Assembly: GCF_013315695.1 (NCBI RefSeq) | Contig: NZ_CP054353.1 | Origin: Escherichia coli | GTDB lineage: Bacteria; Pseudomonadota; Gammaproteobacteria; Enterobacterales; Enterobacteriaceae | Reading direction: 5' to 3' (one strand) | DNA length: 64,000 nt | In this document: positions 1 through 64,000 of the stretch, piece after piece | Numbering within the stretch: the stretch's first letter is position 1 | How the letters are laid out: each line of letters opens with the position of its first letter | Translations under genes and position numbers: made by a program | The notes under the pieces: generated by a model | What the model saw: the letters and a program-made list of their open reading frames with translations, nothing else | Database searches by the model: none | What the model was told of the DNA's origin: nothing

Positions 1-30
1 CCGAAGTTCTCAGACAATGGATCACCAGCA

Positions 31-1041
31 ATGAGCGAATTGACAACAAATAAGAGCAACAGCTACCTGGAACAGGCGGCGATCCTGCTGCTGTGTCTGG
101 GCGAAGAGGCGGCGGCAACGGTGATGCAAAAACTCAGCCGTGAAGAAGTGGTGCGCCTGAGCGAAAACATGGCGCGGCTTTCCGGTGTCAAAACCAGCAT
201 GGCGCGCAAAGTGATCAACAACTTCTTTGATGAGTTCCGCGAACAGAGCGGGATCAATGGCGCGTCGCGATCTATGTTGCAGGGCATTCTCAACAAAGCG
301 CTAGGCACCGAGATCGCCAGCAGCGTGATCAACGGCATCTACGGCGATGAGATCCGCTCGCGGATGGCGCGACTGCAATGGGTGGAACCGCGCCAGCTGG
401 CGATGCTGATCTCCGAAGAGCATCTGCAATTGCAGGCAGTATTCCTCGCGTTTCTGACGCCGGAAATCTCGGCGGCGGTGCTCTCGTATCTCAATGAATC
501 GGTGCAAAACGAAATTCTCTATCGGGTGGCGAAACTCAACGACGTCAACCGCGACGTGGTGGATGAACTGGACAGGCTGATTGAACGCGGCCTGTCGGTG
601 CTTTCGGAGCACGGCTCGAAGGTGAAAGGCATCAAACAGGCGGCGGATATCGTCAACCGCTTCCAGGGCAACCAGCAGGTGATCCTCGACCAGATGCGCG
701 AGCGCGACGAAGACGTGCTGGAGCAGCTTCAGGATGAGATGTACGACTTCTTTATCCTCAGCCGCCAGAACGAAGAGGTGCGTCGACGTCTGCTCGACGA
801 AGTACCGATGGAAGACTGGGCGGTAGCGCTGAAAGGCACCGAAGCCCTGTTGCGCCGTTCCATTTACGCGGTGATGCCAAAACGTCAGGCGCAGCAACTG
901 GAAGCGATCACCGCGCGTCTGGGGCCGGTGCCGGTCAGCCGTATCGAACAGATCCGCCGCGAAATCATGGGCATTGCCCGTGAACTGGAAGAGGCGGGCG
1001 AAATTCAGCTACAGCTCTTTGCGGAACAGACGGCGGAGTAA
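31..1041 (+). CDS. lfiG: Flagellar rotor/switch protein, FliG family (Flag-2 LfiG)
   Basis: 336-aa ORF of FliG-like length and helical composition; first gene of a colinear fliG-H-I-J-like block; Flag-2 assignment follows from position upstream of dinB. Confidence 0.8.
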   Translation: MSELTTNKSNSYLEQAAILLLCLGEEAAATVMQKLSREEVVRLSENMARLSGVKTSMARKVINNFFDEFREQSGINGASRSMLQGILNKALGTEIASSVINGIYGDEIRSRMARLQWVEPRQLAMLISEEHLQLQAVFLAFLTPEISAAVLSYLNESVQNEILYRVAKLNDVNRDVVDELDRLIERGLSVLSEHGSKVKGIKQAADIVNRFQGNQQVILDQMRERDEDVLEQLQDEMYDFFILSRQNEEVRRRLLDEVPMEDWAVALKGTEALLRRSIYAVMPKRQAQQLEAITARLGPVPVSRIEQIRREIMGIARELEEAGEIQLQLFAEQTAE

Positions 1042-1043
1042 CC

Positions 1044-1754
1044 ATGACCATTGAAACACTGCGCGGGCGCTATCGCCTGCACCGTTTTCCGCCGCGCCAG
1101 CGTGCGGTGACCGGAGAACCGCTCACCGCCAGCATTAGCGCCGCCGATTACCAGCGCCAGTTGATGGACGGTTTTCAGGAAGGGCTGCAAAAAGGGTTTG
1201 CTCAGGGAATGACCGAAGGCCAGGAGCAGGGCTTTAGCGAAGGTCATCAACAAGGTTTTGCCGAGGGGCGACGCCAGGGCTACACCGAAGGCAGCCTCGC
1301 CGGGCAGCAGGAAGGGCGCAAACAGTTTGTTGACGCGGCACAGCCGCTGGAAGCCATCAGCGGAAAAGTGAACGACTTTCTCGCCCATATCGAACGCAAA
1401 CAGCGGGAAGATTTGCTGCAACTGGTGGAAAAAGTCACCCGCCAGGTGATCCGCTGCGAACTGGCGCTGCAACCGACGCAGTTGCTGGCGCTGGTGGAAG
1501 AGGCACTGGCGGCCTTCCCGGCAATGCCGGAGACCCTCCAAGTGATGCTAAGTACGGAAGAATTTAACCGCTTGCGCGACGCGGTGCCGGAAAAGGTCAG
1601 CGAATGGGGGCTGACGCCTTCGCCGGATCTGCCGCCGGGTGAATGCCGGGTGATCACCGATAAATCCGAACTGGATATCGGCTGCGAGCACCGCCTGGAA
1701 CAATGCATGACCGCGCTACAAGAGACGCTAACGCCGGAGTCACAGGGTGAGTGA
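1044..1754 (+). CDS. lfiH: Flagellar export ATPase regulator, FliH family (LfiH)
   Basis: 236 aa, Glu/Gln-rich repeats (EGxxxGF) typical of FliH; immediately precedes the FliI-like ATPase with 8-nt overlap. Confidence 0.7.
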   Translation: MTIETLRGRYRLHRFPPRQRAVTGEPLTASISAADYQRQLMDGFQEGLQKGFAQGMTEGQEQGFSEGHQQGFAEGRRQGYTEGSLAGQQEGRKQFVDAAQPLEAISGKVNDFLAHIERKQREDLLQLVEKVTRQVIRCELALQPTQLLALVEEALAAFPAMPETLQVMLSTEEFNRLRDAVPEKVSEWGLTPSPDLPPGECRVITDKSELDIGCEHRLEQCMTALQETLTPESQGE

Positions 1755-3084
1755 TTTTTCCGCTTTCGATAACGCCCTGCGCTCGCTGGAGTCGATCCCG
1801 CTGGCCCGCGTCGCCGGGCGGCTGGTGCGCCTTAATGGCATCCTGCTGGAGAGCGTCGGCTGCCCGCTAATGACCGGGCAGCTGTGTCGCATCGAAAGCG
1901 CCAACCACACGCTTATCGACGCGCAGGCCGTAGGCTTTAATCGCGATATCACTTACTTAATGCCGTTTAAACAGCCGGTCGGCCTGATGGCGGGGGCGCG
2001 CGTCTTCCCGGAAGAAAAAGCCCACGACATCCTGATTGGCGAAAGCTGGTTAGGCCGCGTGGTTAACGGCCTCGGCGAACCGCTGGATGGCAAAGGCCGC
2101 CTGAACGGCAACGACCTTCTGCCGCCGCTGCCGCCGTCGGTTAATCCCTTAACCCGCCGTTCGGTGGACGAACCGCTGGACGTGGGCGTGAAAGCGATCA
2201 ACGGCCTGCTGACCATCGGCAAAGGCCAGCGTGTCGGGCTGATGGCGGGCAGCGGCGTCGGGAAAAGCGTGCTGCTGGGGATGATCACCCGCCAGACCAA
2301 AGCCGACATTGTGGTGGTCGGGTTGATTGGCGAACGCGGGCGCGAAGTAAAAGAGTTTATCGACCACTCGCTGGGCGCGGACGGGCTGGCAAAGTCTATC
2401 GTCGTCGTCGCGCCCGCCGATGAATCGCCGCTGATGCGCCTGAAAGCCACCGAACTGTGCCACTCCATCGCCGCCTGGTTTCGCGACCGCGGGCATCACG
2501 TTTTACTGCTGGTGGATTCCCTGACCCGTTACGCGATGGCCCAGCGGGAAATAGCTCTCTCGCTCGGCGAACCGCCCGCCACCAAAGGCTATCCGCCGTC
2601 GGCATTCGGCATGATCCCCAAACTGGTCGAGAGCGCAGGCAACAGCGAAAGCGCGGGATCGATGACCGCCATCTACACCGTGTTGGCGGAAGGCGACGAT
2701 CAGCAAGATCCGATTGTCGACTGCGCCCGTGCGGTGCTGGACGGGCATATCGTATTAACCCGCAAACTGGCGGAAGCGGGGCACTATCCGGCTATTGATA
2801 TCGGCCAGTCGATCAGCCGTTGCATGAATCAGGTGACCAGCCTGGAACATCAGCAATCCGCCCGTGCGTTAAAGCAAAACTACGCCGCGTATATGGAGAT
2901 CAAACCGCTGATCCCGCTCGGCGGCTACGTGGCAGGTGCCGACGCCAGCGTCGACAAAGCGGTAAAAATGTTCCCGGCTATCGAGCGTTTTTTGCGCCAG
3001 GAGATGCGCGAACCTGCCTCCCTGGAACTGGTGCAAAGCCGCCTGCAAATTCTCTTTCCTGGTGTCAAAAAGGCAGAACAGTAA
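1747..3084 (+). CDS. lfiI: Flagellum-specific ATPase, FliI family (LfiI)
   Basis: 445 aa; Walker A GSGVGKS and F1/T3SS-ATPase-like core visible in translation. Confidence 0.9.
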   Translation: MSDFSAFDNALRSLESIPLARVAGRLVRLNGILLESVGCPLMTGQLCRIESANHTLIDAQAVGFNRDITYLMPFKQPVGLMAGARVFPEEKAHDILIGESWLGRVVNGLGEPLDGKGRLNGNDLLPPLPPSVNPLTRRSVDEPLDVGVKAINGLLTIGKGQRVGLMAGSGVGKSVLLGMITRQTKADIVVVGLIGERGREVKEFIDHSLGADGLAKSIVVVAPADESPLMRLKATELCHSIAAWFRDRGHHVLLLVDSLTRYAMAQREIALSLGEPPATKGYPPSAFGMIPKLVESAGNSESAGSMTAIYTVLAEGDDQQDPIVDCARAVLDGHIVLTRKLAEAGHYPAIDIGQSISRCMNQVTSLEHQQSARALKQNYAAYMEIKPLIPLGGYVAGADASVDKAVKMFPAIERFLRQEMREPASLELVQSRLQILFPGVKKAEQ

Positions 3085-3086
3085 CC

Positions 3087-3521
3087 ATGCGACAAATCAT
3101 CGACACCCTGGCGCAGTTGCAGCGCCTGCGGGATAAATCGGTCAAAGACAAAACCGTCGAGCTGGCAAAGCAAAAACAGATTTGTGCGGGTTATGACAAC
3201 AATATCAAAGCATTAGGCTACCTGGTGGAGAAAACATCTGCGGGCGCGGCAGCGTCGGTGGAATCGCTGAAAAACGTCAGCGACTACAAAGGCACCTTGC
3301 GCAAGGTGATCGCCTGGCAGGAGCAGGAAAAAACGCTGGCTAACATCAAAGCCACGCGAATGCAGAAAAACCTGACGGCGGCGGCGTGCGAAGAGAAAGT
3401 GGTGGCCCTGACGCTGGACGACAAACGCCGCGAGCAGCAAGAAAGTGCCACGGCGAAAGCGCAAAAAGCGGTGGATGACATCGCCGTCCAGTGCTGGCTG
3501 CGGCATAAGTTAGCGGAGTAG
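3087..3521 (+). CDS. lfiJ: Flagellar export chaperone-like protein, FliJ family (LfiJ)
   Basis: 144 aa coiled-coil-type protein; ATG at 3087 two nt after the fliI-like stop; position after the ATPase gene. Confidence 0.6.
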   Translation: MRQIIDTLAQLQRLRDKSVKDKTVELAKQKQICAGYDNNIKALGYLVEKTSAGAAASVESLKNVSDYKGTLRKVIAWQEQEKTLANIKATRMQKNLTAAACEEKVVALTLDDKRREQQESATAKAQKAVDDIAVQCWLRHKLAE

Positions 3522-3523
3522 CC

Positions 3524-3928
3524 ATGAAAACGGTCATCACCTTCGGCACCTTCGATGTGTTTCATGTCGGTCATCTGCGCCTTTTACAACGCGCCCGCAC
3601 GCTGGGCGAACGGCTGCTGGTCGGCGTATCGTCCGACGCCTTAAATATCGCCAAAAAGGGCAGAGCACCGGTTTACCCTCAGGATGACCGCATGTCGATC
3701 ATCGCCGGGCTGGCGTGCGTGGATGGCGTATTTCTGGAGGAATCGCTGGAGCAGAAAGCGGAGTATCTGCGGGGGTACCGTGCGGATATTTTAGTGATGG
3801 GCGATGACTGGGCAGGAAAGTTTGACAGCTTCGCGTATATTTGTGAGGTAGTGTATTTCCCCCGCACGCCGTCGGTGTCGACGACGGGGATTATTGAGGT
3901 GATTAGGGGTAAATCAGCCACCTACTGA
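3524..3928 (+). CDS. Cytidylyltransferase (glycerol-3-phosphate cytidylyltransferase TagD-like, nucleotidyltransferase superfamily)
   Basis: 134 aa; N-terminal FGTFDVFHVGH (HxGH) motif; ATG 2 nt after the lfiJ stop with GGAG upstream, so translationally coupled to the flagellar operon. Confidence 0.75.
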   Translation: MKTVITFGTFDVFHVGHLRLLQRARTLGERLLVGVSSDALNIAKKGRAPVYPQDDRMSIIAGLACVDGVFLEESLEQKAEYLRGYRADILVMGDDWAGKFDSFAYICEVVYFPRTPSVSTTGIIEVIRGKSATY

Positions 3929-3976
3929 TTTAATTCCCGCAGTGAGAGAAGATGATGCCGTTTGGCTATGTTAAAT

Positions 3977-4079
3977 ATGTTTAAAAAATCGCGTTTTTTC
4001 GACATATCCCCAAAACATGTCGATGGCATAAACGTATTCCAACGACATGTTTAAAAATCGCATTTTATCGACATATCCC
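3977..4079. repeat. Two ~34-bp direct repeats (ATGTTTAAAAA-TCGACATATCCC) in the convergent intergenic region
   Basis: Copies at 3977-4010 and 4047-4079, each with an internal ACATGTCGA/TCGACAT inverted motif; the second overlaps the glycosyltransferase stop. Confidence 0.4.
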
Positions 4080-6521
4080 TGACGATTCCTTGCCCGCCAA
4101 CGCCTCCACAATCACCATCGTCGCCCGTTCTCCCGCCTTGCCATCCATAAACGCATCGCAATAGTGATGACGAATCTTCGTAAGCCGCGCCTGCACCGCC
4201 CCCCAGTCAAACGCCTCTGACAACAAGTAACGCAACTCTGCCATATCATGAGCCACCGGCAATATTTCGCGGATTTGCTGATCGGCGCTCTCCGGCGTGG
4301 AGTAGCTTTTCTCGCCGTCGAGCAATTCACTCATGCCCGGAAAGTCGAGCAGGATCACCCGCTTATCAACGTGGATAGCATCGAAAATAAAGCCGCTGTT
4401 ATCGGTCAGCACGTAATCGGCCTTTGCCAGCAGCGCCAGCGTGTGACGGGCGGAGTCGGTGCGCTGTTTTAAATGCCTGCGAGCCAGGGCCAGCGATGCA
4501 GCTTCTTCCGGGCGCGAGCAGGTGCCGTGGTGCAGTTTGCAAATCAGGTTCACATCATCGCTTAAGCGCCCCAATTTTTCTGCCCAGTGGGGCAGGGAGC
4601 TTAATGCGCCAAACGTTGGGGCGTAGAGTACGGTGGGTTTACGCTCGTCCAGTTTGATATTTTCCGGCAACGCGCGGTCGAACGTGGCGTTATGCCAGGC
4701 GTCGAAGCGCGGGTTGCCGACCACTATTGCGTTGCTGAGGTGCGCCAGCGCCTGCTGGCTGTAGTGGCTGTAACACAAAATGCGCTGATAAAAACGGTTC
4801 CAGTCGGCGTGGTTCCACGTTTCTTTGGCTAAGCCGTACATGGCGCGAATGTTCAGGGGGGAAAGGCCACTGAGCGCAGGCGTGTGATAGGGGCTGACCA
4901 GGCATTTTACTCGCTGACCGTGTGCCTGCATTTCTGACAGACGCATACCTTTAAGCTGCGGATCGTCGATGTTTTTCAGTGTTTCCAGCATCTCATCCAG
5001 AAACGGTTTAAACACGCGGTCATTGATCACCAGTGTGCAGCTCTGCCCCTGCGCCTGCAGGGCGGTGATGATTGGGCGGTAGAGCGCGTAGTGGAATGAG
5101 GTTTCCATAAAAAAGCCGATGGTATCGGCGATAGGTAATGTAGATGGCTTGGTGGCTACGGGTAACTTATTGAAGTAGTGGTTAATGTTATCAGTCGCTT
5201 TTTTCTCGATATCACTAAAGCCCGGTCGCTGATAACAAAGGCTCGGGTAACAGGCCAGCCATTTGTCGGTGCGCAGCAGCGGCTGCCAGCCGTCTTCCAG
5301 CGAATGCTCATCGTTGTTCATCTGCTGCGCCAGCTGCGGGTAGTAGCGGCGGTTCACCAGATAAGCGCACACTTTGCGGCAGTCCCGCGCGTGCACCAGC
5401 CCAGGCAAACTTTTTAGCATCGTTCCCTGCGAAATTTCGCCGCCGAGGATCATCACCTGCCAGGGAATTTTCGCCAGGCTCGCCAGCAGCGCGTTCAGCA
5501 CCTGAATATGTTTCTCCTGTTTGAGAATAACCGCGTCATCTTCCAGCAGCAGGTAGTTTTGCCAGCCGCGTTGTTGCGCCAGACGCAGTGCCTGCAAGTG
5601 TGATTGCTGGCGGCCCCGTTGACCGTTTTCATTTTCACTGGCGGCAAGGCGGGTGATCTTCTCAGGAGGAATATGCAGCAATGTGAGTTCTTCACGGATC
5701 TGCTGTAAGCGATCCGGGCGTTTATCCAGATTCAGCAGAACGATCTGATCGATCGCCTGATGATGAGTGGCGTTATGCAGACTCAGATAAGCATTGCGGA
5801 GCAGCGGATCGCGGACGATATCCGTAAGCGTCGCGTTTACTGGCGTGCTGGCCCCGAGAATAAAGTCTTTATCAAAGGTGTTGTGGCTGTGCGAGATACA
5901 CAAAATCGTGCGCTCGCCGGGCAGTTGTAGCGGGTTAACGCTGAAATTGTCGGTGAAACTTTTCTCTTCGCCTAAATTGCAATCGTCATCGTAGCGGTGC
6001 TTTTTCAGGTAGTTACGGTGATAGCAAAAGGTGCCGTTGAGGATGTTATGCGGGCCGAAGCTGCGGCTTTGAAAGATGCGATTGATGTGGCTGTACCAGA
6101 TGGGGATCTGGTCGGAACCGGAGATGAGCGCCCGGTTTTTTTGCATCATAGCGATGGTGTAAGAGATTTTATCTGCCGGGTAGTAGTCGTCATCGTCCAT
6201 GCAGAGGATGTATTCGCCGCGCGCCAGTTCGTTGAGCATATTGCGTTTTTTGCCCAGCGGCAGTTTTTCCGGGTGATGGATGTAGCGGATGTTGAAGGCT
6301 TCCGGTGTGCCATTGGTCAGGCGGTCGATGATGTGTTGATGGCTTTGCGGGGAATCGTCGAGGATGATGAGTTCGCGGCGGTCTGCCGGGTAGTCCTGAT
6401 AGCGGTACATATAAAGCAGGTACGGCAGGAATGCGCTGCGGTTCCAGGTTGGCGTGACGACGCTGACGGACGGTTTTTCGCGCTGGGTGGCGAGTGTTTT
6501 GATAATGGTTGGTGTTGGCAT
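4065..6521 (-). CDS. Large multidomain glycosyltransferase (GT-A family 2-like + GT25-like + CDP-glycerol glycerophosphotransferase-like domains)
   Basis: N-terminal VSVVTPTWNR and CMDDDDYY (DxD) GT-A motifs; central LLNLDKRPDR GT25-like motif; C-terminal TagB/TagF-like region. The ORF track begins at a GTG (6593) inside a repeat, so ATG at 6521 is preferred. Confidence 0.75.
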   Translation of the reverse strand: MPTPTIIKTLATQREKPSVSVVTPTWNRSAFLPYLLYMYRYQDYPADRRELIILDDSPQSHQHIIDRLTNGTPEAFNIRYIHHPEKLPLGKKRNMLNELARGEYILCMDDDDYYPADKISYTIAMMQKNRALISGSDQIPIWYSHINRIFQSRSFGPHNILNGTFCYHRNYLKKHRYDDDCNLGEEKSFTDNFSVNPLQLPGERTILCISHSHNTFDKDFILGASTPVNATLTDIVRDPLLRNAYLSLHNATHHQAIDQIVLLNLDKRPDRLQQIREELTLLHIPPEKITRLAASENENGQRGRQQSHLQALRLAQQRGWQNYLLLEDDAVILKQEKHIQVLNALLASLAKIPWQVMILGGEISQGTMLKSLPGLVHARDCRKVCAYLVNRRYYPQLAQQMNNDEHSLEDGWQPLLRTDKWLACYPSLCYQRPGFSDIEKKATDNINHYFNKLPVATKPSTLPIADTIGFFMETSFHYALYRPIITALQAQGQSCTLVINDRVFKPFLDEMLETLKNIDDPQLKGMRLSEMQAHGQRVKCLVSPYHTPALSGLSPLNIRAMYGLAKETWNHADWNRFYQRILCYSHYSQQALAHLSNAIVVGNPRFDAWHNATFDRALPENIKLDERKPTVLYAPTFGALSSLPHWAEKLGRLSDDVNLICKLHHGTCSRPEEAASLALARRHLKQRTDSARHTLALLAKADYVLTDNSGFIFDAIHVDKRVILLDFPGMSELLDGEKSYSTPESADQQIREILPVAHDMAELRYLLSEAFDWGAVQARLTKIRHHYCDAFMDGKAGERATMVIVEALAGKESSGICR

Positions 6522-6570
6522 GGTGTTTGGGTGAGTTAATGGGTGAATGTGATGAATGTGCGTGCTGATG

Positions 6571-6680
6571 CCCTCACCCCGACCCTCTCCCACAGGGAGA
6601 GGGAGAAAACCAGCGCCGATTTTAACACCGTGCTCGATCGGTTCCCTCGCCCCTTTGGGGAGAGGGTTAGGGGGAGGGGA
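6571..6680. repeat. GC-rich double palindromic intergenic element
   Basis: CCCTCTCCC-ACA-GGGAGAGGG (6583-6603) and CCCTCGCCCC-TTT-GGGGAGAGGG (6644-6666), flanked by CCCTCACCCC and GGGGGAGGGG. Confidence 0.45.
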
Positions 6681-6699
6681 AAAGCGCGCACAGAGCGAC

Positions 6700-7629
6700 T
6701 CACGTCAGCAGCGAAAATGCTGACAGCAGCGGCTCTGCCGCACATAACGACTGGAGCTGCTGGCGAATCGCCGCAGCATTTTCACTCTCTCGCCAGCGTT
6801 CAAACACCGCAAAAAGGGCGAAAATATCCTCCTTCCGCAGCGGTGAACCATCCAGCGTCCATAAACTGATTAACGTGCGGATGAGATAAAAATCACACAC
6901 CAGCGGGCAATAATCTGCTCCGTCTGCCTGCCCAATCACGTCGTGATAAACGCGGTAAATCAGCCAGTTGCGCATCATCCACGGCGCGGCGGCAAAATGC
7001 TGTTGCCAGGTGGTTTGCCACTGCACCTTAAGCTGCTGTTGCAACAAAGCTTCGCTGTTGGCGTCATGCAACGTCAGCAAAGTCACCTGCAACGGTAGCG
7101 AGGCTTTGCGCGGGCTTTCCGGCAAAATCGACCAGTCAAACGCAAAACTCCCGAGCAGCGTCACCAGTTGGCGCGCCAGTTGTGGCACGGGTGGGAGTTG
7201 GGCGAACTGTGCCTGTAGCGTGCCTTTTTGTGCATGATCCCCCAGCGCCTGTGGCAGCGTCGTCAAGCGGGCAAGAATATCTCCGTCTCTGCCCGGCATT
7301 TTACTGGCGCGGGAGAGCAAAATCCCGACGGCATACAGGGAAAGCTCCGGGGTTAAATCGGGGAGCGTAAGGGTGCTCAAAATGGCCTGGTTTACTATCG
7401 CATCGCGCGCGGATAGCTCGGCGGCATTGTCTTCCACAGGGCGGTAGGTGAGCTGTAAATCAAAGGCCCTGGCATCGTTGAGCACCGCTTTGCAACTTTC
7501 AATATCGGTCAATGCCAGGCTCTGGCGAATCTCATTCTTCCAGACCTTGCGGACGTACAAAGGCGAATCGGGATATTGCGTCATAAAATTGCGCACGTAT
7601 TCCGGTTCGTAACATTCAATAAAACTCAT
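6700..7629 (-). CDS. Hypothetical protein (unknown function) downstream of the flgN-like gene
   Basis: ORF track 6700..7668 begins with TTG; internal ATG (MSFIECYEP) at 7629 with a GGAAG-like SD is preferred; no recognisable motif. Confidence 0.45.
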   Translation of the reverse strand: MSFIECYEPEYVRNFMTQYPDSPLYVRKVWKNEIRQSLALTDIESCKAVLNDARAFDLQLTYRPVEDNAAELSARDAIVNQAILSTLTLPDLTPELSLYAVGILLSRASKMPGRDGDILARLTTLPQALGDHAQKGTLQAQFAQLPPVPQLARQLVTLLGSFAFDWSILPESPRKASLPLQVTLLTLHDANSEALLQQQLKVQWQTTWQQHFAAAPWMMRNWLIYRVYHDVIGQADGADYCPLVCDFYLIRTLISLWTLDGSPLRKEDIFALFAVFERWRESENAAAIRQQLQSLCAAEPLLSAFSLLT

Positions 7630-7756
7630 AGGTGGCTTCCAGTCTTTATTACTTTGCGGAATGTGCAATAAGCGTGCCGGGAATTTTTGTAATCAAAAAC
7701 AAGGGATTGAGAATCAGGCGGAAAATCCGTTTCCGCGATGGGGGAAGGAATTGTCG

Positions 7757-8185
7757 TTATTCCTGGTACAGAAAATCTGTTTCGCCGCCTAAAAAAAACT
7801 GAATAAATTCATACTGGCGAATCAACAGCTCGCCGTTTTTGTCGTTGTAGGCTTTGCAGCGTTCCGCTTTTTGCTCAAGGCGTTGCCACAACTGTTGTGC
7901 TGCTGCTTTTTGCACAGCCGGAAGCCAGGCAAAAACCTGCGCCAGACCGTCACGATTTACACTGACATTAAGCATTTTCAGCAGGCTGTGCCGCTGATGG
8001 CTATGCCCATGCAACTGTTCATAGTGCTGCGTTATCTCGTCGTTTACCGCCAGCAGATCTTCGCTGGCGCGGCGAATCATGCAGATCCGCTGACGCTGGA
8101 GAAGTTCGCGCAGGGAATCGTACAGTGCGTCGTCGTCACGAATGCCCTGCAACAACGCCTTCACCTGTTGTAACCGGATACTCAC
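7757..8185 (-). CDS. lfgN: Flagellar chaperone FlgN family (LfgN)
   Basis: 142 aa; position downstream of the flgM-like gene in a flgA-flgM-flgN-like minus-strand operon. Confidence 0.65.
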   Translation of the reverse strand: MSIRLQQVKALLQGIRDDDALYDSLRELLQRQRICMIRRASEDLLAVNDEITQHYEQLHGHSHQRHSLLKMLNVSVNRDGLAQVFAWLPAVQKAAAQQLWQRLEQKAERCKAYNDKNGELLIRQYEFIQFFLGGETDFLYQE

Positions 8186-8197
8186 TTCATCGGCCTC

Positions 8198-8476
8198 TTA
8201 GTTCTGGAAAAAACTCAGCATGTCGCTGGCTAACTGTTCGGTGTCCACTTGCAGGCTGCCGGACGCCAGCATCGCCTGCATTTGCGCCACTTTATCGCTG
8301 TCGATATCGCTCTCTTGCTGGTCGTTCAGCGTTTGCTGGGCAGACTGCAATCCCGCCTGGGTAATGTCGTCTGCGCTCTGCGTAGTGGTGGTGGTCGCCG
8401 TGCTTTTGCGTGGCTGGCTGGAGCCAGCCGTTGTGGCTGTCGGGCGATTGCCTGGCATAGTCGGGGTGATTTTCAT
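8198..8476 (-). CDS. lfgM: Anti-sigma-28 factor FlgM family (LfgM)
   Basis: 92 aa; Ser/Thr-rich N-terminus and conserved C-terminal helical region typical of FlgM. Confidence 0.7.
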   Translation of the reverse strand: MKITPTMPGNRPTATTAGSSQPRKSTATTTTTQSADDITQAGLQSAQQTLNDQQESDIDSDKVAQMQAMLASGSLQVDTEQLASDMLSFFQN

Positions 8477-8556
8477 CGCAACCTCGTCTCGGTATTTAGG
8501 TGGGTTACTCCAGTAAAGCGGTTAACAGGCGGCAAAACTTTAATCGCCTGCGCAAA

Positions 8557-9315
8557 TTACTCCGCGCTTACCGTCGTCACCACGCCGCTTTCTGCCACCC
8601 TCGCGCTAATGACCCGCTGGCTGCTGGCGTTACGCACTTTCACCATCTCGCCCTTACGACCATTTTTCAGCGCCACGCCGGGCATCGAGGCGCTGAGCCC
8701 CGCGCTCTGGTAAACAATCATCACCGGTTGATCGCGCTCGACCAGCACCGGAGATATCAGTTCTTCTTTGGTGATTGGCCTGCCCGGTTGCAGCGCGTGT
8801 TTACTGCTGAAACCAATCGCGTCATTGGGTTCCATCAACACCTCCCGGTGCTGGGCACTGACGTTGTAAGGCTTCAACTCCACATCATTCGCCGTGAGCG
8901 GCGTATCGCGGGCAACCAGTGACTTTGCCATCACCACCGGCACCAGAACATCCGGGCGTACCGCGACGTTCATCTGCCAGCTTTGCGGGCAACTGACGGT
9001 GAAGTTCATCCGGTTGAGGGCGATTTCCGCAGGCGAAGTCAGCGTGACGCCGGGGGCCGTAGCGCAGGGCGTGGCGGTCGCAATCTGCGAGGGAATGTAG
9101 ACCTTAAAGGTGTAGCGATAGTCATGCCACTGCCGTTGTTGCGCCAGCGATTCAATCTGCTGGCTCGCGGCATTCAGCACCTGGGCGTTGACTTGTTCCC
9201 GCGCGCTGTGTTGCACGGGGTGGACGGCGGCGTAGCCCGGTAAGGTCAGCGCCAGGAGGAAATAAAACTTCCGCCTGCAAAATTGAAAACTCATAAACCC
9301 TTTCTCATCAGTCAC
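8557..9315 (-). CDS. lfgA: Flagellar P-ring assembly chaperone FlgA family (LfgA)
   Basis: 252 aa with N-terminal signal peptide; divergent from the flgB-like operon as in canonical flg loci; alternative start at second Met. Confidence 0.7.
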   Translation of the reverse strand: MTDEKGFMSFQFCRRKFYFLLALTLPGYAAVHPVQHSAREQVNAQVLNAASQQIESLAQQRQWHDYRYTFKVYIPSQIATATPCATAPGVTLTSPAEIALNRMNFTVSCPQSWQMNVAVRPDVLVPVVMAKSLVARDTPLTANDVELKPYNVSAQHREVLMEPNDAIGFSSKHALQPGRPITKEELISPVLVERDQPVMIVYQSAGLSASMPGVALKNGRKGEMVKVRNASSQRVISARVAESGVVTTVSAE

Positions 9316-9345
9316 TTAAAAAATGGCACGGCAATTGCTTAGCGT

Positions 9346-9711
9346 ATGCGGATTGAAGCAGGAGTGACGCAGAGAATGGGGATCAGTTTTCAACAAGCAT
9401 TGGGAGTGCATCCGCAGGCAGTGAAGTTACGTCTTGAGAGGACCGAGCTACTGACTGCGAATCTGGCGAACGTCGATACGCCAAATTTCAAGGCTAAAGA
9501 TATTGATTTTGCCAGGGAGATGCAACGGGCAAATAACGCGGCGGTGGATGTCCAGTACCGCGTGCCGATGCAGCCGTCAGAAGATGGCAACACCGTGGAA
9601 CTGAACAGCGAACAGGCACGGTTTTCACAAAATAGTATGGATTATCAAAGCTGTCTGACCTTTCTGAATCTGCAAATCAGCGGCATCAGAGAGGCCATTG
9701 AAGGGAAATAA
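9346..9711 (+). CDS. lfgB: Flagellar proximal rod protein FlgB family (LfgB)
   Basis: Conserved ANLANVDTPNFKAKDIDF and C-terminal DGNTVELN rod motifs; start uncertain (9346 or 9376). Confidence 0.8.
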   Translation: MRIEAGVTQRMGISFQQALGVHPQAVKLRLERTELLTANLANVDTPNFKAKDIDFAREMQRANNAAVDVQYRVPMQPSEDGNTVELNSEQARFSQNSMDYQSCLTFLNLQISGIREAIEGK

Positions 9712-9713
9712 GC

Positions 9714-10145
9714 ATGTCATTTACTGATATCTATCAGATTTCCGGCTCGGCGATGACGGCGCAAACGCTACGTCTGAATACCGTCGCCAGTAACCTGGCG
9801 AATGCTAATGCACCTGCCAGCAGCGAGGCGCAGGCGTATAAAGCGCGCAGCCCGGTGTTTGCGACGGTGTATCACCACAGCTTGCTGGTGGGTACACATC
9901 GTCATGCCATTGATGGTGCCAGCGTGCAGGTGCAGGACGTGCTGCAAACCGGCGGGGCGGTGAAACGCTATGAACCGCATTCGCCGCTGGCGGATGCTAA
10001 CGGGGATGTCTGGTATCCCGACGTCAACGTGGTGGAACAGATGGCGGACATGATGTCGGCCTCGCGCGATTTTGAAACCAATGTCGATGTGCTCAACAAC
10101 GTGAAAAGTATGCAGCAAAGCCTGCTGAAACTGGGAGAAGCCTGA
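9714..10145 (+). CDS. lfgC: Flagellar rod protein FlgC family (LfgC)
   Basis: 143 aa; SNLANANAP N-terminal motif and C-terminal PLADANG...MVDMMSASR motifs; appears full length. Confidence 0.85.
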   Translation: MSFTDIYQISGSAMTAQTLRLNTVASNLANANAPASSEAQAYKARSPVFATVYHHSLLVGTHRHAIDGASVQVQDVLQTGGAVKRYEPHSPLADANGDVWYPDVNVVEQMADMMSASRDFETNVDVLNNVKSMQQSLLKLGEA

Positions 10146-10858
10146 TGAATACCCTGGCGCTGAATGCGCAATCGCCGCAGCCGACCGCCACGGCGGAAAG
10201 CAACAACGTGGCGGCCAGCGACACGACAAGCAGCAGCGATAGCTCGCCCGTTGATACTTTCCTGACGCTGTTTGTCGCTGAGATCCAAAACCAGGACCCG
10301 ACCGACCCGACCGACGCCACCGAATATATCGACCAGCTTTCGTCAATGGCGCAGGTGGCGATGATGGAAGAGATGAGCGTGCAGGCGAATACCAACGCGG
10401 TGTTGATGAGCAACATTCAGGTGATGGCGCTCGGCAACCTGGTGGGCGACGACATTATGGTGCAGACCACCGCCTTGCAGGTGAGTGACCAGACCATTAA
10501 CGGTCGCGCCACGCTGGATGACGCCTGTACCACCGCCGATCTCCACTTTACCGATGCTGCGGGCGATGACTACACCGTCTCGCTGATCCCGGAAGGGAGT
10601 TCGTCGGTTGGGCCAGGCCAGGTCGATTTCTCGATTAATCCGGCGGATTACGGCATCCCGCCGGGCGATTACGACGTCTCGGTGGTGACCAACACCGGGG
10701 AAGAAGAGGTGCCGATTGAAGTCTCCGGCGAAGTGGAAGATGTACGCATCCCGCTCGACGGCAGCTCTCCGGTGCTCAACGTTGCAGGTGTGGGCGAAGT
10801 GCCGTTCACCATGATTAGCCAGTTTGGCGTACCCGATGCCGACAGTGATGTGGCGTGA
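10145..10858 (+). CDS. lfgD: Flagellar hook capping protein FlgD family (LfgD)
   Basis: 237 aa; DTFLTLFVAEIQNQDPTDP N-terminal FlgD motif. Confidence 0.8.
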   Translation: MNTLALNAQSPQPTATAESNNVAASDTTSSSDSSPVDTFLTLFVAEIQNQDPTDPTDATEYIDQLSSMAQVAMMEEMSVQANTNAVLMSNIQVMALGNLVGDDIMVQTTALQVSDQTINGRATLDDACTTADLHFTDAAGDDYTVSLIPEGSSSVGPGQVDFSINPADYGIPPGDYDVSVVTNTGEEEVPIEVSGEVEDVRIPLDGSSPVLNVAGVGEVPFTMISQFGVPDADSDVA

Positions 10859-10869
10859 TGTCTGGTGCC

Positions 10870-10975
10870 AAATTGCCTGATGCGCTTCGCTTATCAGGCC
10901 TACATGAAACTGCAATGTATTGAATCTGCATGGTTTTGTAGGCCGGACAAGGCGTTCACGCCGCATCCGGCAAAA
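10870..10975. repeat. REP/BIME element (two REP units)
   Basis: GCCTGATGCGCTTCGCTTATCAGGCCTAC and GTAGGCCGGACAAGGCGTTCACGCCGCATCCGGCA palindromic units. Confidence 0.7.
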
Positions 10976-11017
10976 CAACGGGCACGCAGTCAAAATTTGA
11001 ATTAACAGGACGAAACA

Positions 11018-12220
11018 ATGAGTTATGAAATTGCCGCAACGGGGTTGAATGCCGTTAACGAACAACTGGACGGGATCAGTAACAACATCGCCAACGCCGG
11101 AACGGTAGGCTATAAGTCGATGACCACCCAGTTTTCAGCCATGTATGCCGGAAGTCAGGCGATGGGCGTCAGCATGGCAGGCACCGCGCAAAGTATTTCG
11201 CGCGGCGGTTCGCTGGTATCCACCGGTAACGCGCTGGATCTGGCGATTAACGACGACGGCTTTTTTGTTACCTGCGACAGCGCGGGCAACATTTCTTATA
11301 CCCGCGCCGGATCGTTTGAAACCGACAAAAACGGCTATATCGTCAACGCCTCAGGCGCTTATTTGCAGGGCTATCCGGTCGATGACACGGGCACTCTGCA
11401 AACCGGTACAGTCACCGATATCCAGATCAAAACTGGCAATATTCCGGCGCAGGCCAGCAGCAGCCTGACCTTTACCGCCAACTTCGATGCCAGCGACGAC
11501 GCTATCGACCGCACTACCGTACCGTTCGACGCGACCAACAGCAGCTCGTATACCGACAGCTACACCACCACGGTGTACGACTCATTAGGTAACGAACACT
11601 CGGTATGCCAGTACTTCACCAAAACCAGCGACAACACCTGGGAAGTGCAGTACACCTTCGACGGTCAGCAGCAGACCGGCGTTCCGGCGACGACGTTAAC
11701 CTTCGACCCGAACACCGGAAAACTGACCTCGCCAACTACGCCGCAGACCATTGAGTTTCAGACCGACGCCGCCGCGCCCATCGATTTAACCGTCGATTAC
11801 TCCACCTGTACGCAATACGGTTCTGAATTTTCTGTCACCACCAACGCCGCCGACGGCTACGCCTCCGCGACTCAGAACGGTGTGCAGGTCGATGACGATG
11901 GCAAAGTTTACGCCACCTACAGCAACGGCGAGCGCATGTTGCAGGGCCAGGTGGTGCTGGCGACTTTCCCGAATGAAAACGGCCTGGAGGCAGTGAGCGG
12001 CACCGCGTGGGTACAAACCGGGGAATCCGGCACCCCGCTGATTGGCGTTCCCGGCTCCGGCACCTGCGGTACGCTGTCGTCCGGCGTGCTCGAAAGCTCT
12101 AACGTCGATATCACCAGCGAGTTAGTCAACCTGATGACCGCCCAGCGTAACTATCAGGCCAACACCAAAGTTATCGCTACCAGCACGCAGCTCGATGACG
12201 CGCTGTTCCAGGCAATGTAA
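11018..12220 (+). CDS. lfgE: Flagellar hook protein FlgE family (LfgE)
   Basis: 400 aa; conserved N-terminal (GISNNIANAGTVGYK) and C-terminal (SNVDITSELVNLMTAQRNYQAN) rod/hook motifs. Confidence 0.9.
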   Translation: MSYEIAATGLNAVNEQLDGISNNIANAGTVGYKSMTTQFSAMYAGSQAMGVSMAGTAQSISRGGSLVSTGNALDLAINDDGFFVTCDSAGNISYTRAGSFETDKNGYIVNASGAYLQGYPVDDTGTLQTGTVTDIQIKTGNIPAQASSSLTFTANFDASDDAIDRTTVPFDATNSSSYTDSYTTTVYDSLGNEHSVCQYFTKTSDNTWEVQYTFDGQQQTGVPATTLTFDPNTGKLTSPTTPQTIEFQTDAAAPIDLTVDYSTCTQYGSEFSVTTNAADGYASATQNGVQVDDDGKVYATYSNGERMLQGQVVLATFPNENGLEAVSGTAWVQTGESGTPLIGVPGSGTCGTLSSGVLESSNVDITSELVNLMTAQRNYQANTKVIATSTQLDDALFQAM

Positions 12221-12957
12221 TGGATCGCCTGATTTATACCGCCCTGAGCGGGGCTTCTCAGACGTTGTACGAGCAGCAAATTAGCGCCAACAACCTGGCG
12301 AACGTCAACACCAACGGTTTTCGCGCCGATATGGCGATGGCGACCAACGACAAGGTGAAAGGCGGCGGCTTCGACACGCGCTATATGGCGCAGGAAGGGG
12401 CCAGCGGCGTGAACGACAGCACAGGTGTGGCGGAGAAAACAGAACGCCCGCTGGACGTGGCGATTCAGGGCGCGGGTTACATTGCGGTGCAGGATAAAAA
12501 CGGCAACGAAGTCTATACCCGCAACGGCAACATTCAGCAGGACGACCAGGGGCAACTGACCATCGACGGCAATCTGGTGCTGGGGGATAACGGGCCGATT
12601 ATTCTGCCGCCGAACGCCATCGCCTCGTTTGGCAGCGACGGCACGCTGTCGGTGACGCCCGATGACGGCGACGTGACCGCGACGATGGATATCGACCGCC
12701 TGAAGCTGGTGGATATTCCGGTCGCTAACCTGGCGAAAAATCCTGAAGGGATGCTGATAACTGCCGACGGCGTTCCGGCCCAGCGCGATGAAAACATCAA
12801 AGTCAGCGGCGGTTTTCTCGAAGGCAGCAACGTCTCGGCGGTGAGCGAAATGATGTCGTCCATCGCCATGAATCGCCAGTTTGAAGCGCAGATCAAGATG
12901 ATGAAAACCGCCGAAGATATCAGCGACGCGGGCAACCGCTTATTGCGCGGCTCGTAA
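12220..12957 (+). CDS. lfgF: Flagellar rod protein FlgF family (LfgF)
   Basis: 245 aa with rod-protein N- and C-terminal motifs; ATGA-type overlap with the flgE-like gene. Confidence 0.85.
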   Translation: MDRLIYTALSGASQTLYEQQISANNLANVNTNGFRADMAMATNDKVKGGGFDTRYMAQEGASGVNDSTGVAEKTERPLDVAIQGAGYIAVQDKNGNEVYTRNGNIQQDDQGQLTIDGNLVLGDNGPIILPPNAIASFGSDGTLSVTPDDGDVTATMDIDRLKLVDIPVANLAKNPEGMLITADGVPAQRDENIKVSGGFLEGSNVSAVSEMMSSIAMNRQFEAQIKMMKTAEDISDAGNRLLRGS

Positions 12958-12964
12958 CCGCACA

Positions 12965-13003
12965 TCGTAGGCCGGATAAGGCGTTCACGCCGCATCCGGC
13001 AAC
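12965..13003. repeat. REP element
   Basis: GTAGGCCGGATAAGGCGTTCACGCCGCATCCGGCA unit between the flgF-like and flgG-like genes. Confidence 0.7.
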
Positions 13004-13035
13004 TGCGGCCCAAAAATAACACGGAATTTACCACC

Positions 13036-13821
13036 ATGAACGCAGCGCTATGGATCAGCAAAACCGGCCTCTCGGCGCAGGATGCTGAAATGAGCGCGAT
13101 TGCCAACAACATCGCCAACGTTAACACCACCGGCTTCAAGCGTGACCGGGTGATGTTTCAGGATCTGTTCTACCAGACCCAGGAAGCGCCGGGCGCGATG
13201 CTCGACCAGAACAACATCATGCCGACCGGGCTGCAATTCGGTAGCGGCGTGCGCATTGTCGGCACCCAAAAAACCTTCACCGAAGGCAACGTCGAAACCA
13301 CCGACAACGCCATGAATGTCGCCATCATGGGACAGGGATTTTTGCAGGTGCAAAAGGCTAACGGCGATATCGCCTATACCCGCGATGGCAACTTGCAGGT
13401 GAACGCCGACGGCGTGTTGACTAACTCGCAGGGTTTGCCGTTACAACCGGAAATCGACGTTCCGGCGGGGGCGACTAACGTTGCGTTTGGTGAGGACGGC
13501 ACGGTGACGGCGATCTTACCCGGCGACAGCGATGTGACCGAGTTAGGGCAACTGACACTGGTGAACTTCGCTAACCCGGCGGGGCTTTCCGCCGAGGGCG
13601 ACAACCTGTATCTGGAAACCGCTGCCAGCGGTCAGCCGACCGAAGGCGTACCGGGCGAAGATGGGCTTGGCACCTTGCAGGACAACGCGCTCGAAGGCTC
13701 GAACGTGGATATCGTCAACGAGATGGTGGCGATGATTACGGTGCAACGGGCGTACGAGATGAACGCCAAAATGGTGTCGGCTGCGGACGATATGTTGCAG
13801 TACATCAGTCAGACGCTGTAA
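13036..13821 (+). CDS. lfgG: Flagellar distal rod protein FlgG family (LfgG)
   Basis: 261 aa; rod motifs ANNIANVNTTGFK and GSNVDIVNEMVAMITVQRAYEMN. Confidence 0.9.
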   Translation: MNAALWISKTGLSAQDAEMSAIANNIANVNTTGFKRDRVMFQDLFYQTQEAPGAMLDQNNIMPTGLQFGSGVRIVGTQKTFTEGNVETTDNAMNVAIMGQGFLQVQKANGDIAYTRDGNLQVNADGVLTNSQGLPLQPEIDVPAGATNVAFGEDGTVTAILPGDSDVTELGQLTLVNFANPAGLSAEGDNLYLETAASGQPTEGVPGEDGLGTLQDNALEGSNVDIVNEMVAMITVQRAYEMNAKMVSAADDMLQYISQTL

Positions 13822-13822
13822 G

Positions 13823-13866
13823 GCCGAAATGTCGGATGCGACGCTGACACGTCTTATCCGACCTAC
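13823..13866. repeat. REP element
   Basis: GCCGAAATGTCGGATGCGACGCTGACACGTCTTATCCGACCTAC palindromic unit; the ORF-track N-terminus of the next gene reads through it. Confidence 0.7.
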
Positions 13867-13903
13867 AAGAGCACATAACTCACTGTATTTAAACAGGCAG
13901 AAC

Positions 13904-14569
13904 GTGAAAAATTATCTCTGGCTGGTGGCGCTGCTTCCCCTGCTTAGCGGGTGTGAATCGCAGGCCATTCTGGTCAAAAAAGACGACGCATACTTTGCGC
14001 CACCGAAAACCGAAGCACCGCCTCCGGCAGACGGGCGTGCCGGGGGCGTGTTTGAAACCGGCTACAACTGGTCGCTAACTGCCGACCGGCGGGCTTACCG
14101 CGTGGGCGATATCCTGACGGTGATCCTCGAAGAATCCACCCAGTCGAGCAAACAGGCGAAAACCAACTTCGGCAAAAGCAACACCGTCGATATCGGCGCA
14201 CCGACCATTTTTGGTCACACCAAAGATAAGCTTTCCGGCTCCATCGATGCCAACCGCGACTTTGACGGCAGCGCCACTTCCCAGCAGCAGAACAGCCTGC
14301 GCGGGGAGATCACGGTTTCCGTCCATGCGGTGCAGCCCAACGGCATCCTGGAAATTCGCGGCGAGAAATGGCTCACCCTCAACCAGGGCGATGAGTACAT
14401 CCGTTTAAGCGGTCTGGTGCGCGCCGACGATATCCAGAACGACAACTCGGTTTCCTCCCAGCGGATCGCCGATGCCCGCATCTCCTATGCCGGACGCGGC
14501 GCGTTAAGCGACGCCAACGCCGCAGGCTGGCTGACGCGGCTGTTTAACCATCCTCTGTTCCCGATTTAA
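13904..14569 (+). CDS. lfgH: Flagellar L-ring lipoprotein FlgH family (LfgH)
   Basis: GTG start at 13904 gives a lipoprotein signal peptide with lipobox LLSGC; the ORF-track start at 13829 lies inside a REP element. Confidence 0.85.
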
Positions 14570-15684
14570 TGCCGGAGAGTGCAATGCAAAACTGGATAAA
14601 GGCCGCAGTTATCGCCCTAAGCCTGGCGCTGCCCGGCGTGGCGCTGGCGCAATCGCTGGAGTCGCTGGTCAACGTACAAGGCGTGCGTGAAAACCAACTG
14701 GTCGGCTACAGCCTGGTGGTCGGCCTCGACGGTACTGGCGATAAAAACCAGGTCAAATTCACCAACCAGACCATCACCAATATGCTGCGCCAGTTTGGCG
14801 TGCAATTGCCGAATAAAATCGACCCGAAGGTGAAAAATGTCGCGGCGGTGGCAGTGAGCGCCACGCTGCCACCGATGTACTCACGCGGGCAGACTATTGA
14901 TGTCACCGTCTCGTCGATTGGTGATGCCAAAAGTATTCGTGGCGGCACCTTGCTGCTGACCCAACTGCACGGCGCAGATGGCGAGGTTTATGCCCTGGCA
15001 CAGGGCAGCGTGGTGGTGGGCGGGATGAACGCCACCGGGGCCAGCGGTTCCAGTGTGACGGTTAATACGCCAACTGCCGGGTTAATTCCCAACGGCGCGA
15101 CGGTGGAGCGCGAGATCCCCAGCGATTTTCAGATGGGCGACACCATCACGCTCAACCTGAAACGCCCGTCGTTTAAAGACGCCAACAACATTGCGGCGGC
15201 GATCAACGCCTCGTTTGGCGGCATTGCCACGGCGCAGAGTTCCACCAACGTCACCGTGCGTGCGCCCACCAGCCCCGGCGCGCGGGTGGCATTTATGTCG
15301 CAACTGGATGATGTACAGGTGCAGGCAGAGAAAATCCGCGCCCGCGTGGTGTTTAACTCGCGTACCGGCACGGTGGTGATGGGCGATGGCGTTGCGCTGC
15401 ATGCGGCGGCGGTGTCGCACGGCAGTTTGACCGTCTCGATTAACGAAACCAGCAACGTCAGCCAGCCGAATGCCTTTGCAGGCGGGCGCACGGCGGTAAC
15501 GCCGCAGAGCAATATCGCGGTGAATCATGCGCGCCCGGGCGTGGTGAGTTTGCCGGAGTCGAGCAGCCTGAAAACGCTGGTCAATGCGTTGAACAGTTTG
15601 GGCGCGACGCCGGACGACATTATGTCGATTTTACAGGCGCTGCATGAGGCGGGCGCGCTGGATGCCGACCTGGAGGTGATCTGA
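14569..15684 (+). CDS. lfgI: Flagellar P-ring protein FlgI family (LfgI)
   Basis: 371 aa with signal peptide (alternative start MQNWIK at 14584). Confidence 0.9.
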
Positions 15685-15983
15685 TGAAAGTGAACGCCAG
15701 CGGCGGGATTGATGGCAGCGATGCGTTAATGGGGCCGAAGGTTCAGGCCAATGATATTAAGCAGGCCGCGGAGCAGTTTGAGGCGATTTTTTTACGCAAC
15801 ATGCTGAAAGAGATGCGTAAAACCAACGAGTTGTTCGATTCGAAAGATAACCCGTTTAACAGCGATTCGGTGCGCATGATGCAGGGGTTTTATGACGATG
15901 AGTTGTGTAACACCCTGGCGCAGCAGCACGGGATTGGGATTGCGGCGATGATTGTGAAGCAGTTGTCGCCGAAGCATAAATGA
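15684..15983 (+). CDS. lfgJ: FlgJ-like rod-binding protein, single domain (no muramidase domain)
   Basis: 99 aa; matches only the N-terminal rod-binding region of FlgJ; the ORF stops before any glucosaminidase domain. Confidence 0.65.
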   Translation: MKVNASGGIDGSDALMGPKVQANDIKQAAEQFEAIFLRNMLKEMRKTNELFDSKDNPFNSDSVRMMQGFYDDELCNTLAQQHGIGIAAMIVKQLSPKHK

Positions 15984-15999
15984 GGCTCCGACGTTCGGT

Positions 16000-16335
<336 letters not shown>

Positions 16336-16403
16336 TACGGAACTTAAGAATCCCCATCTTCACGCCGCTTTTAACCGGCACGATTTACCGGTAAGGATCC
16401 AAC

Positions 16404-17780
16404 ATGGACATGATTAACATCGGCTACAGCGGCGCATCAACCGCGCAGGTAGAGCTGAACGTCACGGCGCAAAACACCGCCAACGCCATGACCACGGGCT
16501 ACACCCGTCAGGTGGCGGAGATCAGCACCATCGGCGCCAGCGGTGGTTCGCCGAACAGCGCCGGTAACGGCGTGCAGGTCGACAGTATTCGCCGCGTCTC
16601 CAACCAGTATCAGGTGAATCAGGTGTGGTATGCCGCCAGCGATTACGGCTATTACAGCACCCAGCAGGGGTATCTCACGCAACTGGAAGCGGTACTGAGC
16701 GACGATAACAGCAGCCTGAGCGGCGGCTTCGATAACTTCTTCGCCGCCCTCAACGAAGCGACCACCAGCCCTGATGATTCCGCCCTGCGCGAGCAGGTGA
16801 TCAGCGAAGCCGGGGCGCTGTCGTTGCGTATCGACAACACGCTGGATTACATCGACTCGCAAAGCACGGAAATCATCAGCCAGCAGCAGGCGATGGTCTC
16901 GCAAATCAACACGCTCACCAGCGGTATCGCCAGCTATAACCAGCAAATCGCTCAGGCCGAAGCCAACGGCGATAACGCCTCCGCGCTGTACGACGCCCGC
17001 GATCAGATGGTGGAAGAACTGAGCGGAATGATGGATGTGCAGGTCAATATTGACGACCAGGGCAACTACAACGTCACCCTGCAAAACGGTCAGCCGCTGG
17101 TGAGCGGGCAGCAAAGCTCAACCATCGCGCTGGAAACCAACGCCGATGGTACAGCAAGCATGACGCTGACCTTCGCTGGCACCACCTCGACCATGACCAC
17201 CGACACTGGCGGTTCGTTAGGCGCTCTGTTCGACTATCAAAACGACGTGCTGACGCCGCTGACCGACACCATCAACAGCATGGCGTCGCAGTTCGCCGAT
17301 GCGGTCAACAACCAGCTGGCGCAGGGCTACGATCTCAACGGTAACCCCGGCGAGCCGCTGTTTATTTACGATGCCAGCAATGCCGATGGCCCGCTGACCG
17401 TTAACCCGGATATCACCGCCGATGAGCTGGCGTTCTCCAGTTCGCCGGATGAAAGCGGCAACAGCGACAACCTCCAGGCGCTGATCAATATTTCCACCGA
17501 ACCGCTGGAGATAGCCAACCTCGGCAGCGTGACGGTCGGGCAGGCGTGCTCGTCAATCATCAGCAATATCGGCATTTACAGTCAGCAAAATCAGACGGAA
17601 GTCGATGCCGCGTCCAATGTCTATTCCGAAGCTCAAAACCAGCAGAGTAGCGTCAGCGGCGTCAGCATGGACGAAGAAGCGGTGAACCTGATCACCTATC
17701 AACAAATTTATGAAGCTAATCTGAAAGTCATTTCCGCCGGGGCCGAGATTTTCGATTCGGTGCTGGAAATGTGCAGCTAA
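16404..17780 (+). CDS. lfgK: Hook-associated protein 1, FlgK family (LfgK)
   Basis: 458 aa with conserved N-terminal and C-terminal (EAVNLITYQQIYEANLKVI) HAP1 motifs. Confidence 0.85.
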   Translation: MDMINIGYSGASTAQVELNVTAQNTANAMTTGYTRQVAEISTIGASGGSPNSAGNGVQVDSIRRVSNQYQVNQVWYAASDYGYYSTQQGYLTQLEAVLSDDNSSLSGGFDNFFAALNEATTSPDDSALREQVISEAGALSLRIDNTLDYIDSQSTEIISQQQAMVSQINTLTSGIASYNQQIAQAEANGDNASALYDARDQMVEELSGMMDVQVNIDDQGNYNVTLQNGQPLVSGQQSSTIALETNADGTASMTLTFAGTTSTMTTDTGGSLGALFDYQNDVLTPLTDTINSMASQFADAVNNQLAQGYDLNGNPGEPLFIYDASNADGPLTVNPDITADELAFSSSPDESGNSDNLQALINISTEPLEIANLGSVTVGQACSSIISNIGIYSQQNQTEVDAASNVYSEAQNQQSSVSGVSMDEEAVNLITYQQIYEANLKVISAGAEIFDSVLEMCS

Positions 17781-17794
17781 GCGGGAGCGCGAAA

Positions 17795-18724
17795 ATGCGA
17801 GTAACCACCCAACAAACCTACGTCTCGATGACGCAAAGTTTTAATAATCTCTCCGGCTCTCTGGCGCATGTGGTCGAGCAGATGGCAACCGGCAAGGAAA
17901 TTTTGCAGCCGTCGGATGACCCGATCGCCGCCACGCGTATCACCCAGTTGAACCGCCAGCAGTCGGCGATTGAGCAGTATCAAAGCAATATTGACTCTGC
18001 GTCGGCGGGGTTAAGCCAGCAGGAGTCGATTCTCGATGGCGTCAACAACAGCCTGCTGGCGGTGCGCGACGACCTGCTGGAAGCGGCGAACGGCACCAAT
18101 ACCGCTGATTCGCTCGCAAGCCTCGGGCAGGATATTCAGTCGCTCACCGAATCGATGGTGGCGGCGCTCAATTATCAGGACGAAGACGGGCATTACGTGT
18201 TTGGCGGTACCATCAACGATCAGCCGCCGATTGTGGCGGTGGACGATGACGGCGACGGCGTGACCGACAGCTACAGCTACCAGGGCAACAGCGATCACCG
18301 CCAGACCACCGTGTCGAACGGCGTGGAAGTGGACACCAACGTGGCGGCGAGCGATTTCTTCGGCAGTAATTTAGACGTGCTCAACACCCTTAATTCCCTG
18401 TCGCAGGAGCTGCAAAACCCGGACGTCGATCCGGCAGATCCGCAGGTGCAGAGCGATATTCAGAACGCCGTTGATGTGGTGGACACCGCCTCGGACGATC
18501 TCAACGCCTCGATTGCGTCGCTCGGCGAGACGCAAAACACCATGTCGATGCTGAGCGATGCGCAGACGGATATCTCTACCTCTAATGATGAGCTGATTGG
18601 TTCATTACAGGATCTCGATTACGGCCCGGCGTCGATCACCTTTACCGGACTGGAAGTGGCAATGGAAGCTACCCTCAAGACTTACTCGAAAGTGAGTGAG
18701 TTGAATTTGTTCAGCGTTCTCTAA
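17795..18724 (+). CDS. lfgL: Hook-associated protein 3, FlgL family (LfgL)
   Basis: Flagellin-like N-terminus; ATG at 17795 (MRVTTQQTY) preferred over the ORF-track start at 17771. Confidence 0.75.
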   Translation: MRVTTQQTYVSMTQSFNNLSGSLAHVVEQMATGKEILQPSDDPIAATRITQLNRQQSAIEQYQSNIDSASAGLSQQESILDGVNNSLLAVRDDLLEAANGTNTADSLASLGQDIQSLTESMVAALNYQDEDGHYVFGGTINDQPPIVAVDDDGDGVTDSYSYQGNSDHRQTTVSNGVEVDTNVAASDFFGSNLDVLNTLNSLSQELQNPDVDPADPQVQSDIQNAVDVVDTASDDLNASIASLGETQNTMSMLSDAQTDISTSNDELIGSLQDLDYGPASITFTGLEVAMEATLKTYSKVSELNLFSVL

Positions 18725-18740
18725 CTCTTTCAGGAACAGT

Positions 18741-19718
18741 ATGCAGGTCGGACTTACATCTTCATCACTCGCCACCGGCGGCGCGCATAGCGCTGCGGTA
18801 TCGTCGTCAACCGTTGCGCCCACTCAGGCGGTGCGGCAAACGCTCCCGGCGACGGCGAGTGAATATCCGGCCTCGCCGCTGATTACCACTCGCCCGCAGC
18901 GTTACAGCGTACAGCTTAACGACCAGCTCACCACGTTGCAGCAGGCGGATCACTATCTCGGGCAACTGGAGCAGCAGTTGCTCGATTATCGTCATAGCCA
19001 GCGTAAAGGCGGGCAGGCGCAGAGTTCGGCGCTGATGCAGATGCTGGACAAACGCGCCGCACTTTCCGGCGGCGCGGTGGACCGCCAGTTACAACCAGTG
19101 TTGCAGGGGGAAGCGCGGGTGACTTTTCACTCGCCGGATCTGACGAATCTGGTACACAATCCCACGCCGGGAACGCGCATGTTCAGTGTCACTGGCGGGC
19201 GGCAGACCCAGCTTTCGGCGGTGATGCTGTCTGAGGATGACAGCGCCGCGCAGTATCAGACGCGGCTGACCAACGCTCTGCGCCGCGTGGGTGTGCAACT
19301 GCATCAGCAAGCGGACGGCATCAGCTTCTCCACCACTGAAAAACAGTGGCCCCATATCGAGCGCACCTTAAGCGTGCGCACCGATGGCGATAAGTCGGCG
19401 TTTATGCCGCTGAAAACCTTTGCCGAACCGTCACAGGCGGACCGCTTAGCGCAAAGCCTGCAACAAGGCGGGGCGGGAATTTCTCAAATGCTGGAAAACA
19501 TTAATCAGCAGCGCGCGCAAATGGCGGTGCAGCAGGAAAAAGCGCGGCAGTTGATCGACGGCATGTCCCGCTTCCCGCAAACGGAAAGCGCCGTGCAGGC
19601 GTCGGAAAATCTCGGCGGCGTGCTGGATAGCGCCAATCATAACTATCAAGTTTTATTGCAGGCGGTGAACGGTCAGGCACGGATTTCCAGCCAGACGGTG
19701 AGGAGTTTATTGGGGTAG
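18741..19718 (+). CDS. Hypothetical Gln-rich protein in LafW position
   Basis: 325 aa, no recognisable motif; located between the flgL-like and regulator genes. Confidence 0.45.
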   Translation: MQVGLTSSSLATGGAHSAAVSSSTVAPTQAVRQTLPATASEYPASPLITTRPQRYSVQLNDQLTTLQQADHYLGQLEQQLLDYRHSQRKGGQAQSSALMQMLDKRAALSGGAVDRQLQPVLQGEARVTFHSPDLTNLVHNPTPGTRMFSVTGGRQTQLSAVMLSEDDSAAQYQTRLTNALRRVGVQLHQQADGISFSTTEKQWPHIERTLSVRTDGDKSAFMPLKTFAEPSQADRLAQSLQQGGAGISQMLENINQQRAQMAVQQEKARQLIDGMSRFPQTESAVQASENLGGVLDSANHNYQVLLQAVNGQARISSQTVRSLLG

Positions 19719-19968
19719 TGTTATTGAAAATCAATCAAATGAGGTTGTCGTAAAAAATCATTTCAGTGCAGAATATGCTGTAACTCTGCGGGTTAAAAAA
19801 GGAATGAAATGGCCACTCTCAAGCAACTGATGGATAAGCAAAGCCCTGAAAGTCGTAGGCGAATAATAAAAAAAGCAGAACGACTCCGCCAAACTGTCAT
19901 TAATAAAAAGCTAGAGTTACCAATAACTAAACCTATCAGCAATTCCGATTGATTTCATTCGGGATTTT

Positions 19969-20005
19969 CGTAGGCCGGATAAGACGCCTTTAGCGTCGCA
20001 TCCGG
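19969..20005. repeat. REP element
   Basis: GTAGGCCGGATAAGACGCCTTTAGCGTCGCATCCGGCA unit. Confidence 0.7.
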
Positions 20006-20021
20006 CATATATTGGCACTCA

Positions 20022-20864
20022 TCAGCATTTCTGCACAGTATTTAACAACTTCTCCAAATTCTGATACATCGCGCTATTAATATCGCTGTTCTGCCAACCT
20101 TCCACATTAAAGGTTAATTGCCAGCTGCCGTTGCACTGGTTACGCAGAACAATATCGCTTTCCAGTCGGTTACGAACATATTTATAATAGGTTGTCATTG
20201 TCATATTATGCGCTGACAATAAATTATCGAGTTTGTCTTTTCCTGGTGCGAGGGTTTGTGATAGTAACGGTACGGAATTATTTTCTCCAGCAGAAGTTAA
20301 ATGAAATATTTTTATTCTTGGACTGTTAATTGACTCTTTTACCAGTTGCGGGGCGTCAGGTGTACTTTTCAAGTGTGAATACCCCACGGTCGAGCCAATA
20401 AATATAACAGCCGCGGTCAACGCTAACCCCATCAGTCCTTTATGTTTTTTTCTAACTGGTACAGGCGGTGTTGTCGAAGATATCTCTTCTGACACAGTTT
20501 CCTGTACCTGGTCGGTAATAATCAGCGCTTCCGCAGGCGATAACTCCGGCAAAGACACATACTCTTTATTGCACAAGTAACCTTTCTTCGGAATTGTTTT
20601 AATAATGTTCTGTTGTTTGCCATCATCGTCGATAGCAACGCGCAACGCATGGATCGCCGTCGGCAGGCTGTTACCGCCGACTATGCGGTTCTTCCATACT
20701 TCGGCACATAAATAAGATCGCGATAAAACCACATCGGCATTTTTTGCTAATGTTTCCAGCAAAATAAAATGGTATTCGCCGAGACGACGTGTTTCACCCG
20801 TTTCGCAATGTATTAAGGCATTAAGCGACGGGTCCATCCGCCAGTTGTTGATAATAATACTCAT
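20022..20864 (-). CDS. Membrane-anchored winged-helix transcriptional regulator (ToxR/CadC-like) in LafZ position
   Basis: N-terminal OmpR/PhoB-type winged-helix region, one hydrophobic TM segment (GLMGLALTAAVIFIGSTVGY), periplasmic C-terminal domain; alternative start at 20915. Confidence 0.6.
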   Translation of the reverse strand: MSIIINNWRMDPSLNALIHCETGETRRLGEYHFILLETLAKNADVVLSRSYLCAEVWKNRIVGGNSLPTAIHALRVAIDDDGKQQNIIKTIPKKGYLCNKEYVSLPELSPAEALIITDQVQETVSEEISSTTPPVPVRKKHKGLMGLALTAAVIFIGSTVGYSHLKSTPDAPQLVKESINSPRIKIFHLTSAGENNSVPLLSQTLAPGKDKLDNLLSAHNMTMTTYYKYVRNRLESDIVLRNQCNGSWQLTFNVEGWQNSDINSAMYQNLEKLLNTVQKC

Positions 20865-21350
20865 AGTTGAGTTTACCTTAGCAAGGGATAAATGTTTCCT
20901 GATAGTGCTTTGCATAAAGCACAGTCTTATACGTCCCTGAGAAGATGATTTTTCTGCGTGATAATTAATATTTTATGGTAATAGGATTATTCTTAATCAC
21001 TATATGGCGTGGAAATGTAACGAAATGACAGGACAGGTACAATAGCCAAATGTGTACTATTTGCAACGCAATGTAAATTTTGGCATCAGTACATTGAGAA
21101 CAAAACGCGATAATTGATGGCAATCTTAACTATATCAAGCATTTGATAAAGACATATTTTGATACCTGGCCATGTGGCAGATATTGCTAATAATCTTTTT
21201 ATCTGAATTTAAACTCTGCTTTTTTTTAGCTAAAAGTGGCATCGGATAATACGTGGCGAAAAAATTTTAACGGCGATTTTAAGTTTGCTCCTGAGGTGTC
21301 GTTTTTACAGGGTATCGAAACGAAAACGATTAATCCCAAGGAGCAGTATC

Positions 21351-22265
21351 ATGTTATCTATTAACACCAATAACGCCTCAATGGCCGCCGTTAATGCAAT
21401 CAGCAAAAGCAGCTCTTCTCTGTCTACATCTATGGAACGCCTGGCAACGGGTAACCGGATTAACTCTTCTGCCGATGACGCAGCGGGCAAACAAATTGCT
21501 AACCGTCTGACAGCACAGTCCAGCGGTATGGGTGTGGCGCTGAGCAACATCAATGATGCCACCGCGATGCTGCAAACCGCCGACAGCATGTTCGACGAAA
21601 TGTCTGATGTGCTGGGTCGTATGAAAGACCTGTCAACTCAGGCAGCGAACGGCACCTACAGCGACGACGACCTGCAGGCGATGCAGGACGAATACGACGA
21701 ACTGGGTCAGCAGATGTCTGACATGCTGCAAAACACCACTTACGGCGGTACCAACCTGTTCGGTGTTTCCGGCACCAGCAACACCGGTACTGACGGCCTG
21801 TTCCAGAGCGCGGTAACTTTCCAGGTGGGCGCGGAATCTTCCGACACCATGACCGTGAACATTTCAAGCCAACTGAACACCCTGGTGACCGATCTTTCTT
21901 CTATCAGCAACTCCTTTAGTGCGGATCAGGCTGACACCACGGGCACCGCAGGTGTTTCTGGCGGTACTGAGCTGACCGCGTCTGGCTCGGCTAACCAGAT
22001 GATCACCAGCATCTCTACCGCGATGGATGATGTTTCGCAGATCCAATCCAAGCTGGGTGCGTCTATTAACCGTCTGAACGACACTGCCAACAACCTGACC
22101 AGCATGCAGAACAACACGGAAGTCGCTATCGGTAACATCATGGATACCGACTACGCGACGGAAGCGTCCAACATGACCAAACAACAGGTGCTGATGCAGA
22201 CCGGCATCACTATGCTGAAACAGTCCAACAGCATGTCCAGCATGGTTTCCAGCCTGCTGCAGTAA
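21351..22265 (+). CDS. lafA: Lateral-type flagellin (LafA)
   Basis: 304 aa; canonical flagellin N-terminus (MLSINTNNASM...LATGNRINSSADDAAG); AAGGAG SD 8 nt upstream of the ATG. Confidence 0.9.
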   Translation: MLSINTNNASMAAVNAISKSSSSLSTSMERLATGNRINSSADDAAGKQIANRLTAQSSGMGVALSNINDATAMLQTADSMFDEMSDVLGRMKDLSTQAANGTYSDDDLQAMQDEYDELGQQMSDMLQNTTYGGTNLFGVSGTSNTGTDGLFQSAVTFQVGAESSDTMTVNISSQLNTLVTDLSSISNSFSADQADTTGTAGVSGGTELTASGSANQMITSISTAMDDVSQIQSKLGASINRLNDTANNLTSMQNNTEVAIGNIMDTDYATEASNMTKQQVLMQTGITMLKQSNSMSSMVSSLLQ

Positions 22266-22267
22266 TG

Positions 22268-22306
<39 letters not shown>

Positions 22307-22312
22307 ACGAAC

Positions 22313-22341
22313 AACACCGCCTGCGGGCGGTGTTGTTCTTT
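22313..22341 (+). terminator. Rho-independent terminator after lafA
   Basis: Hairpin AACACCGCC-TGCG-GGCGGTGTT followed by a T-rich tract (GTTCTTT). Confidence 0.55.
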
Positions 22342-22470
22342 CTGCGGCAGGCCTTTTTCCGCCAGACCGGAAACACCATTTCCGCCCCTTTTTCAATTTA
22401 TTGATTATTCACATAAAAATTATTGGCACGCCTTTTGCCAATAACCTGACATCGTTATCCGGAGTCATCA

Positions 22471-23787
22471 ATGATCAACCCAAGAACCATTGCGCAAGAA
22501 ATCGCCTATGCGGATGTTGCCACTCAGGCGGCAAACTTGCAGGAGAAGCAGAGCGAGCTGGATGCGGAAAGCAGCGGCCTGGACTCGCTCAGCTCAGCGT
22601 TGAGCGATTTTCAGAGCGCCGTTGACGCGCTGAACAGCGATACTGACGGCCCGGTGACGTTTGCCGCCACCAGCAATAATGACTCGGCGACCGTTTCCGC
22701 CAATTCCCAGGCGCAGGCGGGAAGCTACTCATTTTTCGTTGAGCAACTGGCACAGGGGCAGCAAACCACGTTCAGTATGGGCGACGACGCCTTTTCCGCT
22801 ACCGGCACCTTCGAACTGACGATGGGCGGCAGCACCATGGATATCGATCTGTCGGCGGCGGATCAAAACGGTGACGGCGACGGTTTTATCGACGCCAGTG
22901 AACTGGTGAATGCGATTAACGACTCTGATGACAATCCGGGCGTGTCGGCGGCACTGGTAAAAACCGACGGCACCACCACGATTATGCTCACCTCCGATAG
23001 CACCGGGGCGCAGAGCGCATTTTCGGTGAGCGTAACGGGGCATGACGCCAGCAACGACAGCGCCAGCGCGCCTGTTGCTACGGATGTTTCCTCCGCCCAG
23101 GACGCGATTATTCATCTCGGCAGCGCCACGGGGCCAGAGATCACTAATAGCAGCAATACCTTTGATGATGTGATCCCCGGCGTCACCATGACTTTCACCG
23201 AAGTCAGCGATTCTGACAGCGATCTCACTACCTTTAACATCAGCGAAGATTCCAGCGCCAGCCAGGAGAAAGTACAGACCTTTGTCGATGCATATAACAC
23301 CTTGATTGATACGGTTGATTCGCTGACCACCCACGGTGATGACAGTACCAGCGCCGGGGTATTTGCAGGCGACGCCGGACTCAGCTCACTGGCAAACCAG
23401 CTCGATGACATCGCCCATGCCAGCTACAACGGCGTGTCGATTGTCGACTATGGCATTACGCTCGATTCTCACGGCCATTTACAGATTGATTCAGACCAGT
23501 TCAACGACGCGATGAAGAGCGATCCCGACGGCCTGACCTCTATTTTCGTCGGCGATAACAGCATGGTGGCGCAGATGGACAGCCTTATTGACACCTATAC
23601 CGACTCCAGCAACGGCATCATCACCCTGCGCCAGCAGAACATTGACGATCAGATGAGCAAAATTCAGGACGAAGGCGATCAGCTTACCGATACCTATAAC
23701 GCCAACTACGACCGTTATCTGGAGGAGTACACCAACACGCTGGTTGAGGTGTACACCATGAAAGCCAGCATGGCGGCATTCGCGTAA
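22471..23787 (+). CDS. lafB: Flagellar filament cap protein, FliD family (LafB)
   Basis: 438 aa; FliD-like N-terminal coiled-coil region and overall composition. Confidence 0.8.
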   Translation: MINPRTIAQEIAYADVATQAANLQEKQSELDAESSGLDSLSSALSDFQSAVDALNSDTDGPVTFAATSNNDSATVSANSQAQAGSYSFFVEQLAQGQQTTFSMGDDAFSATGTFELTMGGSTMDIDLSAADQNGDGDGFIDASELVNAINDSDDNPGVSAALVKTDGTTTIMLTSDSTGAQSAFSVSVTGHDASNDSASAPVATDVSSAQDAIIHLGSATGPEITNSSNTFDDVIPGVTMTFTEVSDSDSDLTTFNISEDSSASQEKVQTFVDAYNTLIDTVDSLTTHGDDSTSAGVFAGDAGLSSLANQLDDIAHASYNGVSIVDYGITLDSHGHLQIDSDQFNDAMKSDPDGLTSIFVGDNSMVAQMDSLIDTYTDSSNGIITLRQQNIDDQMSKIQDEGDQLTDTYNANYDRYLEEYTNTLVEVYTMKASMAAFA

Positions 23788-23809
23788 CTCAGAAGGAATA
23801 TCCCTAAAG

Positions 23810-24202
23810 ATGTACCAAGTACAGGATGGCTATTCGCAATACAAAGAGGTCGATCTCGCGGCGCGTACCGCTGCGGCATCGCCTCTTGAACTGGTGCTGG
23901 TGCTGTTTTCTGGCCTGATGGACGAGCTGGAACGCGCCAGAAGCCACATTGAAGGGCGGCGTTTCGAGAAGAAAGCCCAGAGCATCAATAAATGCATCGA
24001 CATTCTCAATGCGCTCACCAGTTCGCTGGAGTTTGAAACCGGTGGCGAGCTGGTGGTGAATCTTTCTCGCCTCTATGACCACTGCGTGTATCGCTTGTAT
24101 GAAGCCAGTGGCGAACTGTCGGCAGAGAAAATCGATGAAGTGATGCTGATCTTAAGCAACCTGCGTGAAGGCTGGGAAGGGCTTTCGGGCAAGCTGGGTT
24201 AA
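23810..24202 (+). CDS. lafC: Flagellin chaperone FliS family (LafC)
   Basis: 130 aa; helical-bundle protein with the FliS-like N-terminus MYQVQDGYSQY; position after the fliD-like gene. Confidence 0.8.
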   Translation: MYQVQDGYSQYKEVDLAARTAAASPLELVLVLFSGLMDELERARSHIEGRRFEKKAQSINKCIDILNALTSSLEFETGGELVVNLSRLYDHCVYRLYEASGELSAEKIDEVMLILSNLREGWEGLSGKLG

Positions 24203-24206
24203 GACG

Positions 24207-24518
24207 ATGGAAAAACAACGCAGGCAACTTTTCGCGCTGGTTGAAGCGATGAACGAAGCCCTCGACAAGCAACGCTGGCGACGCCTTCCGGCACTGCATC
24301 AGCAGTTGATGCGCCAGTTTCACGATTACGTGGCGGCGGAAACCGACGCGGCGCAGTTGTGTGCGGTGAAGGCGCAGCTGTACGGCGCGTTTAATGCCCT
24401 GATTAAACGGCGCGAGCAGCGTGCAGAAGTGTTGAAGGCGCGTATGGAACAGCATCAGCGGCATCAGGAAGGCGTACTGGCCTACTCAATTGTTAATTTA
24501 CTTTCGGAGAAGTCATGA
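24207..24518 (+). CDS. Hypothetical small helical protein (FliT-like position, LafD)
   Basis: 103 aa from ATG at 24207; assignment by position only. Confidence 0.4.
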   Translation: MEKQRRQLFALVEAMNEALDKQRWRRLPALHQQLMRQFHDYVAAETDAAQLCAVKAQLYGAFNALIKRREQRAEVLKARMEQHQRHQEGVLAYSIVNLLSEKS

Positions 24519-25603
24519 ATCCGGCATTGCTTGCCACGCTCGGAACACTTGCGGAAACGGCGTCGCTGAAAGCGGATATTTTACCGCCGGTGAGTAGTGA
24601 AAACGCGCCCGCGTTTACCCTGCCGAAAATGGCGGTCGCGGCGGTGGCGGAGCGCGTTCATAGCGCTAAAACCAGTCAGCATCAGGCGACGCGCCCGCAG
24701 GAGAACGATCCGGTGGCGATGCAGGCGCTAATGGCGCTGTTACTTCCGCAACCTGCCGCGCCGCATCAGGACACGCCGCAGCCGCGAAACGTCGCAACAT
24801 CGCCGGTTATCCAGCAATTGACGAAAGCGGTGGTGCAAAACGCGCCGCAACGCCCGACGCAGCAGCAGGAACTCACGTCGTTGCCGCCGCAGTTGCAGGA
24901 ACTCACGTCGTTGCCGCCGCAGTTGCAGGAACTGATCGGTCAGTTGCCGCAGGCGAAACCCGAACAGCAGGCCAGACTGGCGACTTACGCCAGTGACGAT
25001 TTACATGCCATTGCGCCGACGCAGCCGCGCGTCTCAACACCGCCAGCTCGCCCGAAACCTGAACTACCCCGTGTGAACGCGCGCCCGCAGGTCGAGCGTA
25101 AAACGGAAAAAGTGCCGGACAGCGAACCGGTTATTGCGCGTGCGGTGTTGCAGGTTAAGACGCCGGATCTGGTCAGCGAACATCATGAGATTGTCGCCAA
25201 ACCAGCCACGCTTTCGATGGACGAACTGGGCGAAAAACTGACGACGCTGTTGAAAGATCAGATCCACTTTCAGCTCAACAAACAACAGCAGATCTCCACC
25301 ATCCGTCTCGATCCACCGTCGCTTGGCAAGCTTGAGATCGCCGTACAACTCGATAACGGCAAACTGATGGTGCACATCGGCGCGAACCAAAGTGAAGTTT
25401 GCCGCGCGTTACAACAGTTTAGCGACGATCTCTGCCAGCATTTGACGGCGCAAAATTTTATGGAGGTGAACGTACAGGTTTCCTCCGAAGGGCAGTCGCA
25501 GCAACAACAGTCGGGCCATCAGCAGGAAGAGGTGAGTGCCGCCTTACAGCTTGATGATGCGCCTCAATTTCAACAGAACGAATCCGTTTTGATCAAAGTG
25601 TAA
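24515..25603 (+). CDS. lafE: Hook-length control protein, FliK family (LafE)
   Basis: 362 aa; Pro/Gln-rich linker with tandem repeat and C-terminal Flg_hook-like domain (LGKLEIAVQLDNGKLMVHI). Confidence 0.7.
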   Translation: MNPALLATLGTLAETASLKADILPPVSSENAPAFTLPKMAVAAVAERVHSAKTSQHQATRPQENDPVAMQALMALLLPQPAAPHQDTPQPRNVATSPVIQQLTKAVVQNAPQRPTQQQELTSLPPQLQELTSLPPQLQELIGQLPQAKPEQQARLATYASDDLHAIAPTQPRVSTPPARPKPELPRVNARPQVERKTEKVPDSEPVIARAVLQVKTPDLVSEHHEIVAKPATLSMDELGEKLTTLLKDQIHFQLNKQQQISTIRLDPPSLGKLEIAVQLDNGKLMVHIGANQSEVCRALQQFSDDLCQHLTAQNFMEVNVQVSSEGQSQQQQSGHQQEEVSAALQLDDAPQFQQNESVLIKV

Positions 25604-25610
25604 AGGCAAT

Positions 25611-26078
25611 ATGAAGAAAATCGTGGTGGCGGGCGTGGTCAGCGCCGTTCTGGCGTTGGTGGTGGGGGCCGGAGCTGGATGGGGTGTCTGGCATCATTAT
25701 GCCGGAAAAGGAAAACCGACTGCCGCCGCGCAGACGGAAACGGTGGAAACCCTGGATGAAAGCAAAAGCGTATTTGTGACGTTGCCGGAAACCATTGTCA
25801 CGCTGCATGACAACAACGGCGCGGACCATTATTTGTCGGCGGAATTAGTGATGGTGGTCGCCAGTGACAAAGAAGCGGAAAAAATAAAACATCAGGAGCC
25901 GCTGTATCAAAGTATTGCAGTTGAATGCCTGACGGAAATGAAATTTGAAGATTTGCGTGGCATGAAAATATCCGCCATCCGCAAACTGATTTCGGATGCG
26001 TTAAAGAAAGATCTTCAACGTCGCAAAATGAGCGCACCGTATAAGGATTTGCTGGTGAAAAAAGTGGTCTTCCAGTAA
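25611..26078 (+). CDS. lafF: Flagellar basal-body-associated protein, FliL family (LafF)
   Basis: 155 aa with a single N-terminal TM helix and FliL-like C-terminal region. Confidence 0.65.
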   Translation: MKKIVVAGVVSAVLALVVGAGAGWGVWHHYAGKGKPTAAAQTETVETLDESKSVFVTLPETIVTLHDNNGADHYLSAELVMVVASDKEAEKIKHQEPLYQSIAVECLTEMKFEDLRGMKISAIRKLISDALKKDLQRRKMSAPYKDLLVKKVVFQ

Positions 26079-26097
26079 TCACCAGGCGGATATAAAC

Positions 26098-26817
26098 ATG
26101 CTACAGGACGTATTATTCGAGTCAGAAGAATTTGCTGCCGCGCCGGTATTAACCCCGCAGCAGGAGAGCCACTACTTGCAGGCCTATTTACCTCTGGTGC
26201 GTAAAGTGGTGCGGCAACTTGCCCCGCAGTGTAATTGCATTATTGATCGTCAGGATATGGAACAAACGGCGTTAATGGGGCTGTTGAACGCCATTCGTCG
26301 CTATGGGCTGCCGGACGAAGGTTTTGCGGGCTATGCCGTGCACCGGATTCGCGGCGCGATCCTTGATGAGCTGCGCGCTCTCGACTGGCGACCGCGCCAG
26401 CTGCGACAGAAATATCATCAGATGAAAGACCTGATTCGCGAAACGCGTAAAAAACTGGGGCACGAACCGGAGTGGCAGGAGCTGGCTGAGGAAGGGATCT
26501 CGCATGAAGATTATCTCGAATATCAGCAACTGGAAGGGGCGGAAACGCTCGCCAGCCTGGACGAACTGCTGAACGGCGAAGGGCCAGGCATTCCGCTTGC
26601 TGGCAGAGACCTGGAAGATCAGTTTGTCACCCAGCAAATGCTGCAACACGCGCTTTCACAATTAAGCGAAAAAGAGCAACTGATCCTCTCCATGTATTAC
26701 CAGCATGAGATGAATCTCAAAGAGATTGCGCTGGTATTAGGGCTAACCGAGGCCCGAATTTGTCAACTGAATAAACAGATCGCGCAGAAAATTCGTGATT
26801 TTGTCTATCCGAATTAA
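26098..26817 (+). CDS. lafS: Flagellar sigma-28 factor, FliA family (LafS)
   Basis: 239 aa; sigma-70 region 2 and region 4 helix-turn-helix (LKEIALVLGLTEARICQL). Confidence 0.85.
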   Translation: MLQDVLFESEEFAAAPVLTPQQESHYLQAYLPLVRKVVRQLAPQCNCIIDRQDMEQTALMGLLNAIRRYGLPDEGFAGYAVHRIRGAILDELRALDWRPRQLRQKYHQMKDLIRETRKKLGHEPEWQELAEEGISHEDYLEYQQLEGAETLASLDELLNGEGPGIPLAGRDLEDQFVTQQMLQHALSQLSEKEQLILSMYYQHEMNLKEIALVLGLTEARICQLNKQIAQKIRDFVYPN

Positions 26818-26829
26818 AGTGAAGAAATC

Positions 26830-27693
26830 ATGCAAAAAATATTAGGTTTACTGGTGGTGCTCGGCTGCGTATTTGGCGGTTATTTTGAAGCGGGCGGCCA
26901 ATTAGTGGCTATCTGGCAGCCTGCAGAGATAGTTATTATTTTAGGTGCTGGTTTCGGGGCGATGATTATTGGGAACCCGAAACATGTGCTGAAAGAGATT
27001 GCCCATCAAATTAAAGGCGTGATCAGTAAAAAACAGCTCGGGCCGGAGTTTCAGCGCCAGCTATTAATGTGCCTGTATGAGTTGCTTGAAATGGTACAAA
27101 ACGGCGGTCTGCGGATGTTGGATCAGCATATTGAGCAGCCGGAAGAGAGTACCGTTTTCCAGAAATACCCGCTGGTGTTAACCCAGAAGCGGCTGGTGAC
27201 TTTTATTGCCGATAACTTTCGCCTGATGGCGATGGGTAAAATCGACGCCCATGAACTGGAAGGCATTCTCGATCAGGAGCTGGATACCGCCGAAGAGTCG
27301 CTGCTAACGCCGTCACGCTCGCTGCAACGGACCGCCGAAGCGATGCCGGGATTTGGTATTTGTGCAGCAGTGTTGGGCATCATCATTACCATGCAGTCGA
27401 TTGACGGCTCTATCGCCCTGATCGGCCTGAAAGTGGCGGCAGCGCTGGTGGGGACGTTTTTAGGCGTGTTTATCTGCTACTGCCTGATGGATCCGCTTGC
27501 CAACGCCATGGAACAACAGGCGCGGGCGGAACATTCGCTGCTGGAGTGTGTGCGTACCGTGCTGGTGGCCCAGGCGGGCGGCAAACCGACGCTGTTGGCG
27601 GTGGACGCCGGGCGTAAGTTGCTGCATCTGGCGTCCAAACCGACCTTCGCCAACCTCGACGCGTGGGTGAATGCGATGCTGGAGCAAGAATAA
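26830..27693 (+). CDS. lafT: Flagellar stator protein MotA family (LafT)
   Basis: 287 aa polytopic membrane protein with a MotA/TolQ/ExbB-type channel region. Confidence 0.85.
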   Translation: MQKILGLLVVLGCVFGGYFEAGGQLVAIWQPAEIVIILGAGFGAMIIGNPKHVLKEIAHQIKGVISKKQLGPEFQRQLLMCLYELLEMVQNGGLRMLDQHIEQPEESTVFQKYPLVLTQKRLVTFIADNFRLMAMGKIDAHELEGILDQELDTAEESLLTPSRSLQRTAEAMPGFGICAAVLGIIITMQSIDGSIALIGLKVAAALVGTFLGVFICYCLMDPLANAMEQQARAEHSLLECVRTVLVAQAGGKPTLLAVDAGRKLLHLASKPTFANLDAWVNAMLEQE

Positions 27694-27695
27694 GC

Positions 27696-28619
27696 ATGAG
27701 AAAGACGGGCAACCGCCGCGAGCGTGGGGCAAAAACCACCATCGTCCGGCGGCAGATCAAAAAGAATCATGCCGGGCATCATGGCGGGGCGTGGAAGGTG
27801 GCGTTCGCCGACTTTACCCTGGCGATGATGGCGCTATTTATGACGCTGTGGATTGTCAACAGCGTCAGTAAATCCGAGCGTGAAAGCATTATCGCCGCGC
27901 TGCACGGGCAGTCGATTTTTAATGGTGGAGGGCTGTCGCCGTTAAATAAAATCAGCCCGTCTCATCCGCCAAAACCTGCCACCGTGGCGGTGCCGGAAGA
28001 GACGGAGAAAAAAGCGCGTGACGTCAATGAGAAAACGGCGCTGCTGAAGAAGAAATCCGCTACTGAGCTTGGCGAGCTGGCGACCAGTATCAACACTATT
28101 GCCCGTGATGCACATATGGAAGCGAATCTGGAGATGGAGATTGTTCCCCAGGGACTGCGCGTGCTGATTAAAGATGACCAGAACCGCAATATGTTTGAAC
28201 GCGGCAGCGCACAGATTATGCCGTTCTTTAAAACTTTGCTGGTGGAGTTAGCGCCGGTTTTTGATTCGCTCGACAATAAGATCATCATCACCGGGCATAC
28301 CGATGCGATGGCCTACAAAAACAATATCTACAACAACTGGAACCTTTCGGGTGACCGCGCGCTTTCGGCTCGTCGGGTGCTGGAAGAGGCAGGAATGCCG
28401 GAAGATAAAGTGATGCAGGTGAGCGCAATGGCGGACCAGATGCTGCTGGATGCCAAAAATCCGCAAAGCGCGGGCAACCGGCGCATTGAGATTATGGTGC
28501 TGACTAAAAGCGCGTCCGATACGCTGTATCAATACTTTGGTCAGCATGGGGATAAAGTGGTGCAGCCGCTGGTGCAAAAGCTGGATAAGCAGCAGGTACT
28601 TTCACAGCGAACGCGCTAG
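27696..28619 (+). CDS. lafU: Flagellar stator protein MotB family (LafU)
   Basis: ATG at 27696 immediately after the lafT stop; N-terminal TM helix and C-terminal OmpA-like peptidoglycan-binding motif (NWNLSGDRALSARRV). Confidence 0.85.
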   Translation: MRKTGNRRERGAKTTIVRRQIKKNHAGHHGGAWKVAFADFTLAMMALFMTLWIVNSVSKSERESIIAALHGQSIFNGGGLSPLNKISPSHPPKPATVAVPEETEKKARDVNEKTALLKKKSATELGELATSINTIARDAHMEANLEMEIVPQGLRVLIKDDQNRNMFERGSAQIMPFFKTLLVELAPVFDSLDNKIIITGHTDAMAYKNNIYNNWNLSGDRALSARRVLEEAGMPEDKVMQVSAMADQMLLDAKNPQSAGNRRIEIMVLTKSASDTLYQYFGQHGDKVVQPLVQKLDKQQVLSQRTR

Positions 28620-28657
28620 ATGCTGAATCTTTACGCATTTCTCAAACCCTGAAATCA

Positions 28658-28673
28658 CTGTATACTTTACCAG
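28658..28673 (+). promoter_or_regulatory. LexA (SOS) box upstream of dinB
   Basis: CTGTATACTTTACCAG matches CTGT-N8-ACAG, 17 nt upstream of the dinB start. Confidence 0.65.
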
Positions 28674-28689
28674 TGTTGAGAGGTGAGCA

Positions 28690-29745
28690 ATGCGTAAAAT
28701 CATTCATGTGGATATGGACTGCTTTTTCGCAGCGGTGGAGATGCGCGACAATCCCGCTCTGCGCGATATCCCTATTGCTATTGGCGGCAGCCGCGAACGT
28801 CGGGGGGTGATCAGCACCGCCAATTATCCCGCGCGTAAATTTGGCGTACGCAGCGCTATGCCGACAGGGATGGCGCTCAAATTATGCCCACATCTCACCT
28901 TGCTTCCGGGGCGCTTTGACGCCTACAAAGAAGCCTCAAATCATATCCGAGAAATTTTCTCGCGCTATACCTCGCGCATTGAACCGTTATCACTGGATGA
29001 AGCCTATCTCGACGTCACCGATAGTGTGCATTGCCACGGTTCTGCGACCCTCATCGCCAAGGAAATCCGTCAGACGATCTTTAACGAGCTGCAACTGACG
29101 GCATCTGCGGGCGTTGCGCCGGTAAAGTTTCTCGCCAAAATTGCTTCCGACATGAATAAACCCAACGGTCAGTTTGTGATTACGCCGGCAGAAGTTCCGG
29201 CATTTCTGCAAACCTTACCGCTGGCAAAAATTCCCGGCGTCGGCAAAGTCTCGGCGGCAAAACTGGAAGCGATGGGGCTACGGACCTGCGGCGATGTACA
29301 AAAGTGTGATCTGGTGACTCTGCTCAAACGTTTTGGCAAATTTGGACGCATTTTGTGGGAGCGTAGTCAGGGCATTGACGAGCGCGACGTTAACAGCGAG
29401 CGGTTGCGAAAATCCGTCGGCGTGGAACGCACGATGGCGGAAGATATTCATCACTGGTCTGAATGTGAAGCGATTATCGAGCGGCTGTATCCTGAACTTG
29501 AACGCCGTCTGGCAAAGGTAAAACCTGATTTACTGATTGCTCGCCAGGGGGTGAAATTAAAGTTTGATGATTTTCAGCAAACCACTCAGGAGCACGTCTG
29601 GCCGCGGCTGAATAAAGCTGACTTAATCGCCACCGCGCGTAAAACCTGGAATGAACGCCGTGGCGGGCGCGGTGTGCGTCTGGTGGGGCTGCATGTGACG
29701 TTGCTTGACCCTCAAATGGAAAGACAACTGGTGCTGGGATTATGA
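28690..29745 (+). CDS. dinB: DNA polymerase IV (Y-family translesion polymerase)
   Basis: 351 aa; N-terminal [14 protein letters not shown] motif and full-length Y-family architecture. Confidence 0.95.
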
Positions 29746-29796
29746 TGTATACTATTATGTATATTCTGATGTGCATTATTATGAGGGGATCACTGT

Positions 29797-30090
29797 ATGC
29801 ATCGAATTCTCGCTGAAAAATCGGTCAATATCACTGAGTTACGTAAAAACCCAGCTAAATACTTTATTGATCAACCGGTTGCGGTTCTTTCTAATAATCG
29901 CCCCGCAGGATATCTCTTAAGTGCCAGCGCATTTGAAGCGTTAATGGACATGCTTGCTGAACAAGAGGAGAAAAAACTGGTTAAGGCGCGCTTCCGTCCG
30001 AGTGCCGCAAGATTAGAGGAAATTACACGCCGCGCTGAACAATATCTTAATGATATGACGGATGATGATTTCAATGACTTTAAGGAATAA
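29797..30090 (+). CDS. yafN: Antitoxin YafN (Phd/YefM-type)
   Basis: 97 aa; position downstream of dinB and upstream of the yafO-like gene. Confidence 0.85.
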   Translation: MHRILAEKSVNITELRKNPAKYFIDQPVAVLSNNRPAGYLLSASAFEALMDMLAEQEEKKLVKARFRPSAARLEEITRRAEQYLNDMTDDDFNDFKE

Positions 30091-30092
30091 GG

Positions 30093-30491
30093 ATGCGGGT
30101 ATTCAAAACAAAACTTATTCGCCTGCAACTTACAGCAGAGGAACTTGATGCGTTAACGGCGGATTTTATTTCCTATAAGCGTGACGGTGTTTTGCCAGAT
30201 ATATTTGGTCGCGATGCACTCTACGACGACTCGTTTACCTGGCCATTAATCAAATTTGAGCGAGTTGCTCATATTCATCTGGCAAATGTGAATAATCCAT
30301 TTCCGCCACAGTTGCGCCAATTCAGCAGAACGAATGACGAAGCGCATTTGGTATATTGTCAGGGTGCGTTTGATGAGCAAGCATGGTTGCTCATTGCCAT
30401 TCTGAAACCTGAACCTCATAAACTGGCTCGAGATAACAACCAAATGCATAAAATTGGGAAAATGGCAGAAGCGTTTCGCATGCGTTTTTGA
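30093..30491 (+). CDS. yafO: Ribosome-dependent mRNA interferase toxin YafO
   Basis: 132 aa; begins 2 nt after the yafN stop in the dinB-yafN-yafO-yafP arrangement. Confidence 0.85.
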   Translation: MRVFKTKLIRLQLTAEELDALTADFISYKRDGVLPDIFGRDALYDDSFTWPLIKFERVAHIHLANVNNPFPPQLRQFSRTNDEAHLVYCQGAFDEQAWLLIAILKPEPHKLARDNNQMHKIGKMAEAFRMRF

Positions 30492-30500
30492 ATTTATATT

Positions 30501-30953
30501 ATGAATAACATACAAATAAGAAACTATCAGCCTGGCGATTTTCAGCAACTATGCGCTATTTTCATTAGAGCGGTTACGATGACCGCCAGTCAGCATTATT
30601 CACCACAACAAATTGCCGCCTGGGCGCAGATTGACGAATCTCGCTGGAAGGAGAAACTCGCGAAATCACAAGTGCGGATTGCAGTCATTAATGCAAAACT
30701 GGTCGGCTTTATTACCTGCGTTGAACACTATATCGATATGTTATTTGTTGACCCTGAGTACACCCGCCGTGGGGTTGCCAGCGCTTTGTTAAAACCTTTG
30801 ATTAAGTCTGAATCCGAACTTACTGTGGACGCCAGCATAACCGCAAAACCCTTTTTTGAACGTTATGGTTTTCAGACAGTTAAGCAGCAGCGCGTTGAAT
30901 GCCGGGGAGCGTGGTTTACTAATTTTTATATGCGATATAAACCGCAACATTAA
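30501..30953 (+). CDS. yafP: GNAT-family N-acetyltransferase YafP
   Basis: 150 aa; GNAT-like core (RRGVASALL). Confidence 0.8.
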   Translation: MNNIQIRNYQPGDFQQLCAIFIRAVTMTASQHYSPQQIAAWAQIDESRWKEKLAKSQVRIAVINAKLVGFITCVEHYIDMLFVDPEYTRRGVASALLKPLIKSESELTVDASITAKPFFERYGFQTVKQQRVECRGAWFTNFYMRYKPQH

Positions 30954-31131
30954 ATCCAGCTTGCAAAGAAAATAACGCCCGCCTAGTATGTGCGCGTTTT
31001 CTTATTCCACAAACTGCAAGGAGGTAAATCATGACAAATCCTTTATCAATGACTCTTTCCAGACCTTTCCAGGATTAATTCTTTTTTTCTTGCCCTGGAT
31101 TCGTCTGCCATTTCCTGATTTTTATTCATAA

Positions 31132-32280
31132 ATGGAATGGTACATGGGCAAATATATTCGTCCCTTATCTGATGCGGTACTTACCATCGCATCTGATGAC
31201 CTGTGGATCGAGAGTTCAGCGATCCAACAATTACACACCACGGCAAATTTACCCGACATGCAACGCGTAGTAGGGATGCCAGATTTACACCCCGGACGCG
31301 GCTATCCGATTGGCGCAGCGTTCTTCTCCGTAGGCCGTTTTTACCCGGCACTGGTCGGCAATGATATCGGCTGCGGTATGGCGCTATGGCAAACAGATAT
31401 TTTCGCGCGCAAATACAACGCCGATAAGTTTGAAAAGCGATTATCTGCGCTGGATGACGTTGCTGAAGAAAGCTGGCTGGAGGAAAACCTGCCGTCAGCG
31501 TTAGCACAGCATCCGTGGCGCAGCTCGCTGGGTTCCATCGGTGGCGGAAACCACTTCGCAGAACTGCAACAAGTTGATCAAATTATCGACGCTGAACTGT
31601 TTGCACTGACAGGTCTGGATGCGCAGCATCTGCAACTGCTGGTTCATAGCGGCTCGCGGGGTTTGGGCCAGTCTATTTTACAGCGGCATATTGCCTCGTT
31701 TTCGCATCATGGTTTGCCTGAAGGCAGTGACGACGCGCTAAGTTATATTGTGGAACATGATGATGCGCTGGCGTTTGCGCGTATTAATCGCCAGATGATC
31801 GCTTTGCGCATAATGCAACAGGTTAAGGCCACCGGAAGTCCTGTTCTGGATGTGGCGCATAACTTTGTTAGCGCCTGTCAAATCGGCGATCAACAGGGCT
31901 GGTTGCATCGTAAAGGTGCCACGCCGGATGACAACGGTCTGGTGATTATTCCCGGTTCACGCGGTGATTACTCCTGGCTGGTTAAACCTGTTGCGAACGA
32001 AAAAACGCTCCACTCGCTGGCGCATGGGGCAGGGCGTAAATGGGGGCGCACCGAGTGTAAAGGGCGTCTGGCAGCGAAATACACGGCGACGCAACTCTCG
32101 CGTACTGAACTTGGCAGTCGGGTAATTTGTCGCGATAAACAACTCATCTTTGAAGAAGCGCCACAAGCCTATAAATCGGCTGAAAGCGTGGTGCAATGTC
32201 TGGTGCAGGCCGGTTTAATTATTCCTGTCGCGCGGCTGCGTCCGGTGCTAACGCTCAAAAACAATGGAGAAAAAGGATGA
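31132..32280 (+). CDS. rtcB2: RtcB-family RNA ligase paralog (RtcB2; intact form of K-12 pseudogene ykfJ)
   Basis: 382 aa; RtcB metal/GTP-site motifs visible ([35 protein letters not shown]); possible start at 31144. Confidence 0.75.
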
Positions 32281-32891
32281 TCTTGCTACAACTCTCCTCA
32301 GCTCAGGGGCCGGAAGAATGTTGCCTGGCAGTGAAAAAGGCGCTGGACAGGTTGATTAAAGAAGCTACCCGACAAGACGTCGCGGTAACGGTGCTGGAAA
32401 CAGAAACGGGTCGCTACTCTGACACACTGCGTTCGGCGCTGATTTCTCTGGATGGCGATAACGCATGGGCTCTAAGCGAAAGCTGGTGTGGCACTATCCA
32501 GTGGATTTGTCCGAGTCCGTATCGGCCTCATCATGGGCGCAAAAACTGGTTTCTGGGCATTGGGCGTTTTACCGCTGATGAGCAGGAACAATCCGACGCG
32601 ATCCGTTATGAGACGCTGCGTTCGTCGGGGCCGGGCGGTCAACATGTCAATAATACCGACTCGGCGGTACGCGCCACGCATCTGGCATCCGGTATTAGCG
32701 TGAAGGTTCAGTCAGAGCGCAGTCAGCATGCTAACAAACGGCTGGCGCGATTACTGATTGCCTGGAAGCTGGAACAACAGCAACAGGAAAATAGCGCGGC
32801 GCTGAAATCGCAGCGGCGAATGTTCCATCACCAGATTGAACGTGGCAACCCGAGACGGACATTTACAGGGATGGCTTTTATCGAAGGATAA
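32277..32891 (+). CDS. prfH: Peptide chain release factor homolog PrfH
   Basis: 204 aa from ATG at 32277 (ATGA overlap with the rtcB2 stop); GGQ motif SGPGGQHVN. Confidence 0.8.
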
Positions 32892-32947
32892 TGAAGGATG
32901 AAACTGCCGGAAGGCGATTAAACGCCATCCGGCAGCAAATCAAATAA

Positions 32948-34405
32948 TTACTTCGCCGGAATTTCTTTCAGCAGTTCAGTCAGCAGTGTCCAGTAATGAC
33001 CTACGCTTTCGATATGAACTTGCTCATCCGGAGAGTGTGGACCGGTAATGGTTGGCCCGATAGAAACCATGTCCATTTCCGGATACGGTTTTTTGAACAG
33101 ACCACATTCCAGGCCCGCGTGAATAATCTGGATGTTCGGCGTCTTGTTGAACAGGCGCTGATAGGTTTCACGTACCAGATGCATCACCGGAGAATTAGCG
33201 TCCGGCTGCCAGCCAGGATATGCGCCTTTCGCTTCGGTTTTCGCGCCAGCCAGTTTACCCAGAGAATCCAGCATGCTCACCACGTAGTCTTTACCGCTGT
33301 CGATCAGAGAACGGATCAGGCAGTGAATTTCTACGTTATTGTCAGTCATGGTCACCACACCCACGTTCAGGGAGGTTTCGACCACGCCTTTTGCCACGTC
33401 GGAGTTGCGGATCACACCGTTCGGGGTGGCGTTCAGCAGACGAATAAAGGTATCGCGAGATTTCGCAATCAGGGCAGCTTTATCGTTCGCAACAGAGTCC
33501 AGCAGCAATGCCAGATTTTTCTCTTTCTCTGCCAGCTCGTTTTTCAGGATCTCCTGATAGGTATTCACCAGAGATTTCAGTGCGTCGACTTTATCAGCTG
33601 CGACAGCAATCGTCGCAAAGGCTTCACGCGGGATGGCGTTACGCAGTGTGCCACCGTTGAAATCGATAAGGCGCAGGTCCAGCTCTTCCGCATGACCCGC
33701 CAGGAAGCGCACCAGCAGTTTGTTGGCATTACCCAGGCCAACGTGGATTTCACCGCCGGAGTGACCGCCTTTCAGACCTTTTAAGGTTAACTTGAAGGTT
33801 TCAAAACCAGCTGGAACCGCTTCACGATCTAAATGCAGGTTGGAGGTGAAGTCGATACCCCCCGCACAACCCATGTAGATTTCACCTTCTTCTTCGGAGT
33901 CGGTGTTAATCAGAATATCAGCCTGCAACCAGTTGCTCTGTAAGCCAAAAGCACCGTCCATACCGGCTTCTTCGGTCATGGTCAGCAGCACTTCCAGCGG
34001 GCCGTGAACCACGTTTTCGTCAGCCAGAACCGCCAGTGCAGAGGCCATACCAATGCCGTTATCCGCACCCAGCGTGGTGCCGCGCGCTTTAACCCATTCG
34101 CCATCAATATAAGGCTGGATAGGATCTTTCGTGAAGTCATGCACGGTGTCGTTATTTTTCTGCGGCACCATATCGAGGTGGGCCTGCAAGACGACCGGTT
34201 TACGATTTTCCATACCTGCGGTGGCAGGTTTACGAATCAGGATATTACCCACCTGATCGCGTTCGACATGGAAACCTTTCTCTTTTGCCCAACCAACAAT
34301 GTATTCAGCGAGTTGCTCTTCATGATAGGACGGGTGAGGAATAGAACAGATTTTGGCAAAAATATCCCACAGCGGCTGTGGAGATAATTGAGACAGTTCA
34401 GACAC
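32948..34405 (-). CDS. pepD: Cytosol nonspecific dipeptidase (aminoacyl-histidine dipeptidase)
   Basis: 485 aa M20-family metallopeptidase; conserved backbone gene. Confidence 0.95.
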   Translation of the reverse strand: MSELSQLSPQPLWDIFAKICSIPHPSYHEEQLAEYIVGWAKEKGFHVERDQVGNILIRKPATAGMENRKPVVLQAHLDMVPQKNNDTVHDFTKDPIQPYIDGEWVKARGTTLGADNGIGMASALAVLADENVVHGPLEVLLTMTEEAGMDGAFGLQSNWLQADILINTDSEEEGEIYMGCAGGIDFTSNLHLDREAVPAGFETFKLTLKGLKGGHSGGEIHVGLGNANKLLVRFLAGHAEELDLRLIDFNGGTLRNAIPREAFATIAVAADKVDALKSLVNTYQEILKNELAEKEKNLALLLDSVANDKAALIAKSRDTFIRLLNATPNGVIRNSDVAKGVVETSLNVGVVTMTDNNVEIHCLIRSLIDSGKDYVVSMLDSLGKLAGAKTEAKGAYPGWQPDANSPVMHLVRETYQRLFNKTPNIQIIHAGLECGLFKKPYPEMDMVSIGPTITGPHSPDEQVHIESVGHYWTLLTELLKEIPAK

Positions 34406-34665
34406 GTTAAGTCTCCTTGTCGATCACCCGCAAAACAGTATTGCAGGTCACAGGGTTAGCAGAAAATGTTGTCAACACAAGACAGGCTTGCGAGATATGT
34501 TTGAGAATACCACTTTATCCCGCGTCAGGGAGAGGCAGTGCGTAAAAAGACGCGGACTCATGTGAAATACTGGTTTTTAGTGCGCCAGATCTCTATAATC
34601 TCGCGCAACCTATTTTCCCCTCGAACACTTTTTAAGCCGTAGATAAACAGGCTGGGACACTTCAC

Positions 34666-35124
34666 ATGAGCGAAAAATACATCGTCACCTGGGACATGTT
34701 GCAGATCCATGCACGTAAACTCGCAAGCCGACTGATGCCTTCTGAACAATGGAAAGGCATTATTGCCGTAAGCCGTGGCGGTCTGGTACCGGGTGCGTTA
34801 CTGGCGCGTGAACTGGGTATTCGTCATGTCGATACCGTTTGTATTTCCAGCTACGATCACGACAACCAGCGCGAGCTTAAAGTGCTGAAACGCGCAGAAG
34901 GCGATGGCGAAGGCTTCATCGTTATTGATGACCTGGTGGATACCGGTGGTACTGCGGTTGCGATTCGTGAAATGTATCCAAAAGCGCACTTTGTCACCAT
35001 CTTCGCAAAACCGGCTGGTCGTCCGCTGGTTGATGACTATGTTGTTGATATCCCGCAAGATACCTGGATTGAACAGCCGTGGGATATGGGCGTCGTATTC
35101 GTCCCGCCAATCTCCGGTCGCTAA
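34666..35124 (+). CDS. gpt: Xanthine-guanine phosphoribosyltransferase
   Basis: 152 aa; PRPP-binding motif [11 protein letters not shown]. Confidence 0.95.
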
Positions 35125-35215
35125 TCTTTTCAACGCCTGGCACTGCCGGGCGTTGTTCTTTTTAACTTCAGGCGGGTTACAATAGTTTCCAGTAAGTATT
35201 CTGGAGGCTGCATCC

Positions 35216-36460
35216 ATGACACAGGCAAACCTGAGCGAAACCCTGTTCAAACCCCGCTTTAAACATCCTGAAACCTCGACGCTAGTCCGCCGCTTTAATC
35301 ACGGCGCACAACCGCCTGTGCAGTCGGCCCTTGATGGTAAAACCATCCCTCACTGGTATCGCATGATTAACCGTCTGATGTGGATCTGGCGCGGCATTGA
35401 CCCACGTGAAATCCTCGACGTCCAGGCGCGTATTGTGATGAGCGATGCCGAACGTACCGACGATGATTTATACGATACGGTGATTGGCTACCGCGGCGGC
35501 AACTGGATTTATGAGTGGGCTACCCAGGCGATGGTGTGGCAACAAAAAGCCTGTGCGGAAGAAGATCCGCAACTCAGCGGTCGACACTGGCTGCATGCGG
35601 CTACGTTGTACAACATTGCTGCCTATCCTCATCTGAAAGGAGATGACCTGGCCGAGCAAGCGCAGGCTTTGTCAAACCGCGCCTATGAAGAGGCCGCTCA
35701 GCGTCTGCCGGGCACGATGCGGCAGATGGAGTTTACCGTACCCGGCGGTGCGCCCATCACCGGCTTTTTGCATATGCCGAAAGGTGATGGCCCGTTCCCG
35801 ACAGTATTAATGTGTGGTGGTCTGGATGCGATGCAGACGGACTATTACAGCCTGTATGAACGTTATTTTGCGCCGCGCGGCATTGCGATGCTGACTATTG
35901 ATATGCCGTCGGTGGGCTTTTCTTCAAAATGGAAGCTCACCCAGGACTCCAGCCTGTTGCATCAGCACGTCTTAAAGGCGCTGCCTAACGTACCGTGGGT
36001 AGATCACACTCGCGTCGCGGCCTTTGGTTTCCGTTTCGGCGCTAACGTTGCCGTGCGTCTGGCATACCTTGAATCGCCGCGTCTGAAAGCGGTTGCCTGT
36101 CTTGGTCCGGTAGTTCATACCCTGTTGAGTGATTTTAAGTGCCAGCAACAGGTGCCGGAAATGTATCTTGACGTTCTGGCGAGCCGTTTGGGGATGCATG
36201 ATGCTTCCGACGAAGCGTTGCGCGTGGAGCTGAATCGCTATTCATTAAAAGTGCAAGGATTGCTGGGACGTCGCTGCCCAACGCCAATGTTATCAGGCTA
36301 CTGGAAGAACGATCCGTTCAGCCCGGAAGAGGACTCACGCTTAATCACCTCATCATCTGCTGACGGTAAATTGTTAGAGATCCCATTTAACCCGGTGTAT
36401 CGGAATTTTGACAAAGGTCTTCAGGAAATCACCGACTGGATCGAAAAACGATTGTGTTAA
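35216..36460 (+). CDS. frsA: Esterase FrsA (fermentation/respiration switch protein)
   Basis: 414 aa alpha/beta hydrolase-type protein in the conserved gpt-frsA-crl order. Confidence 0.9.
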
Positions 36461-36919
<459 letters not shown>

Positions 36920-36957
36920 GTGAAATGTGCCGGATGCATCACATCCGGCAATATCCA

Positions 36958-38013
36958 TTAAAACTGATAGGTCATGCCAACCGCGACAATATCATCATTA
37001 TTGATGTTCAGCTTATTATCGCTATCCAGTTGGTTTATTTTATAATCAACAAATGCCGACATATTTTTGTTGAAATAATACGTAGCACCAACATCGATAT
37101 AATTGACCAGATCTTCATCACCGATGCCTTCAATATCTTTCCCTTTCGATAAGACATAACCCAGCGACGGACGCAGACCAAAGTCAAACTGGTATTGGGC
37201 GACCGCTTCAAAGTTCTGTGTCTTATTGGCAAAGCCGCCAGTTATTGGCGTCATTTTGCGTGTTTCAGAATAGAAAGTTGCCAGATAAATATTATTGGCA
37301 TCGTATTTCAGACCTGTTGCCCATGCTTCTGCACGCTTGCCTGTGCCACGGCTTTGCAGGTTCTGCTCGTTGGTGCGATCAGAGTTGGTATAGGCTCCAC
37401 TGATGGCGAAATCGCTGCCACCAAAGTCATATGTCAATGACGTGCCGAAGCCATCGCCGTTTTGCTTTTTAACGTCGCGGTTTTCGTTTTTCCCTTGATA
37501 TTGCAGGGTTAAGTTCAGACCATCGATAACGCCGAAGAAGTCGGTGTTCCTATACGTCGCCAGACCGCTGGCACGTTTGGTCATAAAGTTGTCGGTCTGT
37601 GCGGAGGAGTCGCCACCAAACTCCGGGAACATATCGGTCCAGGCTTCCACGTCATACAGCGCGCCCAGGTTACGACCATAATCGAAAGAACCCAAATCTT
37701 TATATTTCAACCCGGCAAAAGCGAGACGCGTTTTTTGCTGTGCAGTATCACTCTCCGCTTTATTACCGGCAAACTCTGCTTCCCACCGACCATAACCCGT
37801 CAGTTGATCGTTAATTTGTGTTTCGCCTTTAAAACCAAAACGGATATAACTTTGGTCGCCATCTTTACTGTCATTATCGCTCATATAATGCATGGCTTTA
37901 ACTTTGCCATAGACATCCAGTTTATTACCGTCTTTGTTATATATTTCTGCGGCCTGTACGGATGCCGATGCCACAATGCCCATCACCACTAATGCCAGAG
38001 TGCTCTTTTTCAT
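36958..38013 (-). CDS. phoE: Outer membrane phosphoporin PhoE
   Basis: Porin with signal peptide [21 protein letters not shown] and C-terminal ...GMTYQF; second Met taken as the start. Confidence 0.95.
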
Positions 38014-38093
38014 TTTCATTCCTGATTTTAATTAACGCGCGAATATTCAGCGGGAGAGCCCCGTTGAAAACAGGAAAGTTTTTAACCTGAGAT

Positions 38094-38112
38094 TGTTAAA
38101 GATATATTACAG
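38094..38112 (-). promoter_or_regulatory. Pho box (PhoB binding site) in the phoE promoter
   Basis: Minus-strand CTGTAATATATCTTTAACA matches the Pho box consensus, about 80 nt upstream of the phoE start. Confidence 0.55.
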
Positions 38113-38300
38113 ATTAATGATATTCTTAAAATGTGGTAATTTATTAAATCTGTAATAAAAGCGTAAACAACTGCCGCTACGCTTGCTGATCCCGCGCAAC
38201 AAAACGCCATGCTTTGCTTGCAGATGGTTGGCAACCGACGACAGTCCTGCTAAAACGTTCGTTTGATATCATTTTTCCTAAAATTGAATGGCAGAGAATC

Positions 38301-39404
38301 ATGAGTGACAGCCAGACGCTGGTGGTAAAACTCGGCACCAGTGTGCTAACAGGCGGATCGCGCCGCCTGAACCGTGCCCATATCGTTGAACTTGTTCGCC
38401 AGTGCGCGCAGTTACATGCCGCCGGGCATCGGATTGTTATTGTGACGTCGGGCGCGATCGCCGCCGGACGTGAGCACCTGGGTTACCCGGAACTGCCAGC
38501 GACTATCGCCTCGAAACAACTGCTGGCGGCGGTAGGGCAGAGTCGACTGATTCAACTGTGGGAACAGCTGTTTTCGATTTATGGCATTCACGTCGGGCAA
38601 ATGCTGCTGACCCGTGCTGATATGGAAGATCGTGAACGCTTCCTGAACGCCCGCGACACCCTGCGTGCGTTGCTCGATAACAATATCGTTCCGGTAATCA
38701 ATGAGAACGATGCTGTTGCTACGGCAGAGATTAAGGTCGGCGATAACGACAATCTTTCTGCGCTGGCGGCGATTCTGGCGGGTGCCGATAAACTGTTGCT
38801 GCTGACCGATCAAAAAGGTTTGTATACCGCTGACCCGCGCAGCAATCCGCAGGCAGAACTGATTAAAGATGTTTACGGCATTGATGACGCACTGCGCGCG
38901 ATTGCCGGTGACAGCGTTTCAGGCCTCGGAACTGGCGGCATGAGTACCAAATTGCAGGCCGCAGACGTGGCTTGCCGTGCGGGTATCGACACCATTATTG
39001 CCGCGGGCAGCAAGCCGGGCGTTATTGGTGATGTGATGGAAGGCATCTCCGTCGGTACGTTGTTCCATGCCCAGGCGACTCCGCTTGAAAACCGCAAACG
39101 CTGGATTTTCGGTGCGCCGCCGGCGGGGGAAATCACGGTAGATGAAGGGGCAACCGCCGCCATTCTTGAACGCGGCAGCTCCCTGTTGCCGAAAGGCATT
39201 AAAAGCGTGACTGGCAACTTCTCGCGTGGTGAAGTCATCCGCATTTGCAACCTCGAAGGTCGCGATATCGCCCACGGCGTCAGTCGTTACAACAGCGATG
39301 CATTACGCCGTATTGCCGGACACCACTCGCAAGAAATTGATGCAATACTGGGATATGAATACGGCCCGGTTGCCGTTCACCGTGATGACATGATTACCCG
39401 TTAA
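38301..39404 (+). CDS. proB: Glutamate 5-kinase
   Basis: 367 aa from ATG at 38301; amino-acid kinase domain plus C-terminal PUA domain. Confidence 0.95.
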
Positions 39405-39415
39405 GGAGCTGGCCG

Positions 39416-40669
39416 ATGCTGGAACAAATGGGCATTGCCGCGAAGCAAGCCTCTTATAAATTAGCGCAACTCTCCAGCCGCGAAAAAAATCGTGTGCTGG
39501 AAAAAATCGCCGATGAACTGGAAGCACAAAGCGAAATCATCCTCAACGCTAACGCCCAGGATGTTGCTGACGCGCGTGCCAATGGCCTTAGCGAAGCGAT
39601 GCTTGACCGTCTGGCACTGACGCCCGCACGGCTGAAAGGCATTGCCGACGATGTGCGCCAGGTGTGCAATCTCGCCGATCCGGTGGGGCGGGTAATCGAT
39701 GGCGGCGTACTGGACAGTGGCCTGCGTCTGGAGCGTCGTCGCGTACCGCTGGGGGTTATTGGCGTGATTTATGAAGCGCGCCCGAACGTGACGGTTGATG
39801 TCGCTTCGCTGTGCCTGAAAACAGGTAACGCAGTGATCCTGCGCGGCGGCAAAGAAACCTGTCGCACTAACGCTGCAACGGTAGCGGTGATTCAGGACGC
39901 CCTGAAATCCTGCGATTTACCGGCAGGCGCAGTACAGGCGATTGATAATCCTGACCGCGCGCTGGTCAGTGAAATGCTGCGTATGGATAAATACATCGAC
40001 ATGCTGATCCCGCGCGGCGGGGCTGGTTTGCATAAACTGTGCCGCGAACAGTCGACAATCCCGGTGATCACTGGTGGTATAGGCGTATGCCATATTTACG
40101 TTGATGAAAGCGCAGAGATCGCTGAAGCATTAAAAGTGATCGTCAACGCGAAAACTCAGCGACCGAGCACATGTAATACGGTAGAAACCTTGCTGGTAAA
40201 TAAAAACATCGCCGATAGCTTCCTGTCCGCATTAAGCAAGCAAATGGCGGAAAGCGGCGTGACGTTACACGCAGATGCTGCTGCGCTGGCGCAGTTGCAG
40301 ACAGGCCCCGCGAAGGTGGTGGCGGTTAAAGCCGAAGAGTATGACGATGAGTTTCTGTCATTAGATTTGAACGTCAAAATCGTCAGCGATCTTGACGATG
40401 CCATCGCCCATATTCGTGAACACGGCACGCAACACTCCGATGCGATCCTGACCCGCGATATGCGCAACGCCCAGCGTTTTGTTAACGAAGTGGATTCGTC
40501 CGCTGTTTACGTTAACGCCTCTACGCGTTTTACCGACGGCGGCCAGTTTGGTCTGGGAGCGGAAGTGGCGGTAAGCACACAAAAACTCCACGCGCGTGGC
40601 CCGATGGGCCTGGAAGCACTGACCACTTACAAGTGGATCGGCATCGGTGATTACACCATTCGTGCGTAA
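39416..40669 (+). CDS. proA: Gamma-glutamyl phosphate reductase
   Basis: 417 aa aldehyde-dehydrogenase-family protein directly after proB. Confidence 0.95.
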
Positions 40670-40783
40670 ATAAAACCGGGTGATGCAAAAGTAGCCATTT
40701 GATTCACAAGGCCATTGACGCATCGCCCGGTTAGTTTTAACCTTGTCCACCGTGATTCACGTTCGTGAACATGTCCTTTCAGG

Positions 40784-40859
40784 GCCGATATAGCTCAGTT
40801 GGTAGAGCAGCGCATTCGTAATGCGAAGGTCGTAGGTTCGACTCCTATTATCGGCACCA
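40784..40859 (+). tRNA. thrW: tRNA-Thr (anticodon CGU), thrW-like
   Basis: 76-nt GCCGATATAGCTCAGTTGGTAGAGCAGCGCATTCGTAATGCGAAGGTCGTAGGTTCGACTCCTATTATCGGCACCA; cloverleaf arms, CGT anticodon, encoded CCA. Confidence 0.9.
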
Positions 40860-41024
40860 TTCAAACATCTCCCCAAGTCTACTAAAGTCTTTCAAAACCC
40901 CTTATAATCCGCGTATTAAAGCCCCGTTCGTCTTTTGACGTCTACTAAAGTCCCTCAAAATCTACGGTCAGATGGGGGTACTTATGGGGGTATTTGCTGT
41001 TCGGTTTAGTGGAGGTACCCCCAA

Positions 41025-42239
41025 GTGAAACTCAATGCCCGTCAAATAGACACAGCCAAGCCAAAAGAGAAGGCTTACAAGCTGGCCGATGGTGGCGGTT
41101 TGTATCTCTTGGTAAAACCTAATGGAGGTAAATACTGGCGACTTAAATATCGTGTAGCTGGTAAAGAGAAGCTATTGGCACTAGGTGTTTATCCTGAGGT
41201 TACTCTAGCCGATGCTCGGGCAAAACGTGAAGATGCGAAAAGAGGTATCGCTGGTGGTATCGAACCGATGGAAGCGAAACGAGAGGAAAAGATTGCCCGG
41301 GAAACGCAGTTAAACAACACCTTCAAAGATATTGCCCTTGAGTGGCACAGCAGCAAATTAAAAAAATGGTCTGCTGGTTATGCTTCAGACATCCTCGAAG
41401 CCTTCAACAAAGATGTGTTCCCTTACATTGGCAAAAAACCCATCGCCGAAATCAAACCACTTGAACTTCTGAATGTGCTGCGTCGCATCGAGGGGCGCGG
41501 TGCTACAGAAAAAGCCAAAAAAGTGAGGCAACGGTGCGGGGAAGTTTTCCGCTATGCAATAGTCACTGGTCGCGCAGAGTATAACCCTGCACCAGACCTT
41601 ACTAGCGCGATGCAAGGCCATGAATCTAATCATTACCCTTTCCTTACAGCCAAAGAATTACCTGATTTTTTCAAGGCATTGTCCAGTTACTCAGGAAGCG
41701 CATTGGTTGTTATGGCGGCTCGTCTACTGATTATCACCGGCTTGCGGACTGGCGAACTACGTGGCGCATTATGGGATGAAATTGATTTCAACAAGGCTAT
41801 CTGGGAGATACCCGCTTCACGTATGAAAATGCGGCGGCCTCATATTGTGCCATTGTCTGAGCAGGCTCTTTCGCTTATTGGGAAGATTAGAGAAATAACA
41901 GGCAATTACCCTCTTATGTTTCCCGGGCGCAATGATCCAAGGAAAACAATGAGCGAGGCCAGCATAAACCAAGTGTTTAAGCGCATTGGCTACGCTGGAC
42001 GTGTAACTGGTCATGGGTTCCGGCACACTATGAGTACGATTTTGCATGAGCAGGGCTATAACACTGCGTGGATAGAAACGCAGCTCGCTCACGTTGATAA
42101 GAACTCAATTCGTGGCACATACAACCATGCGCAATATCTGGATGGAAGGCGGGAGATGCTTCAATGGTATGCCGACTATATGGATTCTCTCGAGCATGGC
42201 GGAAATGTGGTGCATATGGTGTTTGAAAAACACGCATGA
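41025..42239 (+). CDS. int: Tyrosine site-specific integrase (P4-type)
   Basis: 404 aa, GTG start with GGAGG SD; N-terminal arm-binding-type region (GGGLYLLVKPNGGKYWRLKYR) and C-terminal catalytic R-H-R-Y region (HGFRHT ... RGTYNHAQY). Confidence 0.85.
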   Translation: MKLNARQIDTAKPKEKAYKLADGGGLYLLVKPNGGKYWRLKYRVAGKEKLLALGVYPEVTLADARAKREDAKRGIAGGIEPMEAKREEKIARETQLNNTFKDIALEWHSSKLKKWSAGYASDILEAFNKDVFPYIGKKPIAEIKPLELLNVLRRIEGRGATEKAKKVRQRCGEVFRYAIVTGRAEYNPAPDLTSAMQGHESNHYPFLTAKELPDFFKALSSYSGSALVVMAARLLIITGLRTGELRGALWDEIDFNKAIWEIPASRMKMRRPHIVPLSEQALSLIGKIREITGNYPLMFPGRNDPRKTMSEASINQVFKRIGYAGRVTGHGFRHTMSTILHEQGYNTAWIETQLAHVDKNSIRGTYNHAQYLDGRREMLQWYADYMDSLEHGGNVVHMVFEKHA

Positions 42240-42890
42240 AACAACTGGACAAGTATACAGAGGTTTACTAAAGTATAAGGGAGTAGATTGATAAAAACTC
42301 ACAGAGGATTGCTATTTAACAGTTAGCCATGGAGAAGGGCAATCGCTCTTTTAACAACGAAGATGGAATCTTCTACGCAGCTGAAAAGCTGGATGCTCTT
42401 TAACAGCCTTTGGTGCTTTTCTGATGCAGGAAAGAATAGGGATACATGCACCTTTACAATGCATGTAATGATTCATCCATGAGGCTGCGGAGCGCTGACA
42501 AAGCGCAATTGCTCTTTAACATTGATGTGGGCGGGATGGTTCGTCCCGCAGTGACCGATAGATTTCTATCGGGAAACATACAATGATTCAAATATGAATC
42601 TACGGCGCTGACAAAGCGCAATTGCTCTCTTGCCTGCCCACCATGCCCTGAAAAAGGGCGTTCTTTAAAACTACTGGATGTCACGCCTAATAGCGTGATC
42701 CTGCCGAAATGCAGGGTAGCTCTACCCTTGTGGAGCAAACAAACCAAAACAATCTGACTATCTTTTATAAAAGACCGCAATATGTTTTTCATATTGTGGT
42801 CTTTGGCGTATTCGACATTTGACGCAAATAAAACTCTCGCCATTCGTTGCAGGAGGGGGTTATTGCGTCATTAGTACAGGATATTAATAA

Positions 42891-43094
42891 ATGGCTAATT
42901 ACAATTCATTAATTCGTCTCTCTGAAGTTCAAAGGCGAACTGGTTATAGCAAAGCATGGATTTATCGTCTTATTAGTCAGGGGAGGTTCCCTAAACAGGT
43001 AAAAATTGGAAGTCGGGCAATTGCTTTTGTTGAGTCTGAAATAGATGAATGGATTGAGAAGTGTATATTAGAATCTAGAGACGAGGTGGCCTGA
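42891..43094 (+). CDS. alpA: AlpA-family phage transcriptional regulator / excisionase-like protein
   Basis: 67 aa; AlpA signature RLSEVQRRTGYSKAWIYRLISQGRFPKQVKIGSRAIAFVESEIDEWI. Confidence 0.8.
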   Translation: MANYNSLIRLSEVQRRTGYSKAWIYRLISQGRFPKQVKIGSRAIAFVESEIDEWIEKCILESRDEVA

Positions 43095-43525
43095 TGGAAA
43101 AGAAAAACCGCCCATTACAGGCGGCTAATTCAGATATTCGTGTATCTGATGTTACGCCCCTTACAAAATCCCTTCAAGCACCAAAGCGCACACCGAAAAA
43201 GCATCGTGCCAGAGTCTATATGCTGCGTACTGGTATAGAGGGATGGACAGAAAATGACATTCTTCGCTACTGCCGTCTGTCTTCTGGTCGTAACTATGCA
43301 ACAGAGTTAGAACGCCAGCTTGGAATCACTCTGGAGCGTATCGACGAAAAGAATCCTGATGGTATCGGAACACACCTTCGCTACCGTTTCTCCTGCCGTG
43401 GTGATGTTCTGAAAGTGATCACTCATGTTAACCATCTTGCGAACATAAATGATCACAACGGACTTTCTCAGCAGGAAATTGCCGACATTCTGAAACTCTA
43501 CCCGGACGCGTTTAACGCCGCCTAA
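43094..43525 (+). CDS. Hypothetical basic protein
   Basis: 143 aa; begins at the alpA stop; no recognisable motif. Confidence 0.4.
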   Translation: MEKKNRPLQAANSDIRVSDVTPLTKSLQAPKRTPKKHRARVYMLRTGIEGWTENDILRYCRLSSGRNYATELERQLGITLERIDEKNPDGIGTHLRYRFSCRGDVLKVITHVNHLANINDHNGLSQQEIADILKLYPDAFNAA

Positions 43526-43537
43526 CGGAGACTGAAA

Positions 43538-44371
43538 ATGAACATCGAAAAAAGCAGATTAATTTCTGAGGCCGCCCCTCATCTGAACGCCTCTCTGGGC
43601 ACAATTAACGGTAATGAATTTGCCGCAATTGTCCCGGTTATTCCTGGTCATATCGGTGGGCGTGAAACCAATATTGTTAGCGCAAAAGCGTTACACAAAG
43701 CGTTGGGCGTGGGAAAAGACTTCTCTACATGGATCACTGATCGCATCTCTGAATATGACTTCACCATTGGGCACGATTACTCAGTCCATAAAACAATTTC
43801 CCCAAATTTGGGGAAAAGCCCGAATGGCGCGGCTTACAGCAAGATAAAGCACTCTGGCAGACCCGGTAAAGACTATCTGTTAAGTGTCGGAATGGCGAAA
43901 GAACTGGCAATGATCGAACGCAATGATCAGGGTCGCGCTATCCGCCGTTATTTCATCCAGTGCGAGGAAGAATTACAGCGTAGCGTTCCTGAAATCGCCG
44001 CCCGCTATCGTCGCCAGCTAAAAGCCCGTCTCAGTGCCGCAAACAACTTTAAGCCAATGTGCGATGCGCTGAATATGGCCCGTGCCGAGATGGGTAAAAC
44101 GACGCAGCAACACCACTACACAAACGAGAGCAATATGATTTCTCGTATCGTTCTTGGTGGGCTAACTGCTAAGCAGTGGGCGCGGATAAATGGCTATTCT
44201 GGCGAACCTCGCGACCATATGAACGCAGAACAGCTTGAGCACCTCTCATATCTCGAAAGCACCAATATCACGTTAATTGATATGGGCATGGAATATGAGC
44301 AGCGCAAAGGAGAACTCACCCGCCTGTCGCAACGCTGGCTCGCCAAGCGTCTGGAGGCGGTCCATGTTTAA
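43538..44371 (+). CDS. Phage antirepressor-like protein
   Basis: 277 aa; N-terminal SAKALHKALGV...FSTWITDRI block resembles the antirepressor N-terminal domain. Confidence 0.5.
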   Translation: MNIEKSRLISEAAPHLNASLGTINGNEFAAIVPVIPGHIGGRETNIVSAKALHKALGVGKDFSTWITDRISEYDFTIGHDYSVHKTISPNLGKSPNGAAYSKIKHSGRPGKDYLLSVGMAKELAMIERNDQGRAIRRYFIQCEEELQRSVPEIAARYRRQLKARLSAANNFKPMCDALNMARAEMGKTTQQHHYTNESNMISRIVLGGLTAKQWARINGYSGEPRDHMNAEQLEHLSYLESTNITLIDMGMEYEQRKGELTRLSQRWLAKRLEAVHV

Positions 44372-44546
44372 GCCGACAGGAACACCACAACCTCAAAAAC
44401 GCTACAAAGATGCCCACGGAGCACTCGTTACTGTCGAAAGCGTGTCTCACAACCGAGTGACGTTTTATCGCGACGGGTATCAATCGCCATGCGTACAACC
44501 GCTGGCGCGCTTCATGAAGGAGTTCGCGGAGGTTAACAAATGCTAA
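44364..44546 (+). CDS. Hypothetical small protein
   Basis: 60 aa from ATG at 44364 (ATGTTTAA overlap with the preceding stop). Confidence 0.3.
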   Translation: MFKPTGTPQPQKRYKDAHGALVTVESVSHNRVTFYRDGYQSPCVQPLARFMKEFAEVNKC

Positions 44547-45607
44547 CCGTCCAGAAGAAGATATTTTCACTGGCTGGTATGTCACCAAAATCCAGCAATA
44601 TGACAGCAAAGTCTGGCATTAATACAGCAGATACAAGCAAAGTTTATCATTTTCTGGTGGTAGGAGCGGATGCCTTAACTATGTCAGAAATTACGGTCGA
44701 TGGTGTTAGCGTTGAGAAGGTCAGCGGCTGCGCCAGAGAATTTCTGGTCGTAGATGGCTTTCTCTGCTCGCGTAGTGACTCCACAAAAACCTTCGTCCAT
44801 ACGCGCGACGTTAACGAAATGAGCGCGATGTATTGTGCATCTGGTGCTTCCAATACTGAGTTTTCGGAGTCCATAAAAAAGAGCTTGCCGTTATGCGGCA
44901 ACACGGTTTATGGTTATAAGGCACCTCATAAAACGGGTGCCGGGATTGGCGTCCTGAAAATTCTGAAGGCGACATATGACGCGCCGAGCGTCTTTTTTTA
45001 TGTCGTAGGTCTGACTCACCCATTTTTTGGGCGTTGGTGTATAATCCAGCGCCTTTGTCAATCAATGGTGGCTCAGGCGGGGGCTTCTTCGGAAGCGCCG
45101 GTATCCTTCAGAGCCGGTTACGCCAACCCTGTCTGGGCTACCACCAGCGAAATTGGCGTTTCCGGTGGTAGCGTAACCTGCTATCTGAAGGAGGCTGCCA
45201 CATGCTGGCTACTACCCCTACCCAAAAACCGCAATTTATCTGGATTATCGCCGCAGTTCGCCGCGATTGCCCGACAATTACCGCCAAAATTCATCATATT
45301 GCTGCCGAGTCTGAACGCGATGCTCGCCGTTCTCTGGTGCGCGATCACGTCTGCTTTTTTGCTGGTCGTATCCGCATGGAGGTGGCACATGATTAAAACC
45401 TACGATGTGCATATGGATCCCCTCGAACGCACAAGCCAGATCATCACACTGACAGAAGTGATTAACGACATTCTGGTGAGCAACTCTCCCTCACGAGACG
45501 AAAGGCTGAAGGCGTTACTCGCGATATTGGATCTCGCCGTTCGTGACGTTCATTTCCTGCTGGAAGGTGGCGAAATGCCAGGAAAAACGGGGGCAACCAA
45601 TGAATAA
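44540..45607 (+). CDS. Hypothetical ORF, possibly over-called or chimeric
   Basis: 355-aa open frame with heterogeneous composition; the only long open frame over 44.5-45.6 kb; its C-terminal part could be an independent small gene. Confidence 0.25.
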
Positions 45608-45794
45608 CTCAATTAATACCCCTCGCCTTACGTCCGCACTTCAATTAATCGAGCAAGCAGCGGCTGTCCTGGTTGCTGTCAGTCTTTCGGCTGAAGAAAT
45701 GGACGCTGCTGATGTCGTGGATGCGATTAAAGCGTGCTCATCTTTGGTTAACGATGCCCGTGCCGAGCTGGTAATTCTTGGGGGTGAAAAATGA
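45600..45794 (+). CDS. Hypothetical small protein
   Basis: 64 aa from ATG at 45600. Confidence 0.3.
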   Translation: MNNSINTPRLTSALQLIEQAAAVLVAVSLSAEEMDAADVVDAIKACSSLVNDARAELVILGGEK

Positions 45795-46054
45795 ATATCA
45801 ACTTAATTTATCGTCATCCGTGTGAGCTGGAAATTGAATCATTGCTGGGGCGTGAAGAGCCATATCCAGACTCATTCACTCCCGCAGATTGCGCGACTGA
45901 ACGGCTTACCAGAGCGCGCACAGGTCTGGTTCATGTGATGAATGAGATTGTTCCCTCGGTGGGAGGGGAACAGGCGACAGTAATCAATAGCTGGCTACAA
46001 AAAGTTACCTCCCTGATAGATATCGGTTTAATCGATGTGGAGAGTGCGAAATGA
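45791..46054 (+). CDS. Hypothetical small protein
   Basis: 87 aa; overlaps neighbours by 4 nt on the same strand. Confidence 0.35.
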   Translation: MNINLIYRHPCELEIESLLGREEPYPDSFTPADCATERLTRARTGLVHVMNEIVPSVGGEQATVINSWLQKVTSLIDIGLIDVESAK

Positions 46055-46272
46055 CCAACATCCAGCTCATTGAAGCGCAATGTCGCATCGAACAGGTTCA
46101 GACTGTTTTAGGGTTCTGGCTTGAAGGGGCCAGCCCCAGCAACAGAGACAAGTTAATGATTGGCGCGGTTATGTCACTGCTCAATGGCGTACCAGAAGCT
46201 ATTCAGGAAGCGGACGAATTGTTGGGCAAATATGAGTTACAGAATCATTCAGGCGAGGCGAAACATGAATAA
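46051..46272 (+). CDS. Hypothetical small protein
   Basis: 73 aa; 4-nt overlap with the upstream gene. Confidence 0.35.
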   Translation: MTNIQLIEAQCRIEQVQTVLGFWLEGASPSNRDKLMIGAVMSLLNGVPEAIQEADELLGKYELQNHSGEAKHE

Positions 46273-46867
46273 TTTCTTAACTTTCCATGCAGAAGCAACG
46301 CCTGACGGCGTAAACATCATGTACCGCAGCAACGATGGCATGACAGAACGCGTTGAGGCCGTCTCATATATTGATGCCGTAAATCGTCTGGATGCCGGGG
46401 ATTATGACGATAAACCAGATGAAGGTATGTCAATACATCTCGCTATTGCCGATGGCGGCAACCAGGGATATTTCGATTACACATCACAGCATAACGTCAT
46501 TATGTGGAGATGGCTGATCGCAACAGTATTCATGCTGGAAATGAGAGAGGAAAACGGCACTGTCAGCATCATTGATGATACTGGCAATCCTTCCGAAGTG
46601 GCTGTTTATTCCAACGGCATCGTCGCCATGCCGCTGTATCCAGTAGCAGAGCGCCTCGCTATGGCAAACAACATTGAGGGCGCGATGATAGAACGTTTTG
46701 GCATCGAGTCTGGCACAGAACGCGCCATCATTTTCTACAGAGCCATGATGGATGTGGAACAAGGAGCACTGACTCCATTTGGTCGTGAAACGCTTGCTGA
46801 ACTTCACAACAGCTTTATAGCTGAACTGAATGAAAACGGCATGCCAGCGGAACCAGTGACGCACTGA
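46265..46867 (+). CDS. Hypothetical protein
   Basis: 200 aa from ATG at 46265 (MNNFLTF). Confidence 0.4.
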   Translation: MNNFLTFHAEATPDGVNIMYRSNDGMTERVEAVSYIDAVNRLDAGDYDDKPDEGMSIHLAIADGGNQGYFDYTSQHNVIMWRWLIATVFMLEMREENGTVSIIDDTGNPSEVAVYSNGIVAMPLYPVAERLAMANNIEGAMIERFGIESGTERAIIFYRAMMDVEQGALTPFGRETLAELHNSFIAELNENGMPAEPVTH

Positions 46868-46877
46868 GGATGGAGCC

Positions 46878-47219
46878 ATGATTACTAAAAATTTCCGACT
46901 GAATGCGCTGGCAAATAAGTATGCGTCGGCACTGTATAACCACATTACCTCCACCAGCGGCGGGGACTATTTCATGGTTGATGCGGACGGCGAGGCCGTA
47001 CGTGTGGAAATCGTCAATGGAGTAAAAGGCGTTCGCAGCCTGATCGATAGCTACACACTGGCAGCCATGAAAGTGTTCTACCCGCAGTGGGAAACCGTGG
47101 GGATCGAGCTTCTTGAGCGTTGCGTCACTAAGGACGGATTGACTGACGTCGGGCGTGAGATATGGCAAAGCATGGTTAATGACATGGGCGCAACTGTAGC
47201 GGGAGGTTCTCATGCGTGA
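46878..47219 (+). CDS. Hypothetical protein
   Basis: 113 aa; same-strand operon member. Confidence 0.35.
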   Translation: MITKNFRLNALANKYASALYNHITSTSGGDYFMVDADGEAVRVEIVNGVKGVRSLIDSYTLAAMKVFYPQWETVGIELLERCVTKDGLTDVGREIWQSMVNDMGATVAGGSHA

Positions 47220-47583
47220 AAATGCAGAAATGGCGCTTAGCTCCGCAATCGGAGAGCAGGTGGCAAAGATTGCTGGTGCTGTGTGGATTCATAACCTTCA
47301 TTCTACTGGTGAAGAGAAAATGGCAATTCAGACGCCAGAGGGACGCACCATTACTACATCTCTGAAGCCGTCAGATGTTTGTGATCTGATTTGCGCATTC
47401 ATGTACCCAGCAATGAGGACTGTCCACGGCGATAAGTGGAAACTTGCGACAACCGCTGAATTTGATATGTGGCTAAACAATGATGGCATGCTGACTGATT
47501 ACGGAATAACCAAGTGGCAGATGCTGGTTAGCCATATCGCAAACGCTATAGACCACGTGGGGTACGGTGATGCGAAACATTGA
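47212..47583 (+). CDS. Hypothetical protein
   Basis: 123 aa; overlaps the primase start. Confidence 0.35.
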   Translation: MRENAEMALSSAIGEQVAKIAGAVWIHNLHSTGEEKMAIQTPEGRTITTSLKPSDVCDLICAFMYPAMRTVHGDKWKLATTAEFDMWLNNDGMLTDYGITKWQMLVSHIANAIDHVGYGDAKH

Positions 47584-50326
47584 TCTTATCCGTCAGGTTA
47601 TCAGTGCGTCTGAAAACAACTGGCCTCATGTGCTGGGCTGCCTGAACATAAATGTCCCTGACTCTCCGCGCCGTCATGCTCCCTGCCCTGCATGTGGGGG
47701 CAAAGATCGATTCCGGTTCGATGACAACGGGCGCGGTAGCTTCATCTGTAATCAGTGCGGCGCTGGTGATGGGCTGGATTTAATTAAACGCGTAAATAAC
47801 TGCGACACAACAGAGGCGGCGCTTCTTGCCGCTGATGTTCTGGGTATTGATTACCGGACAACGGAAACACCAGAAGCCACCAGCCAGAAACGGGAACAAC
47901 TGGAAACCGAGCGCCAGCGACGCGAACAGGAGCGCCTGAAAAGGGCAGAGAAGGACGAACAACAAAGACGGGATACGTTTTCCCGTCAGTTTGATGACAT
48001 GCGCAGAAAGGCTGTAAACGGCAAATCTGATTATCTGGTTGCGAAAGGGGTAGGTGATTTTACATTCCCCGTGTTGCCCGATGGATCTCTGTTGCTGGCG
48101 CTGGTGGATAAATCCGGCGCAGTCACAGCAGCACAGACTATTACATCACATGGTGAAAAAAGACTCCTGACAGGTTCAGCAAAGCGGGGGGCATATCACG
48201 CCATAAACGCGCCAGAAACAACACAGAGCATCTTAATCGCAGAAGGGCTGGCAACGGCATTATCTGCCCATTTAATTCGTCCAGAGGCGCTGACAGTGGC
48301 GGCGATTGATGCCGGGAACCTGTTATATGTCGCCCAGGTACTGCGGGATAAATTTCCTTCAGCACAAATCATCATTGCTGCGGATAACGACCACAGCGAA
48401 GGAAGACAAAACACGGGGAGAATAGCAGCAGAAAAAGCAGCTTTATCTGTTTCTGGATGGGTGGCATTACCCCCGACAGATCACAAAGCAGACTGGAATG
48501 ATTACCACCAAAAACACGGCATTAAATGCGCCACAGAAGCGTTCAATAAGTCAATGTACCAACCACAGGGTAATGGCGTGAAACATGAGCCACAGACCAT
48601 TGAGGGAAGCGATTTTAAGGTTATGGATACCGACCCACTGAAACCAAGAATAGAAAGCCGCGAGGATGGTATTTATTGGGTATCTCCGAGAGCTGACAGC
48701 CAGAGTGGAGAAATCATCAATAACGAAAGCTGGTTATGTTCTCCGTTAAGCGTTATCGGTACTGGCAGAGACGATAAAGACCAGTATCTCATTCTTCGCT
48801 GGCTGTCGTTTGGTTCTGAAACGCCGACAACCGCTGCCATTCCACTGGCTGATATTGGTGAACGTGAAGGATGGCGCACACTTAAAGCTGGTGGGGTAAA
48901 TGTCACGACCAAAAGCAGCCTCAGAGCAATACTGGCAGACTGGCTACAACGCAGTGGCTCTCGTGAATTGTGGCGTGTTGCTCATGCCACTGGCTGGCAA
49001 TGCGGAGCGTACATCATGCCTGATGGGGAAATCATCGGAACACCTGAAAATCCTGTGCTGTTCAGCGGGAGAAGCTCAGCCGCAGCCGGATATACCGTCT
49101 CAGGGAGCGCGAAAAGCTGGCGTGATAACGTGGCGCGTCTGGCCTTTGGTAACTATTCAATGATGACCGGGATCGGCGCAGCACTGGCAGCGCCATTGAT
49201 TGGGCTGGTGGGCGCTGACGGGTTCGGCATTCATTTCTATGAGCAGTCGAGCGCAGGTAAGACCACCACGGCAAACGTGGCGAGCAGCTTATACGGCAAC
49301 CCTGATTTACTGCGGCTGACGTGGTACGGAACCGCGCTGGGGCTGGCAAATGAGGCCGCCGCCCACAATGACGGACTAATGCCGCTTGATGAAGTTGGTC
49401 AGGGCGCTGATCCTGTCAGCGTTTCACAGTCTGCCTATGCGTTATTTAACGGTGTAGGGAAACTGCAAGGCGCTAAAGATGGTGGAAACCGGGATCTAAA
49501 ACGCTGGCGTACAGTGGCAATCAGCACCGGAGAAATGGATTTAGAAACATTTATCGCTACTTCCGGGCGAAAAACCAAAGCCGGGCAACTGGTGCGACTG
49601 CTGAATATTCCGTTGAGTAAAGCAGTACGCTTTCACGATTACCAGAACGGAAAACAGCACGCAGACGCACTGAAAGACGCTTACCAGCATCACCACGGCG
49701 CGTCCGGGCGTGAGTGGATTAAATGGCTGGCAGACCACCAGCAACAGGCTATTAAAACCGTTCGTGACTGCGAAAGCAGATGGAGAAGCCTGATCCCATC
49801 CGATTATGGTGAGCAGGTTCACCGTGTAGCCGCGCGATTTGCCATTCTGGAGGCCGCATTGTTGTTAGGCGAGGTTGTAACAGGCTGGGATGCTCAGACA
49901 TGCCGTGATGCGATACAGCACAGCTATAACGCATGGTTGCGCGAGTTCGGCACAGGTAACAAAGAGCATCAGCAGATTATTGAACAAACGGAGGCATTTC
50001 TTAATGCCTATGGGCTTAGCCGTTTTGCACCATTTCCATACAGCCCGGCAGATTTGCCCATCAAAGATTTAGCCGGATACCGTCAGCGTGGAGAACATGA
50101 CGAAAGCCCAATGATTTTCTACACATTCCCGGCCACATTTGAAAAGGAGATCGCATGTGGTTTCAACGCAAAACAGTTTGCTGAAGTGTTGAAAAAAGCC
50201 GGGATGCTAACCCCACCAAACAGCGGTCGTGGATACCAAAGAAAATCACCACGTATTCAGGGACGACAAATAAACGTTTATGTACTCAATTACCAGCCAG
50301 GAGATTATAACTCATCTGAAGAATGA
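47567..50326 (+). CDS. Satellite-type DNA primase/helicase (zinc-finger + TOPRIM + D5-like NTPase)
   Basis: 919 aa; N-terminal CPACGG...CNQCG zinc finger, TOPRIM-like region (ILIAEGLATALS), Walker A SSAGKTT in the C-terminal half. Confidence 0.8.
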   Translation: MMRNIDLIRQVISASENNWPHVLGCLNINVPDSPRRHAPCPACGGKDRFRFDDNGRGSFICNQCGAGDGLDLIKRVNNCDTTEAALLAADVLGIDYRTTETPEATSQKREQLETERQRREQERLKRAEKDEQQRRDTFSRQFDDMRRKAVNGKSDYLVAKGVGDFTFPVLPDGSLLLALVDKSGAVTAAQTITSHGEKRLLTGSAKRGAYHAINAPETTQSILIAEGLATALSAHLIRPEALTVAAIDAGNLLYVAQVLRDKFPSAQIIIAADNDHSEGRQNTGRIAAEKAALSVSGWVALPPTDHKADWNDYHQKHGIKCATEAFNKSMYQPQGNGVKHEPQTIEGSDFKVMDTDPLKPRIESREDGIYWVSPRADSQSGEIINNESWLCSPLSVIGTGRDDKDQYLILRWLSFGSETPTTAAIPLADIGEREGWRTLKAGGVNVTTKSSLRAILADWLQRSGSRELWRVAHATGWQCGAYIMPDGEIIGTPENPVLFSGRSSAAAGYTVSGSAKSWRDNVARLAFGNYSMMTGIGAALAAPLIGLVGADGFGIHFYEQSSAGKTTTANVASSLYGNPDLLRLTWYGTALGLANEAAAHNDGLMPLDEVGQGADPVSVSQSAYALFNGVGKLQGAKDGGNRDLKRWRTVAISTGEMDLETFIATSGRKTKAGQLVRLLNIPLSKAVRFHDYQNGKQHADALKDAYQHHHGASGREWIKWLADHQQQAIKTVRDCESRWRSLIPSDYGEQVHRVAARFAILEAALLLGEVVTGWDAQTCRDAIQHSYNAWLREFGTGNKEHQQIIEQTEAFLNAYGLSRFAPFPYSPADLPIKDLAGYRQRGEHDESPMIFYTFPATFEKEIACGFNAKQFAEVLKKAGMLTPPNSGRGYQRKSPRIQGRQINVYVLNYQPGDYNSSEE

Positions 50327-50350
50327 GCTTCTTCATGTGCGTAGAAAAGG

Positions 50351-50456
50351 TGTTGGTTCAGTTGGTTCAATTTGTAAAGAGTATTGTTTTATAAGGATTT
50401 TATTCTTTTTATTGAACCAACACTGAACCAACAACACGGTATTTTGAACCAACACA
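50351..50456. promoter_or_regulatory. Candidate replication origin: inverted clusters of TGAACCAAC iterons flanking an AT-rich spacer
   Basis: GTTGGTTCAGTTGGTTCAA (50352-50370) then ~42 bp AT-rich, then TGAACCAACACTGAACCAACAA and TGAACCAACACA (50413-50456); begins 25 bp after the primase stop. Confidence 0.5.
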
Positions 50457-50774
50457 ATGTGACTGAATTGATGCGCACAACACCTGGCTGGCATCAGAGA
50501 GTGTTTTACGAGACTTTCGTAAAATCCTGTGTACAAGGGCGTGACGTTTTTGAAAGTGAGCACTACGAAATTTTCGTAGTTCAGAAAACAGCCTCTGAGA
50601 AGTTGTTATGCCTGTTCAGCAAACCATCCGCATAGCTGATCGCGAATCAAATTACCAATGGAGCCAGAAGCAAGGGCAGAACTGAAAAGCGCCTGCCGTG
50701 AAGAGTAATGCGACACCATAAATATAGTTTTTAGAGTCCATAAAAAACCTGTCAAAACCTGACACACAGAACGA

Positions 50775-50806
50775 TGCCACCAGCTACTGAGCGGTGGCAT
50801 TTTTTT
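50775..50806 (+). terminator. Rho-independent terminator
   Basis: Hairpin TGCCACC-AGCTACTGAGC-GGTGGCA followed by TTTTTTT. Confidence 0.6.
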
Positions 50807-50901
50807 GTGCTATTTGTTTCATATTTTGCAATTACGATGATGAATATTGCGATTTGTGAAACTATAATAACTGTTGTTTTATACAGTTCTAAGGGGGCGT
50901 T

Positions 50902-51063
50902 ATGGCTATTTCAGTAAAGCCGGTATTGATAAGTGAGAAGCAAATGGAAGCGATAAAGAAAATTCAGGAAGAGCAGCGTAAAAAATCAGGAATTGGAGTA
51001 GCGCCAACTCTGCATGAAATTGCACGAGGGTTAATAGATAAGGCGCTGGCAGGCTGTATGTGA
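50902..51063 (+). CDS. Small ORF (53 aa) not in the ORF track; possible small DNA-binding protein
   Basis: ATG at 50902 with AAGGGGG SD 7 nt upstream; charged helical composition. Confidence 0.35.
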   Translation: MAISVKPVLISEKQMEAIKKIQEEQRKKSGIGVAPTLHEIARGLIDKALAGCM

Positions 51064-51079
51064 AAATGGATGGCATCGC

Positions 51080-51541
51080 ATGGAACTAAAATTTATTGAT
51101 AACCCTGTGCGATTACAGGCCTTTCTTAACGAGCCAGGCAATACCGAAAATATTGTTGAGCCGGGGCACACGTACTACATCAAGCCTGATGCGGTATATC
51201 TCGGCATCTACGAAGGATTAGTGCTGGCTGGCGTTCATGAAGTGCGTAACTTCTGGCATAGCGTTGTTGAATGCCATGCGGTGTACGACCCCGGATTCCG
51301 TGGTGAATATGCACTGCAAGGACATCGATTATTCTGCAAATGGCTTCTCGAAAACTCACCATTCCTTAACAGCATTACCATGGTTCCTGACACCACGAAA
51401 TACGGACGGGCAATTATCCGTTTGCTTGGCGCTACCCGTGTTGGTCATCTTGATGATGCTTATATCAGATGTGGTAAACCCGTCGGCGTAACGCTTTATC
51501 AGTTAACTCGGCAACAATATAAGGAATTCAGCGAATGTTAA
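51080..51541 (+). CDS. Hypothetical protein (candidate virion-associated protein)
   Basis: 153 aa; first of three tightly coupled same-strand genes. Confidence 0.4.
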   Translation: MELKFIDNPVRLQAFLNEPGNTENIVEPGHTYYIKPDAVYLGIYEGLVLAGVHEVRNFWHSVVECHAVYDPGFRGEYALQGHRLFCKWLLENSPFLNSITMVPDTTKYGRAIIRLLGATRVGHLDDAYIRCGKPVGVTLYQLTRQQYKEFSEC

Positions 51542-52212
51542 TTACCCATATAGCTTATAAACATCTCAATCGTGCCGTATACGAAAAAGGCGGTGATGGT
51601 GGTGCCTCTAAAGCTCAGGCGAAGGCCCAGCAGCAGGCAATTGATTTGCAGCGCGAGCAGTGGAATACGGTGATGAATAATCTCAAGCCGTATGCAGAAG
51701 TCGGATTGCCTGCTTTACAACAACTACAAGGACTGATGACTCTGGAAGGGCAGAATAAAGCCGCGAATGATTTCTTTGGTTCTGGTTTATATAAAACACA
51801 GGCAGATCAGGCCCGTTATCAGAACCTTGTCTCAGCAGAAGCTACCGGGGGGCTTGGCTCAACAGCTACCAGTAACCAGTTATCTTCCATTGCGCCCATG
51901 CTTTATAACAATTGGCTCAGTGGGCAAATGCAAAATTATGGAAACCTGCTAAATGTCGGGATGAATGCGGCATCAGGGCAGGCAACAGCAGGGCAAAACT
52001 ACGCCAATAATACCGGACAACTCTTGCAGGGGCTTGGCGCTATTCGTGCAGGTCAGGCGCAGCAGCCATCCAGTCTTGCGCGTGGTATTGGTGGGGCGGC
52101 ATCAGGCGCTTTAGCGGGTGCGCAACTTGGTTCCGTTGTTCCGGGTATAGGTAATGTCGCCGGGGCTATTGGTGGTGGGCTTATTGGTCTTGTTGGGGGG
52201 CTTGGATTCTAA
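51535..52212 (+). CDS. Hypothetical protein with Gly-rich hydrophobic C-terminus (candidate phage ejection/internal protein)
   Basis: 225 aa; Gln/Asn-rich middle, C-terminal GxxxG-rich tail (GIGNVAGAIGGGLIGLVGGLGF). Confidence 0.4.
   Translation: MLITHIAYKHLNRAVYEKGGDGGASKAQAKAQQQAIDLQREQWNTVMNNLKPYAEVGLPALQQLQGLMTLEGQNKAANDFFGSGLYKTQADQARYQNLVSAEATGGLGSTATSNQLSSIAPMLYNNWLSGQMQNYGNLLNVGMNAASGQATAGQNYANNTGQLLQGLGAIRAGQAQQPSSLARGIGGAASGALAGAQLGSVVPGIGNVAGAIGGGLIGLVGGLGF

Positions 52213-64000: not shown

Follow-up and report, generated by a model that had tools for sequence, protein, structure and literature searches.

The segment from position 31 to position 28619 of the 64-kb window (the whole stretch of Escherichia coli DNA analyzed here) is, with little room for doubt, best explained as belonging to the known E. 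coli Flag-2 locus, a second, lateral-type flagellar gene cluster, of which it makes up the right-hand two thirds. It holds 32 uninterrupted genes, each open from start to stop, of which 29 are flagellar and three are involved in flagellin modification; its bounds are exact, with the start codon of lfiG at 31 and the end of lafU at 28619. The genes run from the end of cluster 1 (lfiGHIJ) through variable region 1 (VR1), cluster 2 (lfgNMA and lfgB-lfgL), and a reduced variable region 2 (VR2) to cluster 3 (lafW, lafZ, and lafA-lafU) (Table 1).

Identity and integrity of the locus

A sequence-only reading of this DNA had proposed an apparently intact Flag-2 gene set upstream of dinB, and this identification is borne out both by matches to NCBIfam models, which are covered end to end by the flagellar proteins and mostly matched above the curated cut-offs, and by synteny with E. 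coli 042, MS 21-1, AF3, and MSB1_4I. The further claim that all flagellar reading frames are full length and free of frameshifts holds for all 32 genes. Their lengths agree with those of the EC958 orthologues, and 27 are identical in length to the genes of 042 (RefSeq NC_017626, 284.7-323.2 kb), the enteroaggregative strain whose Flag-2 locus was described in 2005 (Ren et al. 2005, J Bacteriol 187:1430). The lengths of lfgC are unequal only through a frameshift in 042, where a 2-bp GC insertion follows nucleotide 45; alignment places no such insertion in the window copy, so that the FlgC-like gene is intact, as had been read. The remaining four length differences are all in-frame: the glycosyltransferase carries a 15-bp deletion relative to 042 and MS 21-1 (818 versus 823 amino acids in 042; the AF3 gene has the same 2457 nucleotides), lfgD and lafS are longer by three and one amino acids, respectively, and lafE is longer by nine because of a 30-bp tandem repeat at 24854-24950.

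The position upstream of dinB is likewise confirmed. Between rayT and dinB, K-12 MG1655 retains only pseudogenes of lfhA and lafU, the latter 5'-truncated and missing its first 168 nucleotides, in agreement with the earlier statement that K-12 keeps mere remnants. The Flag-2 region has a GC content of 55.3% and the flank one of about 50.5%, which accords with PMC6993521.

TABLE 1 Features of the Flag-2 locus and its right-hand flank in the window
Feature	Position	Strand	Evidence
lfiF (MS-ring gene), 3' end: last 16 codons and stop	1..53	+	coding portion 3-53
lfiG (FliG-like rotor/switch protein, 336 aa)	31..1041	+	TIGR00207 fliG, 202.8 bits (under cut-off of 226.7), residues 13-328 on model 12-329/338; 99.4% identity to 042, equal length
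lfiH (FliH, 236 aa)	1044..1754	+	NF009925, 316.9 bits (cut-off 192), whole model
lfiI (FliI export ATPase, 445 aa)	1747..3084	+	NF005535, 772 bits (cut-off 715); Walker A motif GSGVGKS
lfiJ (FliJ, 144 aa)	3087..3521	+	TIGR02473, 57 bits (cut-off 50.45)
VR1 TagD-like glycerol-3-phosphate cytidylyltransferase (134 aa)	3524..3928	+	TIGR01518, E 5e-33, below cut-off
VR1 glycosyltransferase (818 aa): N-terminal GT2, C-terminal CDP-glycerol glycerophosphotransferase-like domain	4065..6521	-	Pfam PF00535, E 1.4e-17, residues 20-134; PF04464, E 2.3e-5, residues 597-723
lafV (FliB-like putative flagellin lysine-N-methylase, 309 aa)	6700..7629	-	NF038110, 39.1 bits (below cut-off of 85), only positions 106-367/373; no match in Pfam search; length of 042 copy
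Sigma-54-like box upstream of lafV (tentative)	7665..7679	-	CGGCACGCTTATTGC, 1 mismatch; kept in 042
lfgN (FlgN-like chaperone, 142 aa)	7757..8185	-	RefSeq FlgN at identical position in MS 21-1 and AF3; no match in NCBIfam search; length of 042 copy
lfgM (anti-sigma-28 factor, 92 aa)	8198..8476	-	TIGR03824, 51.4 bits (cut-off 40.75)
lfgA (P-ring chaperone, 245 aa)	8557..9294	-	TIGR03170, 122 bits (cut-off 54.65)
Perfect sigma-54 box, 37 nt upstream of lfgB	9324..9338	+	TGGCACGGCAATTGC, exact match
lfgB (proximal rod, 111 aa)	9376..9711	+	TIGR01396, 104 bits (cut-off 59)
lfgC (proximal rod, 143 aa), intact	9714..10145	+	TIGR01395, 131.7 bits (cut-off 102.1), model 3-136/137
lfgD (hook cap, 237 aa)	10145..10858	+	NF007198, E 1e-64, model 10-217/218
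lfgE (hook, 400 aa)	11018..12220	+	NF005286, 532.9 bits (cut-off 467), full length
lfgF (rod, 245 aa)	12220..12957	+	NF009280, 316.6 bits (cut-off 210)
lfgG (distal rod, 261 aa)	13036..13821	+	TIGR02488, 351.8 bits (cut-off 252.75); 100% identity to 042 and EC958
lfgH (L-ring lipoprotein, 221 aa from GTG)	13904..14569	+	NF009072, 432.6 bits (cut-off 323), model 1-220/220
lfgI (P-ring, 366 aa), full length	14584..15684	+	NF003676, 450.5 bits (cut-off 300), model 2-344/344
lfgJ (rod-binding domain only, 99 aa)	15684..15983	+	FlgJ models, N-terminal rod-binding part only; no muramidase domain; length of 042 copy
BIME/REP array, lfgJ-lfgK spacer	16000..16310	.	Tandem Repeats Finder, 2.6 copies of 117-bp unit
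Sigma-54-like box, 66 nt upstream of lfgK (tentative)	16324..16338	+	TGGCACCCGGTTTAC, 1 mismatch
lfgK (hook-associated protein 1, 458 aa)	16404..17780	+	TIGR02492, 352.5 bits (cut-off 170.75)
lfgL (hook-associated protein 3, 309 aa)	17795..18724	+	TIGR02550, 195.5 bits (cut-off 127.2)
lafW (Flag-2-specific, putative hook-associated, 325 aa)	18741..19718	+	95.7% identity to 042 orthologue, equal length; no match in family-model searches; name from PMC6993521
VR2 remnant: first ~30 codons of helix-turn-helix antitoxin gene	19809..19898	+	042 alignment
lafZ (ToxR/CadC-like winged-helix membrane regulator, 280 aa)	20022..20864	-	weak CadC and OmpR-type matches; length of 042 copy
lafA (lateral flagellin, 304 aa)	21351..22265	+	NF033376 lat_flg_LafA_1, 664.7 bits (cut-off 440), model 1-304/304
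Perfect sigma-54 box, 32 nt upstream of lafB	22424..22438	+	TGGCACGCCTTTTGC, exact match
lafB (FliD filament cap, 438 aa)	22471..23787	+	NF005955, E 1.4e-45, residues 22-432
lafC (FliS chaperone, 130 aa)	23810..24202	+	TIGR00208, 77 bits (cut-off 53.75)
lafD (FliT-position gene, 103 aa)	24207..24518	+	length of 042 copy; no match in family-model searches
lafE (FliK-like hook-length control protein, 362 aa)	24515..25603	+	TIGR02514, C-terminal domain
lafF (FliL-like, 155 aa)	25611..26078	+	NF005435, E 1e-9; 100% identity to 042
lafS (sigma-28 family sigma factor, 239 aa)	26098..26817	+	NF009091, 447 bits (cut-off 339), model 1-233/233
lafT (MotA-type stator, 287 aa)	26830..27693	+	TIGR03818, 374.5 bits (cut-off 303.8), model 1-281/282
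lafU (MotB-type stator, 307 aa), full length	27696..28619	+	NF005273 LafU, 579.6 bits (cut-off 383)
dinB (DNA polymerase IV), right-hand flank	28690..29745	+	NF002677, 547 bits

The domain content of VR1 agrees with the published picture, in which a TagD gene is described from this region (PMC6993521). The relE/HTH pair that occupies VR2 in 042 has been deleted here except for a 90-bp remnant, which is annotated as a pseudogene in MS 21-1 and MSB1_4I. Family searches and alignment with 042 detected no effector-like cargo gene in either variable region. The BIME array between lfgJ and lfgK includes two matches to the Rfam family naRNA4 (87.9 and 75.1 bits); by alignment, the corresponding spacer of 042 has a single BIME unit.

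Promoter elements and proposed mechanism

Only two exact sigma-54 boxes occur in the 64 kb, against 0.24 expected by chance, and both lie immediately upstream of flagellar operons and are kept in 042; sigma-54 sites upstream of lfgB and lafB have likewise been reported in PCN033 (PMC4578781). The box upstream of lafV is tentative, since one-mismatch matches are not enriched over chance; the one preceding lfgK, also tentative, is identical in 042 from its third base (GGCACCCGGTTTAC), its first base falling at the edge of the BIME indel. A search upstream of lafA for a canonical sigma-28 promoter (TAAAGTTT-N11-GCCGATAA) did not find one, which counts against the explanation favored here; what it returned were -35-like boxes alone, located at 21279 and 8535-8542.

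Taking the gene content together with the models of the Vibrio parahaemolyticus and Aeromonas lateral flagella (summarized in PMC4481668), we propose that the locus would produce a proton-driven lateral-type flagellum with its own type III export apparatus, which is encoded only in part within the window. The locus would supply the rod, hook, L and P rings, hook-filament junction proteins, a short flagellin of 304 amino acids, the cap, and the LafTU stators. Transcription would be initiated by the sigma-54 activator LafK, whose gene lies outside the window, through the TGGCAC-N5-TTGC boxes conserved ahead of lfgB and lafB. LafS, encoded in the lafB operon, would activate lafA and other late genes upon export of the anti-sigma factor LfgM. 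Decoration of the flagellin with glycan, glycerol phosphate, or methyl groups would fall to the enzymes of VR1. As the locus has neither chemotaxis genes nor a FlgJ muramidase domain, such functions would be borrowed from the host.

Comparison with known systems

Close parallels are found in other E. coli loci. The window shares with 042 the dinB-adjacent chromosomal site, gene order, and gene lengths, with proteins 89-100% identical, the composition of VR1 (a TagD-like gene, a glycosyltransferase, and lafV), and the sigma-54 boxes before lfgB and lafB; it differs in its intact lfgC, the loss of the VR2 toxin-antitoxin pair, the shortened glycosyltransferase, the extra repeat unit in lafE, and the expanded lfgJ-lfgK BIME array. 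A complete Flag-2 with intact lfgC has been reported in EC958 (ST131) and in the porcine ExPEC strain PCN033 (PMC4637896, PMC4578781); both consensus sigma-54 sites are common to PCN033 and the window. The VR2 toxin-antitoxin pair is likewise missing from EC958, whose proteins are 89-100% identical over the 29 genes compared (lfiG-lafF), but the window represents a different allele (dS about 0.2), and the EC958 VR1 has additional hypothetical genes and a glycosyltransferase of 812 amino acids. The two also differ in that EC958 has been assayed, with no LafA expression, whereas the present strain is known from its sequence.

Farther afield, the gene repertoire and the laf/lfg nomenclature are those of the lateral systems of V. 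parahaemolyticus, Aeromonas hydrophila, and Plesiomonas shigelloides (PMC4481668), which also have in common with Flag-2 the hierarchy of LafK, sigma-54, and LafS (sigma-28), proton-type LafTU stators, a short lateral flagellin, and a single-domain FlgJ. Those systems have been shown to form lateral flagella and to power swarming, whereas Flag-2 of E. coli is known here from its genes; further, the primary flagellum of the E. coli host (Flag-1) is peritrichous, not polar, and lafW, lafZ, and the cargo of VR1 distinguish the enterobacterial loci.

Alternative explanations

The window opens within the last 16 codons of lfiF (3-53), whose translation (EVLRQWITSNERIDNK, followed by the stop) is identical to the FliF C terminus of AF3. 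Hence, as had been recognized, only the part from lfiG onward lies inside it; the left third of the locus (lfhAB, lfiRQPNM, lafK, and lfiEF) and, in all, 14 upstream genes, including that of the master regulator LafK, lie beyond, and completeness in this strain is therefore judged from relatives. The genes within the window might thus be orphaned, should lfhA-lfiF or lafK have suffered a deletion, a point lesion, or an IS insertion; other taxa provide documented cases of cluster 1 loss and of disruption by IS elements (PMC6993521, PMC11420993), and lfiE is shortened in MSB1_4I. We nevertheless consider this unlikely, given that lfhA to lfiF are present beside rayT in AF3, which differs from the window by just 10 SNPs over 28.6 kb, as well as in MS 21-1 and MSB1_4I, with concordant synteny and RefSeq annotation across these near-identical genomes, and that every one of these genes is annotated as intact in AF3 and MS 21-1. 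Besides its shortened lfiE, the sister strain MSB1_4I has a 243-bp deletion in lfgI (corresponding to window positions 15394-15636), and these lesions suggest weak current selection in this lineage. Even less probable, in our estimate, is that the locus serves mainly in protein export or adhesion rather than locomotion, with the flagellar type III pathway secreting LafA or other substrates that affect colonization or immune signaling. Such a role has been put forward speculatively (PMC6993521, PMC5422975), and a full export gate is encoded in the relatives and FliHIJ in the window; however, conservation of the stator genes lafT and lafU, of the rotor gene lfiG, and of the genes for hook, rings, and filament (dN/dS 0.00-0.05) is unexpected if secretion alone mattered, and family searches and alignment with 042 gave no candidate effector in either variable region.

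The most serious alternative is that the locus is a cryptic relic, intact in sequence and transcriptionally silent in E. coli, with no phenotype and destined for loss as in most strains, its decay yet to arrive; we regard the question as close to evenly balanced, leaning slightly away from this explanation. Silencing could stem, for example, from the AT-rich lafZ-lafA region (the tract containing lafZ and lying upstream of lafA has 39.8% GC) or from a missing LafK-activating signal. To our knowledge, Flag-2 has been put to a direct test in E. coli only once, in EC958. In that strain, with an equally intact locus, western blotting revealed no LafA, and at neither 28 nor 37 degrees C was Flag-2 motility seen, whether in LB broth or in soft agar (PMC4637896). 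The lfhA-lafU deletion is present in about 76-86% of E. coli, judging from PMC6993521 and from our search, in which 766 of 5426 complete E. coli genomes (14%) covered at least 80% of window positions 1-25000; roughly one in six E. coli genomes carries Flag-2. The frameshifted lfgC of 042 and the lesions of MSB1_4I point in the same direction. The dN/dS is 0.073 against 042 and 0.067 against EC958 (dS about 0.2 in each), but the dead lafU remnant of K-12 itself gives 0.023 against the window, and a low value is therefore no proof of present-day function. On the other side, a coding target of about 25 kb would gather frameshifts under long-term neutrality, whereas all 32 genes are intact over 28.6 kb, and three diverged alleles (those of the window, 042, and EC958) retain gene lengths and sigma-54 boxes. 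Moreover, all 39 core genes are retained in 78% of enterobacterial Flag-2 loci (PMC6993521), and, for Yersinia enterocolitica and Plesiomonas, work cited in PMC11420993 and PMC4481668 describes a Flag-2 that is expressed or functional.

Implications

Intact Flag-2 loci, including ones with an intact lfgC, are already documented (PMC4637896, PMC4578781, PMC6993521), and the copy in the window is an ordinary example of this described system, with nothing new in it. The intact reading frames, the conserved sigma-54 boxes, and the intact upstream halves in near-identical genomes favor a functional flagellum; the location of lafK and other upstream genes outside the window, the EC958 result, and the loss of part of lfgI in MSB1_4I count against it. 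A functional second flagellum in this strain is compatible with the sequence and may exist. Most likely, judging from EC958, the locus is silent under ordinary laboratory conditions, and it may be either conditionally expressed or heading for decay.

The Flag-2 locus and its borders

The stretch upstream of dinB that the sequence-only reading had assigned to Flag-2, the second, lateral-type flagellar system, is confirmed as a Flag-2 locus of 32 adjoining genes with no internal stops or frameshifts. From the left, the genes run lfiG, lfiH, lfiI, and lfiJ, followed by three nonflagellar genes (a TagD-like cytidylyltransferase gene on the plus strand and, on the minus strand, a large glycosyltransferase gene and lafV), lfgN, lfgM, and lfgA (minus), lfgB through lfgL (plus), lafW (plus), lafZ (minus), and lafA through lafU (plus). 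All 25 genes of the conserved blocks termed cluster 2 (lfgNMABCDEFGHIJKL) and cluster 3 (lafWZABCDEFSTU) are present, in frame and in the canonical order and orientation. Of cluster 1, the window has lfiGHIJ and 16 codons from the end of lfiF; it starts inside this cluster and, as had been stated, holds only the part from lfiG onward. The right border described for the enterobacterial locus (Ren 2005; De Maayer 2020) is dinB, which is found here 71 nt past lafU and is followed by yafN, yafO, and yafP. The left border was seen in the related strains AF3, MS 21-1, and MSB1_4I, where lfhA abuts rayT, a REP-associated transposase gene. At the same site K-12 has, as previously asserted, only remnants, in the form of an lfhA/lafU deletion scar between rayT and dinB. 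The GC content of the locus (55.3%, versus 50.5% in 28620-41000) is above background, as expected of Escherichia Flag-2. MS 21-1 carries an insertion between lafU and dinB, with a ClbS/DfsB-family gene and a transposase gene of ISEc53, that is absent from the window, AF3, and MSB1_4I.

Of 5426 complete E. coli genomes, 766 (14%) have a single region that covers at least 80% of window positions 1-25000. In the survey by De Maayer et al., 24 of 100 E. coli carried Flag-2 and all the rest had the lfhA/lafU deletion scar, and 78% of the enterobacterial loci had the full 39 core genes (PMC6993521). The Flag-2 described here is an already known system in its ordinary state and holds nothing beyond the published literature.

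Coordinates of features of the Flag-2 locus and of the remainder of the window
Feature	Position	Strand	Remarks
Last 16 LfiF codons	3-53		Cluster 1
Flag-2 genes, lfiG to lafU	31-28619		
Glycosyltransferase	4065-6521	-	15-bp in-frame deletion versus 042 and MS 21-1; common to AF3 and MSB1_4I
lafV-glycosyltransferase spacer	6522-6699		GC-rich palindromic repeats, CCCTCTCCC...GGGAGAGGG type
lafV	6700-7629	-	FliB lysine-N-methylase model, 39 bits versus a cut-off of 85
Sigma-54 box	9324-9338		Exact; 37 nt upstream of lfgB
REP copies in spacers	10858-11018, 12957-13036, 22265-22471		
Segment deleted from lfgI in MSB1_4I	15394-15636		243 bp; present in the window copy
BIME/REP array	16000-16310		lfgJ-lfgK spacer; 2.6 tandem copies of a 117-bp unit; single unit in 042
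naRNA4 (RF02564) matches	16073-16150, 16191-16267		Within the BIME array
Variable region 2 (VR2)	19719-20021		
Antitoxin remnant	19809-19898		90 bp, 5' part
lafZ and lafZ-lafA spacer	19719-21350		Spacer of 486 bp
Sigma-54 box	22424-22438		Exact; 32 nt upstream of lafB
Segment compared with K-12 lafU	27696-28619		
dinB start	28690		
tRNA-Thr(CGT)	40784-40859		
Phage-like island region	40784-53630		
Tyrosine integrase	41025-42239		
TOPRIM/DUF927 primase	47567-50326		
DNA-ejection protein	52212-53630		
IS1 copies, direct orientation	starts ~53623 and ~57126		
Region of IS1, ykgR, ykgM, ykgO, and ecpC, first part	53623-57850		
The same region, second part	57883-64000		

Integrity of the genes in the window

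The full-length status of the genes was checked in three independent ways, namely, against NCBIfam models and by comparison with enteroaggregative strain 042, the reference Flag-2 strain, and with ST131 strain EC958. The NCBIfam flagellar equivalog models are covered from the first to the last position, the majority with scores above the curated cut-offs (bits/cut-off: FliH, 316.9/192; FliI, 772/715; FlgC, 131.7/102.1; FlgE, 532.9/467; FlgG, 351.8/252.75; FlgH, 432.6/323; FlgI, 450.5/300; FlgK, 352.5/170.75; LafS, 447/339; MotA [LafT], 374.5/303.8; LafU, 579.6/383); LafA matches the lateral flagellin model NF033376 (lat_flg_LafA_1) over its full length (664.7/440). Lengths equal those of 042 in 27 of the 32 genes, at protein identities of 89 to 100%. 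Four genes differ in frame (the glycosyltransferase, with 818 versus 823 aa; lfgD, +3; lafE, +9, due to an additional 30-bp repeat unit; and lafS, +1), and the mismatch in lfgC is due solely to a frameshift in the 042 copy, where nucleotide 45 is followed by an additional GC not present in the window, MS 21-1, AF3, or EC958. Gene lengths in EC958 give the same picture. Hence, the earlier claims that every flagellar ORF in the window, lfgC included, reads as full length hold, and so does the comparison of ORF lengths with Flag-2 orthologs that had been suggested as a check. Intact lfgC has already been published for EC958 (PMC4637896) and for the porcine ExPEC strain PCN033 (PMC4578781), and the window copy, with no visible lesion in its 32 visible genes, is one more intact allele.

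Variable regions and repeats

Variable region 1 (VR1), between lfiJ and lfgN, contains the flagellin-modification genes for the TagD-like protein, a GT2 glycosyltransferase, and LafV, a content that is the commonest VR1 type described (PMC6993521). In the glycosyltransferase, the GT2 domain is fused to a CDP-glycerol glycerophosphotransferase-like domain. LafV can be assigned only weakly, as a putative FliB-like methylase: its match is limited to positions 106-367 of the 373 in the FliB model, with no counterpart of the first ~100 positions; the gap between lafV and lfgN is only 127 bp; and Pfam gave no match on LafV. The short form is not a lesion private to the window strain, because 042 and EC958 share it at the same gene length.

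VR2 has lost the relE/HTH toxin-antitoxin pair of 042, of which the first ~30 antitoxin codons are left, with a REP element after them. REP copies also occur in other Flag-2 spacers, and the array between lfgJ and lfgK has expanded relative to 042; an Rfam scan of window positions 1-32000 returned nothing beyond the REP-derived naRNA4 matches in that array. Altogether, the differences of the window from the 042 reference are minor.

Regulatory signals

Exact sigma-54 boxes (TGGCAC-N5-TTGC) number two in the 64-kb window, versus 0.24 expected; both are kept in 042 despite substitutions around them, and the same two sites have been reported in PCN033 (PMC4578781). We relied on exact matches only, because boxes with one or two mismatches are not above chance (83 found versus 87 expected) and are uninformative as a class; this class includes the conserved boxes ahead of lafV and lfgK, with one mismatch each, which are tentative. 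In the Vibrio parahaemolyticus model, the activator LafK acts with sigma-54 on class II operons, including that of the lateral sigma-28 gene, and sigma-28 in turn activates the late genes (PMC4481668). By analogy, the boxes upstream of lfgB and lafB fit this LafK hierarchy; lafS, coding for the sigma-28 factor, lies inside the lafB operon, and both lafS and lfgM, coding for the anti-sigma-28 factor, are full length. LafS would then switch on lafA as the last step of the cascade. We keep this step at the level of analogy, because a canonical sigma-28 promoter was not found upstream of lafA: a search for the FliA type (TAAAG-N14-GCCGATAA, with variable spacers) gave no convincing intergenic match upstream of lafA, lfgM, lfgK, or lafT, and the enterobacterial LafS consensus may differ. 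What did turn up were -35-like boxes: a perfect TAAAGTTT at 8535-8542 on the minus strand, ahead of lfgM, and a TTAAGTTT at 21279, ahead of lafA. Both were rejected as sigma-28 promoters, since in each the -10 part is a misfit and the combined pattern is post hoc.

The tract comprising lafZ and the lafZ-lafA spacer has a GC content of 39.8%, versus 55.3% for the whole locus, and is a candidate site for silencing of lafA of the H-NS type. The lafZ gene, encoding a ToxR/CadC-like regulator, has the highest dN/dS versus EC958 and one among the highest versus 042 (0.20-0.34).

The remainder of the window

Beyond the tRNA-Thr gene and the integrase gene lies a phage-like island of ~12 kb with an antirepressor gene, an Ash-family gene, and genes for a primase and a DNA-ejection protein, the names being taken from MSB1_4I, where an identical stretch is annotated. 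Two directly oriented IS1 copies bracket ykgR, ykgM, and ykgO; the second of these cuts the 5' end of the common-pilus usher gene ecpC (MSB1_4I annotation), and ecpR, ecpA, and ecpB are apparently missing. On account of this truncation and these apparent absences, the ECP pilus operon is probably inactive.

The upstream third and decay within the lineage

The left third of the locus comprises lfhAB, lfiRQPNM, lafK, and lfiEF, of which nine genes and most of lfiF lie beyond the window. AF3, which came from blood in the UK and has 10 substitutions versus the window over 28.6 kb, has all of these genes annotated beside rayT without pseudogene flags, and in MS 21-1 they are likewise annotated as intact beside rayT; lafK is annotated as intact (987 nt) in AF3, MS 21-1, and MSB1_4I. 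Judging from these relatives, the upstream half is likely to be complete in the window strain as well. MSB1_4I (NZ_LR898874), the genome closest to the window on its right side (100% identical over 25001-50000), has a deletion in lfgI flanked by two 10-bp direct repeats, GCGCTGCATG, and an lfiE annotated at 246 nt versus 342. These lesions represent early Flag-2 decay inside the same lineage, and near-identical genomes that differ in the integrity of the locus (AF3 and MS 21-1 intact, MSB1_4I damaged) offer a possible natural comparison.

Selection and possible function

The dN/dS ratio is 0.073 versus 042 (8524 codons) and 0.067 versus EC958, with the core genes for the rod, hook, rings, flagellin, and stators at 0.00 to 0.05 in these comparisons, and the three alleles diverge at ~20% of synonymous sites with gene lengths unchanged. 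Synonymous divergence among Flag-2 alleles is ~0.19-0.20, versus 0.13 in the adjoining dinB. As a test of present-day function, dN/dS had to be rejected: the lafU pseudogene of K-12 MG1655 has a dS of 0.22 and a dN/dS of 0.023 versus the window, so that the test does not tell living from recently dead copies. Low dN/dS is silent on present-day function, because a dead gene is equally low and most of the divergence predates the loss; either almost all of the K-12 lafU divergence arose before the deletion or the alleles have been shuffled by recombination.

The suggestion that the strain may encode a functional second flagellum is compatible with the sequence, in that all 32 genes are intact, allele lengths have been kept, and dN/dS is low, within the limit set by the K-12 lafU control; these points would favor function. 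The stator proteins keep motifs that we take to be conserved, namely, the FADF aspartate of MotB in LafU and PGFG and DPL of MotA in LafT. Against function stand the lesions in 042 and MSB1_4I and the negative result with EC958, in which LafA was not seen on Western blots and Flag-2-dependent motility was not observed, in LB broth or soft agar at 28 and 37°C (PMC4637896). This is the sole test of E. coli Flag-2 expression or motility that we found in the literature. The suggestion of a functional flagellum gains no support beyond published work. The in-window locus lacks chemotaxis genes and its FlgJ (99 aa) consists of the rod-binding domain only, so that Flag-2 would depend on host functions.

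The expression and role of Flag-2 in E. coli are a long-recognized question, on which the window gives no new handle; the value of the analysis is mostly that of correct annotation, placing the strain in the E. coli minority that keeps a second flagellar gene set. It is possible, if rather unlikely, that Flag-2 works in this lineage as a second flagellar system and is expressed conditionally, being switched on through LafK/sigma-54 by a cue untried in E. coli, with decoration of LafA by the VR1 products as part of its function. Candidate cues would be life on a surface or in a viscous environment, low temperature, or a signal sensed by the ToxR-like LafZ, and the VR1 enzymes would add glycerol-phosphate and glycan to LafA. 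Were this so, the strain would gain swarming-type motility or an advantage in colonization from Flag-2.

Follow-up and report, generated by a model that had tools for sequence, protein, structure and literature searches.

Comparison with related loci demonstrates, at the level of sequence, that the two 34-bp direct repeats in a convergent gap of the window—the whole stretch of 64,000 nucleotides of Escherichia coli DNA analyzed here—are what survives, 1.5 units, of an array that formed the 5′ control region of a SoFic gene since deleted and, hence, a fossil. The account as a whole combines this relic with an auto-operator array that is inferred for loci still intact and with an inert copy in the window, and it is held with good confidence.

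The Flag-2 gap and its deletions

The gap separates a cytidylyltransferase gene from a convergent glycosyltransferase gene and measures 157 bp. Copy 1, ATGTTTAAAAAATCGCGTTTTTTCGACATATCCC, occupies 3977–4010, and copy 2, (C)ATGTTTAAAAATCGCATTTTATCGACATATCCC, occupies 4046/4047–4079; a 1-nt indel and a small number of substitutions set the two apart. Repeat finding yields an ungapped 30-nt core with 90% identity between the copies and a spacing of 69 bp. The repeats are beyond what chance would give: A 33-mer self-match stands alone, with 0 matches in 100 shuffles, and TCGACATATCCC features two exact occurrences plus one 1-mismatch site versus 0.31 expected. An array HMM from a different genome matches just these two places in the 64-kb window (E 2e-9 and 1e-8), dispersed copies are absent from it, and TRF misses the array because 1.5 diverged units fall below its threshold. 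The first-pass annotation had described two 34-bp direct repeats in this gap, one of them lying over the glycosyltransferase stop, and both are real (3977–4010 and 4046–4079). It had also placed an inverted motif in each of them. TCGACAT is indeed found in both (3999–4005 and 4068–4074), but ACATGTCGA lies between the repeats at 4015–4023, where a half-site ACATGTCGAT spans 4015–4024. The inverted partner of TCGACAT is a degenerate ATGTTTA at the 5′ end of each repeat. In addition, an 18-nt inverted repeat is found between the copies (4013–4030/4035–4052, 89% complementary). The repeats are direct and adjacent within a single gap and lack the features of a MITE, namely terminal inverted repeats, target-site duplication, and dispersed copies.

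The region is 100% identical to that of E. coli strain MSB1_4I and belongs to the Flag-2 (lateral flagella) locus, after the homologues of fliG-H-I-J. Variable region 1 of Flag-2 is a published cargo hotspot that carries TagD, glycosyltransferases, and LafV; Fic is unmentioned in that survey (PMC6993521). The TagD-like cytidylyltransferase gene of this variable region occupies 3524–3928 on the plus strand (Pfam CTP_transf_like, E 2.5e-19). On the minus strand, the gene of a GT2 plus glycerophosphotransferase-type glycosyltransferase occupies 4065–6593 (Glycos_transf_2, E 3.4e-18; Glyphos_transf, E 1.2e-5), for which the RefSeq annotation of the identical strain MSB1_4I gives a CDS of 4065–6521. 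This gene has lost its own stop codon, and its reading frame ends inside copy 2 with a TAA at 4065–4067. The altered 3′ tail (4065–4097, minus strand) ends in ...VIVEALAGKESSGICR versus ...VIVEALG in loci L004 and L088. The last five codons of the cytidylyltransferase (KSATY*) are antisense to the 3′ end of a fic gene, and the tail ...EVIRGKSATY* is common only to the window and to the fic-bearing locus of strain 4FM, whereas loci with other cargo end in ...EVIRGLL* or ...EVIRGKA*. Every gap variant departs from the others directly after ...EVIRG, and this point marks the cargo junction. In Escherichia sp. E1V33, a second, 5′-truncated copy of the cytidylyltransferase gene lies beyond the array (L009 2500–2810, tail ...EVIRGDYIKY*); with tagD sequence also on the far side of the array, array and fic are bracketed by it.

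With the 157-bp gap as a query, the matches are other Flag-2 loci and the DNA directly 5′ of a 358-aa fic gene (77–80% identity), the latter in unrelated chromosomal contexts. In other E. coli, the match to positions 3975–4081 lies directly 5′ of fic. In strain 4FM (L004), the same Flag-2 gap features an intact fic gene, 2.5 array units, approximately 200 bp with a REP pair, and the glycosyltransferase stop. Global alignment of window 3900–4130 to this locus resolves collinear blocks and four deletions. The first block (3900–3942, L004 1835–1877, 42/43 identical) contains the stop and the last six codons of fic at 3922–3942 on the minus strand, overlapping the 3′ end of the cytidylyltransferase gene. 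A deletion of 74 bp inside the fic 3′ end (L004 1878–1951) is followed by codons ~316–327 of the winged helix-turn-helix at 3943–3972, also on the minus strand; this remnant is composed of 3943–3955 (L004 1952–1964) and 3956–3972 (L004 1972–1988) and is interrupted by a deletion of 7 bp, likewise inside the fic 3′ end (L004 1965–1971). The otherwise identical relic of strain GN04592 (L090) keeps these 7 bp. The third deletion covers 1011 bp (L004 1989–2999) and comprises fic codons 1 to ~315 together with the promoter-bearing proximal array unit; window 3973–4052 then corresponds to L004 3000–3079. The fourth, of ~207 bp (L004 3117–3323), comprises the REP pair. Remains of the fic 3′ end, thus, occupy 3922–3972, and 3973–4088 contains two parts of the array, its middle unit and a distal partial unit. 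The former unit (3973–4024, minus strand) contains copy 1 and the half-site at 4015–4024 and corresponds to the middle unit of 4FM (nhmmer 4024–3974, model positions 1–51, E 2.2e-9). The latter (4027–4079, minus strand) contains copy 2 (nhmmer 4079–4027, model positions 15–68, E 1.4e-8) and aligns to L004 3082–3110 and neighboring bases.

Other occupants of the gap are found elsewhere. Locus L088 carries REP sequences only, with cytidylyltransferase and glycosyltransferase genes present and no trace of the repeats. E. coli JA0072 (L089) has the same two genes, the repeats being absent. Two overlapping hypothetical genes of 179 and 273 aa (L089 667–2020), neither of which matches a PADLOC model, lie where fic sits in 4FM. 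The REP-adjacent DNA on the glycosyltransferase side of L089 is common to 4FM, and so this site swaps cargo. Among 5,426 complete E. coli genomes, ~107 carry a relic of the window type, six carry a Flag-2 gap with fic intact, and ~250 carry a 9-unit array at another site. The genome-wide search for the repeat proposed by the first-pass annotation gives one array place per genome among the listed genomes of the window type, with no dispersed copies. Identity of the relic to its counterpart in NZ_LT599825 is 92.7%, versus 94.3% for the flanking region.

An ancestor carried array and fic as Flag-2 cargo between the cytidylyltransferase and glycosyltransferase genes, as the sequence comparison shows. 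Later deletions took fic codons 1 to ~315, the proximal unit with its promoter, and the downstream REP pair. Left behind are two operator copies, a glycosyltransferase frame that terminates in the second repeat, and ~50 bp from the 3′ end of fic. The first reading of the repeats as a remnant, hence, survives with another origin: the repeats stem from the control array that lay 5′ of a SoFic gene now lost, and not from a small mobile element. Since the window contains neither promoter nor start codon nor cognate protein for them, the repeats most likely do nothing and represent an inert relic.

A different role was considered for the relic, namely that it was co-opted as a two-way transcript end or stabilizer for the convergent operons in place of the deleted REP pair. 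The RNA of the gap is predicted to fold into hairpins on both strands (−33.3 kcal/mol with z −3.0 on the plus strand, −34.8 kcal/mol with z −2.3 on the minus strand), and REP/BIME sequences, absent from the window, occupy this position in fic-less gaps. However, hairpins are an automatic by-product of palindromic operators, the stems lack a U-run, no terminator-like site is found on either strand of 3929–4064, and the glycosyltransferase frame enters the element rather than stopping before it. Co-option, therefore, has a small chance of being correct.

The array and the fic gene

The product of the intact fic gene is of the SoFic type, as judged by PADLOC (SoFic, E 1e-121), by its Pfam composition of Fic_N, Fic, and SoFic-like_C—the last being a C-terminal winged helix—and by matches to PDB entry 9vjc (E 7.5e-212) and to the Shewanella oneidensis SoFic entries (E 1e-148). 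The protein belongs to the class II Fic AMP-transferases. Catalogues of defence systems list SoFic as an anti-phage, abortive-infection toxin, and toxicity in E. coli is on record (PMC12249575).

When one genome per species is scanned, 79 loci encoding Fic relatives are recovered. All 38 Enterobacterales loci among them (71–99% protein identity) feature units of ~70 bp upstream of fic as detected by the unit HMM; these share the strand of fic without exception, keep register, and end at the ATG. Their arrays range from 1 to ~10.5 units, with 1–11 hits per locus and typically 2–3. Among the hits listed, the units are confined to arrays beside fic or a fic relic, save for one marginal hit (L024, E 0.009). 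No neighboring gene is common to more than seven loci, and the single ORF cluster common to 12 loci falls within the array itself. In E. coli 55989 (L002), approximately nine units of 70 bp run up to the fic start codon. This array shows a higher-order period of 140 bp at 96% identity (L002 1714–2075), which indicates that blocks of two units were recently duplicated. A separate tandem repeat of 59 bp × 3 lies beyond the neighboring HTH_3 gene (L002 2730–2905). Regulation of the array by that upstream HTH_3 gene is not supported, as this neighbor is not conserved in other contexts. A second Fic-family gene of 337 aa follows directly after that of SoFic in L003 (1–142) and L008 (199–1212), on an element that also carries a MobH relaxase and a GNAT acetyltransferase. 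Plasmid p1 of Pseudomonas silvicola carries one array unit (L007 2491–2551), and the incomplete PLSDB annotation lists no fic for it.

The tie between array and gene is also recovered from the side of the DNA. A metagenome scan with the operator pattern alone, made without reference to fic, returns 64 contigs, and in 41 of these, fic starts at exactly +1, +71, or +141. Six of the 64 contigs carry the Flag-2 relic as in the window, one is too short downstream to judge, and one carries a distant Fic relative (31% identity); two of the 64 are left out of the relic tally. Fic-less relics amount to at least 18 of the 64 contigs. The relics other than that of Flag-2 retain an ATG with an early stop behind it, a start codon altered by mutation, or a C-terminal fragment alone. 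Viral_contigs scanned for the operator pattern—as possible phage-borne decoys—gave no match.

Individual contigs add detail. Fic-less arrays of 1–4 units occur in unrelated contexts (L103, L117/L126, L124/L128/L135/L144, L127, L131/L149, L141, L147/L158, L155, and L156). Some of these metagenome arrays keep the ATG and run into a stop within a few codons; in L149, AAG replaces ATG and the three fic codons after it are kept (GTCTGGAAT), and L156 keeps 35 N-terminal fic codons and a C-terminal fragment. In L114, an exact match to the operator pattern (146–181, ATGTCGATAAAATGCGATTTTTTAAACAT) lies upstream of a Fic homologue (456–1463) that is 31% identical to the query.

It looks as though fic has been lost repeatedly while the array stayed, and the palindromes of the array may be deletion hotspots. 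That such relics are frequent could also mean that the array itself is of some use and is not neutral debris. One form of this idea holds that orphan arrays are selected as a decoy or docking platform for SoFic encoded elsewhere or on a mobile element. The recurrence of fic-less arrays in several unrelated metagenome contexts, with the deletion often beginning at the ATG or a few codons from it, and the retention of the relic in ~107 complete E. coli genomes fit with this; so does the reported modulation of a related Fic enzyme's activity by DNA binding (PMC10628234). However, the single array place per listed genome of the window type gives no evidence of a second SoFic array, the relic varies by the 7-bp indel between strains and is no more conserved than its flanks, and loss of a toxic gene beside deletion-prone palindromes explains the pattern without selection on the array. 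Selection for decoys, thus, has a slender chance. The repeats of the window themselves are a case of ordinary gene decay.

A candidate operator in intact loci

The unit consensus in the fic sense, derived from 45 distinct units, reads ATCGACACGT-N7-ATATGTCGAT-AAAAnnnnnTTTTTT-AAACATAT-N5-GTGACATGTTTATGGC. Positions that never vary in it comprise both half-sites (TCGACA and TGTCGA), AAACAT, and the runs of A and T. The 34-bp element corresponds to a palindrome of TGTCGA-N15-(T/C)CGACA or (T/A)AAACA. The N15 spacing is kept in 82 of 99 pairs and 34 of 38 loci in Enterobacterales and in 11 of 22 pairs in distant relatives; for the opposite arrangement, TCGACA-N13-TGTCGA, the figure is 69 of 71 pairs. 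At N15, the half-site centers are 21 bp apart, that is, two helical turns or ~71 Å. The proximal palindrome overlaps the fic start codon in intact loci. Just upstream of it, among further half-sites, a candidate sigma-70-like promoter points at fic (GTGACA-17-TATTAT/TATGAT, 10/12 consensus matches). This promoter-like match occurs in the proximal unit only, in three independent loci (L071, L004, and L002), and by eye, the unit alignment has a CGTTCT-type sequence in the distal units where the −10 box would be. Window 3400–4700 contains no promoter-like site on the minus strand. A Shine–Dalgarno sequence is absent before the enterobacterial fic start (TTTTTTAAACAT ATG) in L009–L044 and present in distant relatives (L045 and L056); given this absence, translation of the toxic fic gene may be deliberately weak.

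The most likely role of the palindromes in intact loci is that of an auto-operator array for a SoFic dimer, a role demonstrated by experiment for CccR and suggested for SoFic. The dimer would dock on the palindromes through its two winged-helix domains and, once bound, repress its own toxic gene; extra upstream units would serve as auxiliary operators. Over the 150 bp that precede fic, the half-site hexamers reach a 58-fold enrichment in Enterobacterales. Relatives from several phyla at 51–58% identity still show a 17-fold enrichment, and those at ≤49% identity have none of the hexamers there. All loci of the TCGACA type share AKRQTAS as the recognition helix and GREKL, or a close variant, as the wing. 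In three loci with the upstream repeats GAACATGA, the helix is G(T/N)R(K/V/T)T(A/V)S and the wing is WRDKVF instead. In these loci (L051, L055, and L057, of Hyphomicrobium-like and other MAGs), GAACATGA/TCATGTTC replace TCGACAT/ATGTCGA in the 250 bp upstream of fic. The joint change of helix, wing, and repeat looks like a natural specificity swap.

Binding in vitro was reported for SoFic itself: The dimer, not the monomer, binds a 100-bp fragment from upstream of the gene and not a composition-matched control, and this binding is resolved to the level of that fragment (bioRxiv 10.64898/2026.07.09.737422). A Shewanella locus whose protein is 99% identical to SoFic, not from strain MR-1, features ATGTCGA-N5-TCGACAT and ATGTCGATAaaagaaggttttttAAACATG in the last 100 bp before the start, the stretch to which the bound fragment corresponds. 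In another observation on this genus, the SoFic gene of a Shewanella sp. (L091 1501–2619) lies between type I restriction genes with R-subunit domains (ResIII, Helicase_C, and EcoEI_R_C) on one side and M-subunit domains (HsdM_N and N6_Mtase) on the other; with these flanks, it is located inside a restriction–modification locus.

The first-pass annotation had allowed for protein-binding sites. For intact loci, this fits with fixed-spacing palindromes that always precede a gene for a putatively DNA-binding Fic protein, whereas in the window, that gene is gone. Inverted half-sites at a fixed spacing that overlap the predicted promoter or the start of a Fic-HTH gene, as in an operator of the CccR type, are found in the intact relatives, and the window keeps two palindromes only. 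The window repeats match the unit model, and both the fic start at the end of the array and the proximal promoter are lacking there. A more far-reaching proposal treats the 70-bp arrays as multisite docks that hold SoFic dimers and thereby set the silent versus the toxic state, with orphan arrays blunting incoming SoFic genes; this is unlikely, if conceivable.

Several other identities of the unit were rejected or set aside. A dispersed REP/ERIC-like repeat was suggested by several places per genome, which turned out to be offset self-matches within one tandem array, and within the 4FM gap, the REP part alone is genome-wide. A CRISPR-like array does not apply because the stretches between the 34-bp elements are also conserved, which makes the unit a 70-bp tandem repeat. 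ORFs of 45–59 aa ending in ...ICR* in 12 loci do not point to an array-encoded small protein: They arise since ATGTCGATAA gives an ATG and an in-frame TAA, and the reading frame shifts from one unit to the next, 70 not being divisible by three. The likeness to a DnaA box (TTATCGACA versus TTATCCACA) is one by eye only, and the motif tracks the winged helix of Fic.

The repeats could also encode RNA, either as an array in the style of a type III toxin–antitoxin system or as a small RNA controlling Fic. The position of the tandem direct repeats, just 5′ of a gene for an abortive-infection toxin, is reminiscent of ToxI/ToxN, and the array units fold into hairpins in which 92–94% of cells pair. 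Most of these pairs never vary and are, hence, uninformative. Against an RNA, covariation of the hairpins is no better than in shuffles, which reach the observed score in 321/500 and 87/500 cases; in the one variable pair, 27 of 45 cells are unpaired. A search of Rfam gives no credible match (best RgsA with 15.2 bits versus a gathering score of 88.4, E 0.73). Furthermore, the promoter predicted inside the proximal unit places the other units upstream of the transcript, the half-site tracks the DNA-binding domain, and Fic is an AMP-transferase (Fic_N, Fic, and winged helix-turn-helix), not an RNase. Taken together, an RNA role is very unlikely and the auto-operator array is preferred. The proposal of a MITE-like scar that brought the glycosylation genes into Flag-2 draws on the palindromic nature of repeats at a known cargo hotspot, Flag-2 variable region 1 (PMC6993521), and can practically be dismissed: The unit occupies one place per listed genome of the window type and is tied to fic everywhere else, the copies are direct within one gap instead of terminal inverted repeats around genes, and the same glycosylation genes occur without repeats in L088 and L089.

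A literature search found no account of tandem repeats upstream of SoFic, and the intact array is, apparently, a conserved regulatory architecture that is undescribed in searchable papers. A candidate operator of the SoFic family can now be defined as TGTCGA-N15-(T/C)CGACA or (T/A)AAACA in repeating units of 70 bp, the last of which contains the predicted promoter. SoFic is a defence toxin for which binding of the upstream 100 bp was reported only in 2026; this motif makes its regulation directly testable. For annotation, it matters that the gap of the window contains a decayed defence gene and that the glycosyltransferase carries an accidental tail longer by nine residues. Variable region 1 of Flag-2 has, therefore, borne phage-defence cargo besides flagellin-modification genes, and the frequent fic-less relics suggest that the control DNA often outlasts the gene itself.

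Comparison with known systems

REP/BIME elements resemble the repeats of the window as palindromic repeats in convergent gaps, and real REP sequences occur in the same gap of L088 and L004. REP is found in 5425 of 5426 E. coli genomes at a median of 23 places, whereas each listed genome of the window type has the unit at a single place, and the unit is linked to fic.

ToxI units are 36-nt RNAs that are cut and bound by an RNase toxin, and a terminator precedes the toxin gene. The SoFic arrays share with ToxI/ToxN the arrangement of tandem direct repeats immediately upstream of an abortive-infection toxin gene. Unlike ToxI/ToxN, they feature no RNA covariation beyond that of shuffles, the toxin is an AMP-transferase that carries a DNA-binding domain, and the predicted promoter lies in the last unit.

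The class II Fic toxin CccR of Yersinia pseudotuberculosis carries an HTH domain at its C-terminus and represses its own promoter; its dimer binds widely spaced inverted repeats at the −35/−10 region of that promoter (PMC9755527). The DNA-binding helices of CccR are ~70 Å apart (PMC9755527), which is close to the 21-bp (~71 Å) half-site spacing found here. Its half-site is AGATAATCAT with a spacer of 26 bp, compared with TGTCGA and N15 in the SoFic arrays, and it has a single operator in place of a 70-bp tandem array. CccR is also distant—a T6SS effector with 29% identity to SoFic over 45% coverage (PMC9755527).

Another close system is SoFic of S. oneidensis, which belongs to the same family as the array-linked Fic (E 1e-148) and carries an identical recognition helix, AKRQTAS. 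The Shewanella locus with the 99% identical protein features ATGTCGA-N5-TCGACAT and ATGTCGATA-N-AAACATG, as in the array elements. Approximately two dispersed copies are present in Shewanella, in contrast to the regular 70-bp tandem array of the enterobacterial loci, and the copy in the window is left without its gene.

Follow-up and report, generated by a model that had tools for sequence, protein, structure and literature searches.

The element between the two Flag-2 genes described here is very probably a divergent inverted pair of BoxC units, one type B-like and one type A, and an orphan of a dispersed, copy-number-variable structural repeat rather than a purpose-built regulator. It was analysed in a window of 64 000 nucleotides of Escherichia coli DNA (contig NZ_CP054353.1; "the window" denotes this whole stretch) and is situated inside the Flag-2 (lateral flagella) locus, where it occupies part of the 178 nt that separate two minus-strand genes; the window stretch is 100% identical over 5 kb to E. 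coli MSB1_4I. The element is a member of a family described in 1992 and, being a genuine copy of a known repeat, is of low intrinsic novelty. As one more such copy it has little weight for the biology of the Flag-2 operon, where it chiefly marks a rearrangement-prone spacer. Over three decades, the published record on the family has come to comprise in vitro structure and genomic variability, with no partner protein. Two observations are new: a strong association, across phyla, with a small gene of Vsr-like nuclease fold that is bracketed by inverted copies of the motif, and the covariation, in mirror fashion, of the third segment of the motif with its purine stem.

The left stem-loop (6583-6603) reads CCCTCTCCC-ACA-GGGAGAGGG and forms a perfect 9-bp stem; it is preceded by CCCTCACCCC at 6571-6580, giving the order CCCTCACCCC-GA-CCCTCTCCC-ACA-GGGAGAGGG. 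The right stem-loop (6644-6666) reads CCCTCGCCCC-TTT-GGGGAGAGGG, with a 10-bp stem containing one G.A mismatch, and is followed by TTA-GGGGGAGGGG, which ends at 6679. Both are embedded in an inverted repeat that is larger than the earlier note stated, with arms of 51 nt each (6557-6607 and 6642-6692) that are 73% complementary. In the window, both the 21-nt core and the full published pattern are matched twice, as against not once in 100 shuffles. As RNA, the spacer was folded to -82.1 kcal/mol in the mRNA sense (z -7.2) and to -85 kcal/mol on the opposite strand (z -5.2), and none of 200 shuffles was as stable in either case; as DNA, the corresponding values were -43 and -38 kcal/mol (z -6.2 and -5.1). 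The stem-loop pair at 6571-6680 is real and well above chance. The GC-rich paired palindromes of the earlier note are therefore present as described, with RNA folding far more stable than that of shuffles; the description "near-identical" does not hold strictly, as the units are inverted copies of two related subtypes. The pair is laid out divergently, with the hairpins facing inward and the third segments outward (Table 1).

By direct reading, the left unit provides 9/9 Watson-Crick pairs and 9/9 purine-motif triads, and its sequence is wholly compatible with an intrastrand purine-motif triplex. The right unit contains one G.A Watson-Crick mismatch and one non-canonical G*A triad, and would for these reasons be a weakened triplex former.

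Table 1. Positions of the BoxC doublet, its parts and the flanking cistrons in the window.
Feature	Position	Strand	Basis
Composite BoxC doublet, 136-nt near-palindrome, termini TGTGCGTGC...GCGCGCACA	6557-6692		inverted-repeat search; RNA/DNA folding, z -5 to -7
BoxC/TMECO unit, type B-like	6571-6603	-	exact match to published pattern
Type B-like unit, C-stem	6603-6595	-	
Type B-like unit, loop TGT	6594-6592	-	
Type B-like unit, purine stem GGGAGAGGG	6591-6583	-	
Type B-like unit, loop TCG	6582-6580	-	
Type B-like unit, third segment GGGTGAGGG	6579-6571	-	
BoxC/TMECO unit, type A with mismatch	6644-6678	+	exact match to published pattern
Type A unit, C-stem CCCTCGCCC	6644-6652	+	
Type A unit, loop CTTTG	6653-6657	+	
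Type A unit, purine stem	6658-6666	+	
Type A unit, loop TTA	6667-6669	+	
Type A unit, third segment GGGGGAGGG	6670-6678	+	
Spacer, both unit heads (AGAAAACCAGCGCC ... AACACCGTGCTCGATCGGTT)	6604-6643		heads recur beside other BoxC copies
Type B unit tail (TGTGCGTGCTGATG)	6557-6570		recurs beside other type B units
Type A unit tail (GAAAAGCGCGCACA)	6679-6692		recurs beside other type A units
Upstream cistron, hypothetical protein / lysine-N-methylase	6700-7668	-	ORF list; RefSeq annotation of identical/orthologous records
Downstream cistron, glycosyltransferase, annotated start ATG 6521	4065-6521	-	ORF list; annotation in orthologous records

BoxC was reportedly first described near fabI (envM), and the family was later rediscovered as potential intrastrand triplex (PIT) elements. 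Its literature comprises Bergler 1992, Bachellier 1999, Hoyne & Maher 2000 and Holder et al. 2015 (PMC4666352), the last of which makes the equivalence of BoxC, PIT and TMECO explicit and gives the TMECO pattern as CCCTCNCCC N3-6 GGGNGAGGG N3 GGGNGAGGG. A passage of PMC2267715 that cites BoxC gives a length of 56 bp and 32 copies in K-12. Subtypes are set by the second loop, TTA in type A and CCG or TCG in type B, and K-12 nos 12 and 20 (TCG) are typed B (Holder et al. 2015, PMC4666352). By this rule the window pair is also A plus B (right loop TTA, left loop TCG), as are all five inverted pairs of K-12, each of which joins one type A with one type B unit (Holder et al. 2015, PMC4666352). The core of the left unit is identical to K-12 TMECO no. 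20 (Holder Table 1; type B, second loop TCG). The right unit equals K-12 no. 7/11/15 (type "A mm") plus a T-to-G change in the third segment, a position at which strain O111 11128 retains T. The divergent layout matches the K-12 pair TM17+18 (lldD-trmL), the other four K-12 pairs having the opposite layout.

Beyond the 33-36-nt core, the copies have common heads (GTGCTCGATCGGT in type A, GGTTTTCT in type B) and tails, which in both types end in GCGCGCAC. The E. coli copies compared were collected singly from BLAST matches and Holder Table 1. Heads and tails recur in hrpB-mrcB, phnK-phnL, phnP-yjdP and strain D8, so that an extended unit of ~56-60 bp is recognised. The type B tail GTGCGCGCTGAT flanks type B units in hrpB-mrcB, phnK-phnL and phnP-yjdP, and the type A tail also flanks type A units in strain D8, in phnK-phnL and at K-12 TM9. 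A full-length homologous composite that includes the spacer was found in phnK-phnL of another strain (85.8% identity), and homologous composites with the spacer are also present in phnP-yjdP of other strains. A search of 5,426 complete E. coli genomes with a 151-nt query found the family in 5,399 of them; the median number of places per genome was 14-16 and the maximum 29, and the window's own genome has 10 BoxC places. In other genera, the motif is reported to be missing from Salmonella and to reach 143 copies in Enterobacter. The proposal of the earlier note that the palindromes resemble a dispersed intergenic repeat family rather than REP is thus borne out, REP copies being located only elsewhere in the window, and the search for further copies that it suggested showed that the element is not unique in its genome. 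BoxC sites are not marked by a repeat feature in the K-12 RefSeq annotation.

The window pair agrees with published BoxC/PIT/TMECO elements in consensus match, intergenic position, multiple copies, inverted A+B pairing, common flanks and a strain-variable locus. It differs in the T-to-G change of the third segment, in the rarer divergent layout (one of five K-12 pairs) and in its setting, a strain-variable Flag-2 locus in a genome without ycjD. For the consensus sequence, an intrastrand triplex was formed in vitro, and an in vivo DMS footprint revealed no protection; variability was higher at TMECO loci, and neither an association with mobile elements or plasmids nor a preference for gene class, distance or operon position was reported (Holder et al. 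2015, PMC4666352). Unlike that report of no plasmid association, ~45-47 BoxC places were observed on E. coli plasmids.

Across E. coli strains, orthologous Flag-2 spacers were found in no fewer than five structural states (pair, collapsed, single, none and IS-disrupted). The pair allele (178 nt) is shared by the window and O111 strain 11128. The collapsed allele of strain d1-58 (114 nt) consists of a perfect 21-bp hairpin left by a 64-nt deletion between direct CCCTCTCCC copies and corresponds to the "palindrome effect" of Holder et al. 2015 (PMC4666352). Strain D8 carries a single type A unit (113 nt) in the opposite orientation; this reversed unit (locus L001, 1504-1616) is not explained by simple deletion and implies independent insertion or inversion. 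EC958 and PSUO2 have a divergent, unit-free spacer of 46 nt, and in strain LD93-1 ISEc52 interrupts the type A C-stem and is accompanied by a CCT duplication. This IS3-family element (LD93-1, locus L131, 3340-4600; window ~6646; 3-bp duplication) splits the Flag-2 spacer. Both flanking genes are annotated as intact in EC958, PSUO2, D8 and O111 11128, with or without the element; the glycosyltransferase is annotated as a pseudogene in d1-58 and LD93-1. No recognisable Shine-Dalgarno sequence was seen upstream of the glycosyltransferase ATG at 6521 (6500-6521, minus strand; …AACTCACCCAAACACCATG), and the same is true of the element-free EC958 allele. The local consequence of the element is thus shown to be structural instability of the spacer. 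The allele diversity fits the published link of TMECO motifs to local variability and, with five alleles among strains, disfavours a dedicated or conserved regulatory role.

REP elements act as intercistronic RNA-stability elements, and a comparable role was considered for the doublet: once transcribed, its long hairpin would block 3'-5' exonucleases or be cut by RNase III, so that the upstream flgM-flgN-methylase segment would be stabilised and expression of the glycosyltransferase uncoupled. The mRNA-sense fold (-82.1 kcal/mol, z -7.2), the position between two co-directional cistrons and the occurrence of other BoxC doublets inside operons, for example phnK-phnL, agree with such a role. It is nevertheless rather unlikely, since other strains with the same intact gene pair lack the element or have it halved or collapsed, neither hairpin is followed by a U-tract, and published surveys see no preference for gene class, distance or operon position. 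In addition, Maher's follow-up study, in the form in which Holder et al. 2015 (PMC4666352) cite it, found the motif inactive as a promoter or terminator and without effect on RNA polymerase. The variety of alleles, the lack of a U-tract and these negative assays together disfavour an RNA-stability or attenuation function, and the functional guess of the earlier note is not supported. In the polycistronic mRNA, the predicted very stable hairpin of -82 kcal/mol might incidentally alter processing or decay.

An improbable reading is that the units regulate, as DNA or RNA, by switching between G-quadruplex, hairpin and duplex (Kaplan et al. 2016). Both units hold four G3+ tracts with loops of ~3 nt (GGGAGAGGGTCGGGGTGAGGG and GGGGAGAGGGTTAGGGGGAGGGG), each is one base off a published motif (HPG2 and HPG1, respectively), and the type B unit is in the G-rich orientation in the mRNA, ~50 nt upstream of the glycosyltransferase start. 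HPG1 and HPG2 were described as G-quadruplex-hairpin-duplex switch motifs (Kaplan et al. 2016, PMC5100583). Formation of G-quadruplexes and hairpins in vitro has been published for the family. In the window, GGGAGAGGGTTAGGGGGAGGG and GGGAGAGGGTCGGGGTGAGGG are within one mismatch of GGGAGAGGGTTAGGGTGAGGG or GGGAGAGGGCCGGGGTGAGGG. The same sequences have thus been seen as G4 motifs, the window units differing by one base from HPG1 (TTA loop) and HPG2 (CC loop); that paper neither links the motifs to BoxC nor shows a function. Against a switch stand the lack of a demonstrated regulatory effect in the literature found and the dispensability of the locus across strains. Moreover, variants flanking DUF559 genes (see below) conserve the mirror relation of third segment and purine stem, which four G-tracts alone do not need.

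That the element is a Rho-independent terminator or attenuator closing the methylase transcript is very improbable. The hairpins are GC-rich, and one weak terminator-like match was found in the central spacer (minus strand, 6630-6611; 7-bp stem plus GTTTTCTCCC); however, the strong BoxC hairpins lack a 3' U-tract on either strand, the weak match is located in the conserved type B head, which is found at non-terminator positions too, and the published terminator assays were negative. The T-run GTTTTCTCCC after the weak hairpin itself belongs to this head. In a promoter and terminator scan, nothing resembling a sigma-70 site was identified, and the BoxC hairpins did not register as terminators.

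That the pair represents GC-rich palindromes arisen by chance, or a member of REP/BIME or ERIC, has only superficial resemblance in its favour and can practically be dismissed, as none of 100 shuffles matched, REP is absent here, ERIC gave no match and no Rfam family was assigned. The REP consensus (GCCGGATGCGGCG...CCGGCCTAC) matched the window at 10938, 12967 and 16070 and not at 6500-6700; the ERIC/IRU core gave no matches with up to three mismatches allowed; and Rfam searches, at gathering thresholds for the whole window and by E-value for 6450-6780, returned only generic hairpin (miRNA-model) noise for the element.

A divergent BoxC doublet thus remains the preferred reading. Each unit is made up of a pyrimidine and a purine stem plus a third purine segment in mirror image; when the DNA is single-stranded, a unit could fold into a hairpin plus third strand (purine-motif triplex) or into a G-quadruplex. 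Both units jointly form the 136-nt near-palindrome. Like MITEs, the doublet is short (~136 bp), non-coding and dispersed, has terminal inverted repeats and is polymorphic for presence and absence. It differs from them in having no known transposase, in its units being found alone as well as in pairs of either relative orientation, and in the lack of a visible target-site duplication, which was sought at the ends of four BoxC copies. The "empty" alleles of EC958 and PSUO2 are ~88% identical overall with a non-homologous 46-nt spacer, and are too divergent for insertion boundaries to be defined from them.

A source of the family is suggested by its distribution. In a scan of one genome per species with the 21-nt core, at least 180 matches were found in the betaproteobacterium Mitsuaria chitosanitabida among the loci listed, and 50 of the 52 close pairs among the matches listed had the divergent layout of the window. 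At two separate Mitsuaria loci the units bracket an ORF of 139 aa that belongs to DUF559 (Pfam E 2e-38); a third, frameshifted Mitsuaria copy and a copy from an Akkermansiaceae MAG are flanked likewise. In the spacers of the Mitsuaria divergent pairs (L013-L123; e.g. L014 1647-1787, L024 1377-1633, L078 188-298, L079 1698-1833), short tandem repeats particular to the locus (GATAGCT, TCATCGA-like, CTCCTTCTTCTCC, GCAGTAGCGAT and others) or additional partial hairpin copies are frequent, and the structure may promote slippage there.

The association was examined from the side of the gene in 80 metagenomic loci of YcjD relatives (43-99% identity; locus GC 0.32-0.71), which had been selected by peptide patterns that lie inside the DUF559 domain. 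The strict core gave 60 matches in the 30.8 kb that lie within 200 nt of the gene, 22 that overlap its 3' end and 16 in the remaining 325 kb, that is, a ~40-fold enrichment near YcjD-like genes (binomial p 4e-49). A strict core was present near the gene in 44 of the 80 loci and a parsed three-segment module in 64. Usually, a forward unit ends ~5-120 nt (mostly 15-75) upstream of the aligned gene start and an inverted copy overlaps the 3' end. The downstream copy overlaps the end of the ORF in all three frames (10/7/10), which places the constraint at the DNA rather than the protein level. Within a locus, left and right copies are more alike than copies of different loci (median score 22.5 versus 11; Wilcoxon p 1e-10), and at one locus of 39% GC the inverted repeats are ~100 nt long and nearly perfect. 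Genes flanked by inverted copies were thus found across taxa, in metagenomic loci, Mitsuaria, Akkermansiaceae and at E. coli ycjD.

Most core-negative loci hold variant modules in which the third segment mirrors the purine stem except that one A is replaced by T: GGGGGAAGG/GGATGGGGG in 10 modules, GGGGGAGGG/GGGTGGGGG in six, GGGGAGGG/GGGTGGGG in five and GGGGGAGGA/AGGTGGGGG in two. A purine-motif triplex needs this mirror relation, and a G-quadruplex or a symmetric protein dimer does not, which argues that the three-segment architecture itself is conserved.

The YcjD-type protein was assigned to Pfam DUF559 (E 1e-49) and has a homologue of solved structure, PDB 3HRL (E 1e-27). DUF559 has the PD-(D/E)XK fold and is classed alongside Vsr and a homing endonuclease of a group I intron; the candidate metal-binding residues D49, E60, D62 and H66 are invariant in the YcjD-family alignment. 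In one survey, DUF559 is among the families enriched as predicted targets of programmed inversions, as expected for a gene bracketed by long inverted repeats. A literature search found no paper tying DUF559, ycjD or COG2852 to BoxC or triplex repeats.

The association of DUF559 genes with the motif is well supported on purely genomic grounds. Going further, we give even odds to a model in which BoxC/TMECO elements would be the terminal inverted repeats of a widespread YcjD-type DUF559 (Vsr-like PD-(D/E)XK) nuclease cassette, the triplex-forming module would be the substrate recognised or cleaved by the nuclease, and BoxC singles and doublets would be gene-less, non-autonomous or orphan derivatives comparable to REP/REPIN elements and the RAYT gene. 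As in REP/BIME, REPIN and RAYT (TnpA-REP) systems, the repeats are short, structured and intergenic and are found alone or as inverted doublets that join two subtypes; a single-copy gene has inverted repeat copies on either side, and copy number varies with lineage. The BoxC sequence is unrelated, however, and has a three-segment mirror architecture rather than a simple hairpin; the DUF559 protein, for which no activity is known, has the Vsr-like PD-(D/E)XK fold in place of the HUH transposase fold of RAYT. The protein may mobilise the repeats, home into convergent doublets, or be no more than a neighbour of them. Several points weigh against the cassette model: a genomic association does not demonstrate enzymatic activity, Holder et al. 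saw no connection to mobile elements, no motif is found upstream of K-12 ycjD, the window's genome lacks ycjD yet has 10 BoxC places, no target-site duplication was seen, and the copy-number correlation in E. coli tracks phylogroups, so that shared ancestry is possible. If the link is true, it would constitute a new repeat-plus-gene system, a second one of the REP/RAYT kind with a different protein fold and a triplex-forming repeat, and would provide the first comparative-sequence argument for selection on an intrastrand DNA triplex in bacteria.

In E. coli K-12, the gene concerned is ycjD, which adjoins fabI (envM) and which we take to be the only DUF559 gene of this strain. Its stop codon lies inside a degenerate unit, and TM9 follows ~170 nt downstream. 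A ycjD variant that is longer by 12 nt, or four codons, and was noted in ST69/ST182 has an intact unit, the extra 12 nt being CCCTCACCCcaa; the outer flank of this unit matches the BoxC type A head. BoxC tails are unlike the current coding 3' end of ycjD and only the outer head resembles it, which bears on a model of MITE formation by internal deletion. Phylogroups A, B1 and C, as well as ST69 and ST182, carry the gene, which replaces the eefRABCD operon there (PMC12817139). TM9 is part of the ycjD block, since the fabI-proximal homology of an eef-positive strain stops 41 nt outside it. Downstream of K-12 ycjD (L133 2800-2870; L135 690-790), a ~45-nt duplicate of the ycjD 3' end is followed by a degenerate second unit; this resembles what would remain of a second DUF559 cassette located between ycjD and TM9. 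Just upstream of the gene (L133 ~3262-3310), a perfect 16-bp inverted repeat (CACCTCATTCTGACAA ... TTGTCAGAATGAGGTG) that is not a BoxC unit overlaps the start codon.

BoxC and ycjD were compared in a rank-spread sample of 60 E. coli genomes. The 37 ycjD-positive genomes had a median of 18 BoxC places (range 8-28) and the 23 ycjD-negative genomes a median of four (range 1-22; Mann-Whitney p 3e-9), a difference that is suggestive only, since it follows phylogroups. No ycjD-like gene was found in the window, and ycjD is absent from its genome; under the cassette model, the BoxC copies of this genome would therefore be orphans.

Elsewhere in the window, the three canonical REP copies (10938-10971, 12967-13000 and 16070-16103) and two Rfam naRNA4 matches (REP325-type nucleoid-associated RNA; 16073-16150 and 16191-16267) are located downstream of the Flag-2 genes. 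Further Rfam matches, at 44921-44998, 45061-45148, 40784-40856 and 63177-63377, correspond to isrK and C4 antisense RNA, a tRNA gene and IS009 RNA. Of these, isrK and C4 antisense RNA are typical of P4/retron-like prophage regions; together, the matches point to a possible integrated element in the window's second half.

Follow-up and report, generated by a model that had tools for sequence, protein, structure and literature searches.

The minus-strand ORF that lies between flgN and a large glycosyltransferase gene in the 64-kb window (the whole stretch of DNA analysed here) is lafV of the Escherichia coli Flag-2 (lateral flagella) locus, and its product is a soluble protein of 309 amino acids that contains only a FliB_C domain. 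To judge from its sequence, LafV is a descendant of the flagellin lysine methylase FliB, and lafV is genetically tied to a gene encoding a GT2-type flagellin-modification enzyme. We propose, with a confidence just short of even, that LafV is a cofactor-less FliB derivative that partners a flagellin glycosyl/glycerophosphotransferase. As a gene, lafV had already been named and surveyed, and hence it is not new; new here, as far as we have found, are the absence of the Fe-S site and the one-to-one pairing with a glycosyltransferase. In the two papers covered (PMC6993521, PMC11420993), neither the missing Fe-S motif nor a one-to-one LafV-GT2 pairing is mentioned.

The surrounding genes (fliG-fliJ, flgN/M/A, flgB-L, lafA, fliD/S/K/L, a FliA-type sigma factor gene, motA and lafU, followed by dinB) identify the locus as that of the E. 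coli Flag-2 lateral flagella. Positions 4000-9400 of the window are 100% identical to E. coli MSB1_4I, where the gene is annotated as encoding a 'hypothetical protein' from the ATG at 7629. The gene order in VR1 is fliJ, tagD-like, glycosyltransferase, lafV, flgN, flgM and flgA, so that lafV occupies the VR1 position between lfiJ (fliJ) and lfgN (flgN) that characterizes the LafV family. The genes to which the text refers are the following:

3524-3928, plus strand: TagD-like cytidylyltransferase gene (134 aa), in the same VR1, predicted CDP-glycerol supplier for the TagF-like domain of the glycosyltransferase
4065-6521, minus strand: glycosyltransferase gene (818 aa), with a GT2 domain (aa 20-134) and a CDP-glycerol glycerophosphotransferase-like domain (aa 597-723)
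6700-7629, minus strand: lafV (309 aa plus stop codon), FliB_C domain alone, product identical to WP_000008087.1
7757-8185, minus strand: flgN, directly upstream of lafV
8198-8476, minus strand: flgM, upstream of lafV
8557-9294, minus strand: flgA, upstream of lafV
21351-22265, plus strand: lafA, lateral flagellin gene (304 aa), encoding the presumed substrate of the module

The first-pass annotation had placed this ORF, co-oriented, between a flgN-like gene and the large glycosyltransferase gene, which is correct, and the shorter 309-aa version is the right one. The ORF (6700-7668) reaches 322 aa if it is begun at a TTG; the real start is the ATG at 7629, which is also the start annotated by RefSeq. 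All 22 aligned homologues begin at the equivalent of this ATG with MSxIECYEPEFV. The TTG of the 322-aa version (7668-7666) is that of the -12 element in a sigma-54-type promoter, which is conserved. Three elements are found between the lafV start codon and flgN:

7636-7640, minus strand: Shine-Dalgarno-like GGAAG, 6 nt 5' of the ATG at 7629, as read from the sequence
7664-7679, minus strand: sigma-54-type -24/-12 element CGGCACGCTTATTGCA, an exact GGCAC-N5-TTGC, 34 nt 5' of the ATG
7718-7736, minus strand: hairpin GCGGAAA-CGGAT-TTTCCGC, just past the flgN stop codon

Only two other exact GGCAC-N5-TTGC sequences occur in the 64-kb window, upstream of flgB and of fliD/lafB, both in the correct orientation. 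Three occurrences against 1.05 expected are not significant alone (10 of 100 shuffles reach three). Of 28 loci, 26 have an equivalent element 5' of lafV; in the other two, flgN and lafV are separated by hardly any spacer. The promoter call is therefore based on the position of the motif and its conservation across loci, and not on its count. Read in this way, lafV has its own conserved, predicted sigma-54-type promoter, which would depend on the activator LafK; a sigma-54 interaction-domain protein is encoded by the Flag-2 locus just upstream of the window. The hairpin, which precedes the lafV promoter, possibly terminates or attenuates flgN transcription, and it is kept in E. fergusonii despite the diverged DNA downstream.

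The product had been regarded initially as an unknown protein without recognisable motifs. The first statement does not hold, the protein being LafV, the FliB homologue of the Flag-2 literature, often annotated as a lysine-N-methylase (PMC6993521). The second holds for the Pfam-A scan with the release used, which gave no match even at an E-value of 10, but not for the precomputed annotation, which assigns FliB_C (PF27117) to LafV and to nearly all its homologues, nor for the NCBIfam FliB profile NF038110, which gives a sub-threshold match of 39.2 bits (cut-off 85) over profile positions 106-367 of 373. Since this score is less than half of the curated cut-off, LafV falls outside the FliB family as that profile delimits it. 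The RefSeq name of LafV varies within E. coli between 'lysine-N-methylase' and 'hypothetical protein', even for proteins only two residues apart, and the E. coli proteins 88-100% identical to LafV go by the name of lysine-N-methylase or of lateral flagellar associated protein. The VR1 proteins 'previously termed LafV' have been described as predicted N-lysine methylases and FliB orthologues present in 342 of 592 Flag-2 loci (PMC6993521), and LafV is also treated as a predicted lysine methylase in PMC11420993. The orthogroups LafV1-LafV10 of the enterobacterial Flag-2 VR1 (Ren et al., 2005; De Maayer et al., 2020; PMC6993521) constitute the family of this ORF, whose product, by position, size and sequence, is probably of the LafV6 type (311 aa, Enterobacteriaceae). 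Its 309 aa fall within the size of about 300-318 aa that, together with FliB similarity and close named relatives in E. coli and Citrobacter, identifies a LafV protein.

FliB from Salmonella enterica is a SAM-dependent flagellin lysine methyltransferase that needs an oxygen-sensitive [4Fe-4S] cluster (Wang et al., 2021; PMC8598068). The ligands of the cluster belong to the N-terminal motif CX4CX3CC (C17, C22, C26 and C27), there are eight conserved cysteines overall, and the C17A/C22A/C26A/C27A variant loses both the cluster and the methylation activity; the activity requires reducing conditions and the reaction yields SAH (PMC8598068). The genes for FliB and LafV both belong to a flagellar locus and have flagellin-related genes next to them. 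LafV aligns with FliB residues 1-16 and approximately 110-400, i.e., the first beta-strand of FliB (PEYVxxF) is retained, as are its 290 helical residues at the C terminus, and a module of about 85 residues with all eight conserved cysteines has been deleted internally. FliB C17 and C22 correspond to T17 and S22 in the window LafV, C26, C27, C79, C88 and C103 fall in the gap, and C125 is replaced by D42. Neither CX4CX3CC nor the four further cysteines of the YkgJ-like module (C79, C88, C103 and C125) are present, and C-x(2-5)-C-x(2-4)-CC is absent anywhere in the window LafV or in any clade member. LafV is therefore unable to bind a [4Fe-4S] cluster in the FliB manner.

Remote homology and structure prediction, which the first-pass annotation had named as a check, revealed the FliB_C fold. 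The AlphaFold2 model of LafV built from the family alignment (pLDDT 93, pTM 0.91) shows a small beta/alpha part at the N terminus (residues 3-64), while the body of the protein after it is helical. A search of AFDB50 with this model retrieved family members only, among them full-length FliB models with a TM of 0.83, and in sequence LafV matches FliB from about residue 107 to 400. A PDB sequence search gave a chance match only (E-value 1.8).

A LafV-clade profile searched against 1.84 billion representatives recovered 162 relatives of two architectures: proteins of approximately 390-440 aa that are matched from residue 107 or so onward, and proteins of approximately 300-325 aa that are matched from residue 1. 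Among representatives of at least 280 aa, to which the cysteine-motif census was limited, all 58 long forms contain C-x4-C-x3-CC at residues 15-27 or thereabouts, 24 short forms contain a mini-motif C-x-C-x2-C, and the E. coli/Citrobacter clade is devoid of any cysteine motif. The mini-motif forms retain the equivalents of FliB C22, C27 and C125 together with one new cysteine. In a neighbour-joining tree without bootstrap, the short forms group together as a single clade within the long forms; the cysteine-free proteins are in turn a single clade inside that of the short forms. The likely history, as read from these sequences, runs from full FliB through a four-cysteine short form to the cysteine-free short form. 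The short FliB_C proteins with C-x-C-x2-C (e.g., P0105, P0110 and P0122; Rouxiella, Buttiauxella, Kluyvera and Pantoea) are the sister group of LafV in this tree and resemble it in their short architecture, in their Flag-2 or glycosyltransferase context and in the N-terminal strand; unlike LafV, they have four invariant cysteines and could still bind metal, whereas the window LafV has none of these.

Two explanations of the missing module have been rejected. LafV is not what a full-length fliB would leave after an N-terminal truncation or a frameshift, since the gap between lafV and flgN is only 90 bp, the N-terminal FliB strand is kept and the architecture is the same in all relatives. A six-frame search of the whole window showed no separately encoded cysteine-cluster domain in the Flag-2 part. 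The only real gene that it found, ykgJ, located 55 kb away, was considered as a supplier of the cluster in trans and discarded as a coincidence, as it is a core E. coli gene in RefSeq.

LafV might nevertheless be a lysine-N-methyltransferase of the lateral flagellin, FliB_C being the SAM-binding catalytic domain and the Fe-S module an accessory one, redox-sensing or structural, that was dispensed with. We regard this as the main rival, though less probable than the partner model. The homology to FliB covers about 290 residues and the fold is preserved, the motif N221-x3-Y225-R-x-Y228-H229-D230 is conserved from FliB to LafV, the SAH produced by FliB agrees with this reading, and so does the annotation both in RefSeq and in the Flag-2 literature. 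Against it stand the complete loss of the eight cysteines, the inactivity of the four-cysteine FliB mutant together with the need of FliB for reducing conditions, and the low NCBIfam score. Some of these observations also speak against a partner role of LafV: the SAH product is compatible with an ordinary SN2 mechanism, the cluster then possibly having a structural or regulatory part, so that catalysis might reside in FliB_C itself, and the conserved N-x3-Y-R-x-Y-H-D resembles a ligand pocket rather than a docking surface.

The presumed substrate bears on the same question. LafA has six lysines, all of them in the conserved terminal thirds, which by analogy would be the D0/D1 helices; residues 100-228 (129 residues) contain no Lys and no Arg, and 29% of them are Ser or Thr. 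Among 101 full-length LafA homologues from lafV-carrying genera, the centre contains no lysine in 25, one in 41 and two in 26, i.e., two or fewer in 92 of the 101. FliB methylates many exposed D2/D3 lysines of its flagellin, whereas the cognate flagellin of LafV is devoid of D2/D3 domains and of lysines in its exposed region, and does not provide the lysine-rich exposed substrate of FliB. With its lysine-free, Ser/Thr-rich centre and no D2/D3, LafA would suit a methylase of surface lysines poorly, and it is plausible as a target of O-linked modification. The six lysines that LafA still has count against the partner model, and the 4-10 lysines found in LafA homologues overall would be available to a methylase. 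The much faster evolution of LafV (40-56% identity across genera where LafA is 77-91% identical) has also been counted in favour of a methylase.

The relationship with the glycosyltransferase was analysed in one genome per GTDB species, using alignment A1 as query because the broad short-form alignment A3 was too diverse, and this yielded 24 distinct loci (Escherichia, Pseudocitrobacter, Citrobacter, Enterobacter, Phytobacter, Leminorella and others). The gene that comes after lafV on the same strand is, in every one of the 24, an orthologue of the large GT2/TagF-like glycosyltransferase gene, at distances that range from an overlap up to a few hundred bp, and a TagD-like cytidylyltransferase gene is located within the fetched stretch in 20. 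In the mini-motif clade, the gene immediately 5' of the FliB_C gene encodes a homologous GT2 (approximately 490-500 aa), with an overlap of 14 bp in L003 and a gap of 4 bp in L007. Since GT2 is upstream in these loci and downstream elsewhere, the adjacency outlasts the reversal of the gene order. In L005 the FliB_C gene is followed by GT2, sulfatase/LtaS-like, TagF-like and TagD-like genes, and in L006 a TagD-like gene comes directly after it. Moreover, three parts make up the metagenomic protein P0219: a cysteine-free short FliB_C, a PKD-like domain and a GT80 sialyltransferase represented by its N-terminal half (Pfam PM0188; E-value 5e-32 to PDB 2z4t); this fusion is a hint, as its contig has 3x coverage and the ORF ends early. 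FliB_C therefore shows the coupling and fusion expected of a glycosyltransferase recognition module, namely adjacency, reversed order and a low-coverage fusion.

Published orthogroup totals also pair: LafV6 is found in 219 strains and GT2-1 in 222, LafV1 in 112 and GT2-3 in 99, and there is one of each in Rouxiella and two of each in Erwinia (PMC6993521). This is in agreement with an accessory role, as is the co-occurrence across genomes as a whole, which the first-pass annotation had suggested examining. Its proposal that the protein may serve the modification module as an accessory factor is partly supported, by the invariable position of the glycosyltransferase gene directly downstream and by the disappearance of the FliB cysteines; the chaperone or targeting function that it gave as examples is putative. 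LafV, always paired with a glycosyltransferase, differs in this respect from the full-length fliB islands of primary flagellar loci, which are almost always without glycosyltransferases and usually solitary (PMC4875605), and this difference is a further argument against methylation by LafV. The label 'lysine-N-methylase' is doubtful because the cluster cysteines of FliB are all missing and the glycosyltransferase neighbour is invariable. Against the partner model, the adjacency could mean that two independent modification enzymes are encoded in one operon.

In the mechanism that we propose, LafV would no longer carry out an Fe-S-dependent methyl transfer and would act, without catalysis of its own, as a partner of the adjacent glycosyl/glycerophosphotransferase. 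While LafA is still cytoplasmic, LafV would recognise or hold it ahead of its export, the transferase would then decorate the Ser/Thr-rich exposed centre of LafA, and the expression of lafV under LafK/sigma-54 would take place ahead of, or alongside, flagellin synthesis. In more general terms, and with a confidence that is rather further below even, LafV may be a pseudo-enzyme, a FliB descendant minus the Fe-S module that was recruited as the flagellin-recognition subunit of glycosyl/glycerophosphotransferases. A functional analogy is provided by the Caulobacter flagellin glycosyltransferase FlmG, which needs a separate 313-aa helical (TPR) flagellin-binding domain (PMC7591256). This N-terminal domain and LafV are both mostly helical modules of about 310 residues, and the former gives FlmG its substrate specificity; FlmG resembles P0219 in having an N-terminal module (FliB_C in P0219) fused to a glycosyltransferase. 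Unlike the FlmG domain, LafV is normally a separate polypeptide, its binding to flagellin is putative, and neither sequence nor fold similarity to the FlmG TPR domain was detected by Pfam-A and structure searches.

The strict pairing with glycosyltransferases of different families (GT2 and GT80) might also be explained if LafV were catalytic on a target other than lysine, e.g., if it methylated or tailored the glycan or the glycerol-phosphate attached by the neighbouring transferase. The pocket-like motif is conserved, and the short forms have invariant polar residues of their own (R35 and N80-Q81) that FliB does not conserve. We consider this improbable, since the FliB family has no precedent for sugar substrates, no recognisable methyltransferase or other catalytic fold was found in LafV by Pfam-A and structure searches, and the methyltransferases of VR1 regions in which a glycan has to be methylated are of the ordinary FkbM or class I type (PMC6993521). 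A low probability is likewise assigned to LafV being a flagellin-handling factor independent of the glycosyltransferase, involved in the timing or gating of LafA export or acting as a regulator, and encoded in VR1 because this region tolerates insertions. The neighbourhood of flgN and flgM, the separate sigma-54 promoter and the report that FliB receives FliS-bound flagellin near the membrane would fit such a factor. It would leave unexplained the adjacency to GT2 in either gene order and the fusion protein; furthermore, around 42% of Flag-2 loci have neither lafV nor the glycosyltransferase gene, and the expression or function of Flag-2 has been reported in Yersinia enterocolitica and Plesiomonas shigelloides, taken here irrespective of lafV status.

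Returning to LafV as a partner of the transferase, its conservation is that of a functional protein. The first-pass annotation had made its reading depend on the conservation of the ORF in related loci, and this conservation is extensive: a search of 5.8 billion proteins found 95 homologues, with identities of 83-93% in Escherichia/Pseudocitrobacter, 51-57% in Citrobacter/Phytobacter and 40-46% in more distant proteins, and lafV is carried by 1278 of 5426 complete E. coli genomes, in 1277 of which it is full length. The window allele is a minority one, with just 32 genomes at 99% identity or more. Four E. coli alleles gave dN/dS values of 0.16-0.29 at an unsaturated dS of 0.14-0.36, a range like that of flgA, flgN and the glycosyltransferase gene. 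This result confirms that lafV is a real gene under purifying selection. That LafV is a decaying fliB remnant without current function is accordingly very improbable and is contradicted by the selection analysis, by the full-length state of the gene, by an architecture and a promoter conserved across at least 24 species, and by the 48 invariant residues of the clade; the loss of the cofactor module is what a remnant would show. Truncated lafV copies exist, and Flag-2 is often degraded in E. coli, both of which would be consistent with decay.

In E. fergusonii, lafV and its promoter form a gene-sized divergent segment (64% amino acid identity, with dS saturated) flanked by flgN at 95% and the glycosyltransferase at 93% identity. 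A swap of the whole VR1 cassette was rejected as an explanation, since lafV alone is divergent. Across 26 loci, the identity of LafV correlates with those of the glycosyltransferase, FlgN, FlgM, FlgA, FlgB and FlgC with coefficients that are all 0.87-0.93, so this signal follows from phylogeny and does not single out any one partner. The fast evolution of LafV relative to LafA and the replacement of lafV alone in E. fergusonii do not point to LafV having co-evolved tightly with one or the other of its proposed partners, and both count against the partner model.

The annotation at stake is a widespread one. The methylase name rests on homology to FliB, yet the cysteine-bound [4Fe-4S] cluster, experimentally essential there, is wholly absent. 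If the pseudo-enzyme reading is true, the methylase label would be wrong for LafV in about a quarter of the complete E. coli genomes and in related Enterobacterales, FliB_C would be the flagellin-binding domain of the whole FliB family, and the lateral flagellin would bear a teichoic-acid-like glycerol-phosphate glycan instead of methyl groups. A glycerol-phosphate-containing decoration of the lateral flagella is also predicted for about a quarter of the complete E. coli genomes. As a cofactor-less partner, LafV would reveal which part of FliB handles flagellin, and would offer a simple two-gene system for the study of how cytoplasmic flagellin-modifying enzymes find their substrate, a question for which an answer has so far been found in the literature only for FlmG of Caulobacter.

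Finally, an Rfam search around the locus gave nothing credible, and one further element fills the spacer between lafV and the glycosyltransferase gene:

6557-6692, no strand assigned: imperfect palindromic GC-rich repeat with arms of 51 nt

It is missing at the same site in E. fergusonii and Citrobacter, and it is a dispersed E. coli intergenic repeat.

Comparison of the window (6700-7720) with the corresponding E. fergusonii locus (L009, 9900-10980) revealed that lafV, together with its promoter, forms a gene-sized mosaic. The LafV proteins share 64% identity, with dS saturated, whereas the flanking genes are near-identical in the two species (flgN, 95%; glycosyltransferase, 93%). The presence of a divergent lafV between such flanks points, at the level of sequence comparison, to the replacement of the lafV allele alone. 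The lateral flagellin LafA (21351-22265, + strand; homologues P0245-P0364) is unusually conserved between genera: the E. coli protein shares 91% identity with that of C. rodentium and 77% with that of Leminorella. Divergence is much faster in the modification genes adjoining lafA, with identities of 40-56% for LafV and 51-71% for the glycosyltransferase.

The region next to lafV contains the following elements:
3524-3928, + strand: a TagD-like cytidylyltransferase gene, adjoining the glycosyltransferase gene
4065-6521, - strand: the glycosyltransferase gene, the C-terminal third of whose product is similar to CDP-glycerol glycerophosphotransferases (TagF/TagB)
6557-6692: a GC-rich imperfect palindrome of 136 nt that fills the lafV-glycosyltransferase spacer

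The location of a TagD-like gene beside a TagF/TagB-like glycosyltransferase predicts that the lateral flagellin would be decorated with teichoic-acid-like glycerol-phosphate. The annotated start of the glycosyltransferase is ATG 6521, and the GTG at 6593 that gives the longest ORF would read through the palindrome. This palindrome, with arms of 51 nt and a complementarity of 73%, is probably a dispersed intergenic repeat, because part of the 4000-9400 region has matches in 4816 of the 5426 E. coli genomes, where the median number of matching places is 6. It is missing from the corresponding site in E. fergusonii and Citrobacter.

Besides the element of the lafV promoter, the exact sigma-54 -24/-12 sequence GGCAC-N5-TTGC is found in the 64 kb at only two positions:
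9325-9338, + strand: directly upstream of flgB, in the correct orientation
22425-22438, + strand: directly upstream of fliD/lafB, in the correct orientation
Judging from their sequence and position, they are likely the LafK/sigma-54 promoters of two more Flag-2 operons.

Other relatives of the FliB family were also found. P0219, encoded in a metagenome contig of 3x coverage (L040, 391-2202), combines in one ORF a cysteine-free short FliB_C with a PKD-like domain and a GT80 sialyltransferase of the PM0188 type, of which the N-terminal half is present. This ORF could represent either a natural fusion of FliB_C with a glycosyltransferase of another family or an artefact of assembly or frameshifting. 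P0121 (L015, 8001-9218), the nearest full-length FliB relative to the short clade, bears the CX4CX3CC motif. Its gene is flanked on one side by a radical-SAM gene next to efp and on the other by a Cpn10 (groES-type) gene, and there are no flagellar genes within 8 kb. Non-flagellar lysine targets may exist in the FliB family.

The cysteine motif of FliB has been likened by Wang et al. (PMC8598068) to the ykgJ motif type (Pfam PF03692), and the window contains a gene of this kind:
62805-63134, + strand: ykgJ, encoding a CxxCxxCC cysteine-cluster protein of 109 aa
As a trans-acting partner of LafV, it was judged a coincidence, being an ordinary named E. coli gene located 55 kb from lafV.

Concerning the strain, one gene is relevant:
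14569-15684, + strand: flgI, intact, 371 aa
Since MSB1_4I, the reference strain that is identical in other respects, has flgI annotated as a truncated pseudogene, the window is from a different strain, which is possibly Flag-2-competent. RefSeq names LafV "lysine-N-methylase" in strain 2014C-3075 (L010, 3716-4645, corresponding to 6700-7629 of the window) but "hypothetical protein" in strains differing from it by 2-3 residues; the naming rule is evidently right at its threshold for this family.

Downstream of Flag-2, a region (about 40800-57650) carries an integrase, phage-like genes, one of them a frameshifted DNA-ejection gene, and IS1 copies:
41025-42239: tyrosine integrase, adjoining tRNA-Thr
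47567-50326: TOPRIM/DUF927 primase, among the phage-like genes that follow the integrase
53641-54144: IS1 copy, after the phage-like genes
57144-57647: IS1 copy, followed by a truncated ecpC
From its gene content, the region looks like a satellite-prophage-like island plus IS-mediated damage.

Follow-up and report, generated by a model that had tools for sequence, protein, structure and literature searches.

The open reading frame at positions 15684–15983 of the window, by which we mean the whole 64,000-nucleotide (64-kb) stretch of Escherichia coli DNA that we analysed, is lfgJ of the E. coli Flag-2 (lateral flagellar) locus, and it encodes the N-terminal rod-binding part of FlgJ alone. In the flag-2 loci of four or more enterobacterial families, the short lfgJ is stably maintained under selection; it is no truncation peculiar to this strain. 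The reading that best explains the whole, and that we regard as probable, is that LfgJ is a scaffold only and that a separate exported enzyme opens the wall, with the NlpC/P60 protein YafL as the best candidate. What is new here is the linkage of yafL to flag-2, which is well supported; that YafL (b0227) is an unrecognised flag-2 component, the wall-opening enzyme that replaces the missing glucosaminidase domain of LfgJ, is a tentative proposal that falls somewhat short of likely.

Between positions 14500 and 16500 the window is 99.9% identical to E. coli AF3, whose RefSeq annotation holds a complete Flag-2 locus that runs from lfhA to lafU, with dinB, yafNOP, pepD, gpt, proBA and the thrW island after it; all AF3 Flag-2 genes are annotated as intact, with no pseudogene flags. 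At least 80% of the same stretch, which covers flgI–lfgJ–flgK, is held by 1272 of 5426 complete E. coli genomes, in agreement with the 24% of Escherichia strains in which flag-2 has been reported (PMC6993521). The features of the window on which the argument draws are these:

6700–7668, minus strand: lafV, weakly similar to FliB, a flagellin lysine methylase (NCBIfam NF038110, E=6.5e-10, below cutoff)
9346–10145, plus strand: lfgB and lfgC, proximal rod proteins and presumed substrates of the LfgJ cap (ORFs; RefSeq of the 99.9%-identical genome)
12220–13821, plus strand: lfgF and lfgG, rod proteins and presumed substrates of the LfgJ cap (ORFs; RefSeq)
14569–15684, plus strand: lfgI, P-ring protein (ORF, RefSeq and the conserved flgI–lfgJ–flgK order)
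15684–15983, plus strand: lfgJ, single-domain FlgJ, rod-binding and putative rod-cap scaffold (ORF of 99 aa)
15968–16315, no strand assigned: three tandem REP/BIME units of ~117 nt in the lfgJ–lfgK gap (repeat family D1; Rfam RF02564)
16343–16375, plus strand: sigma-28-like promoter motif of lfgK, CTTAAGAA-N12-GCCGCTTTTAA (conserved motif, PWM)
16404–17780, plus strand: lfgK, hook-filament junction protein, the next gene after lfgJ (ORF, RefSeq)
18741–19718, plus strand: lafW, flagellin/FlgL-like helical protein (predicted fold)
26830–28619, plus strand: lafT–lafU, stator genes (dinB follows lafU in this E. coli window)

The ATG of lfgJ shares 1 nt with the TGA of the upstream P-ring gene lfgI, implying translational coupling, and a Shine–Dalgarno sequence, GGAGGTG, is found 7 nt 5' of the ATG; RefSeq holds the identical gene as WP_000867179.1, ‘rod-binding protein’. 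A Pfam scan of LfgJ returned PF10135 (Rod-binding) as its sole match, over residues 42–93 and at 53.7 bits against a cutoff of 25.1, and no PF01832 (Glucosaminidase); with PF10135 above the gathering score and no catalytic domain, LfgJ is a single-domain FlgJ. K-12 FlgJ, by comparison, is a protein of 313 aa with Rod-binding at 50–97 and Glucosaminidase (PF01832) at 160–295 in Pfam. BLASTP aligned LfgJ 22–98 with K-12 FlgJ 30–102 at 34% identity, and this alignment ends at the onset of the FlgJ linker. Among the FlgJ family models, TIGR02541, the NCBIfam model of two-domain FlgJ, was matched at positions 20–91 of 294 only (68 bits; cutoff 193), and the top NCBIfam models for LfgJ were the short ‘PRK12708’ models, likewise under cutoff. 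An earlier note on this DNA had described the 99-aa product as the rod-binding domain alone, and these alignments agree with it; its statement that a C-terminal domain is missing also holds, although what the note called a muramidase is strictly a GH73 glucosaminidase (PF01832). An AF2 model of LfgJ consisted of a disordered N-terminus and helices at low confidence (pLDDT 54), too poor for a fold search, and a profile search of the PDB with LfgJ detected no relative by sequence. From homology, we infer that LfgJ is a rod cap or scaffold exported by the flagellar type III system.

The short form recurs throughout the relatives of LfgJ. Nearly all of the ~100 closest homologue clusters, which come from Escherichia, Citrobacter, Leclercia, Scandinavium, Dryocola, Pseudescherichia and relatives, are 90–134 aa long, the shorter ones being fragments; in an exhaustive profile search, short LfgJ forms of 103–132 aa (Buttiauxella at 132 and Tatumella at 124 among them) ranked before the first two-domain protein. 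The order flgI, lfgJ of 99–105 aa, flgK was kept in 25 of 25 enterobacterial loci, with an lfgJ–flgK gap of 75–100 bp outside Escherichia, and further single-domain LfgJ loci were present in Tatumella (124 aa), Buttiauxella (132 aa), Rouxiella (100 aa), Serratia sp. (131 aa) and one metagenomic contig (105 aa). Even the loci whose FlgI is only ~70% identical (Rouxiella, Serratia sp. and one metagenomic contig) carry rod-binding-only genes, of 100–131 aa. All flag-2 loci examined have flgI, an lfgJ of 99–132 aa and flgK, a scaffold-only lineage that spans Enterobacteriaceae, Erwiniaceae (Tatumella), Yersiniaceae (Rouxiella, Serratia sp.) and Budviciaceae (Leminorella). In comparisons with unsaturated synonymous sites, the only ones used, lfgJ had a dN/dS of 0.02–0.15 (Nei–Gojobori).

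These observations leave next to no room for the view that the short ORF is an artefact of sequencing error, frameshift or recent truncation of a two-domain gene, such as a REP insertion might cause. What could be read that way is the repeat array: the 420 bp 3' of the lfgJ stop are made up of three 117-nt REP/BIME units in tandem, of which two exceed the Rfam RF02564 gathering score (16073–16150 and 16191–16267), and the first unit covers the last 16 nt of the lfgJ ORF. However, E. whittamii has the same 99-aa LfgJ with only 86 bp to lfgK, less than one 117-nt unit, and LfgJ is 100–132 aa long in other genera; because the gap there is merely 75–100 bp, the REP/BIME units are no remnant of a lost domain, and we rejected a domain cut off by REP insertion. 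When 69 two-domain FlgJ proteins were compared with the 64-kb window by tblastn, every N-domain was placed at 15.5–16 kb, while the best C-domain match was no better than E=0.08, leaving no remnant of a glucosaminidase domain in the window. Conservation, dN/dS and the lack of a remnant together exclude a sequencing error or frameshift, and with it a longer ORF hidden by such an error, which had been held out as the finding that could overturn the single-domain reading.

The one two-domain lateral FlgJ that we found belongs to Plesiomonas shigelloides (FlgJ_L; 328 aa, Rod-binding and Glucosaminidase). The Plesiomonas lateral cluster is syntenic with Flag-2, its FlgI being 63% and its rod-binding domain 37% identical to those of the window, but FlgJ_L, unlike LfgJ, keeps the glucosaminidase domain. 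A scaffold-only FlgJ is therefore a lineage trait of flag-2, not a property of all lateral systems.

Primary FlgJ of E. coli and Salmonella has a homologous N-terminal rod-binding domain and is likewise encoded between the P-ring gene and flgK; LfgJ differs from it in having neither the linker nor the C-terminal GH73 glucosaminidase (FlgJ 160–295). The rod cap or scaffold function of Salmonella FlgJ is located in its N-terminal half, and is kept by the single-domain FlgJ of Rhodobacter sphaeroides (PMC7277832, PMC8517470). In the Fla1 system of R. sphaeroides, this FlgJ is accompanied by a separate Sec-exported enzyme, SltF, encoded with the flagellar genes (PMC7277832); in Borrelia burgdorferi, a single-domain FlgJ is accompanied by the separately encoded BB0259, which binds FlgJ (PMC8517470). 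Flag-2 resembles Fla1 in that FlgJ is reduced to a scaffold, and Borrelia in having a single-domain FlgJ. The enzymes set these systems apart: SltF, a soluble lytic transglycosylase encoded in the flgG operon, cleaves glycan strands, whereas flag-2 has no SLT gene, and the enzyme linked to it is an NlpC/P60 peptidase, found at the cluster border or after lafU and with a candidate role. BB0259 has an SLT domain and is required for hook passage of periplasmic flagella, in an organism and a flagellar architecture that differ from those considered here. Since single-domain FlgJ proteins with separate wall enzymes were already known, a scaffold-only LfgJ is ordinary in itself, a further member of this arrangement.

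Like these proteins, LfgJ would act as a rod cap or scaffold and would be unable to cut peptidoglycan itself, in which case the hole for the rod must come from a separately exported enzyme. The expectation in the earlier note that peptidoglycan penetration needs a separate hydrolase is supported in that LfgJ has no catalytic domain. The same note saw no such hydrolase in the window; indeed, we found no lytic transglycosylase and no muramidase or glucosaminidase in the window or in the remaining Flag-2 cluster of AF3, the closest genome. A peptidoglycan enzyme of a different class, the NlpC/P60 endopeptidase YafL, is encoded just outside the window, at the lfhA border of the cluster. Nor was there an SLT or glucosaminidase gene inside any flag-2 locus examined, in E. 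coli or in other genera. We considered LafW as a hidden hydrolase and rejected it: its sequence belongs to no family, and its predicted fold resembles the helical bundles of flagellin, FlgL and FliS, not lysozyme or SLT. LafV was rejected on its weak similarity to FliB methylase, of which it is the orthologue according to PMC6993521. Our scan of the thrW island and the remaining genes identified integrase, primase, P22 gp7/gp20-like, Ecp fimbrial and similar genes and no wall hydrolase. In 25 further flag-2 loci, the additional ORFs, which encode a DNA methylase, an EAL protein and, after lafZ, a 157–159-aa secreted protein without family, matched no hydrolase family.

The gene for YafL (249 aa, NlpC/P60) is situated ~10 kb before position 1 of the window, in the order yafL–rayT–lfhA in AF3, and K-12, with its lfhA'-'lafU deletion scar, has kept the yafL arrangement. 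In Tatumella, a 248-aa NlpC/P60 gene begins at the lafU stop codon; in Atlantibacter, the yafL homologue directly adjoins an lfhA'-'lafU deletion scar in different surroundings; and in Leminorella it is 7 kb from lfhA, with a toxin–antitoxin/Fic island between. Down to 49% identity, the named YafL homologues are confined to Escherichia/Shigella, Citrobacter, Metakosakonia, Kluyvera, Atlantibacter, Superficieibacter and Leminorella, genera that have flag-2 or its scar, the scar being only a possibility for Superficieibacter. Among the named matches there were none from Salmonella or Klebsiella, in which no flag-2 has been found (PMC6993521). One partial homologue sequence carries the label Pseudomonas. 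Contig sizes common to both searches (46183, 57736, 61851, 74860, 128358, 516458 and 647298) suggest that several YafL matches are on the same contigs as LfgJ/FlgI matches or an LfgJ locus.

A metagenome scan seeded with generic NlpC/P60 motifs yielded 79 loci, 8 of them closest to YafL and 71 closest to MepH. Flag-2 genes were present in seven of the eight YafL-type loci, the eighth being a 2.7-kb contig of marginal classification; flagellar genes were present in none of the 71 MepH-best loci, which include 15 close enterobacterial MepH orthologues. In one YafL-type locus (L097), yafL is 48 bp from lfhA; in a second (L100), lafT–lafU–yafL face lfhA–lfhB; and in two others (L101 and L118), yafL directly follows lafU. 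Counting Tatumella, yafL is directly 3' of lafU in four flag-2 loci and overlaps it in three; in L100 the overlap is 14 nt and in L118 it is 4 nt. The start–stop overlap in L100, L118 and Tatumella implies co-transcription. The outer flanking genes of yafL loci vary from one locus to another. At the lafU ends of the Rouxiella and Buttiauxella loci, the ends that were seen, yafL was absent. In physical linkage, yafL travels with flag-2 loci across genera, a conclusion for which the support is good; in the searchable papers that mention YafL, and in the flag-2 survey PMC6993521, we found no link of YafL to flagella.

The catalytic domain of YafL is PF00877 (NlpC/P60). Cys170 and His225 do not vary among 14 sequences, Glu237 hardly varies, and the N-termini are hydrophobic, with a signal peptide; a conserved N-terminal region specific to YafL contains SYAARQRMxNR and QHPEWF. 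Its closest E. coli paralogue is MepH (YdhO), annotated as a peptidoglycan endopeptidase / L,D-carboxypeptidase, whose NlpC/P60 catalytic domain is 52% identical to that of YafL. In contrast to MepH, YafL has its own N-terminal region and the flag-2 linkage; the 15 enterobacterial MepH loci are without flagellar neighbours. A profile comparison of YafL, including its N-domain, with LfgJ gave no sequence relation, a result that says nothing on binding. As a Sec-exported NlpC/P60 endopeptidase, YafL would be the best candidate for the missing wall-opening activity; any role of YafL in wall opening is one that we infer.

Outside flag-2 strains yafL persists: 5384 of 5426 E. coli genomes retain it, although only ~1272 carry Flag-2. 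Between K-12, from which Flag-2 is deleted, and AF3, yafL differs by 4 nonsynonymous and 45 synonymous changes (dN/dS 0.02), with 0 nonsynonymous changes on the K-12 branch; given this ratio, we rejected relaxed selection on yafL in the Flag-2-less lineage. The purifying selection on yafL in K-12 means that the gene is useful without Flag-2 or that the scar is young, and the fact that E. coli strains without Flag-2 retain it under such selection argues against a role in Flag-2 alone.

All loci inspected (18 sequences) have the sigma-28-like motif 5' of lfgK, and a PWM made from 15 of these 18 promoters scored 29.4 at lfgK, with lfgM as its sole other pick among the Flag-2 genes of the window. 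At yafL itself, a match of 12/16 to the sigma-28 consensus in E. coli did not stand up to the lfgK PWM, whose best score there was 4.9, with no match in K-12 or other genera. Upstream of detached yafL genes, we found no sigma-54 or LafS-type promoter. A presumed sigma-54 promoter before lafB would put the lafB–U operon in the class of the rod genes.

Besides the retention of yafL without Flag-2, the lack of such promoters at detached yafL genes and its absence from the lafU ends of Rouxiella and Buttiauxella, other observations speak against YafL as a dedicated partner. Co-transcription with the stator genes is compatible both with rod passage and with an anchoring of LafU to the wall, and the enzymes known to partner single-domain FlgJ cleave glycan and are not endopeptidases. 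In Plesiomonas, no NlpC/P60 gene is listed among the 37 lateral genes (PMC4481668); the complementarity between this and the two-domain FlgJ_L comes from one genus.

Other sources of the wall-opening activity have to be weighed against YafL. It is possible, although we think it doubtful, that LfgJ is a scaffold only and that host housekeeping lytic transglycosylases such as MltD or Slt70, recruited by LfgJ or the rod, open the wall; YafL would then be irrelevant or engaged in another flag-2 task. E. coli encodes several lytic transglycosylases, which counts for this explanation, as do the position of mltD ~14 kb beyond lfhA in AF3 and an SLT_2 gene 3.4 kb from yafL in Leminorella; SltF in R. 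sphaeroides and BB0259 in Borrelia are precedents (PMC7277832, PMC8517470). However, mltD belongs to the core genome and shows no visible linkage to flag-2, and the flag-2 loci examined contain no SLT or glucosaminidase gene, whereas Rhodobacter sltF is within the flagellar cluster; the sole peptidoglycan enzyme that travels with flag-2 is YafL. That primary FlgJ supplies the wall-cutting activity to Flag-2 is very unlikely. Primary flgJ, which carries PF01832, occurs in 5424 of 5426 complete E. coli genomes and hence in all Flag-2 strains too; but once exported, FlgJ works at the tip of its own rod and is therefore not expected to act at another basal body, and the N-domains of LfgJ and FlgJ share only 34% identity. 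Moreover, Tatumella ptyseos, Budvicia and Pragia have no flag-1, yet are motile with flag-2 (PMC6993521), and since the LfgJ of Tatumella is single-domain, dependence on primary FlgJ cannot be general.

A further alternative dispenses with a dedicated enzyme, either because the rod uses gaps left by wall turnover or because Flag-2 of E. coli is a silent relic; we consider this improbable. In its favour, Hirano et al. in 2001 reportedly saw weak motility in Salmonella FlgJ mutants without enzyme activity. Flag-2 of E. coli 042 is inactive, and the locus is deleted in most strains (PMC6993521). Set against this are the Flag-2 genes of the closest genome, all annotated as intact, the strong purifying selection on lfgJ, and the motility that Flag-2 drives in Plesiomonas and also, as PMC6993521 reports, in genera without flag-1.

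The reading that we favour, a scaffold-only LfgJ with a separate exported enzyme, is in its first half a textbook-compatible variation, already named rod-binding protein in RefSeq. It means that the two flagellar systems of a single E. coli cell solve wall penetration in different ways. For flag-2, the split solution is the rule throughout Enterobacterales, which sets it apart from most gamma-proteobacterial FlgJ proteins, described as two-domain. Should YafL prove to be the partner, a function would be assigned to an orphan K-12 gene, and K-12 yafL would be the leftover of a deleted Flag-2 locus. Flag-2 would then pass the peptidoglycan by cutting peptide cross-links, in the manner of MepH, and not glycan strands; to our knowledge, this would be the first case of a flagellum that crosses the wall with an endopeptidase.

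The intergenic gap between lfgJ, which encodes the single-domain FlgJ of the lateral-flagellar Flag-2 locus, and lfgK varies from 86 to 795 bp across Escherichia; in the window it is filled by repeats, and a promoter-like motif lies upstream of lfgK.

15968-16315: three tandem REP/BIME units of about 117 nt, occupying the lfgJ-lfgK gap
16343-16375, + strand: promoter-like motif yTTAAGAA-N12-GCCGCTTTTA, upstream of lfgK
about 8543, - strand: weaker copy of this motif, upstream of lfgM

The first REP/BIME unit covers the last 16 nt of lfgJ, and two of the three units match naRNA4 (Rfam RF02564) above the gathering threshold. REP-like sequence also occurs near 13829, where the initial part of the long flgH ORF includes the translation DATLTRLIRPT; in strain AF3, the closest E. 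coli genome, the REP transposase gene rayT lies at the Flag-2 border. The motif 5' of lfgK is strongly conserved in all flag-2 loci inspected (18 sequences), and we found no lfgK-type motif upstream of lafA when searching with the same matrix; the lfgK and lfgM copies are probably promoters for LafS, the lateral sigma-28. Matches to sigma-54-type promoters were located just upstream of two further genes, which would fit a dependence of both the rod and the lafB-U operons on LafK for their expression.

Upstream of lfgB (9346): TGGCACGGCAATTGCT
Upstream of lafB (22471): TGGCACGCCTTTTGCC

Two further regions of the window hold the following genes.

3524-6593: cytidylyltransferase-like gene and 842-aa glycosyltransferase / CDP-glycerol transferase-like gene
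18741-19718, + strand: lafW, with no sequence family

The two transferase-like genes lie in flag-2 variable region 1, between lfiJ and lafV, and suggest modification of the lateral flagellin. The predicted structure of LafW (pLDDT 71) has a disordered N-terminus followed by a helical bundle like those of flagellin, FlgL and FliS. LafW looks like a flag-2-specific extra secreted protein of axial or junction type; it shares 26% identity with a protein named Maf-5 in the lateral cluster of Plesiomonas. The flag-2 loci of Citrobacter, Phytobacter, Leminorella and Buttiauxella carry, downstream of lafZ, an ORF of 155-159 aa whose product has a signal peptide but belongs to no Pfam family; tblastn gave no match to it in the E. 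coli window.

L010 13749-14228, - strand: post-lafZ ORF
L017 13784-14263, - strand: post-lafZ ORF
L023 14441-14914, - strand: post-lafZ ORF
L086 13732-14199, - strand: post-lafZ ORF

The thrW island is a degraded mosaic prophage region, holding P22 gp7/gp20-like ejection-protein genes, a DUF927 primase, an integrase and two copies, spaced 3.5 kb apart, of an IS1-like ORF pattern (167-aa and 91-aa ORFs).

53641-54338: IS1-like pattern, copy 1
57144-57841: IS1-like pattern, copy 2

Beyond the window, the Flag-2 border holds yafL, an NlpC/P60 endopeptidase gene.

L003 28388-29137 and L179 2713-3462: yafL
L095 5512-6606, - strand: MltB-like SLT_2 lytic transglycosylase gene of Leminorella

The Leminorella transglycosylase gene, probably a housekeeping one, is close to the lfhA end of flag-2 and 3.4 kb away from the yafL homologue. 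Between AF3 and K-12, dS is 0.34 for yafL, 0.20 for dinB and 0.09 for the yafL neighbours dpaA and yafJ, while yafL dN/dS is only 0.02; alleles at the Flag-2 border are unusually old or recombined.

Follow-up and report, generated by a model that had tools for sequence, protein, structure and literature searches.

The gene that faces away from the lateral flagellin gene lafA of Escherichia coli raises two questions: what kind of regulator does it encode, and does expression of the flagellin depend on that regulator or on a flagellar sigma factor? Both were addressed in a 64,000 nt stretch of E. coli DNA (contig NZ_CP054353.1, hereafter the window), and the features discussed are collected in Table 1. 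The open reading frame at 20022–20915 (minus strand) is real and encodes 297 aa in its longest reading. The ATG at 20864, giving a protein of 280 aa, is the likely start, since it is the RefSeq/PGAP start, corresponds to the first residue of the homologues and has a conserved AGGT Shine-Dalgarno sequence upstream. Judged by its sequence, it belongs to the Flag-2 (second, lateral flagellar) locus of E. coli and is lafZ: UniProt entries with 93–96% identity to the window protein bear the name 'Lateral flagellar transmembrane regulator LafZ', and E. coli chromosomes with a 100% match to lafZ have lafA annotated alongside. Many database entries for LafZ homologues are labelled 'CadC family'. About one quarter of complete E. 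coli genomes (1274 of 5426) contain the query region, which comprises lafZ with its spacers and the 5' end of lafA.

The Flag-2 locus of E. coli 042, including LafZ, was reportedly described by Ren et al. in 2005, as relayed in later citing papers. The gene lies between lafW and lafA both there and in the window, and with 93–97% identity to LafZ-named entries there is no difference in kind, but the window copy has a 303 bp lafW-lafZ spacer (VR2) with an HTH (antitoxin-like) pseudogene fragment (19809–19898, PGAP annotation) and a REP element. The latter (about 19970–20016) is a weak naRNA4/REP match, and the sole match in an Rfam scan of 19600–21500. A low-G+C trough (19700–21350) contains lafZ and the lafZ-lafA spacer. 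The gene order lfgL-lafW, opposite-strand lafZ, lafA-lafB is found in 50 Flag-2 loci of Enterobacterales, and this conserved synteny supports a link between LafZ and Flag-2. De Maayer et al. (2020, PMC6993521) give LafZ as a flag-2-specific 'putative transmembrane regulator', and the searchable literature yielded no functional experiment on it. In Yersinia, Flag-2 is reported to be induced at 20 °C (PMC11420993). The gene is already named in the literature, and its finding here is largely ordinary.

Table 1. Features of the lafZ-lafA region and related Flag-2 elements, in window coordinates.
Feature	Position	Strand	Details
Second LafS-type promoter, 5' of lfgK	16343–16372	+	CTTAAGAAT-N11-CGCCGCTTTT
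VR2 spacer, lafW-lafZ	19719–20021		HTH (antitoxin-like) pseudogene fragment and REP element
lafZ CDS	20022–20864	-	280 aa (likely start); longest ORF reaches 20915
Periplasmic sensor domain of LafZ	20025–20375	-	residues 164–280, 117 aa
Single TM helix of LafZ	20376–20438	-	residues 143–163, RKKHK just before
OmpR/PhoB-type winged-helix DNA-binding domain of LafZ	20574–20792	-	residues 25–97; fold spans about 1–100; cytoplasmic
lafZ-lafA divergent regulatory region	20865–21350		486 bp, 35% G+C (window 52%)
Direct repeat AATGTAA, candidate operator	21014–21076	+	21014–21020 and 21070–21076, exactly 56 nt apart
Candidate sigma-70 promoter of lafZ (putative)	21039–21066	-	TTGCAA (21066–21061), N16, TATTGT (21044–21039)
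Conserved box	21181–21202	+	ATATTGCTAATAATCTTTTTAT; nearly invariant in 13 Escherichia-Citrobacter-clade loci
A6T4 tract, UP-element-like (putative function)	21259–21268	+	10–20 nt 5' of lafA -35
lafA promoter, LafS (sigma-28) type	21279–21305	+	TTAAGTTT (21279–21286), N11, GTCGTTTT (21298–21305)
Conserved lafA 5' leader	21306–21350	+	AAGGAG Shine-Dalgarno at 21338–21343
lafA, lateral flagellin	21351–22265	+	ORF; called 'lateral flagellin LafA' in the annotation of E. coli chromosomes with 100% identity
Perfect sigma-54 promoter, lafB...lafS operon	22424–22438	+	TGGCAC-N5-TTGC
lafS, intact FliA/WhiG-family sigma factor	26098–26817	+	NF009091, 447 bits (cut-off 339)

The initial annotation had read the protein as a transmembrane one-component regulator with a periplasmic sensor, and its architecture bears this out: an N-terminal cytoplasmic winged helix is followed by a disordered linker of about 40 aa, one transmembrane helix and a periplasmic domain of 117 aa. 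The winged helix matches Pfam PF00486 (Trans_reg_C; E 4e-13, residues 25–97 of 280) and is modelled by AF2 with pLDDT > 90; nothing lies N-terminal to it, and there is no receiver domain. The transmembrane helix reaches a Kyte-Doolittle maximum of 1.85 over 19 residues and spans 143–165 in the AF2 model, and by the positive-inside rule the topology is probably N-in/C-out. The sensor has the order beta-beta-alpha-beta-beta-beta-alpha, that is, the VtrA/ToxR alpha/beta fold, with a pair formed by an invariant Cys244 and a C-terminal Cys280. LafZ is one of the bitopic one-component regulators that are anchored in the membrane, as ToxR and VtrA are, and DNA binding and signal response are predicted for it. 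Of the traits of the ToxR-like bitopic group (ToxR, TcpP, VtrA, CadC, PsaE), it has the winged helix without a receiver, the single transmembrane helix and the sensor fold; the co-transcribed periplasmic partner (ToxS/VtrC/TcpH/PsaF type) was not found in the window.

The label 'ToxR/CadC-like' given to the protein holds in its first half, for both the DNA-binding domain and the sensor fold, and fails in its second when the whole protein is considered. The nearest solved sequences to the DNA-binding domain are ToxR (E 3e-8) and CadC of E. coli (E 2e-6, the same subfamily), but the CadC model NF007540 gave 33.5 bits (cut-off 400) and matched that domain alone. The LafZ sensor (117 aa) differs from the two-lobed sensor of CadC (about 320 aa), and the neighbouring genes are flagellar with no cadBA context, so that CadC proper was rejected. 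CadC has no partner protein, so not every member of the ToxR-like family is paired with one. VtrA and VtrC of Vibrio parahaemolyticus form a bile-salt receptor that controls T3SS2. The identity of LafZ to VtrA is only 11%, and LafZ is set apart from this pair by the conserved cysteines of its sensor, by a linked partner (see below) without sequence similarity to known partners, and by an E. coli locus with no partner at all. Compared with ToxR/ToxS of Vibrio cholerae, the cysteines are spaced differently, the regulons are unrelated and no homology of the partner family to ToxS could be detected.

For the promoter of lafA, a scan for the canonical FliA consensus, TAAAGTTT-N11-GCCGATAA, gave nothing convincing, confirming the absence noted in the initial annotation: the best match 5' of lafA has 11 of 16 positions (4 of 8 in the -10), and no site in the whole 64 kb window exceeds 13/16. 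A comparative approach was therefore taken, using a position weight matrix (PWM) trained on non-Escherichia orthologues. This located TTAAGTTT-N11-GTCGTTTT, 45 nt upstream of the lafA ATG, with a score of 31.5 bits; the next-best site in the window, disregarding a 1-nt-shifted reading of the same promoter, scored 14.7 bits, and the maximum among shuffled sequences was 14.6. The element is kept in 50 of 50 orthologous loci, at 40–71 nt from the lafA ATG in all but one (169 nt). An A-run followed by a T-run occupies the position of the A6T4 tract in most of these loci. A related motif precedes lfgK, where 52 of 53 loci (98%) score above the 95th percentile of controls (median 12.2 bits, control median -12.8) and 41 carry the strict pattern. 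No LafS-type motif was found 5' of lafB in orthologous loci, and the sigma-54 promoter is conserved there instead.

These motifs share the bipartite layout and the 11–12 nt spacer of the FliA class 3 promoters of the E. coli and Salmonella Flag-1 system; the lafA -35 matches TAAAGTTT at seven of eight positions, the genes that follow likewise encode flagellin and hook-associated proteins, and the cluster encodes a cognate sigma factor of the FliA family. They differ in the -10, which is G(T/C)CG(T/C)TTT and not GCCGATAA, and in the sigma factor, LafS, which belongs to a separate NCBIfam equivalog (NF009091). At lafA, then, the sigma-28-type layout is present and the enteric FliA consensus is absent, and the promoter presumably represents a variant consensus specific to LafS. 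The consensus TTAAG-N14/15-G(T/C)CG(T/C)TTT sets the late Flag-2 genes (lafA, lfgK) apart from the sigma-54 class (lafB, lfgB). Given the conserved motif at lafA and the related one at lfgK, as against the sigma-54 promoter at lafB, transcription of lafA is most likely LafS (sigma-28) dependent. The earlier suggestion of a different promoter architecture was correct in that no canonical FliA promoter exists here, and incorrect in that a sigma-28-type variant does. FliA_L of Plesiomonas shigelloides has been shown to act as a positive regulator of fliC_L, flgKL_L and flgMN_L (PMC11242183).

The AT-rich region separating the two genes, put at about 430 bp in the initial annotation, measures 435 bp from the longest ORF and 486 bp from the likely start of lafZ. 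The hexamers of the candidate lafZ promoter are invariant in Escherichia, Pseudocitrobacter, Citrobacter and Phytobacter, and the Enterobacter clade has TTGCAC-N17-TAAAAA as the equivalent. With 8 of 12 positions this promoter falls under the threshold of a simple sigma-70 scan, and the spacer matches that the scan did list are not conserved, save for a -10-like AATAAT within the conserved box. The candidate lafZ promoter is flanked by the AATGTAA repeats. At least one copy occurs in 29 of 48 loci, compared with about 10 expected from shuffles; the pair, always 56 nt apart, is found in 12 of 18 loci of the Escherichia-Citrobacter clade, and the remaining six retain the lafZ-distal copy alone. 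The candidate boxes of the spacer are conserved within this clade only. No sigma-54 promoter was found in the spacer, where a TGGCAG-N3-TTGC at about 21174 is misspaced and not conserved. ToxR-type TNAAA-N5-TNAAA repeats were sought by eye in the conserved box and only an 11-bp-spaced approximation was seen; it is indistinguishable from chance in AT-rich DNA, and no claim is made for it.

In the regulatory scheme suggested by this arrangement, LafK and sigma-54 would drive lafS, and LafS would drive lafA and lfgKL-lafW. LafZ, tethered to the inner membrane, would bind the AT-rich lafZ-lafA spacer, with the AATGTAA repeats and the ATATTGCTAATAATC box as candidate sites, and would modulate its own promoter and/or lafA, either as an accessory signal-dependent activator or as an H-NS counter-silencer. 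Its role would be an addition to sigma-28 and not a replacement for it. Overall, lafZ is best explained as the gene of a ToxR/VtrA-type bitopic regulator specific to Flag-2, with this inferred cascade and accessory role, an explanation that we consider probable.

It is rather unlikely, but worth weighing, that LafZ is a functional ToxR/VtrA-type regulator that acts mainly on something other than lafA, be it the lafZ promoter, an early Flag-2 gene (lafK, for instance) or genes outside the flagellar system, the adjacency to lafA being only inherited synteny. Such a target would fit a lafA that has its own complete and conserved LafS-type promoter, and repeats that flank the candidate promoter of lafZ. 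The conserved boxes also hold register with the lafZ promoter block and not with the lafA promoter: the ATATTGCTAATAATC box lies at a fixed distance from the former, and its distance to the latter varies by about 70 nt. Outside any flagellar locus (e.g., in Erwinia and Pluralibacter) lie about 20 of the 80 homologues of LafZ, the majority accompanied by the partner gene described below, which indicates that the LafZ module does not require Flag-2. On the other hand, the divergent lafZ/lafA layout is kept in the 50 loci across very divergent genera, and related regulators usually act on the adjacent gene, as seen for ToxR/TcpP and toxT, VtrA and vtrB, CadC and cadBA, and PsaE and psaA, an analogy that would favor lafA as a target.

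In other genera, lafZ is frequently followed by a second gene. At least 61 of 80 related loci carry a gene for a periplasmic protein of about 155 aa that overlaps the 3' end of lafZ (by 26 nt with the lafZ homologue, according to the gene caller), is placed like ToxS/VtrC and has an N-terminal signal or anchor sequence. Two subfamilies of this partner were joined by hhalign (96.7%, E 4e-10), and the database names are all 'hypothetical protein'. Partners of the ToxS/VtrC type are lipocalin-like eight-stranded barrels that pair with the periplasmic domain of the regulator. Membership of the ToxS family by sequence homology was rejected: hhalign of A3 and A4 with ToxS (8alo_B, 8u2f_A) gave probabilities of 0.1–0.3%, and the partner family matched no PDB chain sequence or Pfam family. 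By analogy to ToxS/VtrC/TcpH, the LafZ signal in most other genera may be read jointly with this co-translated partner. The partner gene is absent from the window and from every Escherichia and Pseudocitrobacter locus; VR2 has no gene where most other genera carry it, no remnant was found in the window (tblastn), and none of the 5,426 complete genomes of E. coli contains similar DNA (blastn). Escherichia would thus have lost the partner, and its LafZ would have to work alone.

The missing partner bears on a further, improbable alternative, that lafZ of Escherichia is a decaying remnant in a Flag-2 system that is often inactivated, its product being unstable or inactive and without a regulatory role. 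The partners ToxS, TcpH and VtrC are required for the stability or signalling of their Vibrio regulators, and by analogy an orphaned LafZ might fail; truncated lafZ alleles and clusters do occur in some E. coli, and the Flag-2 locus of strain 042 has a frameshift in lfgC (PMC2808357). Against decay, lafZ of Escherichia is under purifying selection, with dN/dS of 0.12–0.20 overall, at most 0.05 in the DNA-binding domain and 0.07–0.15 in the sensor. Moreover, the DNA-binding domain is 95–100% identical among Escherichia lineages, the cysteine pair is retained, and no other cluster comes near the size of that of the full-length 280 aa form (2295 members).

A more far-reaching interpretation, possible but held only tentatively, is that LafZ and the product of the gene of about 155 aa, which overlaps the lafZ stop codon and was formerly regarded as variable VR2 'cargo', together make up a periplasmic sensor of the VtrA/VtrC and ToxR/ToxS kind that had gone unrecognised, as part of the second flagella of most Enterobacterales. 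Bile salts or some other signal from the envelope or the gut might in this way be coupled to late lateral-flagellar expression, or to expression of the pair itself and of other targets. If this were true, the LafZ of E. coli would represent a naturally occurring form of this receptor class that acts without a partner, since in Escherichia the co-sensor would have been deleted and yet lafZ is under purifying selection.

The initial annotation's own reading, in which lafA has no sigma-28 promoter and is transcribed from another type that depends directly on LafZ, is very improbable: it could draw on the missing FliA consensus and on a weak sigma-70-like TGGCCA-N16-AATAAT (21167–21194) inside the conserved box, but the -35 part of that match is not conserved in Citrobacter, whereas the element with sigma-28 spacing and a near-complete -35 is kept at every lafA locus, its relative occurs at lfgK and not at the sigma-54-controlled lafB, LafS is intact, and a lateral sigma-28 controls the flagellin gene of P. 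shigelloides.

The identity of lafZ is unchanged by this analysis; the new details are the conservation of the variant lafA promoter and the partner gene missing from Escherichia, and the LafS consensus, the sensor fold and the partner gene are now directly testable. The VtrA/ToxR-fold sensor of LafZ makes envelope or bile-type cues candidates for switching the second flagellar system, and a conserved partner that is absent from E. coli provides a natural experiment on ToxR-type regulators without a co-sensor.

The window is the Flag-2 (lateral flagella) locus of E. coli, and its segment 19700-21400 is matched at 100% by E. coli chromosomes, being found in 1274 of 5426 complete genomes. The RefSeq gene order is lfgK, lfgL, a hypothetical gene (lafW), an HTH pseudogene fragment, an opposite-strand wHTH gene, lafA, fliD (lafB) and fliS (lafC). 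The sigma factor gene lafS (FliA family) is intact, and at the downstream end of the cluster the motA/motB-like lafT and lafU adjoin dinB. Given these neighbors and this cluster, the flagged ORF is lafZ, labeled in RefSeq as 'winged helix-turn-helix domain-containing protein' and lying on the other strand from its neighbors. UniProt entries named 'Lateral flagellar transmembrane regulator LafZ' share 93-96% identity with it across the sensor domain. LafZ has been described as a 'putative transmembrane regulator' occurring in flag-2 loci only (De Maayer et al. 2020, PMC6993521, citing Ren et al. 2005), and a literature search found no paper with a test of its function. Since the gene already had its name and an equivalent description, the initial annotation is correct but not novel. 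The ORF (20022-20915) is real, with a likely start at 20864 that gives 280 aa; PGAP places the start there too, homologues begin at the same point, and a conserved AGGT lies upstream. The gene is, as proposed, divergent from lafA across an AT-rich spacer (486 bp, 35% G+C versus 52% for the window), and the G+C trough around this spacer also takes in lafZ itself (43%).

LafZ is a ToxR/VtrA-type bitopic regulator. It combines a winged helix of the Trans_reg_C type (E 4e-13), a sole hydrophobic helix (residues 143-163) with RKKHK just before it, and a C-terminal domain of 117 residues with the VtrA/ToxR sensor fold. AlphaFold2 models are confident (pLDDT 87 for the full-length protein, 92 for the sensor alone) and show a disordered linker at residues 123-139. 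The invariant periplasmic cysteines in an alignment of 51 full-length homologues are Cys244 and the C-terminal Cys280. By sequence, the nearest solved structures to the DNA-binding domain are V. cholerae ToxR (E 3e-8) and E. coli CadC (E 2e-6). Of the proposed membrane-anchored, ToxR/CadC-like character, the ToxR-type bitopic architecture stands, but likeness to CadC is confined to the DNA-binding domain; CadC proper was rejected, with the CadC equivalog model at 33.5 bits, below its cut-off of 400. Once LafZ family members are set aside, the closest AFDB50 entries come from Vibrio; they are wHTH proteins with lengths of about 253-260 aa, approximately that of VtrA.

Features of the Flag-2 locus (window positions unless a homologous locus is named)
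Feature	Position	Strand	Remarks
842-aa ORF, VR1	4065-6593	-	glycosyltransferase domain
FliB-like gene, VR1	6700-7668	-	distant flagellin lysine-N-methylase
lfgB sigma-54 promoter	9324-9338	+	perfect TGGCAC-N5-TTGC
Sigma-54-like site	16324-16338		one mismatch
lfgK LafS-type promoter	16343-16372	+	CTTAAGAAT-N11-CGCCGCTTTT, 31 nt before lfgK
lafW-lafZ spacer (VR2)	19719-20021		partner gene missing
HTH (antitoxin-like) fragment	19809-19952	+	annotated pseudogene
REP element	19970-20016		weak naRNA4 match
lafZ	20022-20864	-	
Candidate lafZ promoter	21066-21039	lafZ strand	TTGCAA-N16-TATTGT in conserved block
Conserved box	21181-21202	+	ATATTGCTAATAATCTTTTTAT; nearly invariant, Escherichia to Phytobacter
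lafA promoter	21279-21305		TTAAGTTT-N11-GTCGTTTT; A6T4 tract in front
lafA-lafB spacer	22266-22420		
lafB sigma-54 promoter	22424-22438	+	perfect TGGCAC-N5-TTGC; conserved in orthologous loci
lafS	26098-26817		intact
Partner gene examples	L058:6884-7351; L012:6929-7408; L082:8001-8459		loci range L009-L081

As first reported, no canonical FliA promoter is present for lafA. In all 50 loci, the upstream region has TTAA(G/T)TT followed after 12-13 nt by GTCGTTTT or a near variant, and this motif sits 40-71 nt from the ATG in 49 of them. With a weight matrix trained solely on non-Escherichia orthologues, the lafA site of the window scored 31.5 bits; the runner-up on both strands of the 64 kb reached 14.7 (a 1-nt-shifted reading set aside) and the shuffle maximum was 14.6. 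Rather than the different promoter architecture first suggested, this motif is better read as a putative LafS-specific variant of the sigma-28 promoter. A second TTTAAT...GTCG(C/T)TT copy lies farther upstream in the Enterobacter/Kluyvera/Buttiauxella clade (spacers L058, L064, L046 and L038), where the two may be tandem LafS promoters. lafA looks monocistronic, since the spacer separating it from lafB contains a REP-like palindrome (GCCGGATGCGGCGTAAACGCCTTATCCGGCC) along with a terminator-like hairpin (AACAACACCGCCTGCGGGCGGTGTTGTT) that runs into a T-rich tail. The cargo of VR1, the variable stretch that separates clusters 1 and 2, includes a glycosyltransferase-domain ORF (841 aa entered in the family scan) and a FliB-like gene, which suggests that the lateral flagellin may be post-translationally modified.

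Nearly every locus has a related bipartite motif, (C/T)TTAAG...G(C/T)CG(C/T)TTT, upstream of lfgK (median 12.2 bits versus a control median of -12.8, with 98% beyond the control 95th percentile). In the window it is immediately preceded by a sigma-54-like site, and this adjacency suggests possible dual promoters for lfgK. A LafS-type motif was looked for upstream of lafB and is absent; lafB and lfgB have sigma-54 promoters. In the three-tier scheme of lateral flagella, LafK and sigma-54 drive the operon with the sigma-28 gene, and sigma-28 drives flagellin. The promoter pattern of the window fits this scheme, and also the control of fliC_L, flgKL_L and flgMN_L by FliA_L in Plesiomonas shigelloides (PMC11242183).

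Spacers from Escherichia, Pseudocitrobacter, Citrobacter and Phytobacter were aligned. The candidate lafZ promoter is plausibly of the sigma-70 type, with a leader of about 170 nt, and its equivalent in the Enterobacter clade is TTGCAC-N17-TAAAAA. It is flanked by two AATGTAA repeats exactly 56 nt apart. The ATATTGCTAATAATCTTTTTAT box, in which no known motif was recognised, has a fixed spacing relative to the lafZ promoter block and a variable one relative to the lafA promoter. Repeats and box are candidate operators. Enterobacter-clade lafZ leaders (about 300 nt from candidate promoter to lafZ start) contain several conserved blocks, including AATTGCCGC-N4-TGCCTGCGG, and GGAAG...CTTCC inverted repeats (L041, L043, L050, L076, L078, L058, L079 and L064), a hint that the leader may be structured or contain additional operators.

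A partner ORF of about 155 aa, coding for a putative periplasmic protein, is present on the lafZ strand in at least 61 of 80 loci and begins 20-45 nt before the lafZ stop; an independent gene caller gave an overlap of 26 nt. Its products, always named 'hypothetical protein' in databases, start with a signal or anchor sequence, share a conserved YDL...Y motif, and form two mutually related subfamilies (hhalign 96.7%, E 4e-10). The family has no Pfam match, no sequence relative in the PDB and no detectable sequence similarity to ToxS. In its position, size, topology and coupling, the partner resembles the ToxS/VtrC/TcpH co-sensor class. De Maayer et al. (PMC6993521) treated the same position as VR2, a variable 'cargo' region with a mean content of 0.6 kb and one hypothetical protein. 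Neither the window nor any Escherichia or Pseudocitrobacter locus has the partner gene, and among 5,426 complete genomes of E. coli none contains similar DNA; Escherichia has lost it. Despite this absence, purifying selection acts on lafZ in Escherichia (dN/dS 0.12-0.20 overall, with 0.07-0.15 for the sensor and at most 0.05 for the DNA-binding domain). Between lafW and lafZ, which are separated by only about 60 nt in related Escherichia loci, an HTH gene fragment followed by a REP element is inserted.

The 80 loci with a LafZ homologue came from scanning one genome per species across Enterobacterales. About 50 retain the order lfgL-lafW, opposite-strand lafZ, lafA-lafB, while about 20 (Erwinia, Pantoea, Pluralibacter, Silvania, Limnobaculum and others) lack any flagellar gene within 6 kb, and most of these non-flagellar loci also carry the partner gene. 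Between the window and Pseudocitrobacter loci L007 and L008, dS is 2.3-2.8 for lafZ but 0.25-0.55 for the flanking lfgL, lafW, lafA and lafB (protein identity 92-99%), which implies a mosaic locus with recombination breakpoints on both sides of lafZ.

LafZ would be anchored in the inner membrane, its winged helix facing the cytoplasm; it would bind the AT-rich lafZ-lafA spacer and, on a periplasmic cue, adjust transcription of lafZ and/or lafA. Core promoter recognition at lafA would be supplied by LafS, and LafZ would play an accessory part, activating transcription or countering H-NS silencing, as ToxR, CadC and VtrA do at their adjacent targets. We regard this overall mechanism as somewhat favored, with lafA specifically as the target less secure, and a functional LafZ whose main target is a gene other than lafA is a live alternative. 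Beyond the known Flag-2 regulator, the analysis adds the assignment of its sensor to the VtrA/ToxR fold, a consensus for LafS promoters, and a conserved partner gene that Escherichia has lost.
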